NCBI GenBank assembly: GCA_964436855.1
Contig: CAYTED010000006.1
Span: 19,681-83,680 of the forward strand
Reading direction: 5' to 3'
Length of the DNA: 64,000 nucleotides
Source of the DNA: an uncultured Bdellovibrionales bacterium
GTDB taxonomy: Bacteria; Patescibacteriota; Minisyncoccia; Moranbacterales; UBA1568
The translations under genes and the position numbers were made by a program. The notes under the pieces were generated by a model. The model was not told the DNA's origin. It ran no database searches and worked only from the letters and a program-made list of their open reading frames with translations. This document shows positions 1 through 64,000 of the stretch, in pieces. Every line of letters starts with the position of its first letter. The first letter of the stretch is position 1.

Positions 1-138
1 GTGTACGAAGAAGGCGGAGAAACTTTTGTATCGGCAGTTCTTCCGACAGTAGCGATGAGCATGATCGAAAACCCCGCCCTGTCTGTCATTGCGGTTGAAG
101 TTGAAGCAAAACTAAAAAAAGTGGTCGATTCTCTTTAA
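1..138 (+). CDS. 3' end of an unidentified CDS (partial, runs off window start)
   Basis: Open frame from position 1 to a stop at 136-138 (...AVEVEAKLKKVVDSL*). No recognisable motif. Confidence 0.3.
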   Translation: MYEEGGETFVSAVLPTVAMSMIENPALSVIAVEVEAKLKKVVDSL

Positions 139-159
139 TAAATCAATCAATTCAAAAAT

Positions 160-381
160 ATGAAACTATCAAAATTAATGCACGTGGTCAGCGTTATCGT
201 GGGTTTTGTTGGAGTCATTTCATTTTTAGCAGCAGTGCTTGGTGGTGCCGATAATAGAGTCTTTGGAATCACAAAAGTAGATGCTTTGCTGTGTGCTGGG
301 ATTCTCATTCTCATCGCCATTTGGCTTCAGGTAGGAACGATTCACCACATGATGCTTGAGAAGCGCGGAGAACTTGTTTAA
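160..381 (+). CDS. small hydrophobic membrane protein
   Basis: 73-aa ORF with two predicted TM helices, directly upstream of the metal ATPase cluster. Confidence 0.35.
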   Translation: MKLSKLMHVVSVIVGFVGVISFLAAVLGGADNRVFGITKVDALLCAGILILIAIWLQVGTIHHMMLEKRGELV

Positions 382-386
382 TTCCT

Positions 387-593
387 TTGTTCAAATGTAT
401 GGAACAGACCGAAACATTTTCTCGAAAGACATGGCTAGTTATTTTGATTATCGGTTTGGTCGGGCTAATATTTCTTTTGAGAAATCATACCTCGCATGTC
501 TTTTCAGTATTACCGTATCTGGTTCTTCTTTTGTGTCCGCTGATGCACTTATTCATGCATAAGAGTCACGGACACAATGGTGAGCATAAATAA
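387..593 (+). CDS. small His-rich membrane protein (DUF2933-like, metal-transporter-associated)
   Basis: 68 aa with a TM segment and the C-terminal motif LLCPLMHLFMHKSHGHNGEHK. Ends 3 nt before the P-type ATPase start. Family assignment is from memory. Confidence 0.4.
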   Translation: MFKCMEQTETFSRKTWLVILIIGLVGLIFLLRNHTSHVFSVLPYLVLLLCPLMHLFMHKSHGHNGEHK

Positions 594-595
594 CT

Positions 596-2692
596 ATGGA
601 TCATAGTAAGCACGCTAGTCATGTTACCCACAACATGACCCGGATGGGTTTTTTGGAGAAATTAAAAATGAGCATGTCGATGACAATGGGCATGGATCAT
701 ACTGGTCTCGCTGGACGAGAAATGGCTCGTCTCATGGAAATAGATATTCGAAACAAGTTCTTCTTTGCTCTCGTATTCACCATACCGATCATTTTCTACT
801 CGCCTCTCGGCACGGAGTTTCTCGGTCTCAACCTCCCATCTCCACTCCCGCTGCCGTGGCTTCTTTTGCTTCTCACCACGCCGGTATTCTTCTACTCCGG
901 TTGGATTTTCCTCTACTCGACATATTTTGCACTGAAGGAGAGGACACTGAACATGGCCGTGCTTATCGCGGTTGGTATTACGGCCGCCTATGGCTTCAGT
1001 ATTCTGCTTACCTTGATTGGGAGCACTGATTCTTACTATGAGGCGGCTGCCATGCTTATCACCTTTGTCCTTTTTGGGCACTGGATGGAAATGAAATCCC
1101 GTCGAGGAACGACTGACGCGCTGAGAGCCCTCCTCAACCTTGTGCCACCTCAAGCTCGTATCATACGCGACGGTAAGGAGGCATTAGTGCCGACAAGCGA
1201 AGTCAAAGTAGGTGACACGCTTCTCTTGAAACCAGGTGATAAAATACCGGTGGACGGCGAAGTCTCCGAAGGAGAATCGGCCGTTGATGAATCACTGGTA
1301 ACGGGCGAATCCTTTCCGGTGACAAAAAAACCAGGCGATACGGTCGTGGGTGGCTCTATCAATCAGAATGGGTCACTGCGTTTCCGAGCGACGAAGGTAG
1401 GTGATGAAACGGCTCTCGCGCAGATCATGAAATTGGTAGAAATAGCTCAGAACTCAAAGGCTCCTGGGCAAAGAATCGCCGATAGGTTTGCAAAATATTT
1501 GGTCATTGGAGCTATCGGGTCAGGACTGCTTGTTTTTATCATCTGGTATTTTATTGTCGGTTCACCACTTCTCTTGGCGCTCTCATTCGCGATTGCTACA
1601 GTTGTAATTGCTTGTCCGGACGCACTGGGATTGGCCACCCCGACGGCAGTAGCAGTTGGAACAGGTCTTGGTGCCAAGCACAATATTCTCATCAAAGATG
1701 CTCCGACCCTTGAACAAGTCTCAAAAATTCAGGCTATCGTACTCGATAAAACCGGTACGCTTACTGAAGGAAAGCCGAAGGTAACAGATGTGATTGTTTC
1801 AAGCGGTTTCTCAGAAGAACAATTGCTCGCTGTGGCTGCGGTTACAGAAATGCGTTCCAATCATCCACTCGCACGAGCGATTATCGGAGAGGCTGAATCG
1901 AGAGGAATTGCTTTGACGCAGACGGTAGAAAACTTCATGTCTCTTGCTGGACACGGGATTGAGGCTCAGGTGGACGGTCAGTCAGTATCAATCGGGACGC
2001 GAAAGCTTTTAGCTCTTCGAAACGTTCCCTTGGGAGATATTGAGGGATGGGTAAAGCCACTTGAGGCTGAAGGCAAGACGCTCATGTTCATATCCGTCGA
2101 TAAAAAGGCAGCCGGTGCCATCGCAGTCACTGATCCAATCAAAGCAACAGCCAAACAGGCTATTGATGGGATGAAGCAGCTCGGGATTGAAGTAGCTCTT
2201 ATTAGTGGCGACAATCAGAAGACGGTTGAGGTCATTGGAAAAAAGCTCGGGATTGATCGTCTGTTTGCGGAAGTCTTTCCTGAAGACAAGGCTCGCTACG
2301 TTGAATCGCTCCAAAAGGAAGGGAAATTTACAGCGATGGTAGGAGACGGAATTAATGATGCCCCAGCATTGGCTCAGTCGGATGTCGGTATTGCAATTGG
2401 TGCCGGTACGGATGTAGCGATCGAAACGGCAAAGGTGGTGCTGATGAAGTCTGATCCTCTCGATATACTCCGGGCAATAACCCTGAGCAAGGCGACAGTT
2501 CGCAAGATGAAGCAGAATCTTTTCTGGGCTTCCATCTACAATATTCTCGCCATACCGGTCGCCGGTGGCATTTTGTATCCAAATTTTGGCATTATGCTTC
2601 GTCCAGAATTTGCAGCTCTTCTCATGAGCGTTTCGTCGATTATCGTTGCTACTAATGCGGTGTTGCTGAAGCGGGTGGAATCGGAGCTCTAG
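596..2692 (+). CDS. P1B-type heavy-metal (probably copper) translocating ATPase
   Basis: Has DKTGTLT phosphorylation motif, GDGINDAPAL hinge, a CPD variant of the CPx motif in TM6 (IACPDALGLATP), a His/Met-rich N-terminus (MDHSKHASHVTH..MSMSMTMGMDH) and no CxxC HMA domain. Confidence 0.9.
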   Translation: MDHSKHASHVTHNMTRMGFLEKLKMSMSMTMGMDHTGLAGREMARLMEIDIRNKFFFALVFTIPIIFYSPLGTEFLGLNLPSPLPLPWLLLLLTTPVFFYSGWIFLYSTYFALKERTLNMAVLIAVGITAAYGFSILLTLIGSTDSYYEAAAMLITFVLFGHWMEMKSRRGTTDALRALLNLVPPQARIIRDGKEALVPTSEVKVGDTLLLKPGDKIPVDGEVSEGESAVDESLVTGESFPVTKKPGDTVVGGSINQNGSLRFRATKVGDETALAQIMKLVEIAQNSKAPGQRIADRFAKYLVIGAIGSGLLVFIIWYFIVGSPLLLALSFAIATVVIACPDALGLATPTAVAVGTGLGAKHNILIKDAPTLEQVSKIQAIVLDKTGTLTEGKPKVTDVIVSSGFSEEQLLAVAAVTEMRSNHPLARAIIGEAESRGIALTQTVENFMSLAGHGIEAQVDGQSVSIGTRKLLALRNVPLGDIEGWVKPLEAEGKTLMFISVDKKAAGAIAVTDPIKATAKQAIDGMKQLGIEVALISGDNQKTVEVIGKKLGIDRLFAEVFPEDKARYVESLQKEGKFTAMVGDGINDAPALAQSDVGIAIGAGTDVAIETAKVVLMKSDPLDILRAITLSKATVRKMKQNLFWASIYNILAIPVAGGILYPNFGIMLRPEFAALLMSVSSIIVATNAVLLKRVESEL

Positions 2693-2712
2693 ATCTAATT
2701 GAGATAAGCGCT

Positions 2713-3297
2713 ATGAAGAAAATAATTGTTATTTTTATTGTCATTCTTGCTCTCATGGAGGGTGTCTCATGGTGGGTTTATAGATCATTATCTTCCAAAA
2801 ACACCGATGAGACTTTTCGGCCATCAGAAGAAAAACAAGTGCCGAGAGCGCTTCCTAGTCCTTCTGTAAGTCAGCAGCCTGTTGAAAAGTCAGAAAGCAG
2901 CTCTTCGAATAACAATCAAACGCTGACTGTTTCTCAGGCTCCTCTTGCTGAAATTCCTCCAAAAGAGACGGGTTCAGGTTTTGGAGACTTCCCTCTTCCG
3001 AGCACGGAAGTGGTGAGTGGCAGAACAGAGCGGACCATCCATATGGGTGTGAGGCAGTATGTATGGGAACCAGCGACTATTACTGCCAAAAAAGGTGAAC
3101 TAGTAAGGCTTATTATCCACAATGCCGATGTAAAGCATGGTCTCGTCATTCCAGACTTAGGAGTGAATCAAGATATTCCTCCCGACGGAGCAATTGTGGA
3201 GTTTATCGCAAGCAAAGTAGGTACTTTTGAGTTCTTCTGTTCTGTTTGGTGTGGTGAGGGGCATATGGAAATGAGGGGTAAGATTGCGATAGAGTAG
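2713..3297 (+). CDS. secreted cupredoxin-fold copper-binding protein (CuA-like motif)
   Basis: Signal peptide or N-terminal TM. The C-terminal H...C-x3-C-G-x-G-H-x2-M (HNADVKHG...FCSVWCGEGHMEM) resembles CuA/cupredoxin ligands. Confidence 0.55.
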   Translation: MKKIIVIFIVILALMEGVSWWVYRSLSSKNTDETFRPSEEKQVPRALPSPSVSQQPVEKSESSSSNNNQTLTVSQAPLAEIPPKETGSGFGDFPLPSTEVVSGRTERTIHMGVRQYVWEPATITAKKGELVRLIIHNADVKHGLVIPDLGVNQDIPPDGAIVEFIASKVGTFEFFCSVWCGEGHMEMRGKIAIE

Positions 3298-3347
3298 TTC
3301 AATAGATAAATAACAAGAAGTCCATAAACACTAATGGAACCATAAAT

Positions 3348-3965
3348 ATGTCAGATCATTGTTGTCCGGCCGATGGAGTAAATCTGTCCGATGAAAAAAA
3401 CAACAAGCTGAAGAGAATGTTTTGGATTGTGCTTGTTCTCAATGCTGCGATGTTTTTTGTCGAGTTTTTCTATGGATTGATTGCTGGTTCAAATGCGCTC
3501 TTGGCTGATTCGCTTGATATGCTGGGTGATGCATTCGTGTACGGTATCAGTCTTCTCGTAGTCACAAGGAGTATCCAGGCAAAAGCAAATGCTTCGCTTA
3601 TCAAGGGCATAGTGACTCTACTACTCGGTCTCTTTGTTGTGGGTCAGTCGGTATACAAGATATTTGTTCCGTCTATCCCTCAAGGTGAAACAATTACGTT
3701 CATCGGTATTCTCGCGCTTGTTGTGAATCTCGGCTGTTTCTGGCTCCTCACGAAATATAAAAACGGCGATCTTAACGTACAGTCTGCCTGGATTTGTTCA
3801 AGAAACGATGTCTTGGGAAACGCAGGTGTCATTATCGCAGGAGTTTTGGTGGTTTATTTCGGTTCGATGTGGCCTGACATTATCATCGGCCTTGGCATTT
3901 CAATGGTGGTGCTTAGCTCGGCCATTGGGATCATCAAGGAGTCGGTAAGCCAAAGAAGGATTTGA
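3348..3965 (+). CDS. cation diffusion facilitator (CDF) family transporter, membrane domain only
   Basis: Six predicted TM helices and the CDF signature LLADSLDMLGDA in TM2. At 205 aa it lacks the usual cytoplasmic C-terminal domain. Confidence 0.65.
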   Translation: MSDHCCPADGVNLSDEKNNKLKRMFWIVLVLNAAMFFVEFFYGLIAGSNALLADSLDMLGDAFVYGISLLVVTRSIQAKANASLIKGIVTLLLGLFVVGQSVYKIFVPSIPQGETITFIGILALVVNLGCFWLLTKYKNGDLNVQSAWICSRNDVLGNAGVIIAGVLVVYFGSMWPDIIIGLGISMVVLSSAIGIIKESVSQRRI

Positions 3966-4029
3966 GCGGATGCGCCCGAGTATGGAAGATGAAAAAAGGT
4001 TCAGAAAGCCCCTAGAATCCGAACAAAAG

Positions 4030-4200
4030 AAAAGAGACAAGAAGCTGTCTTAAATGGTAAAATGATACAAGGGTCGTCCCATGTCTCATTTGTCTCGTTT
4101 TATCCTCAAAACCGCGACCCGAGAGCCTCAATTCACTCGTCGGCCAAGACCTCCAAGAAATCCCTCAACGGCTTGATTTCTCAAAGTTCTAGACCGATGA
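4030..4200. repeat. conserved recombinase 3'-flank repeat, copy 1 (candidate att/recombination site with multiple TGTCTCA/TGAGACA subsites)
   Basis: About 93% identical over ~143 bp to 13719-13860. Contains five 7-8-bp TGTCTCA/TGAGACA motifs in direct and inverted orientation and a GGGTCG..CGACCC stem. Abuts the recombinase stop codon. Confidence 0.7.
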
Positions 4201-5706
4201 CGCCCGCCAAAATTCGGAATCAGAAGAAACGGACAAAGCGGGGTCGCGCCGAAGGCGCGACACTAATGCATTCCCCCCGCCGAATCCAGAATCCAAAAGG
4301 GTTTTCCACGCTCCGCGTGGCTCAAAAAGTACGGTTCGATCCTTAATTTGAAAGTTCGAACCGACTTTTTTGAACAAATGAAGATTTTCTTCATTTGTTC
4401 CCTCGTTTGTCAATTCCATACTGGATTTTATGAATCTATCAGCAAGTTCGAACCGATTATGAGATTTTTTCTCAAAAGATGATAATTTCTCTTTGAGAAG
4501 CTGTTTTTGACACATCAGCTTGTTTTTAGAATCACGATATTCGTCTAGCGAAAGTGCGTTCTCTAGGTAAGCACTCATCAGCTTCTCAATTTTGGAATCC
4601 AAAAGAGAAATTTCATCTTTTGTTTTTTGAGAAAAAATCTCACTCGATTGGACTTCTGATTGCCGATCTTTCTCGTTTTCGGCAATCATCCAGTTTGCCC
4701 AATCGAGTGGCAAAGAAACTTTTTGTACTTCCGTTCTGATTTGAGAAGTTATGATTTCCTCGCGAACATATTTTTGTTCACAAGGATTTTTCCGTTTAGT
4801 ACAGCGGAGATAGTTATGACCTTTCTGTGTTTCGGTAGTAATGAAGTAACCACATTCTCCGCAACGGAAAAATCCTCTGTATAGATAATATTTCAAACCT
4901 TTTCCCTTCGGCTTACTTTTCCTCATCATCACTTCTTGAACGGAATCAAAAAGTTTCTTTGTGATAATCGGTTCATGCTTACCCTCAAAAATCTCTCCGT
5001 TATATCGCATTAGTCCTGTGTAGATAGGATTTTTGAGGATTTGCTGATAGTTCGACACCGCAAGTTCCTTTCCGCTTTTTCGCCTCAATCCAAGTCCGTT
5101 AAATTTATCTCGGATTTGATGCAAAGTGAACGACCCTGTTGCGTATGCCTCAAATGTTTTTTTGATAAGCGGAGCTATCTCTTTGTCGGGAACAATGCCT
5201 TGTCCTTTTACATTCACATATCCAAGTGGAGACATTTGAGGCCATATACCTTCTTTCACTTTGTTGCGATGACCTCGTTTGATATTTTCCGACAAATTGT
5301 CCACATAATACTTAGATTGCGAAAAAGCGATTGAAAGCATGAATTTGCCTTGCGGTGTCGGATCACACCAGAAAGTTGGAAATTTTAGCTCGGCAATCTT
5401 TCCCGTATCGAGCAAATAGATAATTTTTCCACCATCAACAGAATTTCTCGCTAATCTGTCGGGATGCCAAGCTAAAATTCCATTTGCTTCACCTTGCTCG
5501 ATACGGAGAAGCATTTCATTAAATACTGGCCGACCTGGGACTTTGGCGGTTTGTTTTTCTACGAAAATATCAACAACCTCGATTTGCTCTTTCAACGCGA
5601 GTTCTTTGAGTTCAGCCAGTTGATCTGAAATACTTCTCACTTGCCGATCTTCGGTGTCGGTTGATTTCCTTGTGTAGATGAAAAACTTTCTGGTGTGATT
5701 ATTCAT
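4189..5706 (-). CDS. large serine recombinase (resolvase/integrase family)
   Basis: N-terminal resolvase catalytic motif (FIYTRKSTDTEDRQVRSISDQ, catalytic Ser), recombinase domain and C-terminal zinc ribbon (CGECGYF...CTKRK), 505 aa. Confidence 0.9.
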   Translation of the reverse strand: MNNHTRKFFIYTRKSTDTEDRQVRSISDQLAELKELALKEQIEVVDIFVEKQTAKVPGRPVFNEMLLRIEQGEANGILAWHPDRLARNSVDGGKIIYLLDTGKIAELKFPTFWCDPTPQGKFMLSIAFSQSKYYVDNLSENIKRGHRNKVKEGIWPQMSPLGYVNVKGQGIVPDKEIAPLIKKTFEAYATGSFTLHQIRDKFNGLGLRRKSGKELAVSNYQQILKNPIYTGLMRYNGEIFEGKHEPIITKKLFDSVQEVMMRKSKPKGKGLKYYLYRGFFRCGECGYFITTETQKGHNYLRCTKRKNPCEQKYVREEIITSQIRTEVQKVSLPLDWANWMIAENEKDRQSEVQSSEIFSQKTKDEISLLDSKIEKLMSAYLENALSLDEYRDSKNKLMCQKQLLKEKLSSFEKKSHNRFELADRFIKSSMELTNEGTNEENLHLFKKVGSNFQIKDRTVLFEPRGAWKTLLDSGFGGGNALVSRLRRDPALSVSSDSEFWRASSV

Positions 5707-5929
5707 AGAATTGTATTGGCAAACGAGGAGCCACGCGGAGCGTGGCGAATCCTTGCAGAATCAGGATTTTGTGGGGGGAATACAGAGCAGACGGCGCCTC
5801 GCGCCGACCGCATTTTTGCTTCGGAATCCGATTTCCAATTTTGGCGGTGTTTGTTGGACAAAGTTCGAATGTATTTCGAGCAGAATCCCGAAGACTAATC
5901 GCGCCTCGTCCGCTCCCTTCGGTCGCGGT

Positions 5930-6025
5930 ACAAAACCAAAAATTTTCCTTCCTTTCTTCTGATTTTCGGCGGGGGGTGTGGGGGGAGCCGACAAAAAATG
6001 GAAAGGAAATTTTTGGTTTTGGTTC
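5930..6025. promoter_or_regulatory. stem-loop presenting a G6TGTG6 motif (copy 1)
   Basis: A 25-bp inverted repeat (acaaaaccaaaaattttccttcctttc / gaaaggaaatttttggttttggttc) flanks cggcGGGGGGTGTGGGGGGagccg. The same G-rich core recurs at 15242-15280. Confidence 0.5.
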
Positions 6026-6074
6026 CGACGCTTCATAAAAATACTGTTTTGCACACTTGTGTTATAACTTAACA

Positions 6075-6104
6075 TTGAGCCAAAACACAATAGCGTGATA
6101 TAAT
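6075..6104 (+). promoter_or_regulatory. sigma70-like promoter upstream of the ydeI-xre-broN operon
   Basis: TTGAGC, 18-bp spacer, TATAAT, ending ~30 bp upstream of the ATG at 6133. The palindrome ACACTTGTGT lies just upstream. Confidence 0.45.
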
Positions 6105-6132
6105 AATCAGTGTTGATAAGTTTTCATAGAAT

Positions 6133-6432
6133 ATGGCGAAACAAGTAACACAAAAAATACCGCATACTTTACCTAAGGACATGCGAGACGTACTCACCAC
6201 TCACTCCGATGTTAAAGCAAAGTGGGATACTCTCACTTCACTTGCTCAAAATGAGTGGATTTGTTGGGTGACTATTGTGAAGAAAAAAGAAACTCGGAAT
6301 GAGCATCTTGCTCGGTTTGTTCAGGATTTACAAAAAGGAAAAAGAAGACCATGTTGTTGGCCAGGATGTCCGCATCGCAGACCAAGTGCACAAAAGTGGT
6401 TTAGTAGCAAAACAAGGTTAGTAAATAAATAA
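6133..6432 (+). CDS. YdeI/OmpD-associated (OmdA) family protein
   Basis: 99 aa with AKKPETR-like core (VKKKETRNEHLARFVQDLQKGKRRPCCWPGCPHR) typical of the YdeI/OmdA family. Assignment is from memory. Confidence 0.5.
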   Translation: MAKQVTQKIPHTLPKDMRDVLTTHSDVKAKWDTLTSLAQNEWICWVTIVKKKETRNEHLARFVQDLQKGKRRPCCWPGCPHRRPSAQKWFSSKTRLVNK

Positions 6433-6433
6433 T

Positions 6434-6643
6434 ATGGCAAAAACCACAGCACAAAAATTTGGCGAAAATATGAAAAAGATTCGGCTCGAAAAAGGTATGT
6501 CGCAAGGCGACATTTGCCGAGAGTTAGGATTAGATCGAGCATATATTAGCAATGTCGAGAACGGCAAACAAAATCTTACAATTAGCACAATGGAAAAGGT
6601 CGCCACAGTGCTTGGGGTTAGCGTAGATCAACTTTTAAAATAA
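6434..6643 (+). CDS. XRE-family helix-turn-helix transcriptional regulator
   Basis: 69 aa with HTH_3 pattern (GMSQGDICRELGLDRAYISNVENGKQNLTISTMEKVATVLGVSVDQLL). Starts 1 nt after the upstream gene. Confidence 0.85.
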   Translation: MAKTTAQKFGENMKKIRLEKGMSQGDICRELGLDRAYISNVENGKQNLTISTMEKVATVLGVSVDQLLK

Positions 6644-6645
6644 CT

Positions 6646-7500
6646 ATGACGACACAAAATCAAACCATTACCAAAATCGCTATTTTTCAGAAAAAGGAAG
6701 TTCGCAAGATTCTCTATAAAAATGAGTGGTGGTTTTCTGTAATTGATGTTATTGAGGTTTTAACAGATACAGCACGCCCACGAAAATATTGGAGCGACCT
6801 CAAGAAGAAACTAATAAAAGAGGGTTATTCTGAAGTGTCCGAAAATATCGGACAGTTGAAAATGACCTCTCCTGACGGCAAAAAGCGAGAAACTGACTGC
6901 GCGAATACCGAAACAATTTTTCGCATTATCCAAGCTATACCATCACCAAAAGCAGAGCCGTTCAAGCGTTGGTTGGCGCGGGTTGGTTATGAGCGAATTG
7001 AAGAAATAGAAAATCCGGAACTTGCCACAAAACGCACGCGTGCGTTATACAGGGCAAAAGGATATTCAGATGCTTGGATTGAAAAACGAATGCGTGGTAT
7101 TGAAGTACGCGAGACACTTACGGACGAATGGAAAAAACGTGGAGTAAAAGAAGGGCAGGAATATGCAATTCTCACAGCGGAAATCTCAAGAGCAACATTT
7201 GGTATGACACCGAGTCAATACCAAAAACTCAAAGGTTTGAAGCGGGAAAATTTGCGCGACCACATGAATGACCTCGAGCTTATTTTTACAATGCTCGGCG
7301 AAGCCTCAACTACCGAAATCGCTCGCAACAAAAACACCCAAGGATTTTTGGAAAATAAAATTGCTGCGAAAGAAGGAGGAGATATAGCTGGTGAAGCACG
7401 CCGAAAACTTGAAATAAAGAGTGGTAAAAAAGTTTCTACTGGTGAAAATTATTTACCAGAGCCAAAGTCGAATCGCAAGTTAAAGCCAAAAAATACATGA
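6646..7500 (+). CDS. Bro-N domain protein (DinD/phage antirepressor-like)
   Basis: N-terminal Bro-N pattern (ITKIAIFQKKEVRKILYKNEWWFSVIDVIEVL...KYWSDLKKKL), 284 aa. Typical cargo of phages and integrative elements. Confidence 0.8.
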   Translation: MTTQNQTITKIAIFQKKEVRKILYKNEWWFSVIDVIEVLTDTARPRKYWSDLKKKLIKEGYSEVSENIGQLKMTSPDGKKRETDCANTETIFRIIQAIPSPKAEPFKRWLARVGYERIEEIENPELATKRTRALYRAKGYSDAWIEKRMRGIEVRETLTDEWKKRGVKEGQEYAILTAEISRATFGMTPSQYQKLKGLKRENLRDHMNDLELIFTMLGEASTTEIARNKNTQGFLENKIAAKEGGDIAGEARRKLEIKSGKKVSTGENYLPEPKSNRKLKPKNT

Positions 7501-7964
7501 AACTGACATTCGATGAAAACTTGATAGCGGACTACACCAGTGCTTCTCAAAAGGTCAGAGTTTTAAGCGAGAATTTGGTCTTAAAGGAAATATATTGCCC
7601 TAATTGCGGTGAGTCTATTTTTGAATATCAAAACAATAAACCCGTTGCCGATTTTTACTGCTCAAAATGTTCAGAGGATTTCGAACTCAAGTCAAAGCAA
7701 GGAAAATTTGGCAAAAAAGTTTCCGCTGGCGCATATTCCAAAATGATAGAAAGAATCAATTCTGCACAAAAGCCGAATTTCTTCTTCATGGGATATCTGC
7801 TAGAACTTTTGAATGTTAATGACTTCTTTGTTGTTCCAAAACATTTCTTTGTATCTGAAATTATCGAAAAGCGAAAACCATTATCCGAAACTGCTCGTCG
7901 AGCGGGTTGGGTCGGTTCAAATATTCTCTTTTCAAAAATACCGAAGGCAGGGCAAATCTTTTGA
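7497..7964 (+). CDS. DpnI-like (Dam-replacing family, type IIM methyl-directed) restriction endonuclease catalytic domain, lacking the C-terminal winged-helix domain
   Basis: Strong resemblance to the DpnI N-terminal region: YCPNCG...NKPVADFYCSKCSEDFELKSKQG, PNFFFMGY, RKPLSETARRAGWVGSNI (recalled from memory). The ORF stops after ..SKIPKAGQIF; DpnI continues for ~80 aa more. Overlaps the bro-N stop by 4 nt. Confidence 0.6.
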   Translation: MKLTFDENLIADYTSASQKVRVLSENLVLKEIYCPNCGESIFEYQNNKPVADFYCSKCSEDFELKSKQGKFGKKVSAGAYSKMIERINSAQKPNFFFMGYLLELLNVNDFFVVPKHFFVSEIIEKRKPLSETARRAGWVGSNILFSKIPKAGQIF

Positions 7965-8019
7965 TGAAAGCCTGAAGCAACTTGGTAAAGTCCTTGGATT
8001 TGAGGCTTCAAGACCTGAA

Positions 8020-8421
8020 ATGAATGGGGATGGAACTTTAGACGTATGCTGGGAAGATGAGGAAAGGAAAGTTGTTATAGGGTTTGAAAATAAAATTGAA
8101 AAGACTAATAAGATTCTATCTAAACAAGAAATAGACCAGTGTTCTGGACACGGAAACTGGCTCTCACAAAACTACCCTGACTATGAGCGCATCATGTTTG
8201 TTGTTGGTCGAATTGATGGCTATAACGAATTAGCGTCTCCTCTTGATCTAAATATTTTGGAAGTAACAGAAATTGAGAGAGTGTCAGGTGAGATTAAACA
8301 GGTACATGGGAAAAAGGTTTACCCTGAGCAAGTGGACGCATCTCTTGACTCTCAAAAACTAAGGGCTAGTAGTATCTTTCCTCAAGTTAAAGTTTCGTCT
8401 TTACCGAAGATAAAGTGCTGA
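8020..8421 (+). CDS. hypothetical protein (possible replacement C-terminal module for the DpnI-like nuclease; start uncertain)
   Basis: The ORF at 7813-8421 overlaps the DpnI-like gene in another frame; the first in-frame ATG after that gene's stop is at 8020 (MNGDGTLDVCWEDEERK...). No recognisable motif. Confidence 0.35.
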   Translation: MNGDGTLDVCWEDEERKVVIGFENKIEKTNKILSKQEIDQCSGHGNWLSQNYPDYERIMFVVGRIDGYNELASPLDLNILEVTEIERVSGEIKQVHGKKVYPEQVDASLDSQKLRASSIFPQVKVSSLPKIKC

Positions 8422-8431
8422 TTTCAAGTTC

Positions 8432-9523
8432 GTGATTGAATACTATAAATATCTCAAAGGCCATTCCTACTACTCCAACCTCTACGACCGCATCACCATA
8501 GAGGAATGCCAGCGTTGGGAAAATAAGGAATATCCTAAATCGCTTAAGGAGACCGATGAGGAGGCAAAGCTTACAAAAGTAAAAGAAGAGTATTTTCATA
8601 AAGTGGTTATCCGGCTTGCCATATACTTTCTCACCGCTGACCGTGCTGCAAAAAAATCTGAAACCATTCAGGAATGGATGAAGCGAGACCAAGAAAAGGA
8701 TGAGCGAGTGGCTAATGCTGAAGAGCCGCGGGGTATCCGTTGTCTTGGTTGCAGTTCGCTTTTAACGAATTGCATTTCTCGAGATCTCATGGATAACCAC
8801 CAAGGACAAGAAGCGGTTCTTTTCATGTTCGAATGTGGAAAATGTCACAAACGCCGAGCCTTTTGGGAGAATGGCAAGGAGTGGGAGCATAAGCCGAAGT
8901 GCATACAGTGCCGATCGGAAGTGGTATCAGAGAATACAAGAGAAGGCGATATTATCACCACTCGATACTCCTGCTCTCATTGTGGCAATGTAGAGGTGGA
9001 CACTATGGATCTGAACAAGAAAGAAGAAGAGGTTGATCCTCACTTTGAGGCGAATCGAAAGAAATATTGTATTTCAGAACTAGAGGGCAAAGAGATCATT
9101 CGTGAATCTCAGGAGATGAAAGAGCTTGTCGATAGCTGGAGAGAAAGGGATGAAAAGAAAGAGTTATACGAAGACATAGCTAAGATCCAGAAACTAACCT
9201 TGGTTGAGCTCCAAACCCTTGTTACCCCGGTCATAGAGAAGGCGGGGTATACCAAGCTTGAGTTTGAGAAGCCTACCTTAGAGAAGGATGTGATCCTCGG
9301 ATTCAGTCTCCAAGATGCTCAATCTGGCCGAGTAGAGTACGATAGCGTCCATAATCTCCAGAAGCTCCTGAAAAAGACCCTTGAGCCAACAAATTGGCGC
9401 CTAATGAGCGAAGGGGTCAGTTATCGCCTTGGATTCCTCCAAGGGCGTTTAAAGGGTGTGGAAGGCGAGGAAAAGCTTAAGCAGCTTCTAGAAACAGAGA
9501 GAAAAAAGAAATCTAGAGAGTAG
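8432..9523 (+). CDS. hypothetical protein with two CxxC...CxxC zinc-ribbon-like modules
   Basis: 363 aa with CLGC, CGKC, CIQC and CSHC pairs in the central region and a charged coiled-coil-like C-terminus. Confidence 0.5.
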   Translation: MIEYYKYLKGHSYYSNLYDRITIEECQRWENKEYPKSLKETDEEAKLTKVKEEYFHKVVIRLAIYFLTADRAAKKSETIQEWMKRDQEKDERVANAEEPRGIRCLGCSSLLTNCISRDLMDNHQGQEAVLFMFECGKCHKRRAFWENGKEWEHKPKCIQCRSEVVSENTREGDIITTRYSCSHCGNVEVDTMDLNKKEEEVDPHFEANRKKYCISELEGKEIIRESQEMKELVDSWRERDEKKELYEDIAKIQKLTLVELQTLVTPVIEKAGYTKLEFEKPTLEKDVILGFSLQDAQSGRVEYDSVHNLQKLLKKTLEPTNWRLMSEGVSYRLGFLQGRLKGVEGEEKLKQLLETERKKKSRE

Positions 9524-9548
9524 AAAATAATCCGGTTTTGCGATTGAT

Positions 9549-10433
9549 ATGAATCCAGAAAACGTGTCGGTTACGTTTTCCATAGTTGTGGCAAATAACA
9601 CCCACAGAAATCATACTAAGTTTTCTGAAGAGTGGAATTTTTCTATTGATCGTTATACCTTCACTCGAATAAGCAAGGATGAAGTAAGAGTTTCCTTTAC
9701 TTTTGATGCTGTTCTAAAGAAATATGATGAGGATTATCGACTCGTTGATGAATGTCCCTCAGAGTATCTCCCCGAATATCAGGAATGCGAGGAAGAAATC
9801 GAAGTTATATTAGATTTACTGTCTCTGGAAGTTGGGGCGGGATTACAGATAAAAGAGGAAAGTTTTCTTTTTGCCTCAGCCACCTGTAGAAATAACGAGT
9901 TTAAGAATAGTCGCTTCATAGTGCCTTCAAAAACAAGGGATATCTATCCTCAATTTGAAATAGAAGATAATAGAAAGCTAGGGCTAGCTCTTCGTCTGTA
10001 TCGGCAGTCGGTGTCTACGAATGATCCTCGGGAACAAATGGTGAAGCTTTTTGCTGCTCTTGAACAACTATTTTCTAATGAAGGGAAGCGAATGTTGACC
10101 AAAGAAGAGATTGACCAGGTTAGAGGAGCTGTGGAGGCCTTGTCTCTTTCGCCAGAAAAAAAGAAGATTATCCTTGATAGAGTTTGTGACATCAGAAAAA
10201 GCTCGAAAACAATGATTGCGGAGAATCTTGAGTTAATGAGCGGTGACGAGCTGATTTCTGAAGAAGAGCGAAAGCAGCTGGTTGGGACTTGGAATAAATA
10301 TAGGTCAGTGATAGCGCATGGGGAGCTTATTTCAAGAAGAGACATGGATTTTGATTATGCTGTTTCTGAAATTGATACGATTGTCGAAGCAATCTTGAAA
10401 AGAAGCATAGAACACAGGATGCGAGAGTCTTAA
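9549..10433 (+). CDS. hypothetical protein
   Basis: 294-aa ORF with a plausible context (26 nt after the upstream stop); no recognisable domain. Confidence 0.45.
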   Translation: MNPENVSVTFSIVVANNTHRNHTKFSEEWNFSIDRYTFTRISKDEVRVSFTFDAVLKKYDEDYRLVDECPSEYLPEYQECEEEIEVILDLLSLEVGAGLQIKEESFLFASATCRNNEFKNSRFIVPSKTRDIYPQFEIEDNRKLGLALRLYRQSVSTNDPREQMVKLFAALEQLFSNEGKRMLTKEEIDQVRGAVEALSLSPEKKKIILDRVCDIRKSSKTMIAENLELMSGDELISEEERKQLVGTWNKYRSVIAHGELISRRDMDFDYAVSEIDTIVEAILKRSIEHRMRES

Positions 10434-10458
10434 GTGGCTTGTGATGGAGAAATAAAAA

Positions 10459-10486
10459 TCACCCGGAAGCACAAGCTTCCGGGTGA
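10459..10486. terminator. bidirectional rho-independent-type hairpin between convergent genes
   Basis: tcacccggaagc-acaa-gcttccgggtga perfect 12-bp stem, between the + gene ending at 10433 and the - gene ending at 10501. A TGTCTCA motif follows. Confidence 0.55.
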
Positions 10487-10500
10487 AAAGTTGTCTCATC

Positions 10501-12525
10501 TCACTTCTTCGAATACCTCGAGTAATACGCGCAGACCTCGGTGTTCGGGTCACCAACCGGAGTGCTCCCGTCCTGTTTGAGGCAGGCCCGGATAGTATGC
10601 CACTGGAGCTTCCAAGCGCTGCTCGAGGGAATCGGCCAGCCGTTACCTTCCATATAGTCCTCGTCGGTGCCGCCGGGAGGCAGTTCCGAGGGATGGATGA
10701 CGCCGTAGCCGATGTTCCACCATGCTCCGCCCGTCGCTACCGGACTCGAGATATGGTAGAGGACGGTGACATCGGTGGCGGGAGCGACCGGACCGTCGTT
10801 TCGCACCCAGATATCGGGCTTGATACGGCTTCCCGTGTTGGTGGTACAGCAGCCGACCTCATCCTGGAACTTGGTGATGACAAGCTTGGGCGCCGGTCTC
10901 GGTTGAAGAACGAAGGAGAGGCTCGTGCAGTTGTTCGTCTCGTCCGATTCGGATACCGCTCCTTGGTAGTCGGCACAGAAGTACGCCGTGCAGGCACCGG
11001 TAACGTTCGGGAGAGTGACAGACCCGATGTTTTCCTCGAACGCGGATGCACCAGCGGAAAGCGTGCTCGCCATGGTTCCGTCATCGGCCAGATAGATGAG
11101 ACTGGTACCGGGGCACTGGACGCTGTAGCTGCTGCGGATATCCGCTGGAGAACCGATATTGCCTTGGTTGGTTACCCAAGCGCCGAACCGAGCCTGATCC
11201 CCTGCATAGTACGGAGCCTGCCGGAACTGGAGGCCGCTTGTCACGAAATCGACGAAGCGCGGATCCTGGTTCTCGATCGGATTGGCCGTCACCTCGAAGA
11301 CCGCTTCGGTACTGCAGTTGTTGCTTTCGTGTTTTTCCTGATGGTCACCTCCGTTGTTGTGATCGTCCCGGGGATGATCGATGCAGTAGACGATGTTGTA
11401 GATGCCCGGTTCCGTGATCCACTGACTGATGACCGTGTTTTTGGTCTCGGTATGGGTGTCACCCGGCTTCAGGTTATCGCACTGCGTCGTCGTACTGTCG
11501 ATCCTCTGCCATGCTCCGTCTCCGCTGTGAACATCCTCCTTGTACCCCTTGGAGAGGTAGAAGTGGCCGGTGATGGTACTGATCTCGCCGCTGACACACT
11601 GGCCGTCGCCGATATTCTCGGACTGGGCTTTGGTATCGAAGGACTCGTTCAGGCCGAACTTGTATATCTCATCGCCCCACGGAGTGACGAGCCAAGTCTT
11701 CCGGACGATGAAGTCGGGAAGATTCGGATTCGGAGCGTCGGCCGCTTCGGTAAGATAACCGGCGCCGGCACCATGCACCGCGAGCGTCGCGTTGCCAGCC
11801 ACTACCGTTCCCGTATAGACATTGATGGTATTGACCGTACCGAACGACTGTATTTCAGCGGCACTCGCTACCTTTCCGAAGAAATTGACGATCGCACGCC
11901 ACCATTTCCGCCACCCATGATCCTCGGGGATTCTTTCCTGGGGATTGGGAGCGCTCGTGATGTAGGTCAGGTTGGATTGCAACTCACCACATACACTTGC
12001 ACCTTCTATCTGGGCATACGGTGGGTTGACGATACGATACCAAGACGTCGCCGTCTCGCAGGAAGCTGTCTTCGGCTCCCAGCAGATGTCGCCCTGACAC
12101 ATAGTCTGCGCTTCAGTTGAGGGATTGTAGGCGTAGTGGGTTTGGATGAAGGCAATTGGGTCAATGAAAGTATTAGTACACTGACTGTTTCCATCGCAAG
12201 GATTGGTCCAGAATGAATTATTCATTCTTCCCCAGCCCTTACCACCACCAGTTGGTGGAATACTATCCCCAATACACGCCGAAATGCAGGTGAGCACCAT
12301 TGGCACTGCCATTCCATATGCCGGTTTTCCCAATTGGTTTTCCGGCATAGACATCGTTACCGGCCGGAAGGGTTCCGCTTGAAAGATGGCCGTATAGCGC
12401 GGTAAACACCTGCCCATCATGCGTCTTATGCTTGATGAACAAAGCACAGTTTCCAGGACCCCATGAGGCATCATCGCAATGGCGTTTGTAGATCGTGCCG
12501 TCCGCAATAGCGTAGACTTTGGCAT
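10501..12525 (-). CDS. large secreted Cys/Trp/Gly/Asn-rich protein domain; N-terminal part of this ORF overlaps the M23 peptidase gene in another frame
   Basis: 674-aa ORF in GC-rich DNA with >30 Cys and many Trp and no recognisable domain. Its first ~85 codons overlap the 12263-12745 ORF, so the true product probably begins at the frameshift point near 12262. Confidence 0.5.
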   Translation of the reverse strand: MPKSTLLRTARSTNAIAMMPHGVLETVLCSSSIRRMMGRCLPRYTAIFQAEPFRPVTMSMPENQLGKPAYGMAVPMVLTCISACIGDSIPPTGGGKGWGRMNNSFWTNPCDGNSQCTNTFIDPIAFIQTHYAYNPSTEAQTMCQGDICWEPKTASCETATSWYRIVNPPYAQIEGASVCGELQSNLTYITSAPNPQERIPEDHGWRKWWRAIVNFFGKVASAAEIQSFGTVNTINVYTGTVVAGNATLAVHGAGAGYLTEAADAPNPNLPDFIVRKTWLVTPWGDEIYKFGLNESFDTKAQSENIGDGQCVSGEISTITGHFYLSKGYKEDVHSGDGAWQRIDSTTTQCDNLKPGDTHTETKNTVISQWITEPGIYNIVYCIDHPRDDHNNGGDHQEKHESNNCSTEAVFEVTANPIENQDPRFVDFVTSGLQFRQAPYYAGDQARFGAWVTNQGNIGSPADIRSSYSVQCPGTSLIYLADDGTMASTLSAGASAFEENIGSVTLPNVTGACTAYFCADYQGAVSESDETNNCTSLSFVLQPRPAPKLVITKFQDEVGCCTTNTGSRIKPDIWVRNDGPVAPATDVTVLYHISSPVATGGAWWNIGYGVIHPSELPPGGTDEDYMEGNGWPIPSSSAWKLQWHTIRACLKQDGSTPVGDPNTEVCAYYSRYSKK

Positions 12526-12745
12526 CCAGGCTACGAGTCATCATATCGGTGCCAATATGGTAAACCCCATCAGGTTCATAGCATCCATCACTGAAACGAT
12601 CCCGACCAAGCCATGTCCCACATTGCTGATCGAAACCTGCTGTGCCGATCGGGTAGAAAAACCCAGTTTCCATTTGATCAAGCGCGTAGGTTGCATTCGC
12701 GAACATGCACAAGATCATGAGGATGAATCTCATCACTGCTTTCAT
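12263..12745 (-). CDS. secreted M23 (LytM-type) metallopeptidase domain protein
   Basis: Signal peptide MKAVMRFILMILCMFANATYA; M23 motifs HIGTDM (HxxxD) and ...GAHLHFGVYWG (HxH). Terminates 3 codons after the HxH motif at a GGGG tract. Confidence 0.75.
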   Translation of the reverse strand: MKAVMRFILMILCMFANATYALDQMETGFFYPIGTAGFDQQCGTWLGRDRFSDGCYEPDGVYHIGTDMMTRSLDAKVYAIADGTIYKRHCDDASWGPGNCALFIKHKTHDGQVFTALYGHLSSGTLPAGNDVYAGKPIGKTGIWNGSANGAHLHFGVYWG

Positions 12746-12857
12746 GCTTCTCTCCTTGTCGGTGAGTTTGGTTGTGAACGAACTACAGATGTAGCGATGG
12801 AAATATCATCCTACAAAATTCTCGCATCAGACTCGATACGAGAATTATTGCAAGACA

Positions 12858-13511
12858 CTATTCAAGAAACTTGAACGTTTTTGTCATACCAAGAAAAATG
12901 GTGTGCTCATCTACGTGTATATTATTGTTTGGGTCATAATATAGTTGAAAACTAATAGTCCAAGCTTTATCGCTATTAAAGAAATATACACTTTTTTCAC
13001 CGAGTACTATCGCTTTTGTGTTATCGACGGATAGTGATGATAAGTTTTCACCGTAACCAGATTTTCTTTTCTGTAAAAACTCCCTGATAGGCATCGCTTT
13101 TTTATTAAATCGATCAGACGACATCACAAGGATAGCCGCACCCGATTCGCCACCTTCTGAGATAGGATAAGTTGTTCCTTCTTTTCCAAAATACAGATAC
13201 TCTCCTTTTATTTCACTATCTTTGTAAGTATTTACGAGCTTCCAGTTTTTAGGAATCTTCATTTCAAATCCCGCCTCTTCGTTTCGATACGTTTGCCAAT
13301 CAGAGGTATCAATGGGAGCGAAAACATACTCTCCATCAATAAGATCCTTTACACTTTCGATCTCATCATCCTTTGCTGATTGTCGTTCGATTTTTTCCGC
13401 TATTTTCTCTGATTGAGACACATTTTTTATCTTCCACCAAAGAATTCCTGTCCCAGTAAGAACGAGTGCAATGAAAACTACAATAGCTATTTTTTTATGA
13501 TTCATAATCAT
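12858..13511 (-). CDS. membrane-anchored hypothetical protein
   Basis: 217 aa with an N-terminal TM (IAIVVFIALVLTGTGILWW) and no recognisable domain. Confidence 0.45.
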   Translation of the reverse strand: MIMNHKKIAIVVFIALVLTGTGILWWKIKNVSQSEKIAEKIERQSAKDDEIESVKDLIDGEYVFAPIDTSDWQTYRNEEAGFEMKIPKNWKLVNTYKDSEIKGEYLYFGKEGTTYPISEGGESGAAILVMSSDRFNKKAMPIREFLQKRKSGYGENLSSLSVDNTKAIVLGEKSVYFFNSDKAWTISFQLYYDPNNNIHVDEHTIFLGMTKTFKFLE

Positions 13512-13689
13512 TCGCTAAAGCCTATCGGATTACTCTACATGATTCTTCATATCAGAAATATAAAGAAAAGATAAAATATTTATAAAATCGCCAATCATGC
13601 TTAGTCTAGCGACTGACTGTATAAAATCATGGAATAACCCTTTTGTCAAAGCCAAAAGCGAATAGAAAACTAGTTGGTATTTCGGTGTC

Positions 13690-13860
13690 GTATGAGACAT
13701 ATAACTGTCTCAGTATGCTAAAATGAGACAAGGGTCGTCTCGTGTCTCATTTGTCTCATTTTATCCCTGAAACCGCGACCCGAGAGCCTCAATTCACTCG
13801 TCGGTCAAGACTTCCAAGAAATCCCTCAACAGCTTGATTTCTCAAAGTTCTAGACCGATG
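13690..13860. repeat. conserved recombinase 3'-flank repeat, copy 2
   Basis: See copy 1. Includes the perfect 12-bp inverted repeat aaaatgagacaa/ttgtctcatttt around gggtcgtctcgtgtctcat and five TGAGACA/TGTCTCA motifs. Confidence 0.7.
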
Positions 13861-14164
13861 TAGCCCGCAGATAGGAACAAGGCAGGTTTTCGGAAACGCC
13901 AAGGAAGGGGCTCTTGGCTTGAACGCGCAATACTTTGTCCGTCAGTGTGAGGTTCGAACTGATGGCACGCATGATCTGCTTCTTGCATCGACTGTCACCG
14001 GTCTCGTAGCGAAAGAGGGCTTGTTTGCGGAACGAATCGAGTGTGTTCTCGAATTCGAACCGATCCGGACGATCTTCTAAGAGTTCTGAAATTTGAGATT
14101 CAATAGACATAATCTGTCTATCCTCACTCTCGGTAGATTTTCTGGTGTAGATAAAGTATTTCAT
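13850..14164 (-). pseudogene. serine recombinase remnant (internally deleted: N-terminal ~35 aa joined to C-terminal ~65 aa)
   Basis: MKYFIYTRKSTESEDRQIMSIESQ matches the catalytic N-terminus of the 4189-5706 recombinase. The C-terminal part (RFEFEN...LRATSV) matches that recombinase's C-terminus (RFELAD...WRASSV). Only 104 aa. Confidence 0.7.
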
Positions 14165-14195
14165 AAAGATTTAGAAAAGCCCGCTTCTGGCCTTA

Positions 14196-14260
14196 CTGAA
14201 TTCAAAACGGCTTGAATTTTCGGCGAAAAACGGCTGGCGAGCCCGCGTAGCGGGCGAGCC
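14196..14260. repeat. 65-bp inverted repeat, left copy (IR-L), abutting the XRE start codon
   Basis: ctgaattcaaaacggcttgaattttcggcgaaaaacggctggcgagcccgcgtagcgggcgagcc is the reverse complement of 15345-15409 with one mismatch. Contains the inner hairpin GCCCGC-GTA-GCGGGC. Confidence 0.8.
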
Positions 14261-14467
14261 ATGGCAACTGAAAACAACATTGGCGAAAATATAAAGAAAC
14301 ACCGCACAAGATTAGGGCTTTCGCAAGAAAATTTTGCCCAAAAGTCTGGTGTGAAGTATACGACTCTTACAAAGATTGAAAGCGGGGTTATTCAAAAGCC
14401 ATCTGTCGTTTTGGTGGCAAAAATTGCTAAAGTCCTCGGTGTTTCTATTGAGGATTTATTGAAATAA
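14261..14467 (+). CDS. XRE-family helix-turn-helix transcriptional regulator (paralog of 6434-6643)
   Basis: 68 aa with HTH_3 pattern (LGLSQENFAQKSGVKYTTLTKIESGVIQKPSVVLVAKIAKVLGVSIEDLLK). Confidence 0.85.
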   Translation: MATENNIGENIKKHRTRLGLSQENFAQKSGVKYTTLTKIESGVIQKPSVVLVAKIAKVLGVSIEDLLK

Positions 14468-14468
14468 T

Positions 14469-15185
14469 ATGGAAGAAAAAGAACAACCTAAAAATTTAGA
14501 ATATCGGGATTACATTGAAGGCACGCGTAAAGTGCTTGAACAAAGCAAGACTGAAACAGGACCATATGAAGTAACTGTTTCGGGGAAAAAATTTATTGTT
14601 TTTCCAAATGTTTTTTCTCCGAAATACTTTAACGATACGGAATTATTTGCAGACAACTTTCCGGTCCAAGATGGAGAGGAGATGTTAGAAATAGGTCCTG
14701 GAACGGGTGCCATTTCGATTCTCGCTATTTATAAAGGTGCTGGAAAAGTTTTGGCGATAGATATAAATCCCGATGCAGTAAAAAACACACAGGCCAATAT
14801 CAAACTTCACAATTTGCAAGAAAAGGTTGAAGTTCGGCAAGGTAACTTATATGAGTCCCTTAAATCCGATGAGAAATTTGATACGATATTTTGGAACACG
14901 CCGTTTGGATTTATTGAAGACGAGGATGTGCCAGACCTAGAAAAAGCGGTCTATGATCCTGCATACAAATCAACCGAGAAGTTTATCAGAGAGGCAAAAC
15001 AGCACTTGAAAAAAGGAGGGCGAGTTTTGGTAGGTTTCAGTACGACTTTGGGTAGATTGGATTTGCTTCAAAAATTTGCCGAAGAAGCAGGATTATCTCT
15101 ACGTCTAATTTATGAGGTAGAATCAAAGGAGACACATCCTGTTAAGTTCGAAATTTTTGAAGCCTTACCGATTGAGTCAGAATGA
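14469..15185 (+). CDS. class I SAM-dependent methyltransferase (small-domain/HemK-RsmC-like; substrate unknown)
   Basis: SAM-binding motif I LEIGPGTGAISI, an acidic residue after beta2 (AIDIN) and an NPPY-like motif IV as NTPFGF. Starts 1 nt after xre. Confidence 0.75.
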   Translation: MEEKEQPKNLEYRDYIEGTRKVLEQSKTETGPYEVTVSGKKFIVFPNVFSPKYFNDTELFADNFPVQDGEEMLEIGPGTGAISILAIYKGAGKVLAIDINPDAVKNTQANIKLHNLQEKVEVRQGNLYESLKSDEKFDTIFWNTPFGFIEDEDVPDLEKAVYDPAYKSTEKFIREAKQHLKKGGRVLVGFSTTLGRLDLLQKFAEEAGLSLRLIYEVESKETHPVKFEIFEALPIESE

Positions 15186-15241
15186 AAATTTGCCGCCAAA
15201 GAAAAACTTGAAATCGTCCTTTCCGCTCCGGTTCAAGGCGA

Positions 15242-15280
15242 GGCGGGCGGAAGGGGGGTGTGGGGGGAATTCCGCCCGCC
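15242..15280. promoter_or_regulatory. stem-loop presenting a G6TGTG6 motif (copy 2)
   Basis: Perfect inverted repeat ggcgggcgg / ccgcccgcc flanking aaGGGGGGTGTGGGGGGaatt. Confidence 0.5.
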
Positions 15281-15344
15281 GAGCCCAGAGAGTTCCGTTC
15301 GGATATTTTCAAACAGACACCGCCAGTTAGGAAATGAAGTCATT

Positions 15345-15409
15345 GGCTCGCCCGCTACGCGGGCTCGCCAGCCGTTTTTCGCCGAAAATTCAAGCCTTTT
15401 TGAATTCAG
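15345..15409. repeat. 65-bp inverted repeat, right copy (IR-R)
   Basis: Reverse complement of 14196-14260 with 1 mismatch. Confidence 0.8.
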
Positions 15410-15463
15410 CATAAAGTTCGAGCCGACATTTTTAAGAAATGCGCGGATTTGCGTTTTGTCGCC

Positions 15464-15600
15464 CTACGACAAAAGAATTTTGGCTTGGCTACTCAATAAA
15501 ATCACTTCTCGCATCGGTTCGAGCCAATTATTTCCTTTTTGTTCAAAAGCCGATAATTTCTCTTTGAGAATGGGTGCTCTTTTCGTGCCTTGAGAAAAAG
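15464..15600 (-). pseudogene. third serine recombinase fragment (C-terminal end only)
   Basis: Minus-strand translation LKEKLSAFEQKGNNWLEPMREVILLSSQAKILLS* is homologous to LKEKLSSFEKKSHNRFELADRFIKSSMELTN of the intact recombinase. The DNA shares gataatttctctttgagaa with 4484-4502. Truncated by the alkD-like gene. Confidence 0.5.
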
Positions 15601-15624
15601 AGATGGGGCGAGTACAATTTTTCT

Positions 15625-16323
15625 ATGATTGCGCCACAAAAAACAATTCGATTACTGGCTCATCCGAAGAAGGCAATGCATGCATCGCGGTTTTTCAAGA
15701 CCGGAAAAGGGGAGTATGGCGAGGGAGATGTTTTTCTGGGACTTACGGTTCCGGAGTCGCGGACGATTGCGAAACAATACCGAGACCTTTCTTTGTCGGA
15801 TATCGAAATATTGCTTCAGTCGAAATATCATGAAGAGCGGTTGGTAGCACTCATTATTCTCGTCGAGCGATTTCGTTCTGGAAATTCACGCGAACGAAAA
15901 ATCATTTTTGATTTTTATAGCGCGCATTTGGATCGGGTGAATAATTGGGACTTAGTTGATATTTCGGCGGATAAAATTGTCGGGGCATATTTGTTCGGGA
16001 AATCGACGCGTCAATTGAATCGATGGATTCGATCGGATATTCTGTGGGAGCGTCGCGTGGCGATGGTCGCGAGTTTCTGGTTTATCAAAGAGGGAAATGC
16101 AACGCTTTCGTTTCATCTTGCGGAACAACTTTTGAATGATAAGGAGGATCTGATGCACAAGGCGGCGGGATGGATGCTTCGTGAGGCGGGGAAGCGGGTT
16201 TCGAAGATTGCTCTCGTGAAATTTTTGGAGAAAAACGCCAGGAAAATGCCACGAACCATGCTTCGGTATGCGATTGAACATTTTCCGGCGCCAGAACGGC
16301 GTCGATTTTTGTCGCTACAATAA
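15625..16323 (+). CDS. DNA alkylation repair protein (AlkD/AlkC-like HEAT-repeat glycosylase family)
   Basis: MHASRFFKTGKGEYGEGDVFLGLTVPESRTIAK... is typical of PF08713-type proteins. Start set at MIAPQ (15625) because upstream codons overlap the recombinase fragment. Confidence 0.75.
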   Translation: MIAPQKTIRLLAHPKKAMHASRFFKTGKGEYGEGDVFLGLTVPESRTIAKQYRDLSLSDIEILLQSKYHEERLVALIILVERFRSGNSRERKIIFDFYSAHLDRVNNWDLVDISADKIVGAYLFGKSTRQLNRWIRSDILWERRVAMVASFWFIKEGNATLSFHLAEQLLNDKEDLMHKAAGWMLREAGKRVSKIALVKFLEKNARKMPRTMLRYAIEHFPAPERRRFLSLQ

Positions 16324-16371
16324 GGCGAAATGGGAGGGTGATATAATAAGGGCGAAATAATTCTGTAAAGC

Positions 16372-17547
16372 GTGTTTATGAAAAAAACGGTGAAAGGGCA
16401 GACTGGTGCTGTTCGGAGGGATGTGGGAGCGAAAGCGCTTGAACTTCATAAAAAACTGCGGGGAAAAATTTCGGTCGAACCAAAAGCGAAGTTGTCGCCA
16501 GAGACACTGAAGCTTCTCTATACGCCGGGTGTAGGTACGGTGTCGCTTGCGCTTGCGGAGAAGCCGGAGCGAACGGATGAATACACGTGGCGAGGAAATA
16601 CAGTGGCGATTGTGTCGGATGGATCGGCAGTGCTTGGACTCGGGAATATTGGCCCCGAGGGTGCCCTTCCGGTTATGGAGGGGAAGGCATTTCTTTTCAA
16701 GGCACTTGCGGGAATTGATGCAGTACCGATTGTACTTGGGGTGCAGTCAATCGAAAGTGTTGTTGAAACAGTAATGAATATTTCGCCATCATTTGGTGGA
16801 ATTAATTTGGAAGATATTGCTGCGCCGGATTGTTTCGAGATCGAGCAACAATTGAGGGAGCGACTCGATATTCCGGTCATGCACGATGATCAGCATGGCA
16901 CGGCGATGGTGGTACTCGCCGGACTGATCAATGCGCTCAAGGTGGTGAAGAAGCGTCCAAAAGATTGCGTGATTGTGGTTGGTGGCGCGGGCGCTGCTGG
17001 GCAGGCAATTGTCGATCTACTTCTTCGCTTTGGCATAGGAGAGATCTTGGTTGTTGATAGTCGAGGCATTATTCATCACGATCGTCCGGATCTCAATAAA
17101 TACAAGAAAGAAATTGCCGACAAGACGAATCAGTCGCGCGTATCGGGCGATCTTACCGAGGCGCTCGCAGGGGCGGATGTCTTTATCGGGGTGTCTCGAG
17201 GTGGAACGGTGACGGAGGATATGGTGCGGTCGATGGCGTCGAAGCCGATTGTATTTGCACTTGCGAATCCGTATCCGGAGATTTTGCCACCGGATGCTCT
17301 GCGTGGTGGGGCGGCAGTTGTTGCGACGGGACGATCGGATTTTCCAAATCAGATCAATAATGCACTTGGATTTCCGGGGATTTTTCGTGGCGCTCTTGAT
17401 AGGGGTGTACGAGAAATTACCGATGATATGCTCTTTCGCGCATCGAAACGATTGGCGGCGATGGTGAAACGACCGACAGCGGACTCTATTATTCCTTCGG
17501 TGTTTGATAAGCAAGTCGCGAAGGAAGTGGCGAAAGCGATTTACTAG
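16372..17547 (+). CDS. NAD(P)-dependent malic enzyme
   Basis: YTPGVG, VSDGSAVLGLGNIGPEGALPVMEGKAFLFKALAGIDAVPIVL, and a Rossmann GGAGAAG motif. Confidence 0.85.
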   Translation: MFMKKTVKGQTGAVRRDVGAKALELHKKLRGKISVEPKAKLSPETLKLLYTPGVGTVSLALAEKPERTDEYTWRGNTVAIVSDGSAVLGLGNIGPEGALPVMEGKAFLFKALAGIDAVPIVLGVQSIESVVETVMNISPSFGGINLEDIAAPDCFEIEQQLRERLDIPVMHDDQHGTAMVVLAGLINALKVVKKRPKDCVIVVGGAGAAGQAIVDLLLRFGIGEILVVDSRGIIHHDRPDLNKYKKEIADKTNQSRVSGDLTEALAGADVFIGVSRGGTVTEDMVRSMASKPIVFALANPYPEILPPDALRGGAAVVATGRSDFPNQINNALGFPGIFRGALDRGVREITDDMLFRASKRLAAMVKRPTADSIIPSVFDKQVAKEVAKAIY

Positions 17548-17597
17548 GCTTGTTTCTTGAAGCGAACAGGCAAAGGGAGTACAATAAAAGAAAAAAA

Positions 17598-19727
17598 ATG
17601 ACGCTTCAGAAAAAAATTTTCGTCATCGTTTTTCCTCTCCTTATCCTCCTGTTCGGACTTGTTTACTGGTATCTCTCGAAGGACCTTTTGGGAAAGATTG
17701 GCAATGCCCAAAAAATTGAAGCCGCAGAGCAAGCATCGCTCGTGCGAAATTTGTTTGAAAATGAGGTTGATAACCTTTTACGAAAAGCAGCTGATTGGTC
17801 GCAGTGGGATGATACTTATGAATTTGTGGAAACCCGCGATCCAGACTATATTGAATCCAATTTGATCGACGAGTCTTTTGTTGCCATTGGTGTCAATGTT
17901 GTTGTCATTCAAAATCATTCCGGAGAGGTGGTTTTCGGCAAAGAGGTTTCTTCCGGAGTCTCGACAGCGGATGTTTCTCCTTACGAAGAAGCATTTTCTC
18001 GACTTTCACAGGAAGTGCTTGCCACACGTGAAAAACGTTCTGGATTCCTTATTCTTCGCAGTAAGGTGTTTTTGGTAACAGCGCAACCCATTCTTCGAAG
18101 TGACGGAAGTGGGGATCCTCGCGGAGTTTTTTTCTTCGGTCAATACTTTGATCGAGAGCTCGAATCGAAGATTGAAAGAGTGAGTGGATCTCATGTTAAT
18201 TTTATTGTGACACCGGACCCATTTTCTCTTGACGGTATTGAGGCAGATCGGGTGGAGAGACTTCTTCGAGGTGAGCAATTGGAACTTGCCTTTCTGTTCG
18301 GAAAGGAAAAAGTTGTAGGGTATGACACCTTGGAGGATATTTTTTCCGAGAAGCGTATGGTGATTCGGACACAGGACATTCCAACGATTTATTTGAATGG
18401 CCATCAAGATGTTTCCTTGTTTGGGTCGTTGATGCTTTTTTTCGGAATAGTCTTTTTTATCATCCTTTTTTTAACGCTTGAGTTTTTTGTTCTCCATCGG
18501 CTGCAGTTGCTTCAGCGAGAGCTTGATACGGTAGGAAGTCCGGATGCGAAAATTTCTCTTTCCGGTAAGGATGAATTTGCGCACATTGCCGATTTGATCA
18601 ATCAAATGCTCAAACGTATTCACTCTACTACGGCAATGGTGTCTTCAGAAAAAGCTCGTGCTGAAGGTATCCTCAAGTATCTTCAATCGATTGGAGAAGC
18701 GGTGTTTGCGACGGATAAAAGCGGGAATATTGTTTTCTGTAACACGAAGGCGATTCAGCTCTCTGGCTTGGATGAAAAAAGCGTTTTGCTTCAAATGGGT
18801 GATTCCACATTCCGTTTTTTTCACGGAACAGGAGAACAGAAAGAAAATCTCTTGCCGGTTTCTTCGGTGCTTGATCGGCATGAGTCCGGAGTTTTTCCAC
18901 AGAAAACATTTTTCGAGCAGTCCAATGGTGCTCTGCTCCCGATCTCGGGGACATACTCGCCTATCCTTGAGCAGGAGTATGTTGTTGGAGTGGTTGTGGT
19001 GTTTCAGGATATGACGGAACGATATGAGCTTGAGAAAGCGAAAGATAACTTTATTTTAGTGGCAGCGCATCAACTCCGGACGCCACTTGGAAGTATGCGG
19101 TGGAATATGGAGCTTTTGAAAAATGGAGACTTTGGAAAGGTTTCCAAAAAAGTCCACTCGGCCGTGGAGGACCTCTATCGCAATAGCGGGCGTATGCTTT
19201 TGCTTGTGAACGATCTGCTCGAGGCTTCCTCTATCGATCGCGGAAAGAAAGAAGAGGAGCCAAGCGATATTGATTTGAAGAAGATCATTACAGATATCGC
19301 AAAGACACTGGAGGGCGAAGCGGAAAAAAAGAACGTTCATATCAAGATGCATATCTCGGATCGTTCCGTTCCAATGTTACACGCCTCGGAAAAGCATATT
19401 TTCGAATCGATCGAGAATTTGGTTTCGAATGCGATTCGGTATAATCGGGCAAATGGTTCGGTTGATATTTTCCTTGATGCCGATGATCAAAAAATAACTC
19501 TGAAGATTCACGATACCGGGATTGGTATTCCGGAAAAGGACCGGGAAAAACTCTTTAAAAAATTCTATCGGGCTTCAAATGCGGCTGTTTCGGATGTCGA
19601 CGGCACCGGACTTGGACTGTATATTTCAAAATCGTATATCGAAGCAGTTGGCGGAACAATTTCTTTTGAAAGTACGGAAAATGTTGGTACCACTTTTGTT
19701 ATCGAGTTTCCAGTTCACAGGCCTTGA
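17598..19727 (+). CDS. sensor histidine kinase with periplasmic sensor, PAS, HisKA and HATPase domains
   Basis: N-terminal TM; H-box VAAHQLRTPLGSMRWNMELL; ATPase motifs IHDTGIGIPEKDREKLFKKFYRA and GTGLGLYISKSYIEAVGG. Start chosen at MTLQKK. Confidence 0.85.
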   Translation: MTLQKKIFVIVFPLLILLFGLVYWYLSKDLLGKIGNAQKIEAAEQASLVRNLFENEVDNLLRKAADWSQWDDTYEFVETRDPDYIESNLIDESFVAIGVNVVVIQNHSGEVVFGKEVSSGVSTADVSPYEEAFSRLSQEVLATREKRSGFLILRSKVFLVTAQPILRSDGSGDPRGVFFFGQYFDRELESKIERVSGSHVNFIVTPDPFSLDGIEADRVERLLRGEQLELAFLFGKEKVVGYDTLEDIFSEKRMVIRTQDIPTIYLNGHQDVSLFGSLMLFFGIVFFIILFLTLEFFVLHRLQLLQRELDTVGSPDAKISLSGKDEFAHIADLINQMLKRIHSTTAMVSSEKARAEGILKYLQSIGEAVFATDKSGNIVFCNTKAIQLSGLDEKSVLLQMGDSTFRFFHGTGEQKENLLPVSSVLDRHESGVFPQKTFFEQSNGALLPISGTYSPILEQEYVVGVVVVFQDMTERYELEKAKDNFILVAAHQLRTPLGSMRWNMELLKNGDFGKVSKKVHSAVEDLYRNSGRMLLLVNDLLEASSIDRGKKEEEPSDIDLKKIITDIAKTLEGEAEKKNVHIKMHISDRSVPMLHASEKHIFESIENLVSNAIRYNRANGSVDIFLDADDQKITLKIHDTGIGIPEKDREKLFKKFYRASNAAVSDVDGTGLGLYISKSYIEAVGGTISFESTENVGTTFVIEFPVHRP

Positions 19728-19755
19728 GAGAAGTGTATACTGGAGAGAGGAAGGG

Positions 19756-20349
19756 ATGCGTCGGATAGAGAATTTTTTAAAGGAAGAAAAAAGTATGAAT
19801 GAAACAACGATTGTTCCGGGGAAAAAGCCGGTGATTGTACAGTGGCTCTTGGTTGCCGGCCTTGCGATTGTGACGAATTTGTTTGTGCTGCAGATTGAGC
19901 GTGTCGTCTTTGATGAGCCGCAGTATGAGGCGTTCTGTCCGGTTCCGCAGGTGTCGAGAGTGGTTGAAACCGAGGCCGAGTGTCTTTCGTCAGGTGGGCG
20001 GTGGAATGAAAACATCCCTCAAAAAAATATCGAACCGGTCGTTTCGGGATATTGTGAAGAGAATTTTACCTGCAACAAACAATTCGAAGAAGCACACAAG
20101 GTGTATGAGCGCGATTCGTTTGTCGTGTCGGTGATTGCGGGTGTTGTTATTCTTGCGTTTGCAGCGTTTCTTCCGGCACTTGCCGGCGTCGTCGGGAATG
20201 GACTTTCGTTTGGAGCGATCCTTCTTCTTATTGTCAGTTCGACCACGTATTGGACCTATATGGAAGAGTGGCTCCGACTGATTGTGCTTGCGGTTGCCTT
20301 TGTATCTCTTATCGGTATTGCGGTGAAAAAATTCGGCGATCGAAATTGA
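19756..20349 (+). CDS. membrane protein with a Cys-containing extracellular segment
   Basis: Frame overlaps the kinase 3' end. First plausible starts are 19756 and 19795, the latter with an aggaag SD. Two or three TM helices. Confidence 0.45.
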   Translation: MRRIENFLKEEKSMNETTIVPGKKPVIVQWLLVAGLAIVTNLFVLQIERVVFDEPQYEAFCPVPQVSRVVETEAECLSSGGRWNENIPQKNIEPVVSGYCEENFTCNKQFEEAHKVYERDSFVVSVIAGVVILAFAAFLPALAGVVGNGLSFGAILLLIVSSTTYWTYMEEWLRLIVLAVAFVSLIGIAVKKFGDRN

Positions 20350-20366
20350 GGTATACTGTTTTTGTT

Positions 20367-20990
20367 ATGAACAAAGAAATGAACCATGTAGAAGAGCCTG
20401 AGGTTTTGGAGGAGACGCCTTCTCAAACAGCAAATGGAAGATCATCTTCGAAAGAGGCGATGCTTGGAATGTTTCTTTTTATTTCGCTCATTCTTTTTTT
20501 TCTTGTGATTGTTTCGTATGTTGGGTTTGCGCTCTATGGAGGAGTGCATGATCGAATGAGTACGGAGGAGGGAGAGTCGATCGCCTTGCTTCCAAAGGCC
20601 GAGATGAAACAATCGGAATCAATCGAAATGGCGAAGCCTATGGAAGAGTCGAAGGAACCATTAGCGCAAGAGTCGCGAACACAAATGACAACACCCGAAC
20701 CGAACACAAAAATCGCAATTAAAGTGCTCAATGGCGGTGCGGCGAAGGGGAGTGCTTCAGTGTATGCGGATATTCTGAAAGGAGCGGGGTATACATCAGT
20801 AACGGCGGGAAATTCTGCCGGGGATTATACCGGCGTGTCGGTGTATTATGCGCAGGCAGGCACGCAAGCGAATGCCGAAGCGGTGAAAGCGGCACTCTCG
20901 AAAAAGGCGCCGAATGCCGAAGTGAGGATCGGTGTCGCGAACAGTGCCGATACCGGATCGTCCGCGATTACGGTGATCGTGGGGAAATAA
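20367..20990 (+). CDS. membrane-anchored LytR_C-like domain protein
   Basis: TM (LGMFLFISLILFFLVIVSYVGFALY) and a C-terminal ...IAIKVLNGGAAKGSASVYADILKGAGYTSV...VIVGK domain resembling LytR C-terminal domains. Start at MNKEMNH. Confidence 0.5.
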   Translation: MNKEMNHVEEPEVLEETPSQTANGRSSSKEAMLGMFLFISLILFFLVIVSYVGFALYGGVHDRMSTEEGESIALLPKAEMKQSESIEMAKPMEESKEPLAQESRTQMTTPEPNTKIAIKVLNGGAAKGSASVYADILKGAGYTSVTAGNSAGDYTGVSVYYAQAGTQANAEAVKAALSKKAPNAEVRIGVANSADTGSSAITVIVGK

Positions 20991-21061
20991 TGCCCCGCAT
21001 GTACTTGTTGTCATGCCGGATTTGAACCGGTATCTTTTTTTATCTTATCAGCCTCTCTCTA

Positions 21062-21997
21062 CTATCTTTCTCCTCTCTTCCTTTTTGCGGCGTGGAATTT
21101 TTTGTGGGTTTCTTTCAGGTATTCGTTCGAAACATGGGTGTAGATCTGGGTCGTGGTGATAGAGCTGTGGCCGAGCATGGTTTGAACACTTCGAATATCG
21201 GCGCCGTTTTGGAGAAGGTCGGTCGCGAAACTGTGGCGGAGGGTGTGCGGGTGGACATCCTTCACAATACCGGCTTTCGCGGCAGAGTGCTTTACGATAC
21301 GCTGGACGCTCCGTGCAGTGAGGCGGATGGATTTTTTGTCGATTTTTTCCGGGTGTTTTGGAAAGGAAACAAAGAGCGCCGAATCGAGGTCGTCGCGTTT
21401 TTTGAGGTACGATTCGAGTGCGTTTTTCGCCGATGGAGAGAGAAAAACGATACGAAGTTTACTCCCTTTGCCGCGGACGCTGAACTCTTCTTTTTTCAGA
21501 TTGATGTGGTCGCGATTGAGGTTTACGAGCTCGGAAACGCGAAGGCCGGCAGAGAAGAGGAGTTCGAGGATTGCGCGGTCACGGAGGGATTTTCGGTCGG
21601 AGCCGTTTGCTGACTCGATGAGGCGGAGCACTTCGTCGTATTCTAGAAAATCGACTTGTCGCATCGGCACCTTTCCAATTTCAATTTTTTCCGCCGGGAC
21701 GGCCGCAATGTCTTCTTTGGCAAGGAACTTAAGAAAGGATCGGAGAACGACGATGTGGAAGGTTTGGCTGACCTTTTTCATCGGTTCGCCTCGACCGGTT
21801 TCGAGACGGTTCAGGTATATCCGGTATTCGCGGATTTTTTCGAGAGTGATGCTTTCCGGGTCGATAATACGTCCCCAGTTGGTGAATTTTACGAGCGATC
21901 GCTCGTAGTTTGCAAGGGTCCGGGGCGCTCGATTGAGTTCGATTTCCAGGTGCTCGAGGAATTTTTGAATGAGGGATTGTATTTTTGTCGTTGGCAT
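21062..21997 (-). CDS. tyrosine recombinase XerC/XerD family
   Basis: C-terminal catalytic motifs HTLRHSFATDLL and LGHSSITTTQIYTHV (R-H-R-Y), 311 aa. Confidence 0.9.
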   Translation of the reverse strand: MPTTKIQSLIQKFLEHLEIELNRAPRTLANYERSLVKFTNWGRIIDPESITLEKIREYRIYLNRLETGRGEPMKKVSQTFHIVVLRSFLKFLAKEDIAAVPAEKIEIGKVPMRQVDFLEYDEVLRLIESANGSDRKSLRDRAILELLFSAGLRVSELVNLNRDHINLKKEEFSVRGKGSKLRIVFLSPSAKNALESYLKKRDDLDSALFVSFPKHPEKIDKKSIRLTARSVQRIVKHSAAKAGIVKDVHPHTLRHSFATDLLQNGADIRSVQTMLGHSSITTTQIYTHVSNEYLKETHKKFHAAKRKRGER

Positions 21998-22184
21998 AGG
22001 GATATTATAAGGAGATTGTGGAAATTATGATAGAAGATACTCGATAAAGGATATCAGATAATGGATGATAGAGAGCTCGTAATGAGAAGTTGATGGTTTT
22101 TGACGGCTCGATTTTTCTATTATCCACTATCCAATATCTACTCTCAAATTTTCCCTTATTTAAGGGAAAATTTACACTTTTCGA

Positions 22185-22213
22185 TTGACAGAAACCGCCC
22201 AGGTCGGTACAAT
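22185..22213 (+). promoter_or_regulatory. strong sigma70-like promoter (TTGACA-17-TACAAT)
   Basis: Consensus -35 TTGACA, exact 17-bp spacer, -10 TACAAT, 43 bp upstream of the TTG start at 22256. The palindrome TTTCCCTTATTTAAGGGAAA (22150-22170) lies just upstream. Confidence 0.6.
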
Positions 22214-22255
22214 GGCCTTTGTAAAAATTAGGGCAAAAGCCGATGGTCCGATTTC

Positions 22256-23551
22256 TTGCCATTTGGGCAAACCGGTTCTACCGCTTGCGCTTATCGAAAG
22301 GACATTCCTATTATTCAGCGACTTTTCAAAGGTTTGCTTGAACGAAAGGAAGATCTTGTTCAAAGCTTCCGGGATTTTCATACCCGGTTGCATCATTATC
22401 AGACTTCATTCTCGCGTTTCGTGAAAGAAGGAAAGACGGGGCGGTGGCTCCTTCGGACTTTTCGAACATCGTCGGCGTTTTCGGTGGTGTTCTCGAGCGC
22501 GCTTCTTGTTTCCGTAACCAATTTTTCCCAAGGGAGGGAAAATGACGGAACACTCCTCGGCTACTTCAGCGGTTCCGGTGAAACTGTGGCATCTTCGACC
22601 GGAAAGCGTCTTGCGGCGCAGCTTCCGCGTACTGACAATCTCTCGCTTGTACCCCTCGCGAGCGCGTCATCGAGCTTTGACGCGTCGGATAAAGATAGTG
22701 TCAGTACGATTTTCGATATTACCGGGAATACGAAGCTTTCGCTCGAGAGCCAGCTTGTCCTTTCGGATTATCAGGGCAGTCCGAATATCGCCCGCGATCC
22801 GGAAGAAGACGATGGAGTGAAAATCTACACCGTCGAATCGGGTGATACCATTTCCGGTATTGCGGCAAAGTTTGATATTACCGTAAACACCGTGCTTTGG
22901 GCGAACGATATTGAAAATATCGACTCGATCAAGCCGGGTGATCAGATCTTCATTCTTCCGATCGCCGGTCTTACACATATCGTGAAGGAAGGCGAGACGA
23001 TCGACGATATCGCGAAAAAATATCAGGCCGATCGTGAGAAAATTATCGCGTTCAATGACTTGCCGGCCAATGGAGAAATCAAGGCAAATGCGAGTATTGT
23101 TATTCCCGGCGGAGTAAAGGAAGTGCCGGTGGCATCGGGACTTGCATCGGGATTGGGGCGGCGTCAATACGCAACTTCGGCCGGCGGCGCGACAACCGAT
23201 CTCTCGGTTTCCGGTTGGCGAAAATTGGAAGGAAAGGCCGGCACGGGGCACCGGTTCCCGTATGGGTATTGCACGTGGTATGTGGCACAAAGGCGCTATG
23301 TGCCATGGGGAGGTAATGCGGGGACCTGGCTTTATAATGCGAAGGCGCTTGGGTATAAAACCGGCAAAGCTCCAACCGCTGGCTCGATCGTTGTGACGAC
23401 GGAAAACCGCTACTATGGTCACGTGGCCATTGTCGAAAAAGTCGAGAATGGGCAAATCTATGTGAGTGAAATGAATTACCGCGGTTGGGCGAAGACGAGC
23501 AAGCGCTGGCTTTTGACCTCAAGCCGCGTGATCAAGGGGTATATTTATTAG
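22256..23551 (+). CDS. peptidoglycan hydrolase with 2 LysM domains and a C-terminal CHAP domain
   Basis: Two LysM repeats (YTVESGDTISGIAAKFDITVNTVLWAN; HIVKEGETIDDIAKKYQADREKIIAFNDL). CHAP motifs with catalytic Cys (GYCTWYVAQ) and His (GHVAIVEKV). TM anchor. TTG start, uncertain. Confidence 0.8.
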   Translation: MPFGQTGSTACAYRKDIPIIQRLFKGLLERKEDLVQSFRDFHTRLHHYQTSFSRFVKEGKTGRWLLRTFRTSSAFSVVFSSALLVSVTNFSQGRENDGTLLGYFSGSGETVASSTGKRLAAQLPRTDNLSLVPLASASSSFDASDKDSVSTIFDITGNTKLSLESQLVLSDYQGSPNIARDPEEDDGVKIYTVESGDTISGIAAKFDITVNTVLWANDIENIDSIKPGDQIFILPIAGLTHIVKEGETIDDIAKKYQADREKIIAFNDLPANGEIKANASIVIPGGVKEVPVASGLASGLGRRQYATSAGGATTDLSVSGWRKLEGKAGTGHRFPYGYCTWYVAQRRYVPWGGNAGTWLYNAKALGYKTGKAPTAGSIVVTTENRYYGHVAIVEKVENGQIYVSEMNYRGWAKTSKRWLLTSSRVIKGYIY

Positions 23552-23619
23552 GAAATTCTGAATGACGGACTCTTAAATTTTGTCATTCCGAGCGAAGTCA
23601 AGGAATCTTATACTTTCTC

Positions 23620-23652
23620 ACAAAGGCCGGCGGAGCAATCCGCCGGTTTTTG
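23620..23652 (+). terminator. rho-independent terminator
   Basis: gccggcgg-agcaatc-ccgccggc followed by TTTTTGG. Confidence 0.7.
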
Positions 23653-23866
23653 GTTGTTAGGATTTTGGCTTAGGAAGGGCTGACTTGACAAGATCAGGAT
23701 GGAGGATTTGCAGAAAATATGGTTTTGTGGTATAAAGGAAATAGCAATGAGGAAGGAGGGAGTCGCTTGAACAAGCGGTCTTCTCCTCTCGTTCTCTTAC
23801 AACTGAATTCCGCGCTTCGGCGGAGTTACGCCGAAAGGCGGGTAGAGCCCTTGAGTGGGCGAGGAG

Positions 23867-24406
23867 ATGGAAATGAAACGGGTTATCATCGCACTCGCGG
23901 CGATCGCCGCGTTTCTCGGATTCGGCTTTGGTCCCTCTGTGGATTGCGGCAACTGCAAGGTCGCGGGCGTACCAACGATCGCGACGATCGGTTTCGTCGC
24001 TCCGGCGATGGCGGCGCAGCCGGTGCCGAAGGAGCTTAGTGTTCCGAAGTTCTGTGAGAAGGTGGAGTTCACGTGGCTCGTTCAGTATGATATCTCTCCA
24101 ATGAAAAGAGCGGGCATATCCAACGGGAAACAAGTAGTTGACATCGGTTGGGGAGATAGGGTTCCCGGAAGCCAAGATGAACGTGAGGGGTATCTCAAGA
24201 GAAAAACAACAGGAAAGGGTTTCTGGGCCATTGAGGTTGATACCAGTGTTTCTTACTCGGTTATTTCCGTTACGGCACGAACCCTCGATGGAAGAGGCAT
24301 GCCGCTCTGGACTGCGGAATGGACCAAGTGGAAGAAGGAAACAGGTTTCGTGGTTGAATCGGTTTACGGATCGGGCGAGAGAAAAGAGGTGTGCTGGCGC
24401 AAATGA
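23867..24406 (+). CDS. secreted hypothetical protein (GC-rich)
   Basis: Signal peptide MEMKRVIIALAAIAAFLGFGFG. GC content noticeably above the flanking DNA. Confidence 0.5.
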   Translation: MEMKRVIIALAAIAAFLGFGFGPSVDCGNCKVAGVPTIATIGFVAPAMAAQPVPKELSVPKFCEKVEFTWLVQYDISPMKRAGISNGKQVVDIGWGDRVPGSQDEREGYLKRKTTGKGFWAIEVDTSVSYSVISVTARTLDGRGMPLWTAEWTKWKKETGFVVESVYGSGERKEVCWRK

Positions 24407-24433
24407 TGCGCAAGCAGGTGTGTCATTTCGGGA

Positions 24434-24474
24434 TGGCGAGGAAGCATAGAGTCTTTCCTCGCCGATTTTTTTTC
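24434..24474 (+). terminator. rho-independent terminator
   Basis: ggcgaggaa-gcatagagtct-ttcctcgcc followed by gattttttttcc. Confidence 0.6.
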
Positions 24475-24491
24475 CCTATAATAGAGAAAGA

Positions 24492-26546
24492 ATGTCTTCG
24501 CAAAAGAAAAAGATATTTTTTTCTTCATTTTTGGCGCTTCTCATAGCGTTCAGCTTTTTCTTTTTTTCAGAAAAATCTTTTGCGCAAGAAAAGATTAGCA
24601 AAGAAGTACGGGGTGCAGCTGCAACTGAGGCAGCAAAAAATCAGACAAATGCATCCACACCATCAGGAAAGTCGAATCCGGCGCCATCCGGCGGAAGGGA
24701 AATTGGTGGGGACGGCTGTTCCTTAGTAAATCTTCCCTGTATAGCTTTCCAGGTGATTTTATATGGTTTGTTGAAGTTCTGTGTCTTGCTCGCGAGTCTT
24801 GCCGGCTATCTTTTCTCGCTCGTGATCGACGTCCCGCTCTTTAAGTCTCTTATGACCAATCCGGTCGTTTACGAGATCTGGAAGCTCGTCAGGGATTTCT
24901 TTAATATTTTCTTTATCCTCGTTCTTCTTCTTGCGGCATTTGCGACGATTTTTCAGGTGGACAAATACAGCGTGAAGGGTGGAGCGCTCAAAAAAATCGT
25001 CCTTGCGGCGCTCTTTATCAATTTCAGTTATCCGATCGCGCTTGCGATTATCGACTTCGGGAATGTAATGCTCTATTCATTGGTGAATGACGTGTTTGGT
25101 GTGAAGGACGCTTCTGGAGATGTTCTTGGTGTGTCCGGAATTGCGGATATCTTTTTCCCAAAGGGCTTCGATCGATCGGTTGGTTTTGGTACCTATTTTC
25201 TGTCTATTGTGTGTATGTTCCTTTTTGCGACTTCATTTCTCACGCTTTCGGTACTCATGCTTGTGCGGCTGGTGATGCTTCCTATTCTTGTAATGTTCTC
25301 GCCAGTCGGGTTTGCGGCATCGGCATTTCCCGGGATGGGAAAATTTTCGAGCGACTGGTGGAATATGCTTATTAAGTACACGTTCTATGGGCCGATTGCG
25401 ATGTTTATGATTCTTATCGCGCTCAAGTTTCTTCAAACATTTGAAGGATTAAAAAAATCCGGTGTTGGTGTGGGTGGCGCCTTCTATACGAGTAGCACGG
25501 GATTTTTGAGTACGCTTGTATACTTCACTATCCCCATTATTTTTATGTGGATTGCGATTACGACGGCGGAGAAATTAAGTTCGCAAACAGCTGGTTTCGC
25601 GGGAGATTGGGGGAAAAAAGCAAGACAGAAATTGCAGGCATGGGGGAAGAAGGGCGGGATGGGGGCTTTGGGTTGGACTGGTCGAACTATTGGTGTTACG
25701 GGAACATATGAGAATGCGAAAGCCGGAATGAAAAATTGGTGGGATAGGGATGGTTTTGTTGCAAAAAGAACCGCTCGATTGCGACAAGGTGGTTTTAATG
25801 CGTATCGTGCCAAGCAGGAGGAGTTGAAAAAATATGATGATGAGGTAAATAAGCAGAGATCAGAGGATCTTGGCAAACCTGGGAAAAATGCGGCTCGCGA
25901 TGAGATGGATAAAAAAGATAAAGAACTTATCGCCAAGGGCGGTGAAGTTGGCAAGGTTGCGCAGAAACGATACAACGATCGGAAACGAACGGCAAATAAC
26001 GAGGATATCAAGAAGAAAAAGGAAGAGCTGGAAAATTCCGGAATGTCCAATGATGCAGGCGCGCTTTTGACGAGAATGAATGAGATTGACGCAAAAGGCG
26101 TCACAGCGACCAAGGAAGAACAAATAGAGCGTGCCGCACTTGCCTCACACCTTATAAAAGCGAAGGCAGGAATGTCCAGAGATGCGCAAGAGGAGTTTTT
26201 GGAAAAGCACTCAAGTGTTAATGCCATGGTGAATAAGGAATACAAAGATATTTTTGGCGATCGTCCGGACCCGAGTCTTCCGGGTGGTACGGAGAAAGCG
26301 AAAGAATATGATAGAAAAAAGCAGGAGTATGAAGATTTGCGCAATAAAGCAAAGGCCGCTCGGGCGAGGCTACAGAGTCCAAATCCAATGAGTGTCTATA
26401 CCGGGAGTAAGGAAGATCGGGATAAGAAGATGAAATCTGATCGGGTTGCGATCGAACAATTCCTTTCTTATAAAACAAAGACTGGTATTCAAGGGGGAAG
26501 TGATTTTGACACCGATACCACTAATTTCAGTTCTTCTACGCCATAA
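24492..26546 (+). CDS. polytopic membrane protein, VirB6/TrbL-like (type IV secretion channel component candidate)
   Basis: Signal peptide, Cys-containing N-domain (GDGCSLVNLPC), at least 6 TM helices, then a ~330-aa Lys/Glu/Asp-rich C-terminal tail. Same strand and neighbourhood as virB3/virB4-like genes. Confidence 0.45.
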   Translation: MSSQKKKIFFSSFLALLIAFSFFFFSEKSFAQEKISKEVRGAAATEAAKNQTNASTPSGKSNPAPSGGREIGGDGCSLVNLPCIAFQVILYGLLKFCVLLASLAGYLFSLVIDVPLFKSLMTNPVVYEIWKLVRDFFNIFFILVLLLAAFATIFQVDKYSVKGGALKKIVLAALFINFSYPIALAIIDFGNVMLYSLVNDVFGVKDASGDVLGVSGIADIFFPKGFDRSVGFGTYFLSIVCMFLFATSFLTLSVLMLVRLVMLPILVMFSPVGFAASAFPGMGKFSSDWWNMLIKYTFYGPIAMFMILIALKFLQTFEGLKKSGVGVGGAFYTSSTGFLSTLVYFTIPIIFMWIAITTAEKLSSQTAGFAGDWGKKARQKLQAWGKKGGMGALGWTGRTIGVTGTYENAKAGMKNWWDRDGFVAKRTARLRQGGFNAYRAKQEELKKYDDEVNKQRSEDLGKPGKNAARDEMDKKDKELIAKGGEVGKVAQKRYNDRKRTANNEDIKKKKEELENSGMSNDAGALLTRMNEIDAKGVTATKEEQIERAALASHLIKAKAGMSRDAQEEFLEKHSSVNAMVNKEYKDIFGDRPDPSLPGGTEKAKEYDRKKQEYEDLRNKAKAARARLQSPNPMSVYTGSKEDRDKKMKSDRVAIEQFLSYKTKTGIQGGSDFDTDTTNFSSSTP

Positions 26547-26555
26547 AAAAAGTTT

Positions 26556-26954
26556 ATGAGGCTTTTAATTACAGAGGAAACAGCTGTTTTTGAACGATAT
26601 GTTACTCCGCATCTGAAAAATTTAGGGGACAGCCTTGGTGTACGAAAAACGGCGTACGAGGTTTTCGTACGAAAACCGGAGGATATTCTTTTGATAAGTG
26701 GAACCGAGCTTGCGTTCGGGGCGACGGTCGCGGGGCTGACAGAGGCGATGGCGGAAGTTTTGCTTCGGCATGGGACACGGTCGCAGAAAGAAGGTCTAGC
26801 GGATTTTCTTTCGGATGAGGAAGCGTTGAATGAAGCGATGAAAGTGGCGGAAGATATGGATGATGATGAGGAAGCGCGCGGATCAACCAAACATCGGGAG
26901 CGTGTGGCGCGAGTGATACGGTATTTGAGGGATAATGAAATGGTGATCCATTGA
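26556..26954 (+). CDS. hypothetical acidic protein
   Basis: 132-aa ORF following the VirB6-like gene; no recognisable domain. Confidence 0.4.
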   Translation: MRLLITEETAVFERYVTPHLKNLGDSLGVRKTAYEVFVRKPEDILLISGTELAFGATVAGLTEAMAEVLLRHGTRSQKEGLADFLSDEEALNEAMKVAEDMDDDEEARGSTKHRERVARVIRYLRDNEMVIH

Positions 26955-27072
26955 GTCCCAACACTTCAGTGCCGTTCGGCCTCCAACGAGGCCTCACTGA
27001 AGTTGAATCCGAAACTTTTTCAGAAAAAAGACCGTGCTTTCGGATTCAAATTCGCCCCAAAGTGTTGGAACT
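26953..27072. repeat. nested-palindrome intergenic element, copy 1 (shares a central hairpin with 48371-48518)
   Basis: Outer inverted repeat cccaacactt/aagtgttggaa; inner cttcagtg..cactgaag; core hairpin ttgaatccgaaa...aaagaccgtgcttt..tttcggattcaa; then attcgcccc. Confidence 0.55.
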
Positions 27073-27108
27073 CAATGGTATAGAGAGTAAGGGGTAAGGG
27101 AAAACAAA

Positions 27109-27149
27109 CCCCTCCTCAATCCTCCCCTTGGAAAGGGGAGGAGGGAAGG
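27109..27149 (+). repeat. polypyrimidine/polypurine hairpin repeat (CCCCTCCTCAATCCTCCCC-loop-GGGGAGGAGGG), copy a
   Basis: aacccctcctcaatcctcccc is identical at 27109, 48891 and 53123, with a variant at 30109. Inner stem CCTCCCC/GGGGAGG. Confidence 0.7.
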
Positions 27150-27186
27150 CTAGATCCCGGATCAGTGTCCGGGATGACAATGGAGA

Positions 27187-28932
27187 GTGAGTCGGGATGA
27201 TAGGAATACACAAAGAAAAAAAGCAATGGATTTTCAGACACACAATAACAATATTCGCGGGGTGAGTTTCTCGAATCCTTCAGAAGGAGGGCATGAGGAT
27301 GACGATCTTGTCTTTGATCCGCAGGAAGAGCGGAAGCGAATCGCAGAGGGAACGGAGGAATACCTCGGCGAGCTTCGCCGCGAGTGGGCGACGCGAAACG
27401 CGGGAAAACAATTGTTTCCGGAAAGTGTGGTGCGATTGAGTGAGCCGCTCCGGAACTGGATGCTGTCGATTGATCGGACGAGTTTTTACGATCGTCTTGC
27501 TGCGGAAACGAAACTTTCCTTCGAAGATCGAATCGGTCTCGCGAAAGCGGGATGGGAAATCGCCCTTGGTTCGAATTGGGGAGATCTGACACCGATTCTT
27601 TCCAAGTATATCCAATTGAATCCGTCGGCAATTTCTTTGCTTACGAACAAATTTTCAACGGAATTTCTTCCGAAAGCGAAAGAACTTTCGATACAGCAAG
27701 GGAAGCCTTCCATGCCGAGTGCATTTTCGGCATCGGTTCCGGAACAAAAATCTTTTGAACAACTCTCTTTGCTTCAAGCGTTGGGGAAATATCAGAATCT
27801 TGGGAATCAGCAGATAACGGGGTCGAAGATCGCGATTAAGGGGCAAAACGATCCGGTACGTCCGACGATTTTCAATTGGCTGAAAGCGTATCGTGATGAA
27901 CTCGGCGTGGGCAGGCACGATGCGGTCGTACGGGGAAATTTTCTCTTTCATTCGATCAATGGGAAGGGGCTCTCGGCGGAGGAGCGCGAGCGGCTCGGTA
28001 TGATCTTGAAGTCGCTTGATGAAAATGTGCCGGTGTCGGTGGACCCCGGGAAGCAGGAGATTGTGTTTCAAGAGGTGAGACCCGCCCACATTCCTTCAGA
28101 AAGTGTAGTGGGCAGGAGTGAGAGGCGAGAGGTGAGGAATGAGAAAGAAGATGCAGGCGTGACAAAGCCGGCATTTGCGATGCTCGCGCATCATCCGGAG
28201 GCGGCGTCTTATGAATCAAGAGCGAGGAATCAAGAGTTTAGAAATGAAAGAACAGATCAAAACATAAACAACACACGTCAAATAACCGAGCCGCCGAAAA
28301 TGTCGGAACAAATCGAGCTCGGGAAGCTTGCCGTGGTTCCCGGCGGATCGATGGTAAAAGAGGTTTCGGAGCCGGCCCCGGCTTCGGTGCCGCGTCGTGT
28401 GTCGTTTGAGCCGGCGAAAATCGAGAAGTTTGAATTTGGCACGAGTTCGGTTTCGGGTGGCGAGGCGAATCCGGTTTTTTCTGAATCAATTGAGCGATTT
28501 GGTGAAATCGAAAATACAATACCGCTTGCGACGCAGAATCCGAAGGTGGCGGAGTTTTTCAAGGCATCCCCAAAACATTCGAATCCTTCATCTCAAGAAG
28601 TTGGAGAATCGTCCTTGGAGAGAAGCGCTACAAGAGACGGAGAGATGAACAATGTGGGATCGGTGGTGTTTACGACAAAGCACGTTCTTCCGGCGGAAAA
28701 AGAAGCCGCGCTTGAAGCGAAAAAATCGGAAGAAAAACCGAAAGCCACTCCCAATACTCCGCTTTCAAAACCGGCATTCGATATTCCGAAGGTTGCCCCG
28801 AAACCAAAGCCGTCCGCACCGGCGCAACCGGTATATAATCCGGCGTATCGTATTCGCCCGATGTCGCATATGCATAAACAAGAAGAGGAGAAAGAGAATC
28901 TTCCTCCGAACGTAGTGAATTTGAAGGAGTGA
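27187..28932 (+). CDS. large hypothetical protein (acidic, low-complexity C-terminus), T4SS-locus associated
   Basis: 581-aa ORF with GTG start and a GGAGA SD. No recognisable domain; Pro/Lys/Ala-rich C-terminal region. Confidence 0.5.
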   Translation: MSRDDRNTQRKKAMDFQTHNNNIRGVSFSNPSEGGHEDDDLVFDPQEERKRIAEGTEEYLGELRREWATRNAGKQLFPESVVRLSEPLRNWMLSIDRTSFYDRLAAETKLSFEDRIGLAKAGWEIALGSNWGDLTPILSKYIQLNPSAISLLTNKFSTEFLPKAKELSIQQGKPSMPSAFSASVPEQKSFEQLSLLQALGKYQNLGNQQITGSKIAIKGQNDPVRPTIFNWLKAYRDELGVGRHDAVVRGNFLFHSINGKGLSAEERERLGMILKSLDENVPVSVDPGKQEIVFQEVRPAHIPSESVVGRSERREVRNEKEDAGVTKPAFAMLAHHPEAASYESRARNQEFRNERTDQNINNTRQITEPPKMSEQIELGKLAVVPGGSMVKEVSEPAPASVPRRVSFEPAKIEKFEFGTSSVSGGEANPVFSESIERFGEIENTIPLATQNPKVAEFFKASPKHSNPSSQEVGESSLERSATRDGEMNNVGSVVFTTKHVLPAEKEAALEAKKSEEKPKATPNTPLSKPAFDIPKVAPKPKPSAPAQPVYNPAYRIRPMSHMHKQEEEKENLPPNVVNLKE

Positions 28933-28953
28933 TTGTGTGGTAGAATAAAAAAT

Positions 28954-29349
28954 ATGATGTTCAATGTTCCACAATATATTGATATCGAAGACAAAATTGC
29001 CGGGCCGTTTACGGCGAAGCAACTCGGCTGGCTTTTTGCCGGTGGCGGGGCGTTGCTTGTTCTTTATTCGCTCTTTGATACCGCGACGCTTGCGGTAACG
29101 GGACTTCCGGTGCTTCTTTTGTCGCTCGCGCTCGCGTTTTATAAGCCGAACGGCGTTCCGTTTTCAAAGTTCCTCGTGCATGCGCTTCTCTATGTTTTTC
29201 GTCCGAAAATCGCGGTGTGGGAGCGTCCGGTGCGACAGGCGAATACATTGAAAATTTTTCCGGAACAGAAAAAGGAGGAAGTAAAAGAACAAAAGCATGT
29301 GACCGTAGCGGAAATTAGCGAAATTGCGAGAATGATTGACCAAAAATAG
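28954..29349 (+). CDS. VirB3/PrgI-like small membrane protein
   Basis: ~130 aa with two adjacent TM helices and the N-terminal motif VPQYIDIEDKIAGPFTAKQLGWL, immediately upstream of virB4-like genes. Confidence 0.45.
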   Translation: MMFNVPQYIDIEDKIAGPFTAKQLGWLFAGGGALLVLYSLFDTATLAVTGLPVLLLSLALAFYKPNGVPFSKFLVHALLYVFRPKIAVWERPVRQANTLKIFPEQKKEEVKEQKHVTVAEISEIARMIDQK

Positions 29350-29374
29350 TGACAAGTGACAAGGAATGTAAAGT

Positions 29375-30073
29375 ATGGAATTTCTGACAAAATCAAAAAA
29401 AGCGGAAGGATCGGGTCGGGCGAGTACCCAGCAATATATCGATGTCGAGCAGGTGCGCGATGGCGCGATCGTACTTCGGAATGGGTCGCTTCGCGCGGTT
29501 TTGCTTGTGTCGTCTGTGAACTTCGATCTCAAATCAAGCGAGGAACAAGACGCGACGATTATGCAGTATCAGAATTTCTTGAACTCGCTTGATTTTCCGG
29601 TGCAGATCGTGATTCAGTCGCGGCGGTTTAATGTGGAACCGTACCTCGCGCTTTTGCGGGACAAGGAAGCACAACAGGAAAACGAACTGCTTCGGTTTCA
29701 AATTTCCGAATACAAGTCCTTTATCGAAGGACTTGTGGAAGATCAGAATATTATCTCGAAGTTTTTCTATGTGGTCGTGCCGTTTTATCCGACCGAATCG
29801 CAATCGGAGGGGTTTGTGCAGAGGATCGGAGCGATGTTTAAGCCAAAGGAAACAATACTTGCCGATGAGAAGGTGTTCGAGGCGTACCGGAATCAACTCT
29901 ATCAACGCGTAAATCACGTGATGGCGGCGCTTGGAGCGACCGGCGTTCGACTCGCGGTGCTCGACACGGAAGATCTGATAGAGCTTCTCTACAATGCGTA
30001 TAACCCGTCACTTTTCACATCGGATGTGATTAAGGATTTGAGTCAGATAGAGTTGTCGGAAAAAGTACGGTAG
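29375..30073 (+). CDS. VirB4-like ATPase, N-terminal segment (split gene product)
   Basis: Matches the N-terminal region of Gram-positive-type VirB4/TcpF/PrgJ proteins (YIDVEQVRDGAIVLRNGSLRAVLLVSSVNFDLKSSEEQDATIMQYQNFLNSLDFPVQIV). Ends 88 bp before the main virB4 ORF, in a different frame. Confidence 0.55.
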   Translation: MEFLTKSKKAEGSGRASTQQYIDVEQVRDGAIVLRNGSLRAVLLVSSVNFDLKSSEEQDATIMQYQNFLNSLDFPVQIVIQSRRFNVEPYLALLRDKEAQQENELLRFQISEYKSFIEGLVEDQNIISKFFYVVVPFYPTESQSEGFVQRIGAMFKPKETILADEKVFEAYRNQLYQRVNHVMAALGATGVRLAVLDTEDLIELLYNAYNPSLFTSDVIKDLSQIELSEKVR

Positions 30074-30081
30074 GAAGAAGA

Positions 30082-30106
30082 GGTAACAGATAACAGATAA
30101 CAAAGG
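30082..30106. promoter_or_regulatory. tandem TAACAGATAA motif
   Basis: ggTAACAGATAACAGATAAcaaagg. The same 10-mer recurs at 32024, 49448 and 57369. Confidence 0.45.
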
Positions 30107-30108
30107 AA

Positions 30109-30149
30109 CCCCTCCCCGATCCTCCCCTTGAAAAGGGAAGGAGGGGAGG
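30109..30149 (+). repeat. polypyrimidine/polypurine hairpin repeat, copy b (3' arm is the virB4 Shine-Dalgarno)
   Basis: cccctccccgatcctcccc-ttgaaaa-gggaaggaggggagg; the GGAGG lies 9-13 nt upstream of the ATG at 30162. Confidence 0.7.
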
Positions 30150-30161
30150 TAAAGAAGAAGT

Positions 30162-32006
30162 ATGGAGTTGCCGTTTTTGGGAAAAAAGAATATCGCGGGG
30201 AACGGAATGGGAGCGCAAGATGCGGTTCCGATGGCGGCGTTGCGCGAAGAAGCGAATCTTTATCAGCGCGGACTTGCGTCGATGAAAGATCTGATTGCGC
30301 CGCCCGCGGTAAAAGTAACGTCGAATTCGATGCAAGTCGGGGCAACAATCACTCGAACGATGTTTGTGGTGGCGTACCCGCGATATTTGTCTACGAATTG
30401 GTTTTCCCCAATCGTGAATTTGGATTTTCCGATGGATGTCACGCTCTTTGTGCACCCGATCGATACCGGAGAGATTTTGAAACAGCTTCGGAAGTCGGCA
30501 ACGCAAGTGGAATCGCAAATCGAGATCGAACAGGAGGGTGGGAAAATTCGCGACCCCGTGCTCGAGACGGCGATGCAAGATATCGACGCGCTTCGAGACC
30601 GGCTTTTGCAGGGAACGGAAAAATTTTTCCGATTCGGGTTGTATCTCACGCTTTTTTCGGAAGATGAGACGAAATTGAACGAGATGAGTCAGACGATCGA
30701 ATCGCTTCTTGAGGCGCAACTCGTATATGTGAAGCCGGCCGTACTTCGGATGGATGAGGGGTTCGCCTCGACGCGCCCCTTGGCGACCGACAATCTTGAT
30801 GTCGCGAATAACCTTAATACCGGACCGCTTTCAACCACGTTTCCGTTTGTGTCGTCGGATCTTTCGTCGAATACAGGGATTCTCTACGGTATCAATCGAC
30901 ACAACAATTCGCTCATTCTTTTTGATCGGTTCAAGATGGAAAACGCGAATATGGTGGTGTTCGCAAAATCCGGCGCCGGAAAAAGTTATACCGTGAAACT
31001 TGAAGTATTGCGGACGATGATGATGGGGACGAGCGTGATTATTATCGATCCGGAAAACGAGTACAAGCATCTTGCCGAAACGGTCGGAGGATCGTTTCTT
31101 AAGATCTCGCTGAATTCGGAAGTACACTTGAATCCGTTTGATTTGCCGAAGATTGCCGAATCGGACGATCCGGAAGGCGTGTTTCGGAATACAATCGCAA
31201 GTCTTGTCGGACTTTTGCACCTGATGCTTGGGACGGTTACGCCGGAAGAGGATTCGATTCTTGACCGGGCGATTCGCGAGACTTACGCGATCCGCGATAT
31301 CAGCGAGCGAGCGGACTTCAAGTCGCTTGACGCTGGGTCGTTCCCGACAATGTCGGACCTCTATGCGGTGCTGAAAAATATGGAAGGAGCGGAATCGCTC
31401 GCGGCACGGCTCGAGCGGTATACCGAGGGGATTTTTGCCGGCTTTCTCAATCATCAGACGAATATTACGACGGAAAATCAGCTGGTTGTTTTTAACATTC
31501 GAGATCTCGAAGACGAGCTTCGGCCGATCGCGATGTATATTATTCTCCAGTATATTTGGAATGAAATGCGATCGAATATGAGGCAGCGGATTGTTGTCGT
31601 GGATGAAGCGTGGGTAATGATGCAACACGAAGATGCAGCCGCGTTTCTTTTTGGTGTCGCGAAGCGTTGTCGGAAATATTTTACCGGCCTCACAACGATT
31701 ACGCAGGATATTTCCGATTTTATGGCGTCGCGATTCGGGAAGCCGATCGTTACGAATTCCTCGATGCAGCTTCTTCTCAAACAGTCGCCGTCGTCGATTG
31801 ATGTGATCGCGGAAACGTTTTATCTCACCGATCACGAGAAGTTTCTCTTGCTCGAATCGAATGTGGGCGAGGGGATTTTCTTCGCGGGGACGAAACATGT
31901 TGCGATTAAGGTGATCGCTTCGTACAGCGAGGATCAGATTATTACGACCGATCCGCGGCAGCTCCTCGAAATCGAAGAGGCGAAGAAGGAGTTTGAGGGG
32001 AAGTGA
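30162..32006 (+). CDS. VirB4/TrbE/CagE-family type IV secretion ATPase (main segment)
   Basis: CagE_TrbE_VirB-region motif (TMFVVAYPRYLSTNWFSPIV), Walker A VVFAKSGAGKSYTV, Walker B RIVVVDEAWVMM, 614 aa. Confidence 0.85.
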   Translation: MELPFLGKKNIAGNGMGAQDAVPMAALREEANLYQRGLASMKDLIAPPAVKVTSNSMQVGATITRTMFVVAYPRYLSTNWFSPIVNLDFPMDVTLFVHPIDTGEILKQLRKSATQVESQIEIEQEGGKIRDPVLETAMQDIDALRDRLLQGTEKFFRFGLYLTLFSEDETKLNEMSQTIESLLEAQLVYVKPAVLRMDEGFASTRPLATDNLDVANNLNTGPLSTTFPFVSSDLSSNTGILYGINRHNNSLILFDRFKMENANMVVFAKSGAGKSYTVKLEVLRTMMMGTSVIIIDPENEYKHLAETVGGSFLKISLNSEVHLNPFDLPKIAESDDPEGVFRNTIASLVGLLHLMLGTVTPEEDSILDRAIRETYAIRDISERADFKSLDAGSFPTMSDLYAVLKNMEGAESLAARLERYTEGIFAGFLNHQTNITTENQLVVFNIRDLEDELRPIAMYIILQYIWNEMRSNMRQRIVVVDEAWVMMQHEDAAAFLFGVAKRCRKYFTGLTTITQDISDFMASRFGKPIVTNSSMQLLLKQSPSSIDVIAETFYLTDHEKFLLLESNVGEGIFFAGTKHVAIKVIASYSEDQIITTDPRQLLEIEEAKKEFEGK

Positions 32007-32046
32007 GGCAGAGAAAGATGATTGATAACAGATAATACTATTTTGT

Positions 32047-32598
32047 ATGCCGGTACCGATTGTTGCGGCGGTTGGAGGAGCAGCGGTGCGAGGAGTCGCC
32101 TCTGGTGGCGCGCGTTCGACGATTCGCGGAACTGCTCGGAATGCTCGTCGAAAATATATTGAAGCGACGGAACAGGCGTTTTTGTTTGAGCAGGGTGAGG
32201 CGGAGATACGGAAACATCATACATCGCTTCTTCTATATGCACCCGCATTTATGGTCGCTGGTTTTAAGGATATGATGGATTTGGTTGGTATCGGATCGCT
32301 TCCGGGCATCGGAACGATTGTGACTCTTTGTTGCTCGATACTGATTTTTCTTCTTTTGTTTATCACGCGGACGAATAAATCTCTCATTCAATCGCGATTT
32401 TTGATTCGAGCCGGACTGATTCTTATTTTCGCGACTCTCGTCGAAGGACTTGCGTTGGGCCTTAATTTTCTCCCCATAGAGATAATGACGATCTATGCGA
32501 TTTATTGGCTTGACAAGCACGAAGGATCAAAGGCCGCGCAGGCGATTCAAGGGACGCTTTCTTTGGTAGCTCGTTCCGGAAAGTTTGGAAGAGAGTAA
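32047..32598 (+). CDS. membrane hypothetical protein
   Basis: 183 aa with 3-4 TM helices and a Gly/Ala/Arg-rich N-terminus. A TAACAGATAA motif sits immediately upstream. Confidence 0.45.
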   Translation: MPVPIVAAVGGAAVRGVASGGARSTIRGTARNARRKYIEATEQAFLFEQGEAEIRKHHTSLLLYAPAFMVAGFKDMMDLVGIGSLPGIGTIVTLCCSILIFLLLFITRTNKSLIQSRFLIRAGLILIFATLVEGLALGLNFLPIEIMTIYAIYWLDKHEGSKAAQAIQGTLSLVARSGKFGRE

Positions 32599-33277
32599 TA
32601 TATTTGAATTTATGAATACTATTGTTGTACGTGAAATGTTTTCGGATCGAAAATTCCTTGTAACCGGAGGAGTGATAATCTCAATTCTTCTTCTGTATGC
32701 GTTTTTTCCGGAATCGGTCGGACTCGCGCCGGTTCTTCAGGGCATTATTGCGCTCTTTCTTTTCTTTTTCCTCTTTCCGGTTCTCTATTGTAAAATAATA
32801 CTGAAGGAACCGATCTTTACGCTCGGATTTCGGTTTCCGGAGGGGGTGGCCGGTTGGTTTTTTGTTCTTTTTGCGGTCGTTCTTGGTATCGGAGGAGCTT
32901 TTCTCTTGAAGATATTTTTTCCGGAAGCAATGTCCGACGCGGCGATTCCCGATACGGTCAGAAAATCGTTTGGATCGTTCCTTCGGTTCGAACTTTTTTC
33001 GATCGTTATTCTCTTCTTGTATGAAGTGTTTTTCCGCGGGTTCGTAATGCTTTCGTGGCTTTCTCGATTTGGTCGGGGATCGGTGGTATTGCAGTGGGTC
33101 GTGTTTATGTTGTTTCTTGCAACCACGGGAACATTCGGGTGGGATCAGGCGCGGATGATTCTTTTTGCGCCGCTTGCCGGGTGGATCGCGCTTTCGACTC
33201 GATCAATCGGCTTCTCGTTTCTTGCGGCGACTCTTTTTTTTCTCATCACCGATATTATTATTCTTTTTTCCCGATAA
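32585..33277 (+). CDS. CPBP-family (CAAX protease/Abi-like) intramembrane protein, tentative
   Basis: Multi-TM protein with an EExxxR-like motif (LYEVFFRGFV). Confidence 0.35.
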   Translation: MEESNIFEFMNTIVVREMFSDRKFLVTGGVIISILLLYAFFPESVGLAPVLQGIIALFLFFFLFPVLYCKIILKEPIFTLGFRFPEGVAGWFFVLFAVVLGIGGAFLLKIFFPEAMSDAAIPDTVRKSFGSFLRFELFSIVILFLYEVFFRGFVMLSWLSRFGRGSVVLQWVVFMLFLATTGTFGWDQARMILFAPLAGWIALSTRSIGFSFLAATLFFLITDIIILFSR

Positions 33278-33280
33278 TAT

Positions 33281-36031
33281 ATGAATCAAAAAAACAAAAA
33301 ATTTTTGAGAAGTACGCTCGCGGTCGTTTCCGCGTTTGCGGTTATCCTCCAAGTGTCTTTTCCGGTCGCGTTTGCGCGTGGGATAAAAATCCCCTCGCCG
33401 TCGGAAGTCGCCGCCGAACTCGAGCAACGCTATAATCTGAATCTCGGGAGTATTCAGACACAGTCGCAACAATTCAATGTCGCCAATCAGAAAAAGACAA
33501 CTCCGGAAGTTTCGCTTTTTTTCTCTCCGTCCGATCCGAAGCCGGGGCAGAAAGTATCCGCCGCGGCGCTTCCGGCATTTTTTTCGAATGAGAAAAGCGA
33601 TCTTTATTTTACCTGGTATTTGAAACGGAAAGACTGTGATCTGACGAATAGTCCGAGCGCGGAAGAGCGTCTTCGTTGCGATGCCGATAATAATGGGAAA
33701 ATTACGGTTAACGATTGGAAGGTGGAAGCCGCTCGCATTGTCGCGCTGAACGGATATGACAATGGCGACGCGGATTATTCTCCGGCAAACGGAGACAGCG
33801 ACTCCGACGGATACAAGGCTCTTTTCGGTGGTGATAACAAACCCGGATCCCCGGATCGATGCGCGGTGTATGATTCCGGGTCGGGGGATATTTACGAGAT
33901 CGGCAAGGGAGGAAATACGAATATCGATATCTGTCCCGCCGGAACAACTCCCGCTTGTATGATTGCTCGGGAAGAGGTGAGCGGCGGAGATTTTTCTTCC
34001 GGATCAGGATCGGCGTTTTCGGTTGCGGATACGACGGTGTGCGATTTTGCCGGGTATCCGTATTGCTCTACAACGACCACCACCTGTCGAACGGGAAGTT
34101 TGAAATGCGTTTCCGATCCGTATGCGGGAAGTTGCGGCTCGGATCCGTCGACAACCACATGTAGCGTAACGACATCGTCTTCTTTCACCTCCAAGTGCCG
34201 ACACCTTTTTGCGAGTTCCGGAACGGGTCAAACAGGAGATGGCAATTTTAAAAATGAGGAAGAAGAATTTTGGCGCACCGATCCCAAGGATCCCGGGACG
34301 GCGAACAATGGCAATAAGGATGAGGCGAATATCGTCGGACTCGGTCGGGATACGTTTTCGTGGACCTATGACGCCGGCGACAAGGTAGGGGTTTCGGTGG
34401 AGGGTACCTCTATGATCACCACAAAGCACGATGATTCTTCCGCGTATATTATGTGGGCGTTTTCGAAAAACAAGTGTCCGATTGCGGAAGCGGACGACAC
34501 GGGCGGATATGTGAAAAATATTCGCGGGTTCAATGTAACATTTCCCACGGCGGATATTGATTTGAATAAATGTCTCGAGATGAATTTAGTCGATCCTGCG
34601 GAAGGGGGGCAGCCGGGACAAATCTCGGTCGATGTTTCCGCTACGCCGGATCGTCCGGTGAATGATGAAACGGGAAATCTTTCGGGCGATATCGTGCTCG
34701 CGCTCGCTTCCCTTTCCAATTCTTCGAAAACACCGGGAGAAATTTTGTTCGAGTGGAGAGTGAGTCTCGCGAATAATATTCAATTCGACAATAGTGGATC
34801 CGGTCGACGATCGACCGATATCACGGATGAATTGAAGGAAGAAGGCTTGCTTCGGAATGTTCGCGGGAACGGACTTTCGCAGCTTTCACTCCCGATGAAT
34901 CTTCCGAAGTCATTCAAATCCGGCTTGCGGCTTTCGGATTATCTTGATTCCAGTAAGACCGGGTATATCCGGTTCTCTCTGCTTGCTTCCGAAAATTTCG
35001 ATTCCGGTCCGACGCGAAAAGGGCGCGGTGAAGCGATTCTCAAATTTCAGAATGTCGGAGACCGGATCAATGCCTATGCGCCAACCGTATCCGGAAATCC
35101 CGCCAAGCTTTCTTTTACTACCGGAAAAAACGGAACGGAAATTTGTAACGAAAATCTTTTTTCCGAATCGGTGTGCAAGGTAATGAAAAATGAGATTATC
35201 GGACTTACGGTCGGGACGAGCGGATTCGACCGGTTTCATTGGACGGTGAACGGAAAACCGCTTGGGTGCTCGTCTGTATTATCGGCGCGATGTAAAGATG
35301 ATGAAGAGACCGATACGGTATTTTTGCCGATAATCGGCAATGTCGGTGAAACATATACGATATCGGTTGATGCGACAAATATTGTGTCCGGGGCGGCGGC
35401 AACCCTGTCTCGATCGTTTCGCATTGTCGATCCGGATGTTGAAATATTGTCTCTCGATACCAATTCGGCGTGGAGGCGTTTACTTGGGCAGTACAAGGAT
35501 TTGGACGGAAAACTTTATGATGATGTGAGTCGGACAAGTTTTCAGGCGTTTGGAGGAGGCGAGGTTCGACTGAAACCGGAATTTTCTCCCGGCTTTTTAC
35601 AGAAACTTTCGCAGCGCGAATGGAGGGTTGACGGGCAGGTGGTTGCGGAGAATTCCGACGGCGAGCTCTCCTTTATCGTTGAAAAGCCGGCCGGATCGAC
35701 CTACGATGTGGAGCTTTCCGCTCTTTACAATCAATCGACGGAGATTCGGAAAATATTGCGGGACTTTTTCAATATTTCCGTGTTTGATTCGGATGATGTG
35801 AGATTCTCAAAGACGATTCAGGTGGAAGTTGTCGAAAGCGAGGATTCGGTTGCGAGTGCTAAGAAGGGTATTTTCGGCAATCAGACCGGACTCGCGGCAA
35901 TCGCAAGTTATCTTCCATCCTCGATTCTTTTCTCGTTAAAGGTGATACTCTCGGGATTTCTTATTCTCGTTATCGCGTCGTTCGCTCTTTCGATTCAACC
36001 GAGTGTTCCGATACGCCGCTCGGAGGAGTAA
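33281..36031 (+). CDS. giant Cys-rich surface protein with signal peptide and C-terminal TM anchor
   Basis: 916 aa with signal peptide (AVVSAFAVILQVSFPVAFA), many Cys/Asp/Gly/Thr-rich segments, and a C-terminal hydrophobic anchor (ILSGFLILVIASFALSI). Confidence 0.55.
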   Translation: MNQKNKKFLRSTLAVVSAFAVILQVSFPVAFARGIKIPSPSEVAAELEQRYNLNLGSIQTQSQQFNVANQKKTTPEVSLFFSPSDPKPGQKVSAAALPAFFSNEKSDLYFTWYLKRKDCDLTNSPSAEERLRCDADNNGKITVNDWKVEAARIVALNGYDNGDADYSPANGDSDSDGYKALFGGDNKPGSPDRCAVYDSGSGDIYEIGKGGNTNIDICPAGTTPACMIAREEVSGGDFSSGSGSAFSVADTTVCDFAGYPYCSTTTTTCRTGSLKCVSDPYAGSCGSDPSTTTCSVTTSSSFTSKCRHLFASSGTGQTGDGNFKNEEEEFWRTDPKDPGTANNGNKDEANIVGLGRDTFSWTYDAGDKVGVSVEGTSMITTKHDDSSAYIMWAFSKNKCPIAEADDTGGYVKNIRGFNVTFPTADIDLNKCLEMNLVDPAEGGQPGQISVDVSATPDRPVNDETGNLSGDIVLALASLSNSSKTPGEILFEWRVSLANNIQFDNSGSGRRSTDITDELKEEGLLRNVRGNGLSQLSLPMNLPKSFKSGLRLSDYLDSSKTGYIRFSLLASENFDSGPTRKGRGEAILKFQNVGDRINAYAPTVSGNPAKLSFTTGKNGTEICNENLFSESVCKVMKNEIIGLTVGTSGFDRFHWTVNGKPLGCSSVLSARCKDDEETDTVFLPIIGNVGETYTISVDATNIVSGAAATLSRSFRIVDPDVEILSLDTNSAWRRLLGQYKDLDGKLYDDVSRTSFQAFGGGEVRLKPEFSPGFLQKLSQREWRVDGQVVAENSDGELSFIVEKPAGSTYDVELSALYNQSTEIRKILRDFFNISVFDSDDVRFSKTIQVEVVESEDSVASAKKGIFGNQTGLAAIASYLPSSILFSLKVILSGFLILVIASFALSIQPSVPIRRSEE

Positions 36032-36066
36032 GCGAAGAAATACGGTGCGCTGATTTCTCTGAAAAA

Positions 36067-36093
36067 ACACCCTCTCATGGGGTGTTTTTTTTT
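36067..36093 (+). terminator. rho-independent terminator
   Basis: acaccc-tctcat-gggtgt followed by TTTTTTTTT. Confidence 0.75.
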
Positions 36094-36177
36094 GGTGCCT
36101 TGGGAGAGACTCGAACTCTCATGGATTGCTCCGCTAGTTCCTAAAACTAGTGCGTATACCAATTCCGCCACCAAGGC
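36094..36177 (-). tRNA. tRNA-Leu (anticodon UAG), CCA encoded
   Basis: Manual fold: acceptor GCCTTGG/CCAAGGC, long D-loop, anticodon stem CTAGT/ACTAG with loop TTTAGGA (UAG), long variable arm, T-arm GAGAG-TTCGAGT-CTCTC, discriminator A, CCA. Confidence 0.8.
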
Positions 36178-36192
36178 ATAGAAGTTGTTTCC

Positions 36193-36513
36193 CTATTTAT
36201 TTTCGAAGATTTTTGTATTTGATCCGAAGAGTCGTAGGAGGCGATCGACTTCATTTTTGAGAGGACCTTCATTGTCGTATTCGCCGTGATGGCGAGTTTC
36301 TTTTCCGTACGTTTCTTTTTTTTGGTCGAGATGGATATTGACAGTTATGTCGGTTTTTTCAATTTTCGCATAGGCATGGAATCGCGGGAAGCCGGCGCTT
36401 GCAAGCGGGCGAACAAAGCTCATCTCATCGCCTTCTTTCCGTTGAAAGGTGTATCCGGCGCGACGAAAGAGGGTAGTGGGATTTTCGGTAAGATTGCGAA
36501 TGGAGAGTTTCAT
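36193..36513 (-). CDS. hypothetical protein
   Basis: ORF trimmed to the MKLSIRNL start to avoid overlap; no confident family. Confidence 0.35.
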   Translation of the reverse strand: MKLSIRNLTENPTTLFRRAGYTFQRKEGDEMSFVRPLASAGFPRFHAYAKIEKTDITVNIHLDQKKETYGKETRHHGEYDNEGPLKNEVDRLLRLFGSNTKIFENK

Positions 36514-36544
36514 AGGAAAGAAATGAGAGGGGGTGAATGAGGGT

Positions 36545-37114
36545 TCAGAATGTATAGAAATGAACGCTTGAAATGATCCGGTATTTTTTTTTGGGAATGG
36601 GAAGTGTAAGGATTGGCGGGATGGATTGTGGGAGGAGAAAGGTTGGTGTAATGACCAGAGCACCTTGTTTTAATTCGCGTTTGAATTTTTCGGAAAGTTG
36701 CGCAAGAGTTTTTGAGAAAAGATACGCATAAATCAAATCGGCTTTTTCGTAGGTTTCAAGGAAAATGTTTTTTCGGAGGATTTGTATGTTGTTGGGATTG
36801 CCGACCCGCCAGAGTTTGAAAATCGCGAGGAGATAGGGGAGGAGATTTTTTTCGATTCCGATATAGGTATTTTTTGGATATTTCCGGAAACACTCGATGA
36901 GAAATCTCGCATCTCCGCATCCGAGATCGTATATGATTGCGCCTTCTCGCGGAAAATTCGGATGATCGATAATCGCCTTTAGGGCTTCCTTTTCAACCGG
37001 AACGAATGGCGGTTCTCCCTGAAGCATTCGTACTTCTGTCAGGATGAGGGAGGAAATAAAAAAAATCGCAGCCACAAGAAAAAGAAGCTGAAGAAAAAGA
37101 AGAAAGAGAAACAT
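36545..37114 (-). CDS. membrane-anchored class I SAM-dependent methyltransferase
   Basis: N-terminal TM, then SAM motif I IYDLGCGDARFLIE and a post-I acidic residue (IGIEKN). Confidence 0.6.
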   Translation of the reverse strand: MFLFLLFLQLLFLVAAIFFISSLILTEVRMLQGEPPFVPVEKEALKAIIDHPNFPREGAIIYDLGCGDARFLIECFRKYPKNTYIGIEKNLLPYLLAIFKLWRVGNPNNIQILRKNIFLETYEKADLIYAYLFSKTLAQLSEKFKRELKQGALVITPTFLLPQSIPPILTLPIPKKKYRIISSVHFYTF

Positions 37115-37130
37115 CTTTGTTTTTTACCAG

Positions 37131-37201
37131 TCGGAGTGCCGGGAATCGAACCCGGGTTACACGCACCCGAAGCGTGCGTAATACCACTATACCACACTCC
37201 G
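37131..37201 (-). tRNA. tRNA-Pro (anticodon CGG), no encoded CCA
   Basis: Manual fold: acceptor CGGAGTG/CACTCCG, anticodon stem CACGC/GCGTG with loop TTCGGGT (CGG, U33, G37), T-arm CCGGG-TTCGATT-CCCGG, discriminator A. The D-stem has one mismatch. Confidence 0.65.
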
Positions 37202-37293
37202 ATTTTATGGATTTATGATGTATGATTTTTGATTGAAGAATAGATGCGGAAACATTCATTCATAAATCTTAAATCTAAAATCCCAAATCATTC

Positions 37294-38787
37294 TTATTCC
37301 ACCCAGTGTCGTTTTTTGATCTTCTCGTCATCTTCCCCACGCTTTTCCTCGATTTTTTCTTTGGCGAGTTCCCGCAATTCCTCGAGGTCTCGGTCCAAAA
37401 GTTCTTCGCTTCGGGCAAGCAAAGCAGGTTTGGAATTTCGAGCGGGGTCTTCGATCACTTCCGCGAGGAGCACATCGAGAATAGCGCCGATTTTCGGTCC
37501 GGCCGGAATCTTGAGAGATTCCATAAGATCCGTTCCTTTGATCGCAAGCATTTTGACCGAAATCGGATCTTTCGAAACCTTCTCGATCATATATTCGAGG
37601 TGACGAAGTTTGTAGGGTTTCGCCTTCGGCGTCCCGGATCCGAGTCGGTCGCCGATTCGGACATCCATCAGATCCTTCATATTTTCGATGCCGACCTTTC
37701 GAATAAGTCGCCGTACCGAGGCTTCGGACACCTCTCCTACATTATAGTAAAATAGGTGATTGTCAACGAGGAGGGTTGATTTCTCGACAATCTCCCTTGG
37801 AAAACGGAGTCGTGTGAGGATGGCGCGGGTCATTCGCGCGCCAACGTGATCGTGATTGTAAAATGTTGAACGATACCCGTTTCCGCGCTTGGTTCGAGGT
37901 TTGGCAACGTCGTGAAGGAGGGCGGCAAGGCGCACTTCGAGTTTTTTTGACGGGCAGGTTTCGAGCGCGCGGAGATTGTGTTCCCAAACGGTGTAGATGT
38001 GATGGAGGTTTTGTCCAACACCGATACCTTCCTCGAGTTCGGGAAGAATGTGTTTTAAGAGCCCCGTTTTTTCGAGGAGATCGATGCCGAGCGAGGGACT
38101 TTCGGAGAGAATAATTTTCGCGAGCTCGTCGCGCACTCGTTCGGTTGAAATGTGCGTGATGTTTCCGGAAAGTTTTTTGATGGCGTCGAGCGTTGCGGAG
38201 TCGATCGCCCAATCATTTTTTTTCTGCTTTGGGTTTGAGAGTTCAGCATAAAAGCGAATCGCTCGCATCAAACGGAGAGCGTCTTCGGAAAATCGCTCTT
38301 CGGGAATGCCGACGGTTCGAATGATTTTTTGTTTTAAGTCTTGCTGTCCGTTAAAAGGATCGATAGTATGCCAGGAATCGCCTGCATCTTTTCCGAGGGC
38401 GATCGCGTTTACGGTAAAATCGCGTCGCGCGAGATCTTCTTCGAGCGATTGAGTGAACAAAACTTCTTTCGGTCGGCGTTTGTCGGTGTATTCGGATTCG
38501 ATACGGTATGTCGTTACTTCGATGACATCGTGTTCTCGATCTTCCGGTGTCCCGGGATGGAAACGAGGGACTTTTACTCCGACGGTTCCAAAATCGTTTT
38601 CATAAAAGCTCTCCGGAAAAATTTTCGTCACGTCTTCCGGCTTCGCGTTTGTCGTCACGTCCCAGTCTTTCGGCGTGCGATCAAGCAAGAGATCGCGTAC
38701 GCATCCACCCACGATATATGCTTCAAACCCCGCCTCTTTCAGGCGCTCGCAGATGTCGAGAACGGGTTGTGGAATCTCGTATTTCAT
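37294..38787 (-). CDS. cca: CCA-adding enzyme / tRNA nucleotidyltransferase with HD domain
   Basis: Pol-beta NTase head (FEAYIVGGCVRDLLLDRTPKDWD), an HD domain (ALLHDVAKP), 497 aa. Confidence 0.85.
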   Translation of the reverse strand: MKYEIPQPVLDICERLKEAGFEAYIVGGCVRDLLLDRTPKDWDVTTNAKPEDVTKIFPESFYENDFGTVGVKVPRFHPGTPEDREHDVIEVTTYRIESEYTDKRRPKEVLFTQSLEEDLARRDFTVNAIALGKDAGDSWHTIDPFNGQQDLKQKIIRTVGIPEERFSEDALRLMRAIRFYAELSNPKQKKNDWAIDSATLDAIKKLSGNITHISTERVRDELAKIILSESPSLGIDLLEKTGLLKHILPELEEGIGVGQNLHHIYTVWEHNLRALETCPSKKLEVRLAALLHDVAKPRTKRGNGYRSTFYNHDHVGARMTRAILTRLRFPREIVEKSTLLVDNHLFYYNVGEVSEASVRRLIRKVGIENMKDLMDVRIGDRLGSGTPKAKPYKLRHLEYMIEKVSKDPISVKMLAIKGTDLMESLKIPAGPKIGAILDVLLAEVIEDPARNSKPALLARSEELLDRDLEELRELAKEKIEEKRGEDDEKIKKRHWVE

Positions 38788-38866
38788 AAAGGAACTCTAG
38801 CAGCCTTTCCTTGCCCTGCCAATACTTTGCGTTCTTCCTCAAATGTTTCTTGTGCCACTTTTTGTT

Positions 38867-38903
38867 TGTACACAAAAGTAAGCGGTCGTGGAGAATTGTG
38901 TAC
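38867..38903. repeat. 37-bp palindromic element, copy 1 (GTACACAA-N19-TTGTGTAC)
   Basis: tgtacacaaaagtaagcggtcgtggagaattgtgtac is identical at 41408-41444. Confidence 0.75.
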
Positions 38904-38998
38904 AGATATTCTTTTCGGATAACCTTTTTTTTGACAGGAAATGTCGGGGGTGGTAATCTAGAGATAGTTTTTATTGGTGTAAATTCGTAAGCGTTTTT

Positions 38999-39619
38999 AT
39001 GTATCAATTAAGCAATGGAGTGAAAATCCTCTTTGGTATTGCTGGTGTTATTGTTGTCGCTGGTGTAGCGTATTTCTTGGTATTTAAAAAGGATGTTCCT
39101 GTTGAAAATTCGAAAAGTGATGATAAGAGTGCTCAGGTCGAACAAAAGACGATTCTCAAAAATGAGACGACAACAGAGACAAGTGCCTTCAAGACTTACG
39201 AAAGCAAAACGGGAAAGTTTTCCGTCGAGTATCCCAAGGAATTTCTGATACGGGAATATGCCGGAGAATATGAATATCTGGGAAATATTTTGAACGTCGC
39301 CATCGGAAAAAATGTCGCTGATGAGAAAAAATCTTTGACGAGCGATATTTTTATCAGCGTTTTTGATCGGTATGCTCCGGAGGATCCTCTTGCGATGCCG
39401 AATGGTATGGATCCGAAAGGAAGTATCGATATGATGATCGGCGGAGCAAAGGCGAAGAAATATATTGATAGGAAGGCATCCGATGAGAATGGTTTCGGGG
39501 GTTATGTTGTCGTGAATAGTGCAACGGGTTTCCGGTACGAAATCACGTTCGACGCTGGCGATGCGGAAACTTTGCAGGCCTTTGATGTAATAGCGCGAAG
39601 TTTTCGGTTTATTGAATAA
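38999..39619 (+). CDS. secreted/membrane-anchored hypothetical protein
   Basis: 206 aa with an N-terminal signal anchor (ILFGIAGVIVVAGVAYFLVF). Confidence 0.5.
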   Translation: MYQLSNGVKILFGIAGVIVVAGVAYFLVFKKDVPVENSKSDDKSAQVEQKTILKNETTTETSAFKTYESKTGKFSVEYPKEFLIREYAGEYEYLGNILNVAIGKNVADEKKSLTSDIFISVFDRYAPEDPLAMPNGMDPKGSIDMMIGGAKAKKYIDRKASDENGFGGYVVVNSATGFRYEITFDAGDAETLQAFDVIARSFRFIE

Positions 39620-39640
39620 TAATCTCTATTACTGGAACAT

Positions 39641-40282
39641 ATGAGTATTGAATCATCACCACCTATTTCTCAAGAACGCGAAGATTTTGAAAAGAATGAA
39701 AAGAGACTGAAGGAAATCAAGCAAACTCCGATCGGAGATATGTCTTTCGAGGAGCTTCAAAAACTCGTGGATGAACGGAGTCGGTTGGAAAATATGCTCC
39801 AAGGGATGATTCGTCAGGCGCAAACTGAAGCGGTAGCTGAAAATGAAATCCGTATTGCGTACGATGAGGCGGTAAAGGAAAACAAATTGCGCGAAAGTGA
39901 ACTCAAGCGAGCCGATAAATTAGCGCAACACATTAAAAAAGGAAACGTTGAAGTGAATGGAGATGAAATTGAAGATGCTGATTCTCACGATGAAAGTCTC
40001 GAATGGAAGGATTTTCAATCGAGTCTTGAAACGGTTGCCGAGGCGCTGAAAGGAGAGATATCTCGAGAATCTCTCGAGAAACTTTTCGGAATGCAAAAAT
40101 TGAAATACAAGGGCGTGGAAGAACAAAGAGAGGCGATCCGGAAGTCGATACGAGCGATGAAAACATTTCTTTCCGATTCGGAGCACACGGCGGCGAAGCT
40201 CCACGAAATAGTTGATCGAATGAATCTTACGGCGAATCCGGTAGACCATTTCTCGTTTCGCGATGAAAACCTCAATCCATAA
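39641..40282 (+). CDS. hypothetical coiled-coil protein
   Basis: 213-aa charged ORF; no recognisable domain. Confidence 0.45.
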   Translation: MSIESSPPISQEREDFEKNEKRLKEIKQTPIGDMSFEELQKLVDERSRLENMLQGMIRQAQTEAVAENEIRIAYDEAVKENKLRESELKRADKLAQHIKKGNVEVNGDEIEDADSHDESLEWKDFQSSLETVAEALKGEISRESLEKLFGMQKLKYKGVEEQREAIRKSIRAMKTFLSDSEHTAAKLHEIVDRMNLTANPVDHFSFRDENLNP

Positions 40283-40302
40283 TTCATTTTTGAAAAAAAC
40301 AT

Positions 40303-41229
40303 ATGATGGGCGAAATGGCACCAAAAGCATCCGGGGGACGGGAGGAATATGCGAAAAACGAAGCGCGTTTGAATGATGTGAACGCAGAGATCGCGAAACT
40401 TTTAGCTGAAAAGCAAGCGCTTGAAAGTAAGCAGGAAGCATCGGTGAGTGAGGCGCAGAGCGAAGCGACGGCCGAGAATCGTTTGCGCGATGATTTTGAA
40501 GCGGCAAAAGTTGAGAATCAAGCCTTCGACGAAGCGAAGGCTCGCGAGGCGGAGGAAAAGGCAGCGGCTGAAGCGGCGGCGCGTGAAAAGAAAAAAGCGG
40601 AAGATGTTACCAAGCAAGCCGAAGATGCCGAAAAAGCAGCAAAGCTCGCGGAGCAGATAAAAGGCGGTCAAATGGGCATAGAAAATGAAAATCAATCAAG
40701 TAACACCGAGTTAAATCAAGAAGGTGCTGGCATCGAGAATGAATCGCTTTCTCCGGTATTGCAGAAGTATTCCACTCCGATTGAAAAAACATTTTCCGAA
40801 TATCAGGCACTCATCGCGCAGGCGGAAAAATTGCGAGCCGAAGGAAAAGAACGGGAGGCTATTGATGTTGAAATTCAGGCCAACCGAACATCTGCTCGAA
40901 TTCTCAATGGTGGAGGCGACACGTTCGATGATTCGTTTTTGGAGTATCCGAAAAGAAATAGAAGCGAGTCTTATGAACAATGGAGAAAACAAGTGGATGC
41001 CGTAGGTAAGGAATACTATCGTGCCCTAGCAGACTCGCCACAAATGATATTGAGATTGGCGCGGGAAACGGGGAGGTTGGACTTCGAAAACATTTCCGGA
41101 CGATTATTACGAGATAAACAATTTATCAGCGTTCTTGCGCAAACAGAGGCTGCCAAGAAAGATGCGAAATTTCAGGTTGCGCTTCGTGATAACTTGTTTG
41201 GTCAATACGCAGCACGAGCAAGGTACTAA
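40303..41229 (+). CDS. hypothetical coiled-coil protein (Ala/Glu/Lys-rich)
   Basis: 308-aa ORF related in composition and N-terminal pattern (EEYAKNEARLNDV vs EDFEKNEKRLKEI) to the preceding ORF. Confidence 0.45.
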   Translation: MMGEMAPKASGGREEYAKNEARLNDVNAEIAKLLAEKQALESKQEASVSEAQSEATAENRLRDDFEAAKVENQAFDEAKAREAEEKAAAEAAAREKKKAEDVTKQAEDAEKAAKLAEQIKGGQMGIENENQSSNTELNQEGAGIENESLSPVLQKYSTPIEKTFSEYQALIAQAEKLRAEGKEREAIDVEIQANRTSARILNGGGDTFDDSFLEYPKRNRSESYEQWRKQVDAVGKEYYRALADSPQMILRLARETGRLDFENISGRLLRDKQFISVLAQTEAAKKDAKFQVALRDNLFGQYAARARY

Positions 41230-41248
41230 AAGGGAAGCTTTTATCTCA

Positions 41249-41279
41249 ACAAAAACAGCGGTTCAACCGCTGTTTTTGT
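41249..41279 (+). terminator. rho-independent terminator
   Basis: aaaaacagcgg-ttcaa-ccgctgttttt. Confidence 0.7.
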
Positions 41280-41407
41280 GTTGAAAATTTCTGAAAAATC
41301 TACAAATTACTCTCTCTTTTCTTCTTCAAACCATATCAATACATGACGGCCGTCACAAGTTGACACGTTTTTTTGGAGGAAAAAGTAAGGAAAGATCTCG
41401 CATTCAT

Positions 41408-41444
41408 TGTACACAAAAGTAAGCGGTCGTGGAGAATTGTGTAC
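41408..41444. repeat. 37-bp palindromic element, copy 2
   Basis: Identical to 38867-38903. Followed ~25 bp downstream by the strong terminator aaaaaacagccccgacgcacatcggggctgttttt (41468-41505). Confidence 0.75.
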
Positions 41445-41646
41445 GATCTGGTTTGGTATGGGTGGTGTAAAAAACAGCCCCGACGCACATCGGGGCTGTT
41501 TTTGTGTCGCGTATTGATTTTATCCGTACTTTATTACCAAACGAAGCGAGCGAAACGAAAGTCCGACTTTCGTTTCCGAGCGAGCGTCGGGTCAATACCC
41601 CGCGGCTTACCCCGCGGTGTAATACCCGTTATTTTACTTGTGGAAA

Positions 41647-41812
41647 CTGGATTCCCGCCTTCGCGGGAATGACAAACTTCCTCGAGAGCCTGCCGGCAGG
41701 CAGGCTCGACAAGCTCGGAGTGACAAATTCAATTACAGCGTTCGTTTCTTTGTCTCTTCCTTGAAACAGAGGAGGATGTCGCCGACTTGGATTTTGATGC
41801 CGCTCTCGAAAG
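41647..41812 (+). pseudogene. duplicated fragment of the infB 3' end and downstream hairpin (target-site-like duplication)
   Basis: ctggattcccgccttcgcgggaatgacaaac...attacagcgttcgtttctttgtctcttccttgaaacagaggaggatgtcgccgacttggattttga is ~85% identical to 42726-42838 (the infB stop region), with a 50-bp palindromic insert. Confidence 0.6.
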
Positions 41813-41852
41813 AGAAGTTGCTTTTGTGTGCGATTTTTGGTAGTGTTCGGAT

Positions 41853-42245
41853 ATGAATGAACGAGAAAACAATCAAGTGAAAGCGATATGCGAGCGGCAT
41901 CCGGAAGTGGGGGTGGTGTATCTGTTCGGATCACGCGCCACGGGGACTGCGGGACCAATGAGCGATTATGATTTTGCGGTGTATGCCGATCTCTCCGATC
42001 GAGGATCACTTGCCCAACTGGAGCTTGAATTACGCGGAGAGCTGTCGCAAGCATTGAATACGGATATGATCGATCTCGTGATGCTCAATACCGCGCAGTC
42101 GCCGGAATTGAAATACGCCATCCTTCGGGAAGGGGTAGTTCTTTTTGAACGCGAATCGTTTCGGGTGCGCATCGAGCCGAATATCCTGAATGAGTATTTC
42201 GATTTTCGAGATATGTTGCGCCGATATAAGCTCACTTCAGCGTAG
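41853..42245 (+). CDS. nucleotidyltransferase (MNT-type antitoxin-like, Pol-beta superfamily)
   Basis: GSRATGTAGPMSDYDFAV (G-S-x9-13-D-x-D motif), 130 aa, directly followed by a HEPN gene. Confidence 0.8.
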   Translation: MNERENNQVKAICERHPEVGVVYLFGSRATGTAGPMSDYDFAVYADLSDRGSLAQLELELRGELSQALNTDMIDLVMLNTAQSPELKYAILREGVVLFERESFRVRIEPNILNEYFDFRDMLRRYKLTSA

Positions 42246-42685
42246 TGTGTATGAGTACGATTTCCGTTATCGAAAACAAGATCAGTTCCGTGAAAAAATA
42301 CCTTGCAATTCTCGAGGATTTCAAGAAATATTCCCGCGAAGAGATTTTTGGAGATGTAACTCGGAGCGGAGCCTTTGAGCGGTATCTCTACTTGGTCACG
42401 CAGGCATCAATTGAGGTTGGTGAGAGCTATATTGCTTATCGAAATTTTCGCAAACCGACGACCCTTCGTGAAGTGTTCGGTATTCTTTTTGAGAATGGGA
42501 TTATCGGGAACGATTTGTCAGCCAAGCTTTCGATATGACCGGGTTTCGCAATGCGCTCGCGCATGATTATGAGGAGCTTGATCCGGAAAAACTGTACGGC
42601 GTGCTTCATCATCACCTCGGAGATATCGCAACTTTCATCTCGGTGATAGAAGAGAAAATAAAGAATGGAGAAGCGGGTAACTGAT
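42245..42685 (+). pseudogene. HepT/DUF86 HEPN-family toxin gene interrupted by a frameshift
   Basis: Frame A 42245-42538 ends ...GNDLSAKLSI*. The HEPN motif MTGFRNALAHDY(EELD) continues in the other frame to 42685. A 1-nt indel near 42525-42535 would restore a ~145-aa DUF86 protein. Confidence 0.6.
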
Positions 42686-42696
42686 TGTGAGCCTAC

Positions 42697-42727
42697 AAAA
42701 AACAGCGGAGAGACCGCTGTTTTTTCT
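42697..42727. terminator. bidirectional rho-independent terminator
   Basis: aaaaaacagcgg-agaga-ccgctgttttttct between hepT (+) and infB (-). Confidence 0.7.
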
Positions 42728-42760
42728 GGATCCCCGCCTTCGCGGGGATGACAAACCAAA

Positions 42761-44542
42761 TTACAGTGTTCGTTTCTTCGTTTCTTCCTTGAAACAGATA
42801 AGAGTGTCGCCGACTTGGATTTTGACGGGACCTTCGAAGACGACACCGCACTCGTTCCCTTGACCGACTTCATCGGCGTTTTCTTTGTTGCGTTGGAGAT
42901 TCTGCATTTTTCCGAGACCGATAATTTCGTCGCCGCGTTTCACCTCGAGTTGCGAGCCGCGGAGCATTTTCCCCTCCGAGACGCGACCACCGACGATCAT
43001 ATCTTTTTTCCCGGTCTTAAAGATCGCGAGAACCGAGAGACGGCCGGAATCGGTGCGAATCACTTCGGGCGGGAGGAGGTCGGACATTTTTTCTTTTACT
43101 CGTTCGACGAGTTTGTAAATGATATTGAACGTTTCAATCTCAACCTTCATTGTTTCGGCAAGCCGCGCGGCGACGGAGGTCGGATCGGCATTGAAACCGA
43201 AAATTTTCGCGCCGGAGGTTGCCGCCATTTTCACATCAGATTCGGTAATGGCGCCGACGCCGGAACTGATTTCCTGCAGCGCGATTTCATCCGATTGGAT
43301 GGTTGCAAGAATTTGCTCGATTGCTTCGAGCGATCCTTGCACATCGGCCTTGAGGACAACCGGAAATTTTTTGATATCGGCATTGTCATTCAAACTTTTT
43401 ACGCCTTTTCCTTCGCCTTCTTTCAGGAGCGCTTCCTGCGAGCGGAGGCGGGCGAGTGATTTCCCGCTTACGACTTGGACGACGCTGTTCACTTGCGGCG
43501 CGGCGTCGAATCCATAGAGAACGACCGGGGTTGATGGTCCGGCGTGTTCGAGGTTTTTTCCATTGAAATCTTCGATACGGCGAAGACGACCGAAGTTTTT
43601 TCCGGCGATCACGTCTTGACCGACTTTCAGTGTGCCGGTTTTCACCACACCGGTTGCGACCGGGCCTTTTTGCGGATCGAGATGCGATTCGAGAATAATC
43701 GCGAACCCGTCGCGTTTTGCGTCGGCCTTGAATTCTTCCACCTCGTCCAAAAGAAGGATGCTTTCGAGGAGTTTGTCGATTCCGATATTTTGCTTGGCAC
43801 TCACTTCATTGCAAAGGACGGTTCCACCCCACTCTTCGACGAGAATATTCTGTTCGGCGAGTTCTTGTTTCACGCGCTGTACATTTGCTTCCGGCTTGTC
43901 GACCTTGTTGATGGCGACGATTGTTGGAATTTTTTTCTCGAGGAGGTAGGAAATGACTTCTTTGGTTTGCGGGCGAACGCCGTCGTCCGCAGCAACGACG
44001 AGAATCGCTATATCGGCAATCGAAACACCGCGCTCACGCATGCCGGAAAACGCTTCGTGTCCCGGGGTGTCGATAAAGGTGATGAGTTTTCCGCGCTTTT
44101 TGACCTGATAGGCGCTGATTTTCTGGGTGATTCCACCCGCTTCTCCTGCGGCGACATTTGCTTTTCGAATGGTATCGAGAAGGGTGGTTTTTCCGTGGTC
44201 GACGTGCCCGAGAATCGTAACAATCGGGGGACGTTCGGCGAGATTTTGACCGGTTTTTTTCTCCTCTTCGCAGAGCGCAACGAGTCTCTCGAGGGTCATT
44301 TCACCGCTCGTTTCTTCTTCCGCCGGTTTTGGTTCGAAACCGAGATCCATCGCGATAACACTTGCGGTTTCGTAGTCGATTTCCTCGTTGATTGTCGCGA
44401 GAATTTTGTTTTTCATTAGCTCCGTGATAACCGCCGGAACGGGCAAATTCAAAATTTCCGCAAACCGTTTGACGGTGATCGTTTGCGGAAGGGAAACAGC
44501 TTTCGGTGTTGTGGCTTGAGATTGTTCCATAGAAAAAATCAA
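42761..44542 (-). CDS. infB: translation initiation factor IF-2 (short form)
   Basis: G-domain motifs [20 protein letters not shown] and NKVD, with the C-terminal IF-2 domain. At 593 aa it lacks the long N-terminal extension. Confidence 0.9.
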
Positions 44543-44543
44543 A

Positions 44544-45092
44544 TCATTTCTTTTCAGCAGTCATTTCTTCTTTTTTCGCCGAAGCAAGGACGATTGCTTC
44601 GCGCTCTTCTTCGGTAAACGGGAAGCCGTCTTCTTTGCCCTCGATGACGGGTTTTGCGTAAATCCGCGCTCCTTCTCGCGTATGAAGCGACGAGAGTACG
44701 GTTCCCGAGTTTTTTCCATCAAGGAGAGCGAGCGAGAAACTTTGGTTGCTTCCAACTTCTTTGAATGGATTGAATCGAACGAGCTCGGTTTTATGGATAC
44801 CCTGATTGGCAAGTCCGTAAATCCGATTCGATATTTCGAACAATTCCTGAATCTCTTTATCGATACTCTTGAGCGTTTCGGAATGATTCTCTAAAACTTT
44901 CTCGAGATTGGCGCCGTTTTTTCCTCGGAGAAACAGATTCAATTTTTTCTCGTATGAAGTATTTTTCTTCCAGAGAAAGAAAACAAGCCCGAGGAGAACG
45001 ATATGCACGCCGAATGCGATGGAAAAAAGCATCCATTCCGCAAATGAAATGTCGGAAAAGGTTGAAAAATTCATAGCGCTTCTCGGAATCAT
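44544..45092 (-). CDS. DUF4446-like membrane protein
   Basis: N-terminal TM and ...RFNPFKEVGSNQSFSLALLDGKNSGTVLSSLHTREGARIYAKPV... resembling DUF4446 (from memory). Its stop is adjacent to the infB start. Confidence 0.45.
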   Translation of the reverse strand: MIPRSAMNFSTFSDISFAEWMLFSIAFGVHIVLLGLVFFLWKKNTSYEKKLNLFLRGKNGANLEKVLENHSETLKSIDKEIQELFEISNRIYGLANQGIHKTELVRFNPFKEVGSNQSFSLALLDGKNSGTVLSSLHTREGARIYAKPVIEGKEDGFPFTEEEREAIVLASAKKEEMTAEKK

Positions 45093-45156
45093 CCAGTATC
45101 GAAACTTTCCGCAGAATACACCGAATTTTGTCTTTTGTAAAGGGTTTTTTAATTTG

Positions 45157-45243
45157 CGGAAAGGGAGAGATTCGAACTCTCGATACCCTTTCGGGTATGC
45201 CGCTTTTCGAGAGCGGTGCCTTCAACCACTCGGCCACCTTTCC
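45157..45243 (-). tRNA. tRNA-Ser (anticodon CGA), no encoded CCA
   Basis: Manual fold: acceptor GGAAAGG/CCTTTCC, D-arm GCCGAGTGGTTGAAGGC, anticodon stem CCGCT/AGCGG with loop CTCGAAA, long variable hairpin, T-arm GAGAG-TTCGAAT-CTCTC, discriminator G. Confidence 0.8.
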
Positions 45244-45318
45244 ATATATCGCGCGTGCATTTCAAAAAAGCACTTCCTTGTTGTACAATAAATACAGTAT
45301 AAAGGCAAACACAATACT

Positions 45319-45861
45319 ATGCAGAACGGAATGTCGTTTGTGGATCCGGCGTCGGTGATTCGTGCGCTCAAGCTCGAGGCAGGGAAGGTCGTGGCGGATT
45401 TTGGGTGCGGTGCGGGGTATTTTACTTTCGAGGCGGCAAAGGCGGTAAAAGATGAGGGAAAGGTTTATGCGCTCGATATTTTACAGCCCGCACTTGAGTC
45501 GGTGTCGAGTCGGGGAAAAATTCTCGGATTGAAGAATATCGAACCGAAGCGCGTGAATTTGGAAAAAGTCGGCGGATCGGGACTTTCTCCGGAAAGTATC
45601 GATTGGGTGATTTTGAAGGATATGCTCTTCCAAAACAAGGGGAAGGAAGTGATCTTGCAAGAGGTGTTTCGCGTGCTTCGCCCGGGAGGAAAAGCGCTTG
45701 TTATGGAGTGGGTTCCCGATGATTCTGCGGTCGGTCCGGAAGAGGGGATACGTATTTCCGAAGACGAAGCGAAGAAACTTGCGCAGTCAATGGGATTTTC
45801 CGTCATTTCGGGCGTTCCATCGGGGGATTTTCATTATTCGTTCATTATTGAAAAGAAATGA
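45319..45861 (+). CDS. class I SAM-dependent methyltransferase
   Basis: Motif I VADFGCGAGYFT, a post-I acidic residue (YALDI) and motif II-like VDWVILKDM, 180 aa. Confidence 0.75.
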   Translation: MQNGMSFVDPASVIRALKLEAGKVVADFGCGAGYFTFEAAKAVKDEGKVYALDILQPALESVSSRGKILGLKNIEPKRVNLEKVGGSGLSPESIDWVILKDMLFQNKGKEVILQEVFRVLRPGGKALVMEWVPDDSAVGPEEGIRISEDEAKKLAQSMGFSVISGVPSGDFHYSFIIEKK

Positions 45862-47267
45862 GGCGGTTTCAAAACAAAAAAACAGGACGGGTGTTTCGTG
45901 TTTTGGCAGTGGCGTTTTTTCTCGTCTCGGCGATTTCTCTTTCCGGGTGCGGCTTCAAAGAGCAAGAAGAGCCGTATGCCGTTACGCTTGAAATGTGGGG
46001 TGTGTTTGACGATACCGACGCGTTTCAAGATGCGATCGGCGAATACTTGCGTACCAATCCGCATGTTCGGAATATCGAATATCGGAAAATGCCGGTTGAT
46101 ACGTATGAAAAAGATCTTCTTGAGGCGCTTGCCACCGGCAACGGGCCGGATATTTTTCTCATTCGCAATTCGTGGCTTCCGTCATATATCGACAAAGTGG
46201 CGCCGGCCGACCCCGCGTTTATTTCCGAGCGATCCTATCGCGATACATTTATCGACGTCGCCGCGGATGATTTTTTCGCGGAAGGAAAGGCGTATGCCGT
46301 CCCGCTCTCGGTTGATTCTTTGGGATTGTATTACAACAAGAGTCTTTTGAATGCTGCCGGCATCGGCTCTCCGGCGCGAACATGGGACGAACTTGCCAAG
46401 CAGGTCCGGCTCCTGACCAAGGTGGATGAGTATGGGAATATTACGCAGGCAGGTGTCGCACTTGGTACCGCGTACAATATCAATCGTTCGACGGATATTC
46501 TCTCGGCGCTTTTTCTTCAGTTTGGCGCGAGGATTGATTCTTACAAGGAAAATCAGGTTGATTTTCAGAAAGAGGCGAGCGACGCGATGCAATTTTATAC
46601 GGAATTTTCTCGACGCGGCGAATACTATTCTTGGGACAGCCGGGAGCATTATTCTCACGATGCCTTTTACGAGGGATCGCTTGCGTATATGATCAATTAC
46701 TCGTGGCATATTCCGACGATTCGCCAGAAAAACGCAAAGCTTGATTTTGGAGTTGCTTCACTTCCGCAGTTCAATGGTGTCGCGCCGGTGAACTTTGCGA
46801 ATTACTGGGGGTTTGCGGTGGCGAAAAATAAAATTGCTCCCACGCCGAATCCCGGAGAGCCGGTTACGCTTCCCGCCGGAAAAGAAAATGACTTGCGAAT
46901 TTTCGAGTCGTGGCAGTTTCTTCGGTATCTTTCGTTTCCGAATAAGGGGGCGATCACCCTCAAAAACGCGCTTTCGGGAAATACGAGGGAGTTTCCGATG
47001 AAAATCGATCCGGCGAAGAAGTATCTTGAGGTAACCGGAAAGCCGGCCGCGCGTCGGGATCTTCTTGAGGCGCAGAAAAGCGACTTGTGGCTTGGTCCGT
47101 TTGCCGAGGGAAATCTTATCGCAAAGAGCTTTCGGCAGTATCGACCGGAGCAAACCGAGGCGCTTCTCGCGGAAGCGATCGACAATGTGAATCGCGGGGC
47201 GTTGTCGATTTATAATGCGCTTGATCTTGCAAAATCGAAAATCAATCAGGTAAATGGGGAAAGGTGA
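45858..47267 (+). CDS. extracellular solute-binding lipoprotein (ABC transporter SBP family 1-like), orphan
   Basis: Lipoprotein signal (LSGCGF), then a pattern typical of sugar-type SBPs (GNGPDIFLIRNSWLPSYID...). No permease or ATPase genes adjacent. Confidence 0.7.
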   Translation: MRRFQNKKTGRVFRVLAVAFFLVSAISLSGCGFKEQEEPYAVTLEMWGVFDDTDAFQDAIGEYLRTNPHVRNIEYRKMPVDTYEKDLLEALATGNGPDIFLIRNSWLPSYIDKVAPADPAFISERSYRDTFIDVAADDFFAEGKAYAVPLSVDSLGLYYNKSLLNAAGIGSPARTWDELAKQVRLLTKVDEYGNITQAGVALGTAYNINRSTDILSALFLQFGARIDSYKENQVDFQKEASDAMQFYTEFSRRGEYYSWDSREHYSHDAFYEGSLAYMINYSWHIPTIRQKNAKLDFGVASLPQFNGVAPVNFANYWGFAVAKNKIAPTPNPGEPVTLPAGKENDLRIFESWQFLRYLSFPNKGAITLKNALSGNTREFPMKIDPAKKYLEVTGKPAARRDLLEAQKSDLWLGPFAEGNLIAKSFRQYRPEQTEALLAEAIDNVNRGALSIYNALDLAKSKINQVNGER

Positions 47268-47315
47268 TTCGGACAGTAGATACAAGGTTACGTAATTCGG
47301 TATTCGAATAAAGAA

Positions 47316-48371
47316 ATGCGGGTGAGTTTTCAAAAACTTTTTTTCGTGATCGGAAGTTCTCTTTTTGTATGGATGCAACCGACATCGGTCGGGGCGGCGC
47401 TTGTGCCGTGCGGCATCGGGGATGGTCCGGCGTGTACGCTCTGTCATATTATTGTCGGTGGCAAGGGTTTGATCGACTGGGGAATGAGCATTATGGTGAT
47501 CGTCGGGATCGCGCTTATTACGATTGCCGGTATTCGGTATGTCGTTTCGATCGGTCGATCGGGCGAAATGGGCGCCGCGAAGGGGATGATCGGGAAAACG
47601 CTCGGCGGGATCGCGCTTCTCCTGACGGGATGGTTGATTGTGAATGTAATCATTACCGTTCTTGCAAACGACAATCTCGGTATCGGCATTCAAAAAGAAA
47701 ACTGGTACAAGTTTTCGTGTGATGCGAAATCGGCGATAGAAGCGTCGGCGGAAGGGGCGATTCTTTCTCGCGGGAGTGATTCAAAACAAATCGCTTGTGA
47801 AAATGCCGATACGATGAAATCACGGCTTTCGAGCGGGGGCGGGGTATGCGTCGGGGTATGCCAGAGGAATGCATGCAGTTTTTCCGGTCCGGTCGATATC
47901 GCGATCCGCGAAGCAAAACTCCCGAATGGTATTTCGAGAAACCTTCTTGCCGCGGTGATCTGCCAAGAATCAAGCGGTCGAGCGTCGGCAACCAACACCA
48001 GAGGCTCTTTTACGAGTTGTGGACTGATGCAGGTAAATTCAAACGAGGTCGGCAATACGACCTGTACCGACAAGGTGAATTTGTTTGATCCGAAAATAAA
48101 TATCGAAAAGGGACTGGAAATTCTTTCCAAAAAATTCTCGAGTGTCAGCGCCGAGAAATATAAGACTGTCTCGAAAACGAACCAGGCGCTCGCGGCGTAC
48201 AATTGTTGCGGAAATGGCGAGAATCCGAATACCGAAAGCGTGAGTTGCAAGGCAAATGACGGGTGGGAATCGGTTCCAAGATGGGCGTGTCCGATTGATC
48301 CCGGTGGAATGTGTGTTGTCCGGGAGTATGCGTGCGATGTGGCGCTGTGTGAAGGACAGTATTCATATTAA
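47316..48371 (+). CDS. fusion of a TrbC/VirB2-like pilin module and a lytic transglycosylase (SLT/VirB1-like) domain
   Basis: N-terminal signal plus Cys motif (LVPCGIGDGPACTLC) and a two-TM pilin-like hairpin, then an SLT domain with catalytic-Glu motif AVICQESSG and GLMQV. Confidence 0.6.
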   Translation: MRVSFQKLFFVIGSSLFVWMQPTSVGAALVPCGIGDGPACTLCHIIVGGKGLIDWGMSIMVIVGIALITIAGIRYVVSIGRSGEMGAAKGMIGKTLGGIALLLTGWLIVNVIITVLANDNLGIGIQKENWYKFSCDAKSAIEASAEGAILSRGSDSKQIACENADTMKSRLSSGGGVCVGVCQRNACSFSGPVDIAIREAKLPNGISRNLLAAVICQESSGRASATNTRGSFTSCGLMQVNSNEVGNTTCTDKVNLFDPKINIEKGLEILSKKFSSVSAEKYKTVSKTNQALAAYNCCGNGENPNTESVSCKANDGWESVPRWACPIDPGGMCVVREYACDVALCEGQYSY

Positions 48372-48518
48372 TCCTGATTTTTTCAAGCAATCTTTCTGTG
48401 CCGGAAAATTTCCAGCGAAACTTTCCTGAAGTTGAAGAAAAAACTTTTCTGCTGGAACAGCAAAGACCGTGCTTTTTTCTTCAAATTCGCCCAGAAAGAT
48501 TCTTGAAAAAAATCAGGA
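48371..48518. repeat. nested-palindrome intergenic element, copy 2
   Basis: Outer 27-bp inverted repeat atcctgattttttcaagcaatctttctg / cagaaagattcttgaaaaaaatcagga. The core ctgaagttgaag...aaagaccgtgcttttttcttcaaattcgccc is homologous to 27000-27060. Confidence 0.55.
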
Positions 48519-48531
48519 AGGATTCAGTGAT

Positions 48532-48810
48532 ATGATTTTATTTGAAACAGCGAAGGCGGCGGGGGTGATTGAAAGCGCACCATCGGTCGGAGCGCTTTTC
48601 TCGAATATTCTCTTCTTTTTGTTGTCGGTTGTCGGGATCGTTGGTATACTGGGGATGGTGTTCTCCGGTTTTCAGTATCTCTTTTCATTTGGCGATGCCA
48701 AGAGGGTGGAACAGGCGAAAGCATCGTTTCGGTATTCGGTGATCGGCATTCTTGTCGCTCTCGGGGCGCTCATTCTTTTGAAAACGATCGAAGGGTTGTT
48801 GCGACAGTGA
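48532..48810 (+). CDS. TrbC/VirB2-like pilin
   Basis: ~92 aa with two TM helices and the pattern FSNILFFLLSVVGIVGILGMVFSGFQYLFSFGDAKRVEQAKASFRYSVIGILVALGALILL shared by the paralogs. Confidence 0.6.
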   Translation: MILFETAKAAGVIESAPSVGALFSNILFFLLSVVGIVGILGMVFSGFQYLFSFGDAKRVEQAKASFRYSVIGILVALGALILLKTIEGLLRQ

Positions 48811-48850
48811 AAGGTTATGGGTACTGAAAAGTTTTTTCCCCTCTCCTTTC

Positions 48851-48935
48851 GCGGAGGAGGAGGCAGGGGGAGGTGGGAATGAAATCTAAACCCCTCCTCA
48901 ATCCTCCCCGCCAGCTGGCGGAAAAGGGGAGGAAG
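48851..48935 (+). repeat. polypurine arm plus polypyrimidine/polypurine hairpin repeat, copy c
   Basis: gcggaggaggaggcagggggaggtggg...cccctcctcaatcctcccc-gccagctggcggaaaa-ggggaggaag. Confidence 0.65.
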
Positions 48936-48976
48936 CGAACTTGGTAAAAATAAAAACAGAAAGGAGGTGACGGCAC

Positions 48977-49342
48977 ATGATACAAACAATGAAAAAAATC
49001 GGATATGGAATTGCTGCGAGCGCAATGATGTCGGCTCCGATGGCGGCATTCGCGCAGTGGAATGCGAGCAATTACTCAAGTAGCGGTCTTTCCAATACGA
49101 GCGTGACCACACTTATCGTGAACATAATGAAGTGGCTCCTCTATCTCCTTGGATTCATCGCTATTATCGGATTTGTTATCGCGGGCGTTCTCTATCTTAC
49201 CGCGTACGGTGATAAGGAGCAGATCGACAAGGCGAAAAAAGCGATGCTCTATTCGATTGTTGGCGTGCTTGTGGCACTGATCGGATTTATCGTCGTTACC
49301 GCGGTCACCAATTTCCTTTCGGGAGGAACGACCTCGATTTAA
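48977..49342 (+). CDS. TrbC/VirB2-like pilin
   Basis: Signal peptide (AASAMMSAPMAAFA), TTLIVNIMKWLLYLLGFIAIIGFVIAGVLYLTAYGDKEQIDKAKKAMLYSIVGVLVALIGF. Confidence 0.6.
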   Translation: MIQTMKKIGYGIAASAMMSAPMAAFAQWNASNYSSSGLSNTSVTTLIVNIMKWLLYLLGFIAIIGFVIAGVLYLTAYGDKEQIDKAKKAMLYSIVGVLVALIGFIVVTAVTNFLSGGTTSI

Positions 49343-49466
49343 TGCAGAGAAGTCAAAGTGTATACACTTCGAAACAATCCCGCCTTTTTGGCGGATTGTT
49401 TTTTTTCGTGCGTATGGGATAATATGGGAAGAAGAGAAGGTATATTTGATAACAGATAATTTTTTT

Positions 49467-50078
49467 ATGAAGAAATATTTTTTTGTCTCGTTTGTATTTT
49501 TTGCAGCTCTTGTTTTCTTTGGTTTTCAGGGGGCGGCGTTTGCGCAGCTTGCTCCGCTTCAGTGTGTATCTGAAAATGCATCGTGTCAGCTCAATAATAC
49601 TACGATAGGTATATGTAAGAAGGTGTGTTCTGAATTTGACAACTCCTGCGGGCTTTCTTGTTCTGCTGATCCAAATGCCAAGACAAGTACAGCACTCCCG
49701 ACTCCCTCGACGAGTACGACGCAGCAGAGCCCAACCCAGGCGCAAAGCAGTACGAGCGCCCCTGTTCCGGTAACCTCTATCAAGCGTACCGGGCCGATTG
49801 TTCCGTCGTCGCAGGAACTTTTCGGATTGCCGGATACGTCAATTACGACACTGATTACGAATCTGATGGGGTGGCTCCTCTATATTTTCGGATTTATCGC
49901 GATTATCGCCTTTATTATTTCGGGATTGCAGTATCTGACGTCGGCGGGGGACTCGAAACAAATTGAGACCGCAGAATCAACAATGAAATATGCAATGCTT
50001 GGTGTCCTTGTAACGCTCGGATCGCTTGTTGTGATCAAGGCGATCGAACGAATGCTCCGCGCCTCGCTTATTTTCTGA
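49467..50078 (+). CDS. TrbC/VirB2-like pilin with N-terminal Cys-rich extension
   Basis: Signal peptide, six Cys (CVSENASCQ..CKKVCSEFDNSCGLSC), a Thr/Ser/Pro linker, then the pilin module ITTLITNLMGWLLYIFGFIAIIAFIISGLQYLTSAGDSKQIE. Confidence 0.55.
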   Translation: MKKYFFVSFVFFAALVFFGFQGAAFAQLAPLQCVSENASCQLNNTTIGICKKVCSEFDNSCGLSCSADPNAKTSTALPTPSTSTTQQSPTQAQSSTSAPVPVTSIKRTGPIVPSSQELFGLPDTSITTLITNLMGWLLYIFGFIAIIAFIISGLQYLTSAGDSKQIETAESTMKYAMLGVLVTLGSLVVIKAIERMLRASLIF

Positions 50079-50091
50079 AATGTTTTTCTGT

Positions 50092-50847
50092 ATGACCCGA
50101 CATCGAAATACTTTTTTTTCTTTTGTTCTCGCTTCGCTCGTGTTTTTTTCCGGAGCTGCTTCGGTTTCGGCACAAGCGCCGAGTTGTGCAAGTTTTGGCG
50201 GGACATGTGAATTAAGTTGTGATCTTTCGGTGACAGAGGATAAGACACCGGTATCTGATTGTAAAATTCCACCGAAGCAGACTTGTTGCGTCGCAAAAAA
50301 ATCACCCACGTCTTCGTCGGTAGGTCTGTCCGATGTTCAAATCACCAATTCTTTGAAATACGATTCCGTGGAAGCATTTGTTTCGGCGGTGCTTGTTACA
50401 ATTCAAGGGATTGTCGCGACGCTTGCGGTGCTTGCGATCGTGATCGGCGGCGTTCTCTATATTATTTCCGCTGGCAATTCGACGTGGATGGGGTATGCGA
50501 AAGGAGCGATTACCGGGGCGCTTATCGGACTCGCTCTCGTGATCGCGGCACCATCGTTTTTGAAAGAAATTTACGATATCCTTGGCGCTCGAAACAAACC
50601 GGCTGAAGTTTCGGCGGCGCTTTCTCTTACGCAGATTGCGATGAATGTGCTCAATTTCCTCCTCTCCATTATCGGTGTCCTCGCGGTGATTATGCTCATT
50701 ATCGGCGGGCTCACTTATCTCACTTCGGCGGGGGATACGAAGCGTATCGAAACCGGTCGGAATATCGTAAAATACGCGTTCATCGGTATTACGGTCGCCC
50801 TTGCGTCGCTTATTCTTATCCGAACGGTCGAAGGACTGCTTCGGTAA
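50092..50847 (+). CDS. tandem double TrbC/VirB2-like pilin with N-terminal Cys-rich segment
   Basis: Two successive pilin-like modules (..AILVLAIVIGGVLYIISAGNS.. and ..NVLNFLLSIIGVLAVIMLIIGGLTYLTSAGDTKRIE..) after a Cys-rich signal region. Confidence 0.55.
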   Translation: MTRHRNTFFSFVLASLVFFSGAASVSAQAPSCASFGGTCELSCDLSVTEDKTPVSDCKIPPKQTCCVAKKSPTSSSVGLSDVQITNSLKYDSVEAFVSAVLVTIQGIVATLAVLAIVIGGVLYIISAGNSTWMGYAKGAITGALIGLALVIAAPSFLKEIYDILGARNKPAEVSAALSLTQIAMNVLNFLLSIIGVLAVIMLIIGGLTYLTSAGDTKRIETGRNIVKYAFIGITVALASLILIRTVEGLLR

Positions 50848-50910
50848 TTTATTCTTGAAAAACAAAAACGGGCGAAGCGCGATGATACTGTGCTTGCCCG
50901 TCTTTACCTC

Positions 50911-52044
50911 CTACAACCGGATTCCGGTGTAGAAGTTGATCTTGATTTGCGTGGGACCGCTCAAGATCAAAGTGGTTTTCAATGTGCTAGGGATATTGAA
51001 TTCCCCGGAGGCACACCCACCTACATCGCTCTCGAACTCTCCGTCACCCGGGAGGGCTTTGTTGAGAACGAGTGCCCACGCGCGGTTTTTCGGACCCGGG
51101 AGCATCTCTCCTTTCGGATCGACACTCTCCGTACCGCTCACGTCGCGGGCTCGCTTTTCGTACTCGACGCCGTTTGACGTTTCGTATCCAACAATGAGCG
51201 ACCCGTCGACCTTGAACCGATATTGTTGCATCGGCTCGAGCCCACAGACCTCGATCGGCTTCGCGAGCGAGTCGACTCGGATGATTTTTTCGAGGCCGAC
51301 CACCTTTGCTTTGAGAGCATCGGTTCTTGGCGTCTTCCTCACCTCCGCGTAAACTTTCTTCACGAGCTCGGGATGGTCTTTCCTTGAAAGGTTTCCCTTT
51401 CGGAGCTCTTCCATCTCGCGGGCTTTCGCGGCATTCTCCCGATCTTCGAGATCGTTGAGAATTTGCTGTGCCGCCACTTGTTGTGGTGGTGTCGCAAAGG
51501 CGCGGAGTGGATCGAACCCCAAGAGGTTGATCCTCGTGGCCGATGGGAACATCGCCACGATTCCGACGGCACACATCGCGAGGAATATCCACGCCGTGAT
51601 TCGCCGGTACCACTTTACCGGCGTTTGGTAGTGCCAACACCAGAATCCGAAGCCGATGAGCCCCGCGACGAGGATCATCGATTGGATGAAGTTGCCTTTG
51701 AGGGGGAGTAGGAACGTCGCCCCTACAAAGGCTGCGAGGAAGAGGCCAGCCGAGACGCAGAAGTTTTTGTACTTCTTGAACGCGTCGTCGACCGCGAGTC
51801 CCACGACTCCGACCATCACGAGCACGTACGGCTGTATTGCGAAGTATGTGACCGCCGCAATCGCCGGGATGAGGAGGAGGACATTCACGAGTTCCTTGCC
51901 GATGAATCCGGCAAAGATCATGCCGAGTCCGAACAGTACCAGATTCACGACGACCCGGAAATACAGGGTGTCGTAGAAGATCTGGGCATTGCGTCCGGCT
52001 CGGAGGAATGCGAGCTGTGCAGCCCGCCGAATCAGTGTGAACAT
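50911..52044 (-). CDS. polytopic membrane hypothetical protein (GC-rich patch)
   Basis: 377 aa with at least 6 TM helices in the N-terminal half and a soluble C-terminal domain. GC content is above the neighbours. Confidence 0.45.
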   Translation of the reverse strand: MFTLIRRAAQLAFLRAGRNAQIFYDTLYFRVVVNLVLFGLGMIFAGFIGKELVNVLLLIPAIAAVTYFAIQPYVLVMVGVVGLAVDDAFKKYKNFCVSAGLFLAAFVGATFLLPLKGNFIQSMILVAGLIGFGFWCWHYQTPVKWYRRITAWIFLAMCAVGIVAMFPSATRINLLGFDPLRAFATPPQQVAAQQILNDLEDRENAAKAREMEELRKGNLSRKDHPELVKKVYAEVRKTPRTDALKAKVVGLEKIIRVDSLAKPIEVCGLEPMQQYRFKVDGSLIVGYETSNGVEYEKRARDVSGTESVDPKGEMLPGPKNRAWALVLNKALPGDGEFESDVGGCASGEFNIPSTLKTTLILSGPTQIKINFYTGIRL

Positions 52045-52067
52045 TTAATACTCCTTTCCCCGAACCT

Positions 52068-52841
52068 TCAGAAGGTCCGGATATCGTTGTTGGTCATGAG
52101 CATGAAAGCTACCATGCCCACGATGGCGAGTACTGCGAGGAGGTACCAGAGCATTCGACCGGGTTTATCGTTGGCCGTCCGCTCCGTCAACCACTCACGC
52201 CCTTGGCGCTCGTGATCACGTTGCCATCCGTCGAGCTGCGATTTCAATTCCTCGACGGAGTTCACTCCGAAGAGTTTGAAAATCTCTTTCTGAAGTTTGA
52301 CGCTCTTTACGAGTCGGATGACATACTTCAAATCATCCTTTGGACCCGAAAGGGTCTTGGAATCACGAAGTATCTTCACGGCTTCTTTTGGATCCATCGA
52401 GCAAAAAAGCTTGAGGATCATTGCTCCGCGGATATTTCCGACGGTTTTGGCATCATGATACCCGCCTTGACCATCGGGGATCCTGATCGTTACATCACTT
52501 TCGCGACGACCGATCATTTGGTAGAACTTTTTGCATTCGCCCGGATTCTTTTTGAGTATACCGAGAATTTGAGCAAGATGGTTGAGTTCTTGTTGGTTCA
52601 GTATGCCCTTGTTTTGACCAAGAGCAACCGCCCCCCAGAACAACGTTTCATCATCAAGGCCAAATCCAAATGGATCTGCGGCGAGCTTGTCCTTATCAGG
52701 TGCTTGTTGTTGCACGCCTTCGAATTTCTGACGTGCCGCCCCTATCGCTTGGCCGATCGTCCCATAACCCAGGAACGAGCCGAGCGTTTCAAATCCTCCG
52801 AGGATTTTTTTCCAGGTTTCCCTGTTGTCAACCATCTCCAT
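52068..52841 (-). CDS. hypothetical protein with C-terminal TM anchor
   Basis: 257 aa with a C-terminal TM (MLWYLLAVLAIVGMVAFMLM). Convergent with nothing annotated. Confidence 0.45.
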   Translation of the reverse strand: MEMVDNRETWKKILGGFETLGSFLGYGTIGQAIGAARQKFEGVQQQAPDKDKLAADPFGFGLDDETLFWGAVALGQNKGILNQQELNHLAQILGILKKNPGECKKFYQMIGRRESDVTIRIPDGQGGYHDAKTVGNIRGAMILKLFCSMDPKEAVKILRDSKTLSGPKDDLKYVIRLVKSVKLQKEIFKLFGVNSVEELKSQLDGWQRDHERQGREWLTERTANDKPGRMLWYLLAVLAIVGMVAFMLMTNNDIRTF

Positions 52842-53122
52842 TCCCTTCTCCTCCGCTTGGGAGGTAAAAAATTGGTAAAGTGCCTGTTACAAATGATGCC
52901 TGAACAGGCTCTGATTTTGTAACACTCTATATTAGCACAAAATTGAGAAAAAGTCAAGTGTAAAAAACGAGATATTGAGCTTTATATAAGCCTCAATTTC
53001 GATGAACAAGGAGGGAATTTTTATGGATTTAAAGACTCGGTGTCTTGACGAAGGTAAAAGGCTTTTTCTTTCTCCTCCAAAAAAGAGGGTAGAGTGAGGT
53101 AAAAGTGAGAGTAAAATCCGAA

Positions 53123-53158
53123 CCCCTCCTCAATCCTCCCCTTAGAAAGGGGATGAGG
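53123..53158 (+). repeat. polypyrimidine/polypurine hairpin repeat, copy d
   Basis: cccctcctcaatcctcccc-ttagaaa-ggggatgagg. Confidence 0.65.
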
Positions 53159-53284
53159 TTAGGGATTTTTGTTTTGAACTTGCTTGCTTTTGACATTCGT
53201 GACTTGAGATGCTATACTGTCCTTGTAATGAGTGGTCTCGGATGTTCGCGATTGGTTCGCGGATTCTTTTTTTCGAAAAAACAT

Positions 53285-53420
53285 TTTTTCGAAAAAATGC
53301 AAAATGAAAATATCAAAAATCAAAATGACACTGTAAAATGAAAAATTTTCGGACTTTCTCATTTTCCCATTTTGAATTTTTGATTGTCATTTTTCACTTT
53401 GATTTTTAAGTTTTAAATTT
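53285..53420. repeat. AT-rich quasi-palindromic element (AAAATGNAAAATATCAAAAATCAAAATGACACTG arms), copy 1, upstream of nusA
   Basis: aaaatgcaaaatgaaaatatcaaaaatcaaaatgacactgtaaaatg ... cattttgaatttttgattgtcatttttcac; related to 56690-56770. Confidence 0.55.
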
Positions 53421-53429
53421 TCTATAATT

Positions 53430-54737
53430 ATGCCAAAGAAAAAGGTGGTACAAGATGAAGAATCGCAGGAGGCGGGAAGTCTTTCGGGACGACTGGGTGA
53501 ATTCGGAAGTGCGGTGATGCAGATTGCCGATGAGAAGGGAATCGATCGAGGGAAGGTTGTGGAAATTGTCGAGGCGGCGCTTGCGGCCGCGTACAAGAAG
53601 GATTACGGCAAAAAGGGGCAGGTGATTCGTGCCGAGTTTGATGAAGTTACGAAAACCGCGAAATATTTTCTTGTGAAAGAGGTGGTCGATGAAACGACCC
53701 GCGATTTTACCGTTCCTGAAGAGAGCGAAGAAGGAAATGAAAAGGAGGAAAAAGGAAGCGTGGAAAAAGTCGACGAAAAGGCTGAAGAGATGGGTGAAGA
53801 TGTTCCCGAAGAAGATCGTCTCCCGCGGTATAATCCGGAGCGTGATCTCACTCTCGAAGAAGCGAAACAGGGAAAGAAGAATGCAAAAGTAGGCGATACG
53901 ATCGAGATCGAACTTGAATCGCACGATGAGTTTGGTCGTGTGGCGGCGCAGACTGCCAAGCAGGTGATTATTCAGCGTGTGCGTGAAGCGGAACGCGAAT
54001 CAATGTTTGAAGAATACAAGGGTCGCGAAGGGCAAATGGTATCCGGCGTGGTGCAACGAATCGAGGGACGGAATGTGTTTCTTGATCTTGGAAAATCGAT
54101 CGGTATTCTCTTTCCGTCGGAACAGGTGGAAGGAGAAAATTATCGAATTGGTCAGCACGTGAAGGTGTATCTTGTGCGCGTGGAAAGTGATCCGAAGGGA
54201 CCGGGACTTCTTTTGTCGCGAACGCATCCGGAGATGATTCGGCAACTTTTTTCACTCGAAGTTCCGGAAGTATACTCCGGAATCGTCGAGATTAAGGCGA
54301 TTTCTCGCGAGGCGGGATCGCGCGCAAAGATTGCGGTGGTATCGACACAGGAAGGCGTTGATCCGATCGGGTCGTGTGTGGGGCAAAAAGGAACGCGCGT
54401 GCAGGCGGTAATCGACGAGCTCGGCGGCGAGAAAATCGATATTATCGAATGGAACGAAGATCCGAAAAAGTTTATCGCTGCGGCATTGTCGCCGGCGAAG
54501 GTATTGAACGTGGAAATCGTGGAGGATTCCGAGGGACGAAGAGCGATTGTTACGGTTCCGTCGGATCAACTTTCGCTTGCTATCGGAAAACGCGGACAGA
54601 ACGTGCGTCTTGCGGCGAAACTTACCGGATATCGGATTGATGTTTCGGCAACGGATGCGGTTGTTGAAGAAGAAACTCCATCGGAAGAAGCTTCTCCGGA
54701 AGAATCTCCGGAAGTTTCCGAAGAGACGAAGGATTAA
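53430..54737 (+). CDS. nusA: transcription termination/antitermination factor NusA
   Basis: S1 and tandem KH domains (..VTVPSDQLSLAIGKRGQNVRLAAKLTGYRIDV..) with an acidic C-terminus, 435 aa. Confidence 0.9.
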   Translation: MPKKKVVQDEESQEAGSLSGRLGEFGSAVMQIADEKGIDRGKVVEIVEAALAAAYKKDYGKKGQVIRAEFDEVTKTAKYFLVKEVVDETTRDFTVPEESEEGNEKEEKGSVEKVDEKAEEMGEDVPEEDRLPRYNPERDLTLEEAKQGKKNAKVGDTIEIELESHDEFGRVAAQTAKQVIIQRVREAERESMFEEYKGREGQMVSGVVQRIEGRNVFLDLGKSIGILFPSEQVEGENYRIGQHVKVYLVRVESDPKGPGLLLSRTHPEMIRQLFSLEVPEVYSGIVEIKAISREAGSRAKIAVVSTQEGVDPIGSCVGQKGTRVQAVIDELGGEKIDIIEWNEDPKKFIAAALSPAKVLNVEIVEDSEGRRAIVTVPSDQLSLAIGKRGQNVRLAAKLTGYRIDVSATDAVVEEETPSEEASPEESPEVSEETKD

Positions 54738-54788
54738 TTTTTTCTTCTCTTGATTCCTGATTCTTAATTCTTAATTCTTCTAATAACT

Positions 54789-55319
54789 ATGAACTTGTGG
54801 CATGAAGTTTCATCGGGAAAAAATACGCCTGAATTGATCAATGTAATTGTGGAGATTCCAAAGGGATCAAAAAACAAATACGAGATCGATAAGGAAACAG
54901 GGATGATTAAGCTTGATCGCGCGATGAAGTCCGCGCAGGACTACCCATTTGATTACGGTTTCGTTCCCCGGTCACTTTGGGAGGATGGCGATGCGCTTGA
55001 TGTTGTGCTGCTCACAACCTATCCGCTTGCCCCGGGAATTCTTGTTGAAGCGCGACCGGTTGCGGTGATGCATATGATTGATGGCGGAGAGGGTGATGAT
55101 AAAGTGATTGCCGTGCCGAAGAACGATCCGCGCTGGGAAGAGGTTGATGATTTGAGCGGAATCAACAAGCATACCGTAAAAGAAATTCAGCATTTTTTCG
55201 AGACATACAAGAGTATTGAAGGAAAGAGTGTGGAAATTACGGGAGTGGAGGGTCGCGAGGCGGCATTTGAGGCGGTCAAGAAAGGCCTTGCGATGTATCA
55301 GGAAAAATTCAATAAATGA
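54789..55319 (+). CDS. ppa: inorganic pyrophosphatase (family I)
   Basis: DYGFVPRSLWEDGDALDVVLL and the EIPKGSKNKYEID pattern. Confidence 0.9.
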   Translation: MNLWHEVSSGKNTPELINVIVEIPKGSKNKYEIDKETGMIKLDRAMKSAQDYPFDYGFVPRSLWEDGDALDVVLLTTYPLAPGILVEARPVAVMHMIDGGEGDDKVIAVPKNDPRWEEVDDLSGINKHTVKEIQHFFETYKSIEGKSVEITGVEGREAAFEAVKKGLAMYQEKFNK

Positions 55320-55398
55320 TTTATGATTTTAGATTGAGGATTTAAGAATGATTTATAAATCATACATCATAAATCTTTAATCTGTTCTGTGTGATGTT

Positions 55399-56688
55399 AT
55401 GGAAATTTCGATGAAAAAATTGCCGCAGTCGCGGGTAGAAATGAAAGTGTCTCTTCCGTGGGAGGAATGGTCGAAATATATCGACGAAGCGGTGGAACAT
55501 ATCGCGCATGAGGTAAAGGTGCCGGGGTTTCGACCGGGCCGGACGCCGAAAGCGATGCTTGAGAAGAAGGTGGGGAAGGGTATGATGCTTGCGGAGGCGG
55601 CGGAGCACGCGATTCAGCACGCGTATCCGGAAGCGCTTGAGAAGGAGAAAATCGATGCGATCGGTCGGCCGGACGTTGAACTTGAGTCGGTCAAGGAAAA
55701 CGAAGCACTTGTTTTTTCCGCGAAAACCGATATCGTGCCGGAAATCGAATTGAAAGATTGGCGAAAATCGGTGAAGAAGACGAATGAGACGTTTGCGAAA
55801 AAACCTTTTGCGGTAACAGAAGAGGAAGTGACTGCGGAGATTGATCGGTTGCGCGATATGCGATCGGAATTGGCGCCCGTTGATCGTCCGGCACAAAATG
55901 ATGATGTGCTTGAAATTGATTTTGATGTTTTTGTTGATAACGTATTGATTGACGGCGGATCGGCGAAAAATCATCCGATTGTTCTTGGGAAGAAAACATT
56001 TATTCCCGGATTTGAGGACGCACTTCTTGGTACGAAAACGGGGGAGTCGAAAGAGTTTGAACTTTCGTTTCCGAGTGAATATCACGCAAAACATCTTGCC
56101 GGCAAGCAAGCGACCTTCAAGGTGAAGGTGAATGCCGTGAAAGAGAAAAAACTTCCGGAATTGTCGGATACCTTTTCGGCTTCGGTAGGGAGTTTCAAAA
56201 CCGTACAGGAACTTACGGAGAGCGTTCGGAAGGGGCTGGAAGAAGAGGGGAAGGAAAAACTCAAAGAAGAACGGCGCGCGGCGATTCTTGATGCGCTTGT
56301 GGAATCATCGACGGTTGAGTTTCCGGTGTCGCTTGTGGAAGAAGAAAAGAAACGAATGCTTTCCGAATTCAGTCGGCAGGTTTCGATGACGGGACTCGAG
56401 TTTTCGGAGTATTTGAAACAAATGAAGAAGACTGAAGAAGAACTGGCGAAGGAATGGGAGCCGCAGGCGAAGAAACGTCTCTCTGCGGGGCTCGCGATCG
56501 AACGGGTTGCCGACGAGAATGAAATCGAAATCGAGAATGATGCCGTCGAGGCGGAGATGAATCAGGCGTTTCGGTATTTCAAAAATGTGAAGGACGCGGA
56601 AAAAAATCTCGATATGCAGGCGCTCTATCGGTCCGTGCGGAATCGATTGAGGAATGAAAAGGCGTTTGAGTTGCTTGAAAAAATGTAA
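55399..56688 (+). CDS. tig: trigger factor
   Basis: N-terminal ribosome-binding signature GFRPGRTPK, FKBP-like middle domain, 429 aa. Confidence 0.85.
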   Translation: MEISMKKLPQSRVEMKVSLPWEEWSKYIDEAVEHIAHEVKVPGFRPGRTPKAMLEKKVGKGMMLAEAAEHAIQHAYPEALEKEKIDAIGRPDVELESVKENEALVFSAKTDIVPEIELKDWRKSVKKTNETFAKKPFAVTEEEVTAEIDRLRDMRSELAPVDRPAQNDDVLEIDFDVFVDNVLIDGGSAKNHPIVLGKKTFIPGFEDALLGTKTGESKEFELSFPSEYHAKHLAGKQATFKVKVNAVKEKKLPELSDTFSASVGSFKTVQELTESVRKGLEEEGKEKLKEERRAAILDALVESSTVEFPVSLVEEEKKRMLSEFSRQVSMTGLEFSEYLKQMKKTEEELAKEWEPQAKKRLSAGLAIERVADENEIEIENDAVEAEMNQAFRYFKNVKDAEKNLDMQALYRSVRNRLRNEKAFELLEKM

Positions 56689-56689
56689 A

Positions 56690-56770
56690 ATGTAAATATC
56701 AAAATGGAAAAAGATGATTTTACATTTTACACTGTCATTTTGATTTTTGATTTTTTCATTTTTCATTCAG
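56690..56770. repeat. AT-rich quasi-palindromic element, copy 2, between tig and clpP
   Basis: aaaaaatgtaaaatgtaaatatcaaaatgg ... cattttacactgtcattttgatttttgatttt; the second arm is the reverse complement of the 53310-53345 arm. Confidence 0.55.
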
Positions 56771-56776
56771 AGGCTT

Positions 56777-57361
56777 ATGAAAAACAATTATTTAGTGCCG
56801 ATGGTGGTCGAGAAGACGAATCTCGGGGAGCGGGCATACGATATCTACTCGCGTCTCTTGAAGGACCGAATTATTTTTCTCGGTTCGCCGATCGATGACG
56901 ATGTGGCGAATGCGATTATCGCGCAGCTTCTCTTTCTTGATTCGCAAAATTCGAAGGAAGATATCAAGATGTATATCAATTCCCCGGGCGGATCGGTAAC
57001 GGCGGCGCTTGCGATGTATGACACCATGCAATATGTGAAAGCGGATGTGCAGACAATCTGTATCGGTATGGCGGCATCGGCAGCGGCACTCCTCTTGTCG
57101 TCCGGGAAAAAAGGAAAACGTTTTGCGCTTCCGAACAGTGAAGTGATGATTCATCAGGTGCTTGGCGGTGCGCAGGGGCAGGCGACGGAAATCGATATTC
57201 ACGCGCGACATATTCTGAAAACGCGCGATCGCTTGAATAAAATTCTCGCGAAGCACACGGGGCAGAAACTCGCGAAAATCGAACGCGATACGGACCGCGA
57301 TTATTTTCTGTCGGCCGAAGAAGCGCAGAAGTACGGCATTGTCGACAAGGTGATTGAGTAA
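56777..57361 (+). CDS. clpP: ATP-dependent Clp protease proteolytic subunit
   Basis: Catalytic triad context [11 protein letters not shown] (Ser), MIHQVLGG (His), plus the conserved [22 protein letters not shown] end. Confidence 0.9.
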
Positions 57362-57396
57362 GTGCGAATAACAGATAATAGAGGATAATCAGCATG

Positions 57397-57426
57397 AAAT
57401 CCGCCCAGTTGGGCGGATTTTTTTAT
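57397..57426. terminator. bidirectional rho-independent terminator
   Basis: aaatccgccc-agtt-gggcggattttttt between clpP (+) and gpmI (-). Confidence 0.75.
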
Positions 57427-57434
57427 GGGAATTT

Positions 57435-59009
57435 TTATTCAAACAGCGGGAGGAGGGAGGTGCCGTTCATTTCGGCGGGTCTTTCAATACCCAAGAGGTC
57501 GAGAATGGTTGGTGCGACATCGGAGAGGAGTCCGCGGACTTCATTCTGTTCGCGTACCATAGTTTCCGCGTTTTTTTCTTTGTGATTGTCGGGTGTGATA
57601 AACCAGAGCGGGACGGGGTTGGTTGAGTGCTCCGTGTCCATTTCTCCGGTGGAGGGTTTGGTGAGCTCTTCGACATTCCCGTGATCGGCGGTAACAAACA
57701 TACAACCGCCTGCCTTCAGGATGGCGGGAATGAGAATGGAGAGTGTTTTATCGGTTGCTTCGACGGCTTCAATTGAGGCCTGCTCATTTCCTGTATGGCC
57801 TACCATATCGGGATTGGCGTAATTCATCAGAATGAAGTCGTAATTACTGCGCTCGATTGCCTCAATGACTGCTTCGGTAATTTTTGGAGCGCTCATTTCC
57901 GGTACTTCGTCGAAGTGTGCGACGACGGGGGATGGGATAAGCACGCGGTCTTCATCCGGAAAGGGTTTTTCTTTTCCGCCGTTGAAAAAATAAGTCACAT
58001 GGGCGTATTTTTCGGTTTCGGCGATACGAAGTTGTTTTTTTCGATTTTGCGAGAGGACTTGTCCAAGGCAGCTTTCAACGTCTTCCGGTGGGAAAGCGAT
58101 GTCGACCGGAAGATCTCGTTCGTATTCGGTCATTGTTACAAAAGAAATATCGAGAAATTTCGGTCGTTCGAATTTATCGAAACTTGGGAGGATAAATGCT
58201 TTGGTAAGTTCGCGTGCGCGGTCTTCGCGGAAGTTGTAGAAAATAACGGAATCCTTTTCGCTGATCAGTCCGATCGGGCGGCCGTTTTCGGAGACGATGC
58301 CGGGCTCGATGAATTCGTCGGTAATATTTTTTCCGTAGCTTTGTTCGAGATAGAGCGCGGGGTCGGTAATGAGCTCGCCTTTCCCTTCAACCAGCATTCG
58401 ATAGGCTTTCTCGATCCGATCCCAGTTATTATTCCGATCCATCGCCCAATTGCGACCGATAATGGTTGCGATACGCCCGACACCGGCCATTTTAATAAAT
58501 CGTTCGGTTTCTTGAAGGTGTTGAACGCCGGACGTCGGCGCGGAATCTCGACCGTCCGTGAAACAGTGAATGAAAACTTTATCCACTCCCTCCGCTTTGA
58601 TCATTCGGAGAAGTGCGAAGAGGTGGTCTTTATGGGAATGAACTGATCCCGAAGAAACGAGTCCCATAAGATGAATGGCGCTCTTTTTTTCTTTGGCGTT
58701 ATGAATCGCCTTGAGGATGGTTGGATTTTTAAAAAAACTTCCGTCTTGAATGGCGAGTCCGATGCGGGGGAGGTTTTGGTAGATCACGCGTCCGGCGCCG
58801 ATTGTCATATGGCCAACCTCGCTGTTTCCGGCAGTATTCCACGGAAGGCCGACGGAAATACCCGATGCCTGCAGTGTGGTCATCGGGTAAAAACGATTCA
58901 TTTTGTCAAAAGTGGGGAGTGAGGCTTCTCGAATCGGGTTTCCTTGAATAAAATTCGAGAGACCCCATCCGTCGAGTACTACGAGTACGATCGGTTTGTA
59001 TGTTTTCAT
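57435..59009 (-). CDS. gpmI: 2,3-bisphosphoglycerate-independent phosphoglycerate mutase
   Basis: VLVVLDGWGLS N-terminus and catalytic Ser context (SGSVHSHKDHL), 524 aa. Confidence 0.9.
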   Translation of the reverse strand: MKTYKPIVLVVLDGWGLSNFIQGNPIREASLPTFDKMNRFYPMTTLQASGISVGLPWNTAGNSEVGHMTIGAGRVIYQNLPRIGLAIQDGSFFKNPTILKAIHNAKEKKSAIHLMGLVSSGSVHSHKDHLFALLRMIKAEGVDKVFIHCFTDGRDSAPTSGVQHLQETERFIKMAGVGRIATIIGRNWAMDRNNNWDRIEKAYRMLVEGKGELITDPALYLEQSYGKNITDEFIEPGIVSENGRPIGLISEKDSVIFYNFREDRARELTKAFILPSFDKFERPKFLDISFVTMTEYERDLPVDIAFPPEDVESCLGQVLSQNRKKQLRIAETEKYAHVTYFFNGGKEKPFPDEDRVLIPSPVVAHFDEVPEMSAPKITEAVIEAIERSNYDFILMNYANPDMVGHTGNEQASIEAVEATDKTLSILIPAILKAGGCMFVTADHGNVEELTKPSTGEMDTEHSTNPVPLWFITPDNHKEKNAETMVREQNEVRGLLSDVAPTILDLLGIERPAEMNGTSLLPLFE

Positions 59010-59438
59010 TCTTTTTTTGAGAAAATCCCCCTTCTTTTCTTTATTTTACCATTGTTTTTGTCTTTGACAAAGGAATAAAAACGGACTATCATAATCGTGG
59101 AGCCTGTTCTCACGGTCTGTGTTCCGTTCGGATTCCGATTTTTTGGTCGTAAAAGATTCAGAACTCGCTTCCGCTTCAAGAAATCGGAGTTTTGCAGTAC
59201 AAGAGACTTTGGGAACAGGCTCTTATAAACAGTTTATTCTCTCTTTTCGGAAAATTGTCGTTACGGAAAGGCCTCTTCGAGTCATGAATCGGATTTTCTC
59301 TCATCATATTTTTCTTCCCTCGACTGTTATCGGTCGTTTGAAGCTTTTTTGAGACCATTCGTCGCTTTTTGACGGTTTTTCTTCGGGGTTGTCTTTATTG
59401 TATGCCCCAACCTTCTTTCGGAAAGAGACCTTATCATT

Positions 59439-60971
59439 ATGGATACGGGAATTTTTTCTTTTGGGATAGGTATGATAGCGCTCCTTTTTGGTGCGGGTAT
59501 CGGGTATTTTATTCGGCAGAGTGTTGCCAAAAATCAACTTTCGACCGCAGAGGGACGCGCGACAAAGATTGTCGAAGAGGCGGAAATCAAGGCGAGGGAA
59601 GCCATGCTTGAAGCAAAAAAACAGGCAGTTGAGATTCTTGAGAACGCAAAAAAGGAGGGAAAAGATCGTGAGGAGTCGCTTAATCGTGAATCGCGACGAC
59701 TGGAGAAACGCGAAGAGCAGATCGAAAAAATAAATGAAGAAGTGTCGATCGAAAAGAAATCACTTCTTAAAAAAGCCGAGGATATCAAGAAAATTCAAGA
59801 AGAAACCGAACGTATTCGGAAGGCAGAAGAAGAACGACTTCAGGAGATTGCCGGGCTTTCTCCGGAAGAAGCGAAAACGCAGCTCCTCTCCTTGGTGGAA
59901 GAGGAGAGTAAGGATGTTCTTGCGGAAAAAATCGCAAAACTGGAAAAAGAAGGTCGAGACGGTCTTGAGCGCCGAGCGCTTGATATTATGGCGACGGTGA
60001 TTCAAAAATTTTCTCGATCGCACGTTTCCGAGTTTACCACGACGACGATCCAGATTCCGTCCGATGAAATCAAGGGGAAAATTATCGGAAAGGAAGGACG
60101 GAATATCCGGGCGCTTGAAAAGGAAACGGGGGTCGAATTGATCGTGGATGATACGCCGGAATCGGTTGTTATTTCCGGGTTTGATCCGGTTCGGCGCGAA
60201 GTGGCGCGACTTGCGCTCGAGAAATTAATCACGGACGGGCGTATTCATCCGGCGCGTATCGAGGAGGCGGTTCTCGAAGCGAAGCAAGAAATCGATCAGA
60301 AGATAAAAGAAGCCGGCGAGGCCGCGGCTTACGAAGCCGGTGTGACCGGGCTTCATCCGAAACTGCTCTATATTCTCGGGCGACTCCGGTATCGCTACAG
60401 TTACAAGCAGAATATTCTTCTCCATTCGCTTGAAGTGTCATATATTTCCGGTGCGCTTGCGGCGGAACTTGGCGGGAATGTCGCGGTCGCGAAAAAGGCC
60501 GGTCTGATGCATGATATCGGAAAAGCGGTCGATCATGAGATTGAGGGGACGCATGTGAAAATCGGTATTCGAATTCTCGAAAAATTCGGGGTGGGGCAAG
60601 AGGTGATTGATGCGATGAAGTGTCATCATGACGAGTACCCGCATACGACGCTTGAATCGTTTATCGTTACGGCTGCGGACGCGATCTCGGCGTCTCGGCC
60701 GGGTGCGCGCAAGGAAACGGCGGAAAAATATATCAAACGAATGCAGGAACTCGAGTCGCTCGTCAATTCATTTCCGGAAGTGGAGAAGTCATATGCCATT
60801 CAGGCGGGTCGTGAAGTACGGATTTTCGTGAATCCGGAAAAAGCCGATGATTACGCCTCGCTTCGGCTTGCAAAAGATGTCGCGCAGCGTATTCAGGAAG
60901 AACTTCAATACCCGGGAGAAATAAAGGTGGTCGTGTTTCGTGAGACGAAGGCGATTGAGTACGCGCGGTGA
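59439..60971 (+). CDS. rny: ribonuclease Y
   Basis: N-terminal TM, coiled coil, KH domain (IIGKEGRNIRALEKETGVEL) and HD domain (HSLEVSYISGALAAELG...GLMHDIGKA). Confidence 0.9.
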   Translation: MDTGIFSFGIGMIALLFGAGIGYFIRQSVAKNQLSTAEGRATKIVEEAEIKAREAMLEAKKQAVEILENAKKEGKDREESLNRESRRLEKREEQIEKINEEVSIEKKSLLKKAEDIKKIQEETERIRKAEEERLQEIAGLSPEEAKTQLLSLVEEESKDVLAEKIAKLEKEGRDGLERRALDIMATVIQKFSRSHVSEFTTTTIQIPSDEIKGKIIGKEGRNIRALEKETGVELIVDDTPESVVISGFDPVRREVARLALEKLITDGRIHPARIEEAVLEAKQEIDQKIKEAGEAAAYEAGVTGLHPKLLYILGRLRYRYSYKQNILLHSLEVSYISGALAAELGGNVAVAKKAGLMHDIGKAVDHEIEGTHVKIGIRILEKFGVGQEVIDAMKCHHDEYPHTTLESFIVTAADAISASRPGARKETAEKYIKRMQELESLVNSFPEVEKSYAIQAGREVRIFVNPEKADDYASLRLAKDVAQRIQEELQYPGEIKVVVFRETKAIEYAR

Positions 60972-61261
60972 GGTGAGGAAGGGGTCTTCTTTAAATGAAC
61001 TTTCTGCCGCCGTTTGACTTCCAGCGAAGTCAAACTGACGTTCATTGAATTAAATTTATAAAGGAACTTTTCAAAAGAAACAAGAGAATGAGAAAACTCG
61101 CATCAAAAATTCCTCAAAGGAATGTATTGGTGTTATAAAATAAGAGAAGGGATTTGCCTTGTTTTCGCGGAAAGTTTACAATACTCGAGAGGAGGTAAGA
61201 AAATATCATCGATGTTTTGCCCCTCCGGCGAATATCGAAACTAGAAAGCGGGGTGGGTACA

Positions 61262-61546
61262 ATGGCAAAAAATATCAACAAAGACACGCTCGTTCACTCG
61301 ATCGTCGGCAAGACCGATCTTTCGAAGAAAGACGTGGAAGCGGTGCTTGAATCGTTTATCGATGTGGTAACCGCCGAGCTTCGCTCGGGAAACAAAGTGA
61401 CGATGACCGGTTTCGGTACATTCCGTGTTTCCAAGCGTGCGGCTCGCGAGGGTATCAATCCGCAGACCAAGGCAAAGATTATGATTCCAGCGATGACCGT
61501 TCCAAAGTTTACAGCCGGAAAAACGCTCAAGGAGGCTGTTAAATAG
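61262..61546 (+). CDS. HU/IHF-family DNA-binding protein
   Basis: MAKNINKDTLVHSIV...GFGTFRVSKRAAREGINPQTKAKIMIPAMTVPKFTAGKTLKEAV. Confidence 0.85.
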   Translation: MAKNINKDTLVHSIVGKTDLSKKDVEAVLESFIDVVTAELRSGNKVTMTGFGTFRVSKRAAREGINPQTKAKIMIPAMTVPKFTAGKTLKEAVK

Positions 61547-61612
61547 TTTTCGTGATTCCGTGTATGATAACGGAGTAAATGAATCCGCTTTGGCGGAAAA
61601 AAGATAGGGTAG

Positions 61613-61651
61613 TATCCCGCCAACCGAAAGGAGAGCGGGATATTGCTTTTT
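61613..61651 (+). terminator. rho-independent terminator
   Basis: tatcccgc-caaccgaaaggaga-gcgggata followed by ttgcttttt. Confidence 0.65.
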
Positions 61652-61685
61652 CTAAGCGGTAAACGTACACTGTGGAGGTACATTT

Positions 61686-61756
61686 CGGGGCATAGTATAG
61701 TGGTAGTACGAGTGGTTTGGGACCATTTAGTCTCGGTTCGATTCCGAGTGCCCCGA
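61686..61756 (+). tRNA. tRNA-Pro (anticodon UGG), no encoded CCA
   Basis: Manual fold: acceptor CGGGGCA/TGCCCCG, anticodon stem AGTGG/CCATT (one G-U) with loop TTTGGGA, T-arm CTCGG-TTCGATT-CCGAG, discriminator A. Confidence 0.75.
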
Positions 61757-61840
61757 CAGCATTTAAAGTCTCGGTTACCCGCCTACAGTTCCACTGAAGC
61801 GGAACAGTATGGCGGGCGGGGATTCCGAGTGCCCCGACAG
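61757..61840 (+). repeat. partial second copy of the tRNA-Pro 3' half with a 45-nt hairpin inserted in the T-loop
   Basis: agtctcggtt + acccgcctacagttccactgaagcggaacagtatggcgggcgg + ggattccgagtgccccgacag. The last 20 nt exactly repeat 61740-61759. Confidence 0.65.
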
Positions 61841-61875
61841 AATTTTTGGTGTACCGCGTTTATGGATGGGAAGTT

Positions 61876-62892
61876 ATGAAAAAAGTCGTGACGATCGGTG
61901 GTGGAACGGGGAGCTTTATGCTTCTTTCGGGATTGAAAAAATATCCGATTGAACTTTCGGCCATTGTGTCGATGGCGGATGATGGCGGGTCGACCGGGGT
62001 TTTACGCGATGAGCTTGGCGTGCTTCCGCCGGGCGATGTGAGGCAGTGTCTTGCGGCGCTTTCGGATTCGTCGGAGATGCTTCGGAAACTGATGAATTAT
62101 CGATTTGAGGAGGGTGGGCTTGCGGGGCATAGTTTCGGCAATCTTCTTCTTTCGGCGCTTGAGAAAATTTCCGGAGGATTCGGGCGCGGTGTACTGGAAG
62201 CGTCGAAAATTTTGAATGTGAAGGGAGAAGTCATCCCGGTTACGGAAACGGATACCAAGATTTTTATGGAATTAAGAAATGGGAAGCTTCTTCGGGGTGA
62301 ACACGAAATCAATACGAGTGCCCGCGTGGAAAAAGTTGGCGTGAAGCGGGTGTTTTTTGATCCGAAACCAAGAGTAAATTCGCTCGCGGTGAAACGCATT
62401 CTCGAGGCCGATTTGATTGTGATCGGTCCGGGAAATCATTACTGCAGTATTGTTCCGAATTTACTTGTTCCGGGCATCGCGGAGGCGATCGTGAAATCGA
62501 AGGGGAAAATCGTCTACAACTGTAACTTGGTGAATAAAACGGGGCATACGGACAACTTTACGCTTGAAGACTATGTTACGGCAATCGAATCGTTTCTCAA
62601 AAAACGAACACTCGATTATGTAACCTTCAATACGAAAGCCCCCTCGCGTTCGCTTCTTCAAAAATACGCCGAGAAGGAAGAATCTCTCGTTTTGTTTAAA
62701 AATCACTCGACTCGCTCGTACCGTGTGATTCGTGCAAATCTCCTCTCGACCAAGCCGGTTCGTCTGGGGCGAGGTGATACGTTTCCGGTTGTTCGCGGTT
62801 TTATTCGGCATGACGGGGAAAAGCTTGCCAAAGTGCTTCTTATGCTTCTTGAACTTTCGGAATATGAGAGTATCCTGAAGAATATGGAATAA
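61876..62892 (+). CDS. YvcK/CofD-like (UPF0052, gluconeogenesis factor family) protein
   Basis: VVTIGGGTGSFMLLSGLK...SMADDGGSTGVLRDELGVLPPGDVRQCLAAL. Confidence 0.8.
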   Translation: MKKVVTIGGGTGSFMLLSGLKKYPIELSAIVSMADDGGSTGVLRDELGVLPPGDVRQCLAALSDSSEMLRKLMNYRFEEGGLAGHSFGNLLLSALEKISGGFGRGVLEASKILNVKGEVIPVTETDTKIFMELRNGKLLRGEHEINTSARVEKVGVKRVFFDPKPRVNSLAVKRILEADLIVIGPGNHYCSIVPNLLVPGIAEAIVKSKGKIVYNCNLVNKTGHTDNFTLEDYVTAIESFLKKRTLDYVTFNTKAPSRSLLQKYAEKEESLVLFKNHSTRSYRVIRANLLSTKPVRLGRGDTFPVVRGFIRHDGEKLAKVLLMLLELSEYESILKNME

Positions 62893-62952
62893 TTTTTTTG
62901 AATCATACTTATGGAATAACAGTCAAACTTACTTCATATTTTTGAGGAAGTT

Positions 62953-63369
62953 TTGCAAGAAAAATTTCCTTCCGAACAAATTTTTTCAAACTCTCTTGAG
63001 TCTGATGCTGAAAAAGATGAAGCGTCGAATATGAGAGTGTACAGGGAGGTATACCGGGATCACTCGTATCATTTTTTTACCGAGGAACTTGCCGGGGCTT
63101 TGAAACAAGAGCCGAAATCGGAGGGGTATGATGTGAGTGAATTTGCTACGAAGATTGAGCGTTCGGTGAGGTTGCGGATGTACAATGAGTTAGGCATTAA
63201 TGAAGACCAAAGTAAAATGAAGTCTTTTTTGGAGGCAGATCTTGTTTCGTCGAGAGCGCTTCTTTTGGAAAAATTTCAAGATGGAGAGGTGATTCAGGCA
63301 ATGCGGGACGAGCTTTTCAAAAAGTTGCCATCTCGATTTCAGCAAGAGGGAATGATGAAAAATCGCTAG
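62953..63369 (+). CDS. hypothetical protein
   Basis: 138-aa acidic ORF; no recognisable domain. Confidence 0.35.
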   Translation: MQEKFPSEQIFSNSLESDAEKDEASNMRVYREVYRDHSYHFFTEELAGALKQEPKSEGYDVSEFATKIERSVRLRMYNELGINEDQSKMKSFLEADLVSSRALLLEKFQDGEVIQAMRDELFKKLPSRFQQEGMMKNR

Positions 63370-63461
63370 AGTATTTTTGAATTTTTCATTTTTGTATGGT
63401 TCTTTGACCCTTTTTTAAGCCACGCGTATAATAAAGGAAAGTAATTTTTTGGCGAAAAGAT

Positions 63462-64000
63462 ATGGAAATGACGACGCTTGTTTTGAAAGAAATTCGCGAT
63501 GTGGCGGATGGGACGCGACTGTATGTTTTTGAAAAACCGGCAGGGTTTTCGTATCGGGCGGGTCAGTACACGGCGATCAAGCTCGAGAATCTGATTGAAC
63601 CGGATGAAAAAAGCGGCGTACGGTCGTTTTCGTTTGCTTCGGCGCCGTCGGATGATGAAATATCGTTTGCGATGCGCGAAGGAGAGAGTGGGTTTAAGAA
63701 AACATTCTGGGCGCTTACTCCCGGAGCGACGATCGGCGTGACAAAACCGGTCGGGTTTTTTACCGTTGATGACAATGATACCCGTCCGGTCGTATTTCTT
63801 GCCGGGGGAATCGGGATTACTCCCGTTCGCAGTATTCTCCGCGAGGCGACGGCAAGCGGATCGGAGCGGGAATTTGTTCTTTTCTATGCCAATCGATTCG
63901 AAAAGGACGCGGCGTTTCTCGAAGAAGTGCGGGCGCTTCCGGTCAAAAATTTGAAGGTGATAACGGTGTATAGCAAATCTCAAGTGGCTTGTGCTGATTG
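63462..64000 (+). CDS. FNR-like FAD/NAD(P)-binding oxidoreductase (partial, runs off window end)
   Basis: RxYS-type FAD motif (RSFSFASAP) and NAD(P) motif LAGGIGITPVRSIL. The minus-strand ORF 63366-63983 is therefore judged spurious. Confidence 0.7.
   Translation, partial: MEMTTLVLKEIRDVADGTRLYVFEKPAGFSYRAGQYTAIKLENLIEPDEKSGVRSFSFASAPSDDEISFAMREGESGFKKTFWALTPGATIGVTKPVGFFTVDDNDTRPVVFLAGGIGITPVRSILREATASGSEREFVLFYANRFEKDAAFLEEVRALPVKNLKVITVYSKSQVACAD

Follow-up and report, generated by a model that had tools for sequence, protein, structure and literature searches.

The inverted-repeat cassette at 14196-15409 of the window, the 64,000-nucleotide stretch of DNA analysed here, is very probably what remains, after decay, of elements arrayed in tandem, in the simplest case two of the same type. 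The elements are genomic islands, very common in Patescibacteria (CPR bacteria), that encode a large serine recombinase (LSR) and integrate into the 3′ ends of tRNA-Ser genes. The XRE regulator and SAM methyltransferase enclosed by the repeats are truncated island cargo, not a self-contained cassette that jumps or switches. The two repeats belong to two different recombinase gene copies, the left one to rec2 and the right one to rec1, and the locus as it stands is a fossil.

Anatomy of the window locus

The features on which this reading is built are as follows (rec1 and rec2 are the remnants beside the repeats, recA is the intact paralog and locus A its surroundings).

4189-5706, minus strand: recA, an intact large serine recombinase of 505 aa with Resolvase (PF00239), Recombinase (PF07508) and Zn_ribbon_recom (PF13408) domains
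4204-4323: recA 3′ arm, within the last ~40 codons, of L009 type (nhmmer E 1e-36)
5686-6106, minus strand: internal attP-like region of locus A, with spacer, 5′ arm, core and P segment (nhmmer E 4e-98)
6133-8421, plus strand: locus A cargo, namely YdeI/OmdA-like, XRE and Bro-N (PDC-S13) genes, a truncated DpnI-like nuclease and a PDC-S28-like fragment
13715-13868: D1′ repeat, just past the rec2 stop codon, 92% identical to 4054-4207 past the recA stop codon
13850-14164, minus strand: rec2 remnant, a 104-aa ORF in which a catalytic N-terminus (FIYTRKSTESEDRQ..SIESQ) is joined to a C-terminal tail of a different arm type
14165-14195, minus strand: spacer from the rec2 start codon to the 5′ arm, 31 nt against a modal 22 nt in intact relatives
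14196-14261: left inverted repeat, the ATG-proximal 66 nt of the rec2 5′ arm
14261-14467, plus strand: XRE-family HTH regulator of 68 aa (HTH_3, E 1e-15), the first cargo gene, as in ~29 relatives
14469-15185, plus strand: MTS-type (HemK/RsmC-like) SAM methyltransferase of 238 aa (MTS PF05175, E 7e-18; motif WNTPFGF)
15186-15319, plus strand: P-like segment with a GC-rich hairpin stem (15242-15280) and a pseudo-tRNA-like tip, GTTCGGATATTTTCAAACAGACA
15320-15325, plus strand: CCGCCA core, in relatives the junction of element sequence with the tRNA-Ser 3′ end
15326-15409: rec1 3′ arm, made up of 18 nt and the right repeat (15344-15409), continuing the rec1 frame on the minus strand
15410-15571, minus strand: rec1 stub, what is left of the C-terminus of a large serine recombinase (about residues 403-455), with a stop codon within it

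The preliminary description reported a 65-bp near-perfect inverted repeat, and the pair proves to be slightly longer. The arms 14196-14261 and 15344-15409 are 66 nt each, complementary at 65 of 66 positions (98.5% identical) and 1082 nt apart, and the complementarity ends sharply at the outer borders. A check for further copies in the 64-kb window returned these two arms only, with no third site for the 66-nt arm or for two of its sub-segments (0 matches in 100 shuffles). The XRE start was correctly placed at the left repeat: the final arm base, 14261, is the A of the XRE ATG. The ATG abuts the repeat directly because the left side lacks the remaining portion of the 5′ arm as well as the core and P segment. 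Over 13955-15216 the window is matched at 100% identity by L001, an assembly made independently (SRR30303843), and the left junction is therefore not a misassembly; 15216-15541 is spanned by no independent contig. Exact-protein searches returned no match for XRE, the rec2 remnant, a 59-aa ORF across the right arm or recA, and for the methyltransferase and an alkylation-repair gene only short or truncated contigs that end at the repeats.

The content assigned to the enclosed segment (XRE, an MTS-type methyltransferase and a G6TGTG6 hairpin) holds. The G6TGTG6 motif at 15253-15267 lies in the loop of the GC-rich stem. Across this hairpin the window matches the P segment of a relative, L102, at 95% identity, and the window P tip was compared with those of L102 and L084. 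What had been overlooked is that an attP-like junction lies inside the enclosed segment at the CCGCCA core, the presumed crossover region. The XRE-led cargo is divergent from rec2, and P, hairpin, tip and CCGCCA are all on the right (15186-15325), the left P copy being deleted; the core and P tip (15298-15325) are found on the right side only, beyond the 66-bp repeat. The sequence AATTTGCCGCCAAAGAAAAACTTGAAAT, which follows the methyltransferase stop codon, was considered as a cassette boundary and rejected, as the motif is confined to the closest relatives.

Recombinase remnants had been placed outside both repeats, and tblastn with the intact paralog confirms this. Residues 7-35 of recA align to 14161-14075 (66% identity, E 1e-6) and residues 403-469 to 15571-15362 (33% identity, E 1e-4), the latter alignment entering the right repeat. 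The right repeat prolongs the C-terminus of rec1 in frame, and 31 nt separate the left repeat from the rec2 ATG downstream of it. Neither remnant is a functional gene. The rec2 remnant is internally deleted and chimeric, keeping only the YTRKST..SIESQ N-terminus of a large serine recombinase, and it gives no Pfam match because too little of the gene is left; its spacer sequence also adjoins the arm in L083, the closest relative. Within the rec1 stub, positions 15517-15570 are 91-93% identical to a conserved segment of 79 relatives.

The intact paralog said to lie 9 kb away is recA, and its three domains are those by which a large serine recombinase is recognized. Its arms are of a different sequence type from the cassette arms. 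The 5′ arm of locus A (5728-5847) is of a different arm type and matches its 3′ counterpart at 79% over 57 nt, and the locus A P segment bears a G6TGTG6 hairpin of its own (5971-5985). No tRNA-Ser gene stands beside recA, rec2 or rec1; a D1 repeat or P segment is there instead. The D1 repeat occupies the position of tRNA-Ser in relatives and contains no tRNA and no Rfam match, and in Rfam scans of window positions 3500-16500 and L009 positions 3400-8000 neither the hairpins nor the D1 repeat could be credibly assigned to an RNA family. The lack of a neighboring tRNA-Ser speaks against the family assignment, although it would be expected of internal members of a tandem array whose terminal tRNA is out of view.

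An island family in Patescibacteria

Homologs of recA number more than 7,000, and the top matches, at 80-89% identity, are spread over many candidate phyla. A survey of 80 genome loci of such homologs (75-90% amino acid identity) reveals a consistent architecture. Inverted arms of at least 100 nt bracket the recombinase gene in 49 of 58 evaluable loci, 47 of these pairs being at least 95% identical and 33 of them 100% identical, a figure that may partly reflect repeat collapse in short-read MAGs, although L009 and L041, the two records submitted as complete chromosomes, are also at 100%. Intact members on closed chromosomes are found, for example, in OY969413.1 (around 480-494 kb) and OZ246398.1 (around 66-80 kb). 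The modal arm is 120 nt and the modal spacer between arm and ATG 22 nt. The 5′ arm ends ~22 bp upstream of the recombinase ATG, the 3′ arm is formed by the last ~40 codons, and in 44 of the 49 loci a convergent tRNA-Ser gene is completed by the tip of the 3′ arm, TGGCGG/TTGCGG (CCGCCA/CCGCAA). The recombinase ORF has no stop codon inside the element and runs into the antisense strand of the tRNA, to which its orientation is constant (49/49). The distal flanks bear terminator-like hairpins, which would be expected on the 3′ side of a tRNA gene.

A second repeat pair, P, surrounds the cargo in 22 of 43 loci (120-273 nt, typically ~200 bp, at least 95% identical), and the core with the P tip is the most conserved part of the family site. 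Read along the recombinase strand, an intact member consists of the flank, TGGCGG with an inverted P (~200 bp), the cargo (XRE first, 1.5-5.4 kb), then P, CCGCCA, arm A (~114 nt), ~22 bp, the recombinase gene, TGGCGG and the convergent tRNA-Ser gene. The recombinase gene and the cargo are therefore each inside long, usually perfect inverted repeats, and a complete P-core-A unit, which is attP-like, lies between XRE and the recombinase gene. The proposal that the repeats are functionally tied to the neighboring serine recombinases is in this respect upheld, as enclosure of XRE and cargo in long inverted repeats is a hallmark of the family. The cargo is highly variable; its first gene, divergent from the recombinase gene, is XRE in ~29 loci, and in L017, L051 and L054 (3 of ~32 relatives) the XRE-led cargo between the P repeats is flipped relative to the ~29 others. 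Thirty-four of the 80 contigs break within 600 nt upstream of the recombinase gene.

Several relatives depart from the single intact element in ways that bear on the window. Tandem arrays are common and are present in L019, L030, L040, L050 and L071. L050 reproduces the window layout, with a recombinase 3′ stub, arm, core and P, then cargo, then P, core, arm and recombinase gene, and has an inverted repeat of 389 nt. In L102 the P tip-CCGCCA-arm unit that the right side of the window keeps is followed by fused arm stubs and then by tRNA-Ser. A distant branch, L116, has a recombinase of 34% identity beside tRNA-Thr, keeps the arm layout of the family and likewise has this methyltransferase as a neighbor. 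In L008 a recombinase gene with identical arms lies between two real tRNA-Ser genes, an arrangement that fits, as expected, recombination of the internal site with a second tRNA-Ser. Together with the two cargo orientations, L008 suggests that the internal site is recombinationally active. An IS-like description, in which the recombinase gene and its arms form an element with 120-bp terminal repeats between tRNA-like half-sites, was also considered. We prefer a single composite element because the P segment travels with the recombinase gene and is equally conserved, the two descriptions being not yet distinguishable.

The window matches what this architecture predicts for neighbors in an array. 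In tandem elements, the cargo of one would lie between the 5′ arm of its own recombinase gene and the 3′ arm of the neighboring one. The observed order, internally deleted rec2, spacer, 66 nt of 5′ arm, XRE and methyltransferase, P-CCGCCA-arm and rec1 3′ stub, is exactly the order so predicted. Deletions would have taken the greater part of rec1 and of rec2, the core and P on the left, and the region upstream of XRE, which is lost in the window and kept in L083. In that closest relative the arm and spacer are inverted relative to XRE compared with the window, and the history of the locus therefore includes at least one rearrangement. Integration by the recombinase presumably proceeds from a circular form whose P-core-A unit recombines with the 3′ end of tRNA-Ser. 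The arms may be kept nearly identical by recombination or gene conversion between them. The 66-bp repeat probably has no function of its own now and would serve at most as a substrate for rare homologous inversion.

Neither nhmmer with the family profile nor blastn detects sequence likeness between the window arms and the 80 fetched loci: the profile of the P-core-arm region matches locus A and misses the 66-nt arms, and in blastn searches with the cassette flanks the conserved recombinase segments are the sole matches. The case for their homology is therefore made from the hairpin, the motif of core and P tip, the reading frame and the position. Among the fetched relatives, none has an intact element of the window arm type.

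Alternative readings and the identity of the methyltransferase

The preliminary description offered an invertible cassette, a MITE-like cassette or an integron-like module. An active phase-variable cassette, in which recA or homologous recombination flips 14262-15343 and thereby alters expression of XRE and the methyltransferase, would account for long near-perfect inverted repeats around the segment and for an intact recombinase of the same family 9 kb away; the flipped cargo of three relatives is a precedent, and the many contigs that end at the repeats would fit heterogeneity within the population. We nonetheless consider such a switch unlikely. The breaks are explained equally well by multi-copy repeats and the G-rich hairpin, both adjacent recombinases are dead, and the arms of recA are of another type. 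A functional cognate recombinase with intact sites on both sides is thus not found at the window locus, where the conserved core and P tip stand on the right alone. The assemblies L001 and L002 both match the window orientation, one spanning the left junction and the other beginning inside the arm, and neither contains a flipped junction. Moreover, no sigma-70-type promoter was found in the left arm, and since the same sequence would stand upstream of XRE after inversion and the arm holds no promoter-like site, no change in expression is predicted.

Another history is that of a single element in circular permutation, an excised circle or dimer that re-inserted with the break inside the recombinase gene. 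The order of the recombinase N-terminus, spacer, arm, XRE, methyltransferase, P, core, arm and recombinase C-terminus is that of the circular form of one element opened within its recombinase gene, and the near-identity of the two arms resembles that of both arms of single elements in relatives. On current data this history and that of a trimmed tandem dimer look alike; relatives contain tandem arrays, which are observed directly, whereas a circular form has not been seen, and either history requires one more recombination or deletion to explain the foreign C-terminal tail of rec2. We regard permutation as very improbable. Least probable of all, to the point of being barely tenable, is a non-autonomous MITE- or IS-like cassette with 66-bp terminal inverted repeats mobilized in trans. 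A short 1.2-kb unit within terminal inverted repeats and beside recombinase genes has the appearance of one, but the flanks (left ...GGCCTTA, right CATAAAG...) bear no duplication of a target site, the window holds no further copy, neither arm was found as a cassette end among 124 fetched loci, and the homologs of the methyltransferase mostly lack flanking repeats of this sort. Each arm is accounted for as the 5′ flank or the 3′ coding end of a recombinase gene, and serine recombinases are not known to transpose by terminal repeats or target duplication. The integron-like module finds no counterpart either, as both an IntI-type recombinase and an attC-like array are absent; the associated recombinases are of the serine type, and the one tyrosine recombinase visible, at 21062-21997 and thus 6 kb distant, is Xer-like. 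The decayed tandem pair of tRNA-Ser islands accordingly remains our reading of the locus.

In a classification of the methyltransferase with HMMs, as had been suggested, the MTS-type assignment stands, and the specific NCBIfam models all score below cut-off. The best matches are Pfam MTS (65 bits), NCBIfam PRK14968.1-3 (96 bits against a cut-off of 162) and, in PDB, MJ0882 (E 5e-9); TIGR00537 and TIGR03534 reach 79 and 59 bits (cut-offs 87 and 199), so that the enzyme does not qualify as HemK/PrmC or HemK2/MTQ2. With HemK/PrmC, RsmC/RsmD and MJ0882-type enzymes it has in common a Rossmann SAM-binding domain and an (N/D)PP(Y/F)-like motif IV, and it differs from them in scoring under every specific cut-off and in its motif, which is NTPF rather than NPPY, with T rather than P as the second residue. 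The suggestion that the enzyme is an orphan DNA methylase, mobile and tied to the DpnI-like gene, does not find support. The protein of 238 aa is a catalytic domain with no target-recognition domain and no room for one, and N6_Mtase (PF02384) matches its SAM/motif-IV region with only 21 bits. The PADLOC match to mad2, the MADS DNA methylase (E 1e-25), covers the catalytic core only (positions 278-416 of 492), and DNA would be a formal possibility as substrate through this domain-level resemblance alone.

Gene context points elsewhere. Homologs of the methyltransferase are found beside an NMT1/THI5-type ABC transporter in ~11 of 42 loci and a TrmB-type regulator in 8 of 42, and in L100 and L102 the order XRE, methyltransferase, SBP, permease and ATPase lies within P repeats. 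At the window locus the methyltransferase is the sole cargo gene left behind XRE, and the transporter genes that follow it in relatives were probably deleted as well. The enzyme is thus probably not a DNA methylase and looks like truncated cargo from an ABC-transporter operon.

Implications and relation to known systems

Since the locus is a fossil and its methyltransferase probably does not act on DNA, the original finding, taken by itself, is ordinary. Of interest is instead the architecture of the family: a very widespread and highly conserved CPR large serine recombinase with a defined tRNA-Ser target, clear ends and doubled inverted repeats. No description of this architecture was found in the literature on serine recombinases, Patescibacteria/CPR, tRNA-Ser and inverted repeats. 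We tentatively suggest that the family could be an undescribed class of serine-integrase mobile element, abundant in Patescibacteria, that targets tRNA-Ser (tRNA-Thr in a distant branch) and contains an internal inverted attachment site. In that case cargo inversion would be within its reach, as would the bridging or inversion of chromosome segments that lie between tRNA-Ser genes, and it would be a main vehicle of accessory and defense genes in the reduced genomes of these bacteria. CPR bacteria have tiny genomes, and most lineages are without genetic tools. A native site-specific integrase with a universal target would offer a practical entry to their engineering and would also explain the movement of defense systems and accessory genes among them. 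The perfect repeats around the integrase gene raise a mechanistic choice between autoregulation, inversion and second-site capture.

The nearest concept is that of the tycheposons of Prochlorococcus, which likewise insert beside a specific tRNA, carry small variable cargo including defense genes, and can occur as several elements in tandem at one tRNA (bioRxiv 10.1101/2020.12.28.424599). Tyrosine recombinases are carried by 910 of the 937 described elements (tycheposons and cryptic elements), their description mentions neither an inverted attachment site inside the element nor an integrase gene between repeats, and their host phylum is a different one (bioRxiv 10.1101/2020.12.28.424599).

Among LSR elements (phiC31/Bxb1-type prophages, TnpX of Tn4451 and Ccr of SCCmec), the Resolvase, Recombinase and Zn-ribbon architecture is shared, as are site-specific insertion with a short core common to element ends and target, and a recombinase gene at one end of the element that reads towards the attachment site. 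The family differs in its target, a tRNA-Ser 3′ end (44/49) of the kind typical of tyrosine integrases; in the unstopped recombinase ORF that reads into the antisense strand of the tRNA; and in a complete inverted attP-like copy inside the element, such that the recombinase gene and the cargo are each enclosed in 120-320-bp perfect inverted repeats. In further contrast to these elements, no phage genes were found in family members. A phage origin is unlikely, the only IMG/VR matches being two distant relatives of 25-27% identity.

Hin/Gin-type switches, shufflons and the FLP system of the yeast 2-micron plasmid also have a recombinase gene within or beside a segment bounded by inverted repeats. 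The 2-micron plasmid has perfect inverted repeats of 599 bp, which the long perfect repeats of the family resemble, and family cargo is likewise found in both orientations among genomes. Unlike in invertible segments, the orientation of the recombinase gene to the tRNA is constant (49/49), the repeats are far longer than hix or gix sites, and inversion would leave the sequence next to every gene unchanged, because the arms are identical. The family recombinase is, in addition, an integrase-type LSR rather than a small invertase, and those of the window locus are dead.

Finally, in Tn3/gamma-delta the res site lies in the divergent tnpA-tnpR promoter region, and the family similarly has a full recombinase site between the recombinase gene and a divergent gene. 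By analogy, this suggests that the internal site may be autoregulatory through binding of the recombinase to its site. The family site differs from res in being a 320-bp inverted duplicate of the element's own ends, kept identical to them.

The inverted repeat and its contents

The near-perfect inverted repeat on which the preliminary description centered is borne out as two 66-nt arms (14196-14261 and 15344-15409) that are complementary at 65 of 66 positions and lie 1082 nt apart. Pairing breaks off sharply at the outer edges of the arms, and comparison of their flanks found no target-site duplication beside them. A search of the window for other copies returned the full arm and two of its sub-segments at these two places alone, and 100 shuffles gave no matches. 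As had been described, the XRE start lies directly at the left arm, whose final base is the A of the start codon, and the regulator and methyltransferase are the sole credible genes between the arms.

Features between the arms
14261-14467, plus strand, XRE regulator (HTH_3, E 1e-15)
14469-15185, plus strand, methyltransferase (Pfam MTS, E 7e-18)
15253-15267, G6TGTG6 motif, loop of a GC-rich hairpin

The recombinase remnants reported outside both arms were confirmed by tblastn with the intact paralog, residues 7-35 of which align to 14161-14075 on the left and residues 403-469 to 15571-15362 on the right, the latter alignment passing through the right arm. Misassembly does not account for the left junction, since an independent assembly (L001) is 100% identical over 13955-15216; no independent sequence was found across 15216-15541. 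Following the methyltransferase stop is the sequence AATTTGCCGCCAAAGAAAAAyTTGAA (15187-15214), which includes a core-like CCGCCA and also occurs in the homologous loci L083 (1085-1110) and L084 (1795-1822 and 2308-2335), in the latter with a second copy past the small ORF that comes next, an arrangement resembling the insertion of a 0.5-kb gene between the two. Elsewhere in the window an AT-rich inverted repeat (53296-53346 / 56717-56767, 51 nt, 92%) encloses 3.4 kb, the segment 53296-56767 carrying three plus-strand ORFs of 435, 176 and 429 aa, and a C-rich/G-rich hairpin of ~48 nt (CCCCTCCTCAATCCTCCCC...GGGGAGGAGGG) is present in four copies (27102, 30102, 48884 and 53116), possibly a dispersed terminator-like or REP-like element.

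The intact paralog and its family in Patescibacteria

The paralog noted nearby is indeed a large serine recombinase, complete at 505 aa and encoded at 4189-5706 on the minus strand. It has an inverted repeat of its own (4267-4323 / 5728-5784, 57 nt, 79%), of which one arm falls within the terminal codons of the gene and the other precedes the ATG by 22 bp. The G6TGTG6 motif is present again beside it, and beyond it lie a divergent XRE gene and then a cargo of Bro-N/PDC-S13 and a DpnI-like nuclease. Homologs of this recombinase number more than 7,000; the top 120 match it at 79-89% identity, and those few that name their source come from Patescibacteria. Scanning a single genome for each species yielded 80 family loci over many candidate phyla. 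IMG/VR contains essentially no members of the family.

Inverted arms of 100 nt or longer (modal length 120 nt) stand on both sides of the recombinase gene in 49 of the 58 loci that could be evaluated, 33 of the 49 pairs being 100% identical and 47 at least 95%. On the upstream side the modal distance from the 5' arm to the ATG is 22 bp, and on the other side the final ~40 codons of the gene are made up of the 3' arm; the ORF has no stop within this arm and reads on into flanking DNA, which explains the variable lengths of the proteins. The 3' arm ends in TGGCGG or TTGCGG and adjoins the reverse complement of a tRNA gene; in 44 of 49 loci ARAGORN identifies this gene as tRNA-Ser, its anticodon being one of four. 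A conserved ~200-bp segment, P, is found upstream of the 5' arm; its tip is similar to the 3' half of a tRNA and leads into the core CCGCCA. A second P copy, inverted and 99-100% identical, is found 1.5-5.4 kb farther out in 22 of 43 loci, and beyond it the sequence is genome-specific, mostly with a terminator-like hairpin. Conservation across loci is highest in two places: a stretch made up of the P tip, CCGCCA and the opening ~12 nt of the arm, and the ATG-proximal hairpin and spacer. The cargo between the P copies begins with an XRE gene divergent from the recombinase in ~29 loci and is otherwise very diverse (restriction-modification, ThsB-TIR, AAA_13/PDC-S06, cyclase, Fic, D-Ala-D-Ala ligase and others). 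Recombinase orientation is constant in 49 of 49 loci, whereas the cargo is at times flipped, as indicated by an XRE at the far end facing inward in L017, L051 and L054. A recombinase of 34% identity (L116) has the same arm layout and adjoins tRNA-Thr.

Several further observations concern these loci. The arms of the intact paralog differ in family type, the 3' arm (4204-4323) resembling that of L009 and the 5' arm (5728-5847) that of L059, with only 79% identity over 57 nt; these mismatched types suggest a hybrid gene from recombination of two elements. Read along the recombinase strand, the hairpin with the G-rich loop is G-rich in L009 (5700-5740) and others and C-rich beside the paralog (5971-5985, plus strand), so that the hairpin exists in both flip and flop orientations; variants differ in their stems and share the motif GGGG(G)GTG(T)GGGGGG in the loop. 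The DpnI-like ORF (region 7497-8421) covers 155 of 256 profile positions and is overlapped by an ORF (7813-8421) whose match to PADLOC PDC-S28 is confined to the C-terminal end; truncation or fusion of the nuclease gene is probable. Directly past the stops of the paralog and the left remnant, where relatives carry tRNA-Ser, lies D1, a 154-nt direct repeat (4054-4207 and 13715-13868, 92%) with GAGACA/TGTCTC palindromes and a TAAAAT box, in which no tRNA or Rfam family was detected. Just left of D1 and the paralog, plus-strand genes for a Cu-type P-type ATPase, a cupredoxin-like protein and a CDF transporter (596-3965) are laid out like the cargo of another element further left; the L009 element also adjoins a P-type ATPase. 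In L003, L015 (1935-2022), L021, L070, L081 and L082 ARAGORN further reports a tRNA-Ser whose anticodon, ACT, is unusual; it is mostly divergent from the element-carrying tRNA-Ser(GCT) and ~70-100 nt from it, and in L003 it adjoins the element itself. This tRNA may have arisen by duplication or be a copy in decay.

Origin of the cassette

What remains at this locus is the relic of two tRNA-Ser-type serine-recombinase islands that lay in tandem. Tandem arrays in which two recombinases share a strand are present in L019, L030, L040, L050 and L071, and in L050 the cargo is enclosed by a recombinase 3' stub, arm, core and P on one side and P, core, arm and recombinase on the other, giving a 389-nt inverted repeat. 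The window has the same layout and is read accordingly.

Order of parts at the cassette, read on the minus strand
15571-15410, right recombinase stub
15409-15326, 3' arm of the stub, including the right repeat (15409-15344)
then TGGCGG
then inverted P with the G-rich hairpin
then methyltransferase and XRE, antisense
then 66 nt of 5' arm, the left repeat
then a 31-nt spacer
then the ATG of the left recombinase remnant

The cassette hairpin is 95% identical to that of the L102 P segment, and its P tip, GGATATTTTCAAACAGACA|CCGCCA, agrees with the tips of L084 and L102. The left side has lost the remaining arm, core, P and XRE upstream region; the closest relative, L083 (85% nucleotide identity), retains an 85-nt operator-like region ahead of the same XRE ATG. 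The C-terminal tail of the left remnant is of another arm type, followed by D1 as at the intact paralog; this remnant is therefore a deletion chimera, and the left repeat pairs with the arm of the right stub. The simplest history would be a tandem dimer of one element type later cut down by deletions; circular permutation of a single element is formally equivalent.

The observations of the preliminary description stand, and its interpretation was partly right. An active invertible cassette is unlikely here: only fragments are left of both adjoining recombinases, the family site keeps its best-conserved part on the right side alone, where it falls beyond the 66-bp repeat, the intact paralog has arms of another type, and the available assemblies are in one orientation. 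Flipping would, moreover, leave identical sequence ahead of the XRE gene. RecA-type inversion over the 66 bp may occur at a low rate. A MITE-like cassette is without support, neither a target duplication nor, in the window and the relatives compared, a further copy having been found, as is an integron-like module, the recombinase being of the wrong class and attC sites absent.

The cargo of this tandem relic includes a 238-aa MTS-type catalytic domain with the motif WNTPFGF. Classification with HMMs upheld the MTS domain, and all specific NCBIfam models scored below cut-off (best PRK14968.1-3, 96 bits vs 162; HemK2-like, 79 vs 87). The best solved relative is MJ0882 (E 5e-9), and a PADLOC match to mad2, the N6 DNA methylase of MADS, is at domain level only. 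Neither a DNA target nor a link to the truncated DpnI-like gene of the other island is supported for the suggested orphan DNA methylase. Few of 42 homolog loci from metagenomes (36-88% identity) lie near an XRE gene, recombinase or repeats; in ~11 the gene shares an operon with those for an NMT1/THI5-type binding protein, a permease and an ATPase, and 8 have a divergent TrmB-type regulator. In L100 and L102 an XRE, methyltransferase, binding protein, permease and ATPase lie within P repeats, and by this gene order the cassette looks like a truncated copy of that ABC-type cargo.

Proposed integration at tRNA-Ser and the internal site

Read along the strand of the tRNA, an element runs from tRNA-Ser through core and arm to an inverted arm-core-P, then cargo, then P-core and the native downstream flank. 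The inverted unit is a full P-core-arm copy between the XRE gene and the recombinase, additional to the two ends. Integration of an attP-like P-core-arm site into the tRNA-Ser 3' end (attB) would generate the two element ends. This reading is supported by an unoccupied tRNA-Ser(cga) in the same genome (45156-45243, 3' end …CCCTTTCCGCAAATT, terminating CCGCAA), an empty target for the family, and by two further layouts. In L008 (5778-7596) a recombinase with identical arms lies between two real convergent tRNA-Ser genes (gga, gct) without P or cargo, and in L102 the recombinase body is lost, leaving P-CCGCCA-(85-nt palindrome of arm stubs)-TGGCGG-tRNA-Ser. The L008 layout is as expected if the internal site had recombined with a second tRNA-Ser, which would imply a chromosomal rearrangement. 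Arms and P copies, identical within an element and different between elements, are presumably kept so by gene conversion or recombination between copies; their identity in short-read assemblies may be raised by repeat collapse, and is also 100% in L009 and L041, submitted as complete chromosomes.

The family architecture, rather than the cassette, is the part worth follow-up, and no description of tRNA-Ser islands with doubled inverted repeats was found in the literature searched. The internal P-core-arm site may serve cargo inversion, capture of a second tRNA-Ser, or autoregulation, for which the site of Tn3 res offers a possible parallel.

What the first reader, a model, noticed from the sequence alone, without database searches (positions are those of the whole stretch)
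24492..36031. Type IV secretion or pilus-like locus with VirB4 split into two ORFs and an SD-sequestering hairpin repeat at the split junction
The same-strand cluster is VirB6/TrbL-like polytopic protein, two unknowns, VirB3/PrgI-like, VirB4 N-terminal segment (29375-30073), VirB4 main segment (30162-32006), two membrane proteins, and a 916-aa Cys-rich surface protein. The canonical N-terminal region of Gram-positive-type VirB4 (FLNSLDFP...) is in a separate 232-aa ORF. The 88-bp gap before the main ORF is filled by a TAACAGATAACAGATAA tandem motif and the CCTCCCC/GGGGAGG hairpin, whose purine arm is the main ORF's Shine-Dalgarno. This suggests either an ancient natural split with translational control or insertion of a small repeat element into virB4. 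No VirD4, VirB11 or relaxase lies within the window, which fits a DNA-uptake or cell-contact apparatus more than a conjugation system.
Basis: partly seen in the sequence, partly recalled or inferred. Interest (0 to 1): 0.6.

Follow-up and report, generated by a model that had tools for sequence, protein, structure and literature searches.

The report
Patescibacterial T4SS locus; repeat in TrsD–VirB4 gap
This is an ordinary chromosomal type IV secretion locus of an ultrasmall (Patescibacteria/Moranbacteria) bacterium whose "split VirB4" is the already described two-gene TrsD + VirB4 arrangement, and the hairpin between the two genes is one copy of a small dispersed repeat that also turns up in very different bacteria and even inside protein-coding genes.

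Summary
All ORFs, the 88-nt gap, the ACAGATA tandem and the CCTCCCC/GGGGAGG hairpin lie where stated.

**The split.** It is not a lesion or a novelty. The 232-aa ORF is the stand-alone TrsD/"TraC-like" homologue of the VirB4 N-terminal domain.
- 148 of the 150 best 50%-identity cluster representatives are stand-alone. The two fused relatives are tiled by the two window ORFs.
- PrgI–TrsD–VirB4 order is kept in all 14 patescibacterial loci with upstream sequence (L014 included).
- Quiñonero-Coronel et al. 2025 (PMC12102498) already describe this system, including missing relaxase/T4CP and VirB2-like pilins. Four pilin genes plus an SLT gene sit 11 kb downstream here.

**The hairpin.** It is not a conserved SD-sequestering device.
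- Distant relatives have 1–36-nt or overlapping junctions without an SD.
- The closest clade carries different hairpin repeats at the junction.
- 24 of 28 window genes lack an SD.

It is one of four same-strand copies of a dispersed element, CCCCTCCT-CAA-TCCTCCCC + loop + GGGGAGGA. The exact 19-mer has ≥120 metagenome hits (GC 0.32–0.71). Four are in-frame insertions in UvrB, TruA and a MiaB-like gene. That element is the only possibly new item.

The parts
22421..23551 (+). LysM + CHAP peptidoglycan hydrolase (VirB1-like role).
   Evidence: Pfam CHAP 1.4e-19 and LysM 4e-19. Gene call in L030.
23855..24406 (+). 183-aa protein with two TM-like segments. No family.
24492..26546 (+). VirB6/TrbL-like polytopic membrane protein (684 aa).
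   Evidence: 8 TM-like segments. Precomputed PF19590 TrbL_3, but no hit in my own Pfam scan. Conserved position in relatives.
26556..26954 (+). 132-aa soluble protein of unknown family. It is conserved in some relatives.
27109..27149 (+). Copy 1 of the dispersed pyrimidine-pyrimidine-purine hairpin element, between the 132-aa and 581-aa genes.
27187..28932 (+). 581-aa protein of unknown family, conserved just upstream of PrgI in relatives. The start codon is uncertain.
28954..29349 (+). PrgI/VirB3-like small membrane protein.
   Evidence: Pfam PrgI 2.9e-11, 44.2 bits against a cut-off of 27. Gene call of 131 aa.
29375..30073 (+). TrsD-like / 'TraC-like' protein (232 aa): a stand-alone homologue of the VirB4 N-terminal domain.
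   Evidence: NCBIfam partial hits to the N-terminal parts of VirB4 models and to TrsD. PF26593. Tiles fused relatives. Foldseek top hits are all TrwK/VirB4. 2820 homologues, and 148 of 150 cluster representatives are stand-alone.
30074..30161 (+). 88-nt trsD-virB4 junction, essentially filled by copy 2 of the element. It comprises a purine-rich 5' part with the (ACAGATA)2.4 tandem at 30084-30100, the 19-mer CCCCTCCCCGATCCTCCCC at 30109-30127, a loop, and the purine arm ending at 30149 (GGAGG 12 nt before the ATG).
30162..32006 (+). VirB4 ATPase (614 aa: linker plus middle and C-terminal ATPase domains).
   Evidence: NCBIfam CD1110 family 1.1e-109, above the cut-off. Pfam P-loop_TraG 1.6e-28. 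PDB 4AG5 3.8e-51.
32047..32598 (+). 183-aa membrane protein, conserved downstream of virB4.
32612..33277 (+). 221-aa polytopic membrane protein (6 TM-like segments).
33281..36031 (+). 916-aa secreted or anchored protein with 18 Cys, a signal-like N-terminus and C-terminal TM segments. It is conserved in relatives (25-54% identity).
47316..48371 (+). SLT lytic transglycosylase heading the pilin cluster.
   Evidence: Pfam SLT 3.8e-15. SLT-pilins-PrgI-TrsD-VirB4 are contiguous in L005, L007 and L009.
48469..50847 (+). Four VirB2-like T4SS pilin genes (48469-48810, 48977-49342, about 49467-50078, 50080-50847).
   Evidence: Pfam T4SS_pilin 1.2e-7, 2.3e-10, 3.1e-7 and 9.3e-18.
48891..48932 (+). Copy 3 of the hairpin element, between pilin genes 1 and 2.
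53123..53158 (+). Copy 4 of the hairpin element, upstream of a TTGACA-17-TATACT promoter-like site before nusA.

Best explanation
**The locus.** It is the chromosomal, non-conjugative, MPF_FATA-related type IV secretion system typical of Patescibacteria, here in a Candidatus Moranbacteria-like genome. The gene order is LysM-CHAP hydrolase, VirB6-like protein, two lineage-specific proteins, PrgI/VirB3, TrsD, VirB4, two membrane proteins and a large surface protein. An SLT gene and four VirB2-like pilin genes lie 11 kb away.

**The 'split'.** The 'split VirB4' is the conserved two-gene TrsD + VirB4 architecture. TrsD carries the VirB4 N-terminal-domain fold as a separate polypeptide. Inferred: it assembles in trans with PrgI/VirB3 and the VirB4 ATPase, as the N-terminal domain does in cis elsewhere.

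**The junction.** Ancestrally the two genes abut or overlap, so translational coupling is inferred. In this lineage the junction was expanded to 88 nt by one copy of a small dispersed hairpin element, CCCCTCCT-CAA-TCCTCCCC, loop, GGGGAGGA(GG). The genome carries at least four same-strand copies of this element. The GGAGG in front of virB4 is part of that repeat. Sequestration of this SD-like motif is a by-product, not a conserved control device. The two genes are most likely still co-transcribed.
For: - **T4SS components.**
- **TrsD is a VirB4 N-terminal-domain homologue.**
  - The NCBIfam matches cover only the N-terminal positions of VirB4 profiles and the TrsD model.
  - Two fused relatives (797 and 898 aa) are tiled by the two ORFs with a linker of about 15 aa.
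  - The AF2 model (pLDDT 67) has 14 of its 15 best PDB hits on TrwK/VirB4 of R388, probability 0.87-0.99.
- **The split is conserved.**
  - The 120 best homologues are 217-246 aa.
  - 148 of the 150 best cluster representatives are stand-alone proteins of 157-443 aa.
  - A VirB4 ORF follows directly in all 29 genome loci.
  - Gene order is conserved.
- **Literature (PMC12102498).**
  - 2,272 homologues were found, most of them next to virB4.
  - Relaxase is absent and T4CP is rarely nearby.
  - The TrsD homologue is essential in Ca. Southlakia epibionticum.
- **Chromosomal context.**
  - IF-2, NusA, trigger factor, the CCA enzyme and tRNAs are in the window.
  - The Xer-like recombinase neighbour is conserved in relatives, and there is no att-like repeat.
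- **The junction is variable.**
  - It is 1-36 nt or overlapping, without an SD, in 11 of 13 distant relatives.
  - It is 113-195 nt and filled with four other hairpin repeats in the closest clade.
- **The repeat is a family.**
  - Four copies lie in the window against 0.08 expected, all on the + strand.
  - The exact 19-mer has at least 120 metagenome hits, about 80% with the hairpin and with covarying loop-proximal pairs.
- **No promoter or terminator consensus lies in the gap**.
Against: - No expression data exist, so co-transcription and trans-assembly are inferences.
- The NCBIfam TrsD score (30.9 bits) is far below that model's cut-off of 200, and my own Pfam scan did not return PF26593. 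The TrsD label therefore rests on precomputed annotation, fused relatives and the fold.
- The structural match is weak (E about 3e-3, TM 0.43, model pLDDT 67).
- The GGAGG does lie 12 nt upstream of the ATG and is fully paired, so an effect on virB4 translation in this strain cannot be excluded.
- I could not see the 16S rRNA 3' end.
- A T4CP or relaxase could lie outside the 64-kb window.
Confidence: 0.82

Rival explanations
1. The hairpin is a purpose-built translational control element. It sequesters the Shine-Dalgarno sequence of virB4, so that VirB4 is made only when the structure is opened, for example by ribosomes finishing trsD, by temperature, or by a factor.
For: GGAGG lies 12 nt upstream of the ATG. 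Its unpaired probability is at most 0.1. It is the only SD-like sequence before virB4.
Against: - It is not conserved. No orthologous junction carries this hairpin or any SD.
- The genome rarely uses an SD: 24 of 28 genes have none.
- The same element occurs at three other places where the purine arm is 25-270 nt from the next start.
- The trsD stop codon is 36 nt upstream of the hairpin, too far for a terminating ribosome to melt it (sequence).
Confidence: 0.08
2. A once-fused virB4 was recently broken by insertion of the repeat (or by a frameshift or assembly error). The two ORFs would then be a pseudogene or a degenerating system.
For: Related elements do insert inside coding regions elsewhere: UvrB, TruA and a MiaB-like gene. 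Rare fused relatives exist.
Against: - The stand-alone 217-246-aa protein is the rule in thousands of relatives that lack this repeat.
- Both ORFs are intact and highly conserved (TrsD 72-75% and VirB4 about 83% identity to the nearest clade).
- The junction is identical in assemblies from two different runs.
Confidence: 0.02
3. The element, and the other hairpin repeats that occupy T4SS intergenic gaps in this clade, act as intra-operon RNA stability or processing signals. They would set different levels of the flanking gene products, like REP sequences in E. coli operons. This is compatible with the best explanation as a secondary effect.
For: Three of the four window copies lie between co-directional T4SS genes, all in the sense orientation. 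Every member of the closest clade has some strongly folding repeat (-21 to -59 kcal/mol) at the trsD-virB4 junction and at the PrgI-trsD junction. There is no T-tract, so it is not a terminator.
Against: The sequences differ completely between close relatives, which fits selfish insertion better than a selected function. More distant relatives manage with 1-36-nt junctions. There are no transcript data.
Confidence: 0.15
4. The cluster belongs to an integrated conjugative element whose relaxase and coupling protein lie outside the window.
For: A tyrosine recombinase gene lies at 21062-21997 and tRNA-Leu at 36093-36177, flanking the cluster. A serine recombinase and a Bro-N gene lie at 4.2-7.5 kb.
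Against: The recombinase is 61-63% identical and syntenic in relatives. There is no att-like repeat. GC content and skew are uniform across the cluster. The system is near-universal and chromosomal in Patescibacteria, and relaxases are rare there (PMC12102498).
Confidence: 0.04

Closest known systems
Patescibacteria T4SS (MPF_FATA-related), as catalogued by Quiñonero-Coronel et al. 2025 (PMC12102498) and shown to be essential in Ca. Southlakia epibionticum (Wang et al. 2023, cited there)
   Same: The component set matches: VirB4, TrsD next to virB4, PrgI/VirB3, VirB6, cell-wall hydrolases and multiple VirB2-like pilins. It is chromosomal, and no relaxase or T4CP lies nearby.
   Different: Nothing essential differs. 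Here the pilin/SLT genes are 11 kb from virB4, whereas they are contiguous in L005, L007 and L009. The trsD-virB4 junction carries a repeat insertion.
TrsD + TrsE of staphylococcal plasmids pGO1/pSK41 (MPF_FATA subclass; Guglielmini et al. 2014, as cited in PMC12102498)
   Same: A small protein homologous to the VirB4 N-terminal region is encoded as a separate gene next to the VirB4 ATPase. NCBIfam TrsD/TraD hit 2.2e-7.
   Different: Those plasmids are conjugative and have a relaxase and T4CP. Sequence similarity is low (30.9 bits, far below the model cut-off).
Full-length VirB4 (TrwK of R388, PDB 7O41/8RTB; CD1110-family VirB4 of Clostridioides ICEs)
   Same: The two window ORFs together cover the N-terminal and ATPase domains.
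   Different: It is one polypeptide there and two here. About 55 residues at the junction (the tail of TrsD and the head of VirB4) have no counterpart.
REP/BIME elements and Rickettsia palindromic elements (RPE) – for the hairpin repeat only
   Same: It is short (about 40-90 nt), hairpin-forming and dispersed. It is mostly intergenic, sometimes lies within operons, and, like RPEs, occurs as in-frame insertions in housekeeping genes.
   Different: - No GTAG-type REP head was seen, and no RAYT or other transposase recurs nearby.
- The loop varies while a 19-nt pyrimidine mirror repeat is kept.
- The exact 19-mer is shared by genomes of 32-71% GC, including diderms. REPs and RPEs are lineage-specific.

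Membership tests
Patescibacteria / MPF_FATA-type T4SS | VirB4-family ATPase | tested here: met
   NCBIfam CD1110 family 367.8 bits against a cut-off of 325. Pfam P-loop_TraG 100 bits. PDB 4AG5 3.8e-51.
Patescibacteria / MPF_FATA-type T4SS | PrgI/VirB3 encoded next to virB4 | tested here: met
   Pfam PrgI 44.2 bits against a cut-off of 27. The gene lies immediately upstream of trsD.
Patescibacteria / MPF_FATA-type T4SS | TrsD homologue adjacent to virB4 | tested here: inconclusive
   The NCBIfam TrsD hit is 2.2e-7 but only 30.9 bits against a cut-off of 200. Precomputed PF26593 'TraC-like' is on record, but my Pfam scan did not reproduce it. Position and homologue set agree with the published description (PMC12102498).
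Patescibacteria / MPF_FATA-type T4SS | VirB6-like polytopic channel protein | tested here: inconclusive
   8 TM-like segments and a precomputed TrbL_3 hit. My own Pfam and NCBIfam scans gave no hit.
Patescibacteria / MPF_FATA-type T4SS | Cell-wall hydrolase (VirB1 role) | tested here: met
   LysM + CHAP at 22421-23551, and SLT at 47316-48371.
Patescibacteria / MPF_FATA-type T4SS | VirB2-like pilins (the patescibacterial peculiarity) | tested here: met
   Four ORFs match PF18895 T4SS_pilin above the cut-off.
Conjugative T4SS (ICE or plasmid) | Relaxase and VirD4-type coupling protein with the MPF genes | tested here: not met
   No such domain was found in any ORF of 280 aa or more in the 64-kb window. 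Regions outside the window were not visible.
VirB4 N-terminal domain (for the 232-aa ORF) | Collinear with the N-terminus of full-length VirB4 and followed by the ATPase part | tested here: met
   N residues 16-212 map to P0268 6-210, and main-ORF residues 37-609 map to P0268 226-796. The same holds for P0214. The profile positions are complementary.
VirB4 N-terminal domain (for the 232-aa ORF) | Same fold as a solved VirB4 N-terminal domain | tested here: inconclusive
SD-sequestering riboregulator | Conserved structure at orthologous sites, with an SD used by the organism | tested here: not met
   It is absent from all related junctions. 24 of 28 genes have no SD.
Intrinsic terminator | GC-rich stem followed by a T-tract | tested here: not met
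   The consensus scan found no terminator-like site in 30074-30161. The stem is followed by TAAAGAAG.
REP / RAYT system (hairpin element) | Associated RAYT (Y1 transposase) gene and a conserved 5' GT[AG]G head | tested here: not met
   No protein family recurs within 2 kb of the element in about 120 loci. No GTAG head appears in the alignment. A genome-wide search for a RAYT in trans was not possible.
RPE-like in-frame palindromic insertions (hairpin element) | Copies inserted in frame in conserved protein-coding genes | tested here: met
   Insertions were found in UvrB (L049 19 aa; L121 18 aa), TruA (L092 37 aa) and a MiaB-like gene (L054 about 30 aa), each measured against PDB homologues. 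None of the four window copies is in a gene.

The most novel reading that the evidence does not exclude
The hairpin in the gap belongs to a so far undescribed family of very small mobile elements shared across phyla. These phyla include Patescibacteria and high-GC diderm bacteria.
- **Core.** The core is a pyrimidine mirror repeat, CCCCTCCT-CAA-TCCTCCCC, followed by a variable loop and one purine arm, GGGGAGGA(GG).
- **Pairing.** The purine arm is complementary to both pyrimidine blocks. Two alternative hairpins are therefore possible, or an 8-triplet intramolecular Y·R-Y triple helix.
- **Insertion sites.** The element inserts into intergenic junctions and, in frame, into housekeeping genes (UvrB, TruA, MiaB-like).
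- **Mobilisation.** No linked transposase was found.
Probability: 0.35. Interest if true: 0.65.

Novelty: new member of a known kind. Interest (0 to 1): 0.33.

Why it matters
**The T4SS.** This adds one more instance of a published system. The useful points are modest.
- The VirB3 / VirB4-NTD / VirB4-ATPase module is encoded here as three genes. In most relatives trsD and virB4 are tightly juxtaposed, which supports the idea that TrsD is a stoichiometric partner of VirB4.
- The junction tolerates large repeat insertions.

**The repeat.** If it is really one family, it would be an unusual case.
- An element of about 40 nt keeps an identical 19-nt core across genomes of 32-71% GC.
- It can sit inside essential genes.
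- It may explain some of the protein insertions and assembly breaks typical of Patescibacteria genomes.
- It is also a natural candidate for studying intramolecular triplex or switch-like folding.

Tried and rejected
- **Rfam.** The gathering scan of the whole window found only 4 tRNAs. The permissive scans around copies 1 and 2 gave only chance-level hits (miRNA, CRISPR-DR57, Pab91, rsmX). No known RNA family matches.
- **Literature search by sequence.** The search with 14-mers of the element returned 0 papers. The searches with CCTCCCC/GGGGAGG plus 'repeat' and with RPE/CPR terms returned nothing relevant.
- **DUF559 endonuclease idea.** It was prompted by a neighbour in a Deinococcus plasmid. 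I rejected it because the window has no such ORF and no protein family recurs near the element.
- **Phage carriage.** There are only 3 exact hits in 2.9 million IMG/VR contigs.
- **PDB sequence search with the 232-aa ORF.** Nothing significant was found.
- **Covariance model of the element.** The MAFFT alignment of 89 element copies came out gap-free, so the 3' arms were not in register. I therefore built no covariance model and used my own register-anchored counts instead.
- **ICE hypothesis.** There is no att-like repeat, and the recombinase is syntenic in relatives.
- **Plasmid BLAST with the 40-nt consensus.** It gave only weak, imperfect matches (E 0.04-6) in Deinococcus, Azospirillum and Rhizobium. 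These have a similar architecture but do not prove family membership.
Full report
**1. Observation**

The junction between the 232-aa ORF (29375-30073) and the 614-aa ORF (30162-32006) is 88 nt. The two ORFs are in different frames, and the gap has stops in all three frames.

The gap contains the following features.
- The tandem TAACAGATAACAGATAA lies at 30084-30100.
- Nested inverted repeats CCTCCCC/GGGGAGG form a hairpin over 30111-30149.
- The GGAGG stretch 12 nt before the ATG has an unpaired probability of at most 0.1.
- The sequence is identical in two other assemblies: L030 (100% over 16.8 kb) and L031 (99.98%, another run).

**2. What the locus is**

*Family searches.* They give the following results.
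- PrgI/VirB3 matches 28933-29349.
- A VirB4 ATPase above the NCBIfam cut-off matches 30162-32006 (CD1110 family, profile positions 180-734 of 752). It also has a 3.8e-51 match to the solved VirB4 C-terminal domain 4AG5.
- The 684-aa protein has 8 TM-like segments and a precomputed TrbL_3 hit.
- Eleven kb downstream lie an SLT transglycosylase and four T4SS_pilin (VirB2-like) genes.

*Context.* The surroundings are chromosomal housekeeping genes: IF-2, NusA, trigger factor, the CCA-adding enzyme, RNase Y and four tRNAs. No ORF of 280 aa or more has a VirD4, VirB11 or relaxase domain.

*Organism.* Homologues of the 232-aa ORF that carry a source name are labelled Candidatus Moranbacteria/Moraniibacteriota.

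*Synteny.* The order VirB6 – (132 aa) – 581 aa – PrgI – TrsD – VirB4 – 183 aa – 221 aa – 916 aa is conserved in relatives. So is the alternative SLT – pilins – PrgI – TrsD – VirB4.

*Literature.* This is the system described by Quiñonero-Coronel et al. 2025 (PMC12102498). They describe an MPF_FATA-related T4SS found across Patescibacteria, with these properties.
- It has VirB4, TrsD, PrgI/VirB3, VirB6 and VirB2-like pilins.
- It usually lacks a relaxase, and T4CP is rarely nearby.
- Its genes were found essential for epibiotic growth in Ca. Southlakia epibionticum.

The FEMS review PMC12857230 says the same.

**3. The 'split VirB4'**

The 232-aa ORF matches only the N-terminal positions of VirB4 profiles: CD1110 2-119 and VirB4_plasma 87-233. 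It also matches the TrsD/TraD model at 2.2e-7, well below that model's cut-off.

*Conservation of the stand-alone form.*
- It has 2,820 homologues. The best 120 are all 217-246 aa and carry PF26593 'TraC-like'.
- In the exhaustive search of 50%-identity representatives, 148 of the best 150 are stand-alone proteins of 157-443 aa. Only two are long: P0268 (797 aa) and P0214 (898 aa).

*Tiling.* Those two are fused forms, and the window ORFs tile them. N residues 16-212 map to P0268 6-210, and main-ORF residues 37-609 map to P0268 226-796.

*Fold.* An AlphaFold2 model of the 232-aa protein (pLDDT 67, pTM 0.59) has its 11 best Foldseek PDB hits, and 14 of the best 15, on TrwK/VirB4 chains of the R388 T4SS. 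The probabilities are 0.87-0.99, E is about 3e-3 and TM is about 0.43. This is weak but consistent.

*Adjacency.* In all 29 genome loci recovered with this protein, a VirB4 ORF follows directly. These comprise 14 patescibacterial loci and 15 loci from Clostridia MAGs, where the N-terminal homologue is about 400 aa.

*Conclusion.* The split is ancient, conserved and already named. [quoted passage not shown] A pseudogene or an assembly error is excluded.

**4. The junction and the SD-sequestration idea**

*Distant relatives.* In the more distant relatives (43-63% identity) the trsD stop and the virB4 start are 1-36 nt apart or overlap in 11 of 13 loci. No SD precedes virB4. This suggests translational coupling, which is an inference.

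*Closest clade.* In the closest clade (72-75% identity; L001, L157-L162) the junction is 113-195 nt. It is filled in each lineage by a different, strongly folding repeat (-21 to -59 kcal/mol), again without an SD. None of these loci has the CCTCCCC/GGGGAGG hairpin.

*SD usage in the window.* 24 of 28 surveyed genes have no GGAG/GAGG/AGGA within 25 nt of the start. Many instead have a TATAAT/GATAAT box 5-12 nt upstream of the ATG. This organism therefore seems to rely little on SD pairing.

*Signals in the gap.* No promoter-like or terminator-like site lies there.

*Conclusion.* The hairpin is not a conserved regulatory device of the split. Any masking of the GGAGG in this strain is a side effect of what was inserted there.

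**5. What the hairpin is**

*Copies in the window.* The 19-mer CCCCTCCYCRATCCTCCCC occurs four times (27109, 30109, 48891, 53123). All four are on the + strand and intergenic, against 0.08 expected.
- Each copy is followed by a variable loop and a GGGGAGG-type arm.
- Each is preceded by about 35 nt of purine-rich sequence.
- The ACAGATA tandem is part of that purine-rich segment in the virB4 copy, so the 88-nt gap is essentially one element copy.
- Three copies lie between co-directional T4SS genes.

*Metagenomes.* An exact-match scan returned at least 120 loci (capped).
- Their GC content ranges from 0.32 to 0.71.
- About 80% have the downstream hairpin, with loop-proximal base pairs that differ but stay complementary.
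- Many hits sit at contig ends.

*Structure of the core.* The 19-mer is a pyrimidine mirror repeat, CCCCTCCT-CAA-TCCTCCCC.
- Position 8 (T or C) covaries with the purine-arm base that pairs with T12. The counts are T with A 60, C with G 8, and discordant 4 (Fisher p = 1e-7), although the sequences are not independent.
- The single purine arm is therefore complementary to both pyrimidine blocks.
- This fits either two alternative hairpins or an intramolecular Y·R-Y triplex. I could not tell which.

*Associations.* No protein family recurs near the element. It is almost absent from viral contigs (3 hits). Rfam has no match, and sequence-based literature searches found nothing.

*Host range.*
- Element-bearing loci include genes that Patescibacteria are not expected to carry. 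Examples are a TonB-dependent outer-membrane receptor and the glutamate synthase large subunit.
- One locus, L049, is patescibacterial by its UvrB relatives.

*In-frame insertions.* Four copies are in-frame insertions in conserved proteins, verified against solved homologues.
- UvrB in L049 (19 aa) and in L121 (18 aa). Both lie at the same site but are read in different frames.
- TruA in L092 (37 aa).
- A MiaB-like enzyme in L054 (about 30 aa).

The same UvrB site is hypervariable in 120 patescibacterial homologues, and some inserts look like decayed copies.

*Caveat.* In a database this large some exact 19-mer hits are chance. Those without a hairpin include a RecA coding match.

**6. Comparison and verdict**

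The T4SS and its TrsD + VirB4 arrangement are a new member of a known, recently published kind.

The translational-control reading is not supported. The insertion reading is right only in the sense that a repeat landed in a pre-existing intergenic junction.

The part that may be new is the repeat family itself. It resembles REP elements and, through its in-frame insertions, Rickettsia palindromic elements. It differs from both in three ways.
- It is shared across very different genomes.
- It keeps a 19-nt mirror-repeat core while the loop varies.
- It has no linked transposase.

I rate the overall finding low to moderate, and I flag the repeat as the lead worth following.

Noticed in passing
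window 27109-27149, 30109-30149, 48891-48932, 53123-53158; loci L032-L151: There is a dispersed hairpin element with an invariant 19-nt pyrimidine mirror repeat (CCCCTCCT-CAA-TCCTCCCC), a variable loop and one purine arm. The window has 4 copies. Metagenome contigs of 32-71% GC give at least 120 exact 19-mer hits. Position 8 covaries with the purine arm (p = 1e-7). No Rfam family and no paper were found.
   Followed up: partly
L049:2183-2240, L121 (about 3889-3957, - strand), L092 (about 3454-3520), L054 (about 4635-4703, - strand): The same element occurs as in-frame insertions of 18-37 aa in UvrB (twice, same site, different reading frames), TruA and a MiaB-like radical-SAM enzyme. Each was verified against PDB homologues.
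   Followed up: yes
L001:6897-7091, L157:6279-6398, L160:1283-1463, L161:6700-6812; also the PrgI-trsD gaps of L157, L160 and L161: In the closest relatives the trsD-virB4 and PrgI-trsD junctions hold other long hairpin repeats. Their arms are GATA-type or AT-rich short tandem repeats, and some have GC-rich inner hairpins such as AGCGGACGCACCGC...GCGGAGCGACCGTT. They fold at -21 to -80 kcal/mol. T4SS intergenic gaps in this clade look like repeat insertion hot spots.
   Followed up: partly
window 32024-32035, 49448-49459, 30089-30100; near-matches at 22050, 57367 and 9841: The 12-mer GATAACAGATAA recurs on the + strand: 3 exact and 4 one-mismatch sites against 0.2 expected. At 32024 and 49448 it ends in GATAAT, 7-11 nt before a start codon, so it may be a -10 box of leaderless or short-leader mRNAs.
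   Followed up: partly
window-wide (28 start codons surveyed): 24 of 28 genes lack any SD-like motif within 25 nt of the start. Several have TATAAT/GATAAT 5-12 nt upstream of the ATG (24492, 33281, 53430, 21997 on the - strand).
   Followed up: partly
window 26943-27083: A long imperfect hairpin of about 140 nt (ATTGAGTCCCAACACTT...AAGTGTTGGAACTCAAT, with an inner hairpin) lies directly after the 132-aa gene and before element copy 1. Its only Rfam hit is a chance-level plant miRNA model (29 bits).
   Followed up: no
window 22040-22135: A GATA-type repeat stretch (GATAAAGGATATCAGATAATGGATGATAGAG ... ATTATCCACTAT) lies between the Xer-like recombinase gene and the LysM-CHAP gene. It resembles the junction repeats of L001 and L161.
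   Followed up: no
window 47316-50847: A second T4SS gene group is present: an SLT transglycosylase plus four VirB2-like pilin genes. In L005, L007 and L009 this group is contiguous with PrgI-TrsD-VirB4.
   Followed up: yes
L015-L029 (Clostridia MAGs): Fifteen gut Clostridia loci also encode a separate TrsD-like protein (376-497 aa, 22-29% identity) immediately upstream of a VirB4 ORF. The two-gene layout is therefore not confined to Patescibacteria and pGO1-type plasmids. Neighbouring genes were not examined.
   Followed up: no
proteins P0271-P0390: All 120 best database relatives of the L049 UvrB fragment are C-terminal halves of 318-447 aa, many labelled 'partial'. Some are on contigs of 50-170 kb. 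Either UvrB is often interrupted upstream in Patescibacteria, or gene calling or assembly breaks there.
   Followed up: no
window 4189-7500 and 6000-10000: A large serine recombinase (4189-5706, - strand) and a Bro-N domain protein (6646-7500) lie in a stretch of lower GC (0.39-0.42). A CARDB-domain ORF in a GC 0.54 stretch (10501-12525) follows. This may be a small integrated element.
   Followed up: no
window 21062-21997 (- strand): A tyrosine recombinase (Phage_integrase 7.7e-45) is present. The public gene calls for the identical contig (L030) list two + strand ORFs there instead. Homologues at 61-63% identity lie near the T4SS cluster in L002, L007 and L009, so it is probably the housekeeping Xer recombinase.
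   Followed up: partly
L117:10824-13334 (- strand): A low-GC (0.35) element-bearing contig encodes an 837-aa protein with a weak TraD-type coupling-protein match (4.9e-11) about 500 nt from the element copy.
   Followed up: no

Follow-up and report, generated by a model that had tools for sequence, protein, structure and literature searches.

Polypyrimidine hairpins of a Moranbacteria contig are most likely dispersed BoxC/PIT/TM-type repeats, a class whose units bracket DUF559 nuclease genes elsewhere

Introduction

Polypyrimidine/polypurine hairpins with a CCTCCCC/GGGGAGG stem recur in the spacers of a Moranbacteria contig, one of them so close to virB4 that its purine arm resembles a Shine-Dalgarno (SD) sequence. 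A first-pass annotation of this DNA had offered three readings for them: SD-sequestering riboregulators or thermosensors, a REP-like repeat, or H-DNA-forming mirror repeats. The locus thus raises the question of whether these hairpins control the genes beside them or belong to a repeat dispersed independently of those genes. Here, we address it for the window, meaning the whole 64-kb stretch of DNA analysed, and for related loci in other genomes.

A class of bacterial repeats with a comparable layout has been described as BoxC, PIT or TM(ECO) 'intrastrand triplex motif' repeats (Bergler 1992; Hoyne and Maher 2000; Holder et al. 2015, PMC4666352). These elements have a three-block layout, are intergenic without strand bias and form inverted A+B pairs; they showed neither promoter nor terminator activity, and a mobility gene was 'never' found nearby (Holder et al. 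2015, PMC4666352). Abundant and conserved, they are situated at rearranged loci, with triplex formation in vitro and higher rearrangement at TM loci, and published work reports no function for them and leaves their origin and spread unexplained (PMC4666352).

Results

A pattern search of the 64-kb window located the 21-mer AACCCCTCCTCAATCCTCCCC at 27107-27127, 48889-48909 and 53121-53141, and a fourth copy with two mismatches, AACCCCTCCCCGATCCTCCCC, at 30107-30127, all on the + strand, in agreement with the four hairpins annotated before. The start coordinates given at that time fall 2 nt inside the 21-mer. No match to the 21-mer arose in 100 dinucleotide shuffles (chance expectation none), and neither the family HMM nor a generic scan for pyrimidine-arm hairpins found further copies in the 64 kb. 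A loop and a GGGGAGG-type arm come after every 21-mer, so that a unit runs from block X (CCCCTCC) through a short spacer to Y (CCTCCCC), a loop and R (GGGGAGG), with AACC at its start and GGTT at its finish. Y and R form the hairpin and X mirrors Y, exactly in copies 1, 3 and 4 and over the first seven positions in copy 2. Read on the - strand, the four copies give CCTCCCC, a 7-nt loop (enlarged in copy 3), GGGGAGG, ATTGA or ATCG, and GGAGGGG. The RNA hairpins are predicted at -19.4 to -25.7 kcal/mol, with z-scores of only -1.5 to -2.2, modest because the composition is biased.

All four are A-type units. Copy 1 (27107..27145, +; predicted hairpin -23.6 kcal/mol) comes after a 132-aa ORF, which ends at 26954, and before an ORF with its start at 27187; it is composed of AA, X CCCCTCC (27109-27115), spacer TCAAT, Y CCTCCCC (27121-27127), loop TTGGAAA, R GGGGAGG (27135-27141) and AGGG. 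Copy 2 (30107..30149, +; -25.7 kcal/mol) has the R arm GGGAAGGAGGGGAGG with two GGAGG (30140-30149), the last 12 nt 5′ of the virB4 ATG at 30162. Copy 3 (48889..48933, +) sits between two T4SS pilin genes (48469-48810 and 48977-49342), and an inner GC hairpin, GCCAGCTGGCGG, enlarges its loop before the R arm GGGGAGGA. Copy 4 (53121..53166, +; -21.6 kcal/mol) has the loop TTAGAAA, a degenerate R arm GGGGATGAGG, TTAGGGA and a T-run, and is placed in the divergent intergenic region between a - strand ORF (52068-52841) and nusA. The gene identities assigned previously stand, with a VirB4/TraG-type ATPase at 30162-32006, NusA at 53430-54737 and the two pilins.

An 'extra purine arm' noted upstream of copy 3 is real, and we identify it as an inverted, diverged B-type unit (48838..48877, -), assigned by reading, as nhmmer gave it no score. 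It consists of CCCCTCTCC, a loop, GGAGGAGG, AGGCA and GGGGGAGGTGGG, and together with copy 3 it makes a doublet (48838-48933) in which an 11-nt spacer separates the facing GGT/AAC ends. The regions upstream of the four copies align with each other. A purine-rich stretch 5′ of copy 1, TATAGAGAGTAAGGGGTAAGGGAAAA (27079..27104), is possibly a decayed partner unit of that copy; in the predicted fold of 27079-27215 (z = -4.6), GGGGUA... pairs with the ...ACCCC of the AACCCC end of copy 1. Likewise, CTTTCTCCTCC, AAAAAA and GAGGGTAGAGTGAGGTAAAAGTGAGAG (53070..53112), 5′ of copy 4, may possibly represent its decayed inverted partner.

No hairpin copy was found at the orthologous T4SS loci of five related Moranbacteria (L095, L096, L098, L099 and L101). 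The spacer between the TraC-like gene and VirB4 measures 7-10 nt in two of the five and is occupied by other palindromes in two further relatives, while a relative with a 98% identical VirB4 has a spacer of 71 nt free of the hairpin. Between the genes that correspond to those around copy 1, L095 has only about 60 nt. Comparison of these loci shows that the copies, absent from the same sites in relatives, evidently entered intergenic spacers of this Moranbacteria lineage. The insertion sites are hypervariable, with assorted palindromes; neither a target-site duplication nor a clean empty site was found in nearest relatives, whose intergenic DNA is too diverged.

The same 21-mer and hairpin were present at 94 genome loci in at least 10 phyla, including Patescibacteria, Xanthomonadaceae, Ignavibacteria, Nitrospinota and cyanobacteria, with a variable, self-complementary loop leading from the 21-mer to GGGGAGG. 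Units occur as singlets or as inverted doublets of a B unit, a spacer and an A unit; the B(-)/spacer/A(+) arrangement of the window recurs in L007, L039, L083, L090, L026, L005 and others. Gene-free tandem arrays of alternating orientation are found in Vulcaniibacterium. Across the 94 loci, the orientation to neighbouring genes is mixed, by crude ORF calls that are noisy in GC-rich genomes.

In 3 of the 94 loci, from three phyla, the element brackets a DUF559 gene. We fetched 80 metagenome loci by the DUF559 protein alone, the best 80 of 563 and representing one subfamily. Among these best 80, a strict pyrimidine-arm hairpin was present in 58/75 upstream (77%) and 67/78 downstream (86%) DUF559 flanks, compared with 3/97 and 7/121 for other genes of the same contigs (3-6%), giving odds ratios of 107 and 99 (p = 2e-26 and 8e-33); the background rate over all other 145-nt windows was 1.3%. 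The flanking units are inverted, with the G-rich/C-rich third block (X) facing the gene. The two flanks of one DUF559 gene match, inverted, better than flanks of different genes (p = 2e-14), and flank sequences recur on their own contig at 41 times the cross-contig rate. This strong association of small DUF559 (Vsr-like PD-(D/E)XK) nuclease genes with inverted units is geometry-specific and new here. Since the units bracket DUF559 in inverted orientation with their X blocks inward, a gene-less doublet has the same structure except that a short spacer stands in for the gene.

A Moranbacteria contig, MFSB01000022, connects this arrangement to the window, as the 5′ flank of its DUF559 gene reads on the opposite strand AACCCCTCCTCATTCCTCCCC, one mismatch from the window 21-mer; the contig has an exact copy of the 21-mer elsewhere, and GGAGGGGTT abuts the ATG. 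The DUF559 proteins match the DUF559 structure 3HRL at E = 4e-25 and 3R3P weakly, and they retain the D...E-x-D-G-x-x-H residues. Exact proteins have one genomic context each, like single-copy RAYTs. Proteins beside the same 21-mer are only about 41% identical and closer relatives carry different hairpins, so there is no simple co-variation of protein and repeat. The 64-kb window itself holds no DUF559 gene.

Discussion

In this study, we find that the window hairpins are most likely short, selfish-looking dispersed palindromic repeats of the BoxC/PIT/TM type, REP-like in behaviour, and not regulators dedicated to the adjacent genes. As in that class, one strand presents a C-stem, a loop, a G-stem, a short loop and a second G-stem, and the family is G/C-rich, intergenic and multi-copy, without fixed orientation, with inverted A+B pairs and at variable loci; its third block is mirror-symmetric. 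In contrast to TMECO (CCCTCNCCC N3-6 GGGNGAGGG N3 GGGNGAGGG), whose consensus the window copies do not match, the stems are the 7-nt CCTCCCC/GGGGAGG and the second loop has 5 nt, which makes this a different G/C-rich motif of the same class. Both the REP-like and the mirror-repeat reading of the first-pass annotation were therefore essentially right, the pyrimidine blocks being mirror repeats as in BoxC/PIT/TM (PMC4666352). The host differs from those published in being a Patescibacteria genome; BoxC/PIT/TM repeats, orphan elements for about 30 years, were known from E. coli to cyanobacteria, to which Patescibacteria are now added. A further difference is that published work describes no gene associated with them, while in our loci units of this type bracket DUF559 genes.

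Could the hairpins nevertheless act in RNA? If they were SD-sequestering riboregulators or RNA thermometers, the pyrimidine arm would mask GGAGG and thereby control virB4, the pilin, nusA and the hypothetical gene. The predicted hairpins are stable, and copy 2 speaks for this idea: apart from its two GGAGG, nothing SD-like occurs within about 20 nt of the virB4 ATG, and both are paired in the predicted stem, with a pyrimidine arm opposite GGAGG as in leaders such as ROSE and fourU. Unlike those, however, the window repeats belong with no particular gene family, lack conservation at orthologous genes and lie mostly far from start codons. Copy 2 alone is at SD distance: no start lies within 40 nt of copy 1, the pilin ATG follows copy 3 by 44 nt and has its own free AGGAGG SD at about 48963, outside the element, and nusA begins about 265 nt after copy 4, beyond a promoter-like site. 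In Rfam, only tRNAs of the window reach the gathering score, the copies drawing only chance-level miRNA matches at E ≤ 10. The earlier claim that the copies always precede + strand genes is true as a statement of position but uninformative as to function, as three of the four also follow + strand genes, the copies sitting in the spacers of a run of mostly + strand genes. Given also the lack of copies at the orthologous sites of the five relatives and the occurrence of the element across phyla, in either orientation, in arrays and as nuclease flanks, we consider a regulatory role of this kind highly improbable; copies scattered in both orientations, which the annotation itself had named as evidence against 5′-UTR regulation, are what the other genomes show. 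A broader version, in which hosts retain the hairpins between operon genes as factor-independent terminators or to stabilise the 3′ end of the message upstream, draws on the shared orientation of the four copies with the gene run, on the T-run after copy 4 and on the many copies across phyla positioned shortly after a stop codon; stabilisation of upstream mRNA is a known property of REP sequences. Yet none of the four copies has the intrinsic terminator pattern of a hairpin with an immediate T-run (that of copy 4 begins about 8 nt past the stem and was not scored terminator-like), their positions are not conserved in relatives, and copies 2 and 3 are inside apparent operons, where termination would harm. 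Members in E. coli lack promoter and terminator activity (Maher's group, as cited in PMC4666352). We give this version a slim chance. Under the dispersed-repeat reading, local effects on expression would be side effects, since the message next to any stable hairpin of an operon transcript can be affected; the purine arm of copy 2 probably now provides the virB4 SD while masked in the predicted fold.

Two further explanations accept the repeats as DNA elements and differ in the part given to DUF559. Following Holder et al. (2015), triplex, H-DNA or cruciform structures might stall replication and provoke recombination without any dedicated protein, DUF559 genes merely landing or persisting at such places. 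The X/Y mirror repeats suit this idea, GGGGAGG, ATTGA and GGAGGGG on the - strand making seven perfect G.G/A.A triplets, as do the hypervariable window sites with their assorted palindromes and the in vitro triplexes and raised rearrangement at TM loci (PMC4666352). In vivo footprinting did not support a triplex, however (PMC4666352), mirror symmetry is not general among the DUF559-flanking units, and fragility alone accounts neither for the fixed placement of X towards the gene nor for A/B flanks that match or a flank that provides the SD; we judge this account quite unlikely. The dependence could also run the other way, with repeats that spread by other means and a homing-type DUF559 parasite that cuts gene-less doublets and is copied into their spacer by repair, the hairpins serving as homology arms. 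DUF559 is related to the EDxHD homing endonuclease I-Bth0305I, the gene occupies exactly the position of the doublet spacer, and the flanks offer about 40-60 nt of repeat per side. Against this, exact proteins are found in one context each and not in several doublets per genome, E. coli has one ycjD for about 16-28 BoxC copies, A+B pairs included, and at the glmS/RNase T site relatives lack both the gene and the doublet. Such a parasite is an unlikely source of the association. I-Bth0305I (PDB 3R3P) is intron-encoded with a unique gene target, in contrast to the free-standing DUF559 genes between hairpin repeats.

The explanation that best accommodates these findings, and which we consider probable, is that the hairpins are BoxC-type, REP-like repeats with a DUF559 nuclease as the cognate protein of the family, as the RAYT is to REP/REPIN; the partner role and the manner of spread we infer by analogy. 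The nuclease gene would reside between an inverted A/B pair, and the nuclease would recognise or cut the hairpin or doublet ends, upon which copies are made or converted. Gene-less doublets and singlets would constitute the dispersed population, in which copies 1, 2 and 4 and other single ones would have arisen through decay of doublets. Arguing against a partner role, the protein is a 115-aa Vsr-like nuclease without obvious strand-transfer activity. To our knowledge, no transposition chemistry is established for DUF559. Extended to the whole class, the proposal would make BoxC/PIT/TM repeats non-autonomous partners of DUF559 (YcjD-type, Vsr-like) nucleases, a second repeat-and-enzyme system, cross-phylum and comparable with REPIN-RAYT, in which the enzyme would be a PD-(D/E)XK nuclease; to this wider form we attach somewhat less than even confidence.

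Like REP, BIME and REPIN sequences, the units are extragenic palindromes found as singlets, inverted doublets and alternating arrays, although no GTAG or CGTC tag marks their ends. As in REPIN-RAYT systems, the gene is single-copy and vertically stable, has its own repeat in inverted orientation on both sides, and appears to go with a higher copy number of the repeat; unlike there, the flanked gene encodes a Vsr-like PD-(D/E)XK nuclease and not an HUH/Y1 enzyme. A phmmer search of the ORFs of the window and of L001-L101 with E. coli RayT, a single query of limited sensitivity, gave no RAYT-like ORF at E ≤ 10. The gene-less doublet also resembles a MITE, in that it looks like a unit with inverted ends that has lost its gene by internal deletion. 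Here, however, a hairpin makes up each of the two 'ends', the unit with the gene is single-copy, and DUF559 is no known transposase; neither a transposase nor a target-site duplication was found.

For annotation, it follows that the 'anti-SD/SD' hairpins of the window should not be entered as regulators of virB4, the pilin or nusA; its copies are lineage-specific insertions of a dispersed repeat, with any effect on local expression at most secondary. The link to DUF559 also hints at what a very large domain family may do: if it is true, DUF559 proteins, including E. coli ycjD, gain a function and BoxC gains a mechanism of spread. The association includes ycjD at the original BoxC site and turns a puzzle into a directly testable hypothesis in a model organism. 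At the E. coli locus without ycjD, a different operon is present in place of a clean empty site. Where the copy adjacent to ycjD is retained, BoxC occurs at a median of 19 places per genome, versus 6 in the other genomes, a difference confounded by phylogroup, the overall median in E. coli being 16 places per genome. Where present, ycjD, itself a DUF559 gene, has its BoxC copies in the 3′ flank, the original BoxC site next to fabI.

Results

Exact matches to the 21-mer AACCCCTCCTCAATCCTCCCC start at 27107, 48889 and 53121 (copies 1, 3 and 4), and a match with two mismatches starts at 30107 (copy 2); each lies on the + strand, and shuffled sequence contained none. This confirms the four hairpins reported by the first-pass annotation, although the starts it gave fall 2 nt inside the 21-mer. 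Each 21-mer is followed by a loop of 7-16 nt and a GGGGAGG-type arm, and the RNA hairpins are predicted to be stable (-19 to -26 kcal/mol), with modest z-scores against shuffles (-1.5 to -2.2) because the base composition is itself extreme. Alignment of the copies showed the 5′ 21-mer to be much more conserved than the 3′ arm, with purine-rich upstream flanks in all four. The unit (type A) reads AA, an X block (CCCCTCC), 3-5 nt, a Y arm (CCTCCCC), a loop and an R arm (GGGGAGG...); Y and R pair to form the hairpin and X is an exact mirror of Y, and the other strand therefore presents a C-stem, a loop, a G-stem, a short loop and a second G-stem. Directly upstream of copy 3, at 48838-48877, lies a second, diverged unit in inverted orientation (type B), which forms a doublet with copy 3, their GGT and AAC ends facing one another. 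Copies 1 and 4 are each preceded by a purine-rich stretch that may represent a decayed partner unit, and folding of 27079-27215 is predicted to pair the AACCCC end with an upstream GGGG run.

Neither a family HMM nor a generic hairpin scan found copies in the window beyond these four; nhmmer gives no score to the B-type partner of copy 3. Rfam returned no relevant family for the whole window at the gathering threshold or for both regions at E ≤ 10. Two other contigs with identical pilin represent the same strain, and copies 3 and 4 are present in both. Directly 5′ of copy 1, at 26948-27078, there is also a nested palindrome of ~130 nt (CCATTGAGTCCCAACACTT ... AAGTGTTGGAACTCAATGG, with inner GAAGTTGAATCCGAAA / TTTCGGATTCAAATTC), and a similar GAAGTTGAA...TTCAAATTC hairpin stands directly ahead of the first pilin gene (48428-48488); together they look like a second small repeat family.

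The neighbouring genes encode, as previously annotated, a VirB4-type ATPase, T4SS pilins and NusA, and the copies had been proposed to be riboregulators in their 5′-UTRs. Comparison with relatives argues against this. In T4SS loci from five related Moranbacteria, obtained through VirB4 homologues (77-98% amino-acid identity), no copy was found (0/5). The spacer between the TraC-like gene and VirB4 is 7-10 nt in two of the five, 71 nt and hairpin-free in the relative sharing 98% identity in VirB4, and occupied in the other two by a different long palindrome with a purine and a pyrimidine arm. That palindrome (locus L096, 9792-10001; locus L098, 1282-1464) runs from a GA-rich arm through a central GC hairpin to a CT-rich arm, and palindromes of such purine/pyrimidine asymmetry seem to be a habit of these Moranbacteria genomes.

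Within the window, only copy 2 is placed at Shine-Dalgarno (SD) distance from a start codon. It has two GGAGG motifs, both paired in the predicted fold, that end 12 nt 5′ of the virB4 ATG, and the virB4 SD is probably now provided by this copy as a side effect of its insertion. The start downstream of copy 3 is 44 nt away and has its own AGGAGG, copy 4 lies ~265 nt ahead of nusA with a near-consensus promoter between, and a hairpin-plus-T-run pattern is seen in none of the four. Downstream of this promoter (TTGACA, 17 nt, TATACT, with TG; region 53190-53274) come a hairpin resembling a terminator (53244-53264) and a T-run, which together could yield a short leader or a small RNA, ~50 nt in length, in front of nusA. 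Directly upstream of nusA, at 53294-53421, is an inverted repeat with A-rich and T-rich arms of ~53 nt; same-strain contigs from two other samples both stop at 53407, an assembly break.

A single scan of representative genomes with AACCCCTCCYCRATCCTCCCC matched 94 loci, where about one match would be expected in random sequence of the scanned size. The hosts include Moranbacteria, other Patescibacteria, Xanthomonadaceae, Ignavibacteria, Nitrospinota, cyanobacteria, Rhizobiaceae and others. Nearly all matches run on into a variable self-complementary loop and GGGGAGG; the inverted partner is present at many loci and the complete 3′ closing block GGTGGGGTT at some. Gene orientation, from rough ORF calls, is mixed across the family, and in Vulcaniibacterium the units alternate in tandem arrays with a period of 136-141 bp (V. 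thermophilum, locus L034, 3833-4264 and 6357-6833, three to four alternating A and B units each), like BIME clusters. The family shows REP/BIME-like behaviour, in line with the REP-like option of the first-pass annotation, which had itself named such scattered orientation as evidence against 5′-UTR regulation. Phage carriage of the 21-mer was seen in one IMG/VR contig only. One copy in a Magasanikiibacteriota locus (L047, ~7133-7178) apparently lies in frame within a long ORF, which recalls the palindromic elements of Rickettsia. At three cyanobacterial loci (L024 and L043, Nostocales HT-58-2; L049, Richelia) the element is embedded in a larger conserved unit, ...ATACCAATT...AACACATCGGTTG, element, GGTGGGGTTA...CAAACATTTTTTT, with the look of a small transcript or of a larger repeat.

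Among ORFs clustered around the 94 loci, one small gene family recurs across phyla, and it is DUF559/Vsr-like. The element brackets the DUF559 gene within 0-25 nt in Moranbacteria (L029), a gammaproteobacterium (L030) and Ignavibacteriaceae (L042). We then examined 80 metagenome loci (the best 80 of 563) fetched by DUF559 protein alignment alone. In this set of the best 80, a strict pyrimidine-arm hairpin lies ≤130 nt upstream of the gene at 58/75 loci and downstream at 67/78, and is missing on both sides at only 2 of 73. Over all remaining windows of these contigs the background rate is 1.3%, and boundaries of other genes there have a hairpin at 3/97 and 7/121 (odds ratios ~100; p = 2e-26 and 8e-33). 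Upstream hairpins are followed by a G-rich block in 30/50 cases, as against a C-rich block on the far side in 4/50, and downstream hairpins are preceded by a C-rich block in 37/65 as against 9/65; from this fixed geometry, the two units are inverted with their X blocks toward the DUF559 gene. The two flanks of one gene, compared in inverted orientation, match far more closely than do flanks taken from different genes (median score 29 vs 17, p = 2e-14), and flank sequences recur elsewhere on their own contig at 41x the cross-contig rate. Thus, from geometry and matching, the gene-less doublet is the same structure with a short spacer replacing the gene. A direct link to the window comes from MFSB01000022 (Moranbacteria), where the DUF559 5′ flank is AACCCCTCCTCATTCCTCCCC on the opposite strand, one mismatch from the window 21-mer; GGAGGGGTT of this flank directly adjoins the DUF559 ATG, and the contig also contains an exact copy of the 21-mer.

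The E. coli K-12 gene ycjD is also a DUF559 gene, and its 3′ flank toward fabI contains BoxC-type units, including a full CCCCTCGCCCCTCTGGGGAGAGGGTTAGGGTGAGGGG; BoxC was originally described at this site, upstream of envM/fabI. Across 5426 complete genomes the BoxC element occupies a median of 16 places per genome, and ycjD is single-copy and present in 3378 (62%). In an evenly spaced sample, the median number of BoxC-like places is 19 in genomes that retain the copy next to ycjD and 6 in the remaining genomes, many of which have 1-5 (p = 7e-10), a difference that fits a partner relationship and is confounded by phylogroup. Clean empty sites were not found, relatives' spacers being too diverged and the ycjD-less locus of other phylogroups holding the eef efflux operon (PMC12817139). 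In ycjD (NC_000913.3, 1351040-1351830; L202, 2540-3340) a perfect 16-bp hairpin has the SD and GTG start inside its 3′ arm, and a fragment of the gene's own 3′ end is duplicated.

Discussion

The window units add new Patescibacteria members to a known class of three-block repeats. The E. coli BoxC repeat, later named PIT element and then TMECO, has the layout CCCTCNCCC N3-6 GGGNGAGGG N3 GGGNGAGGG and is intergenic, without strand bias and arranged in inverted pairs of types A and B (Holder et al. 2015, PMC4666352). The three-block layout is common to both, whereas stems and sequence differ, so that the window units are not TMECO itself. The exact mirror of X and Y bears out the mirror or triplex repeat that had also been suggested for the copies. 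For TMECO, a triplex forms in vitro and in vivo footprinting gives no support; the E. coli repeats had shown neither promoter nor terminator activity in previous studies, the loci are unusually rearranged, and similar G/C-rich motifs abound in cyanobacteria (PMC4666352). Of the Enterobacter strains in that paper, some exceed 300 motifs and others have fewer than 30. The same authors "never found" transposases or integrases nearby (PMC4666352), and neither all-against-all ORF clustering nor phmmer with E. coli RayT revealed a RAYT/Y1 transposase near the repeats studied here. Integron attC sites were rejected on the order of core sites (AAC/GTT outermost, not innermost) and on arrays without cassettes, and CRISPR on spacing. 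Searches of the literature with fragments of the repeat sequence gave nothing relevant. Nor did the searched literature on DUF559, EDxHD, REP and ycjD contain a paper tying DUF559 to flanking repeats, the nearest item being a table with DUF559 genes enriched among predicted inversion targets; within the literature searched the association is undescribed, and it is the part worth following up.

The DUF559 proteins match the DUF559 structure 3HRL, have a weak match to the EDxHD homing endonuclease I-Bth0305I and retain the acidic and histidine residues. The best reading is that DUF559 would be the cognate nuclease of the repeats, acting on the hairpin or the doublet ends; the steps that would lead from cutting to copying we infer. 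Three relatives lack both the DUF559 gene and any doublet at the glmS/RNase T site, and therefore unit and ends were gained or lost whole. Two exact DUF559 proteins present on dozens of contigs have one genomic context each, for which reason mobility through multiple contexts of identical proteins was rejected; in this, DUF559 is like single-copy RAYTs and unlike multi-copy IS elements. Several observations do not sit easily with DUF559 as the partner of the repeats: at least 10 phyla share the exact 21-mer, DUF559 proteins that neighbour one and the same 21-mer have only ~41% identity, their closer relatives carry different hairpins, and mirror symmetry does not appear to be general in the family (scores of 0.68 mirror, 0.65 direct and 0.61 shuffled). 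Dependence could also run in the reverse direction, with DUF559 as a homing gene parasitising the repeats, or the repeats could be maintained or spread through non-B-DNA instability independent of any protein.

Other small genes are gained and lost among related Moranbacteria at otherwise syntenic sites, namely 23S_rRNA_IVP/bAvd-like four-helix-bundle genes and a 74-aa GIY-YIG gene (comparison loci L192, 5296-5673; L095, 8224-8595; L210, 6283-6507 and 7595-7969).
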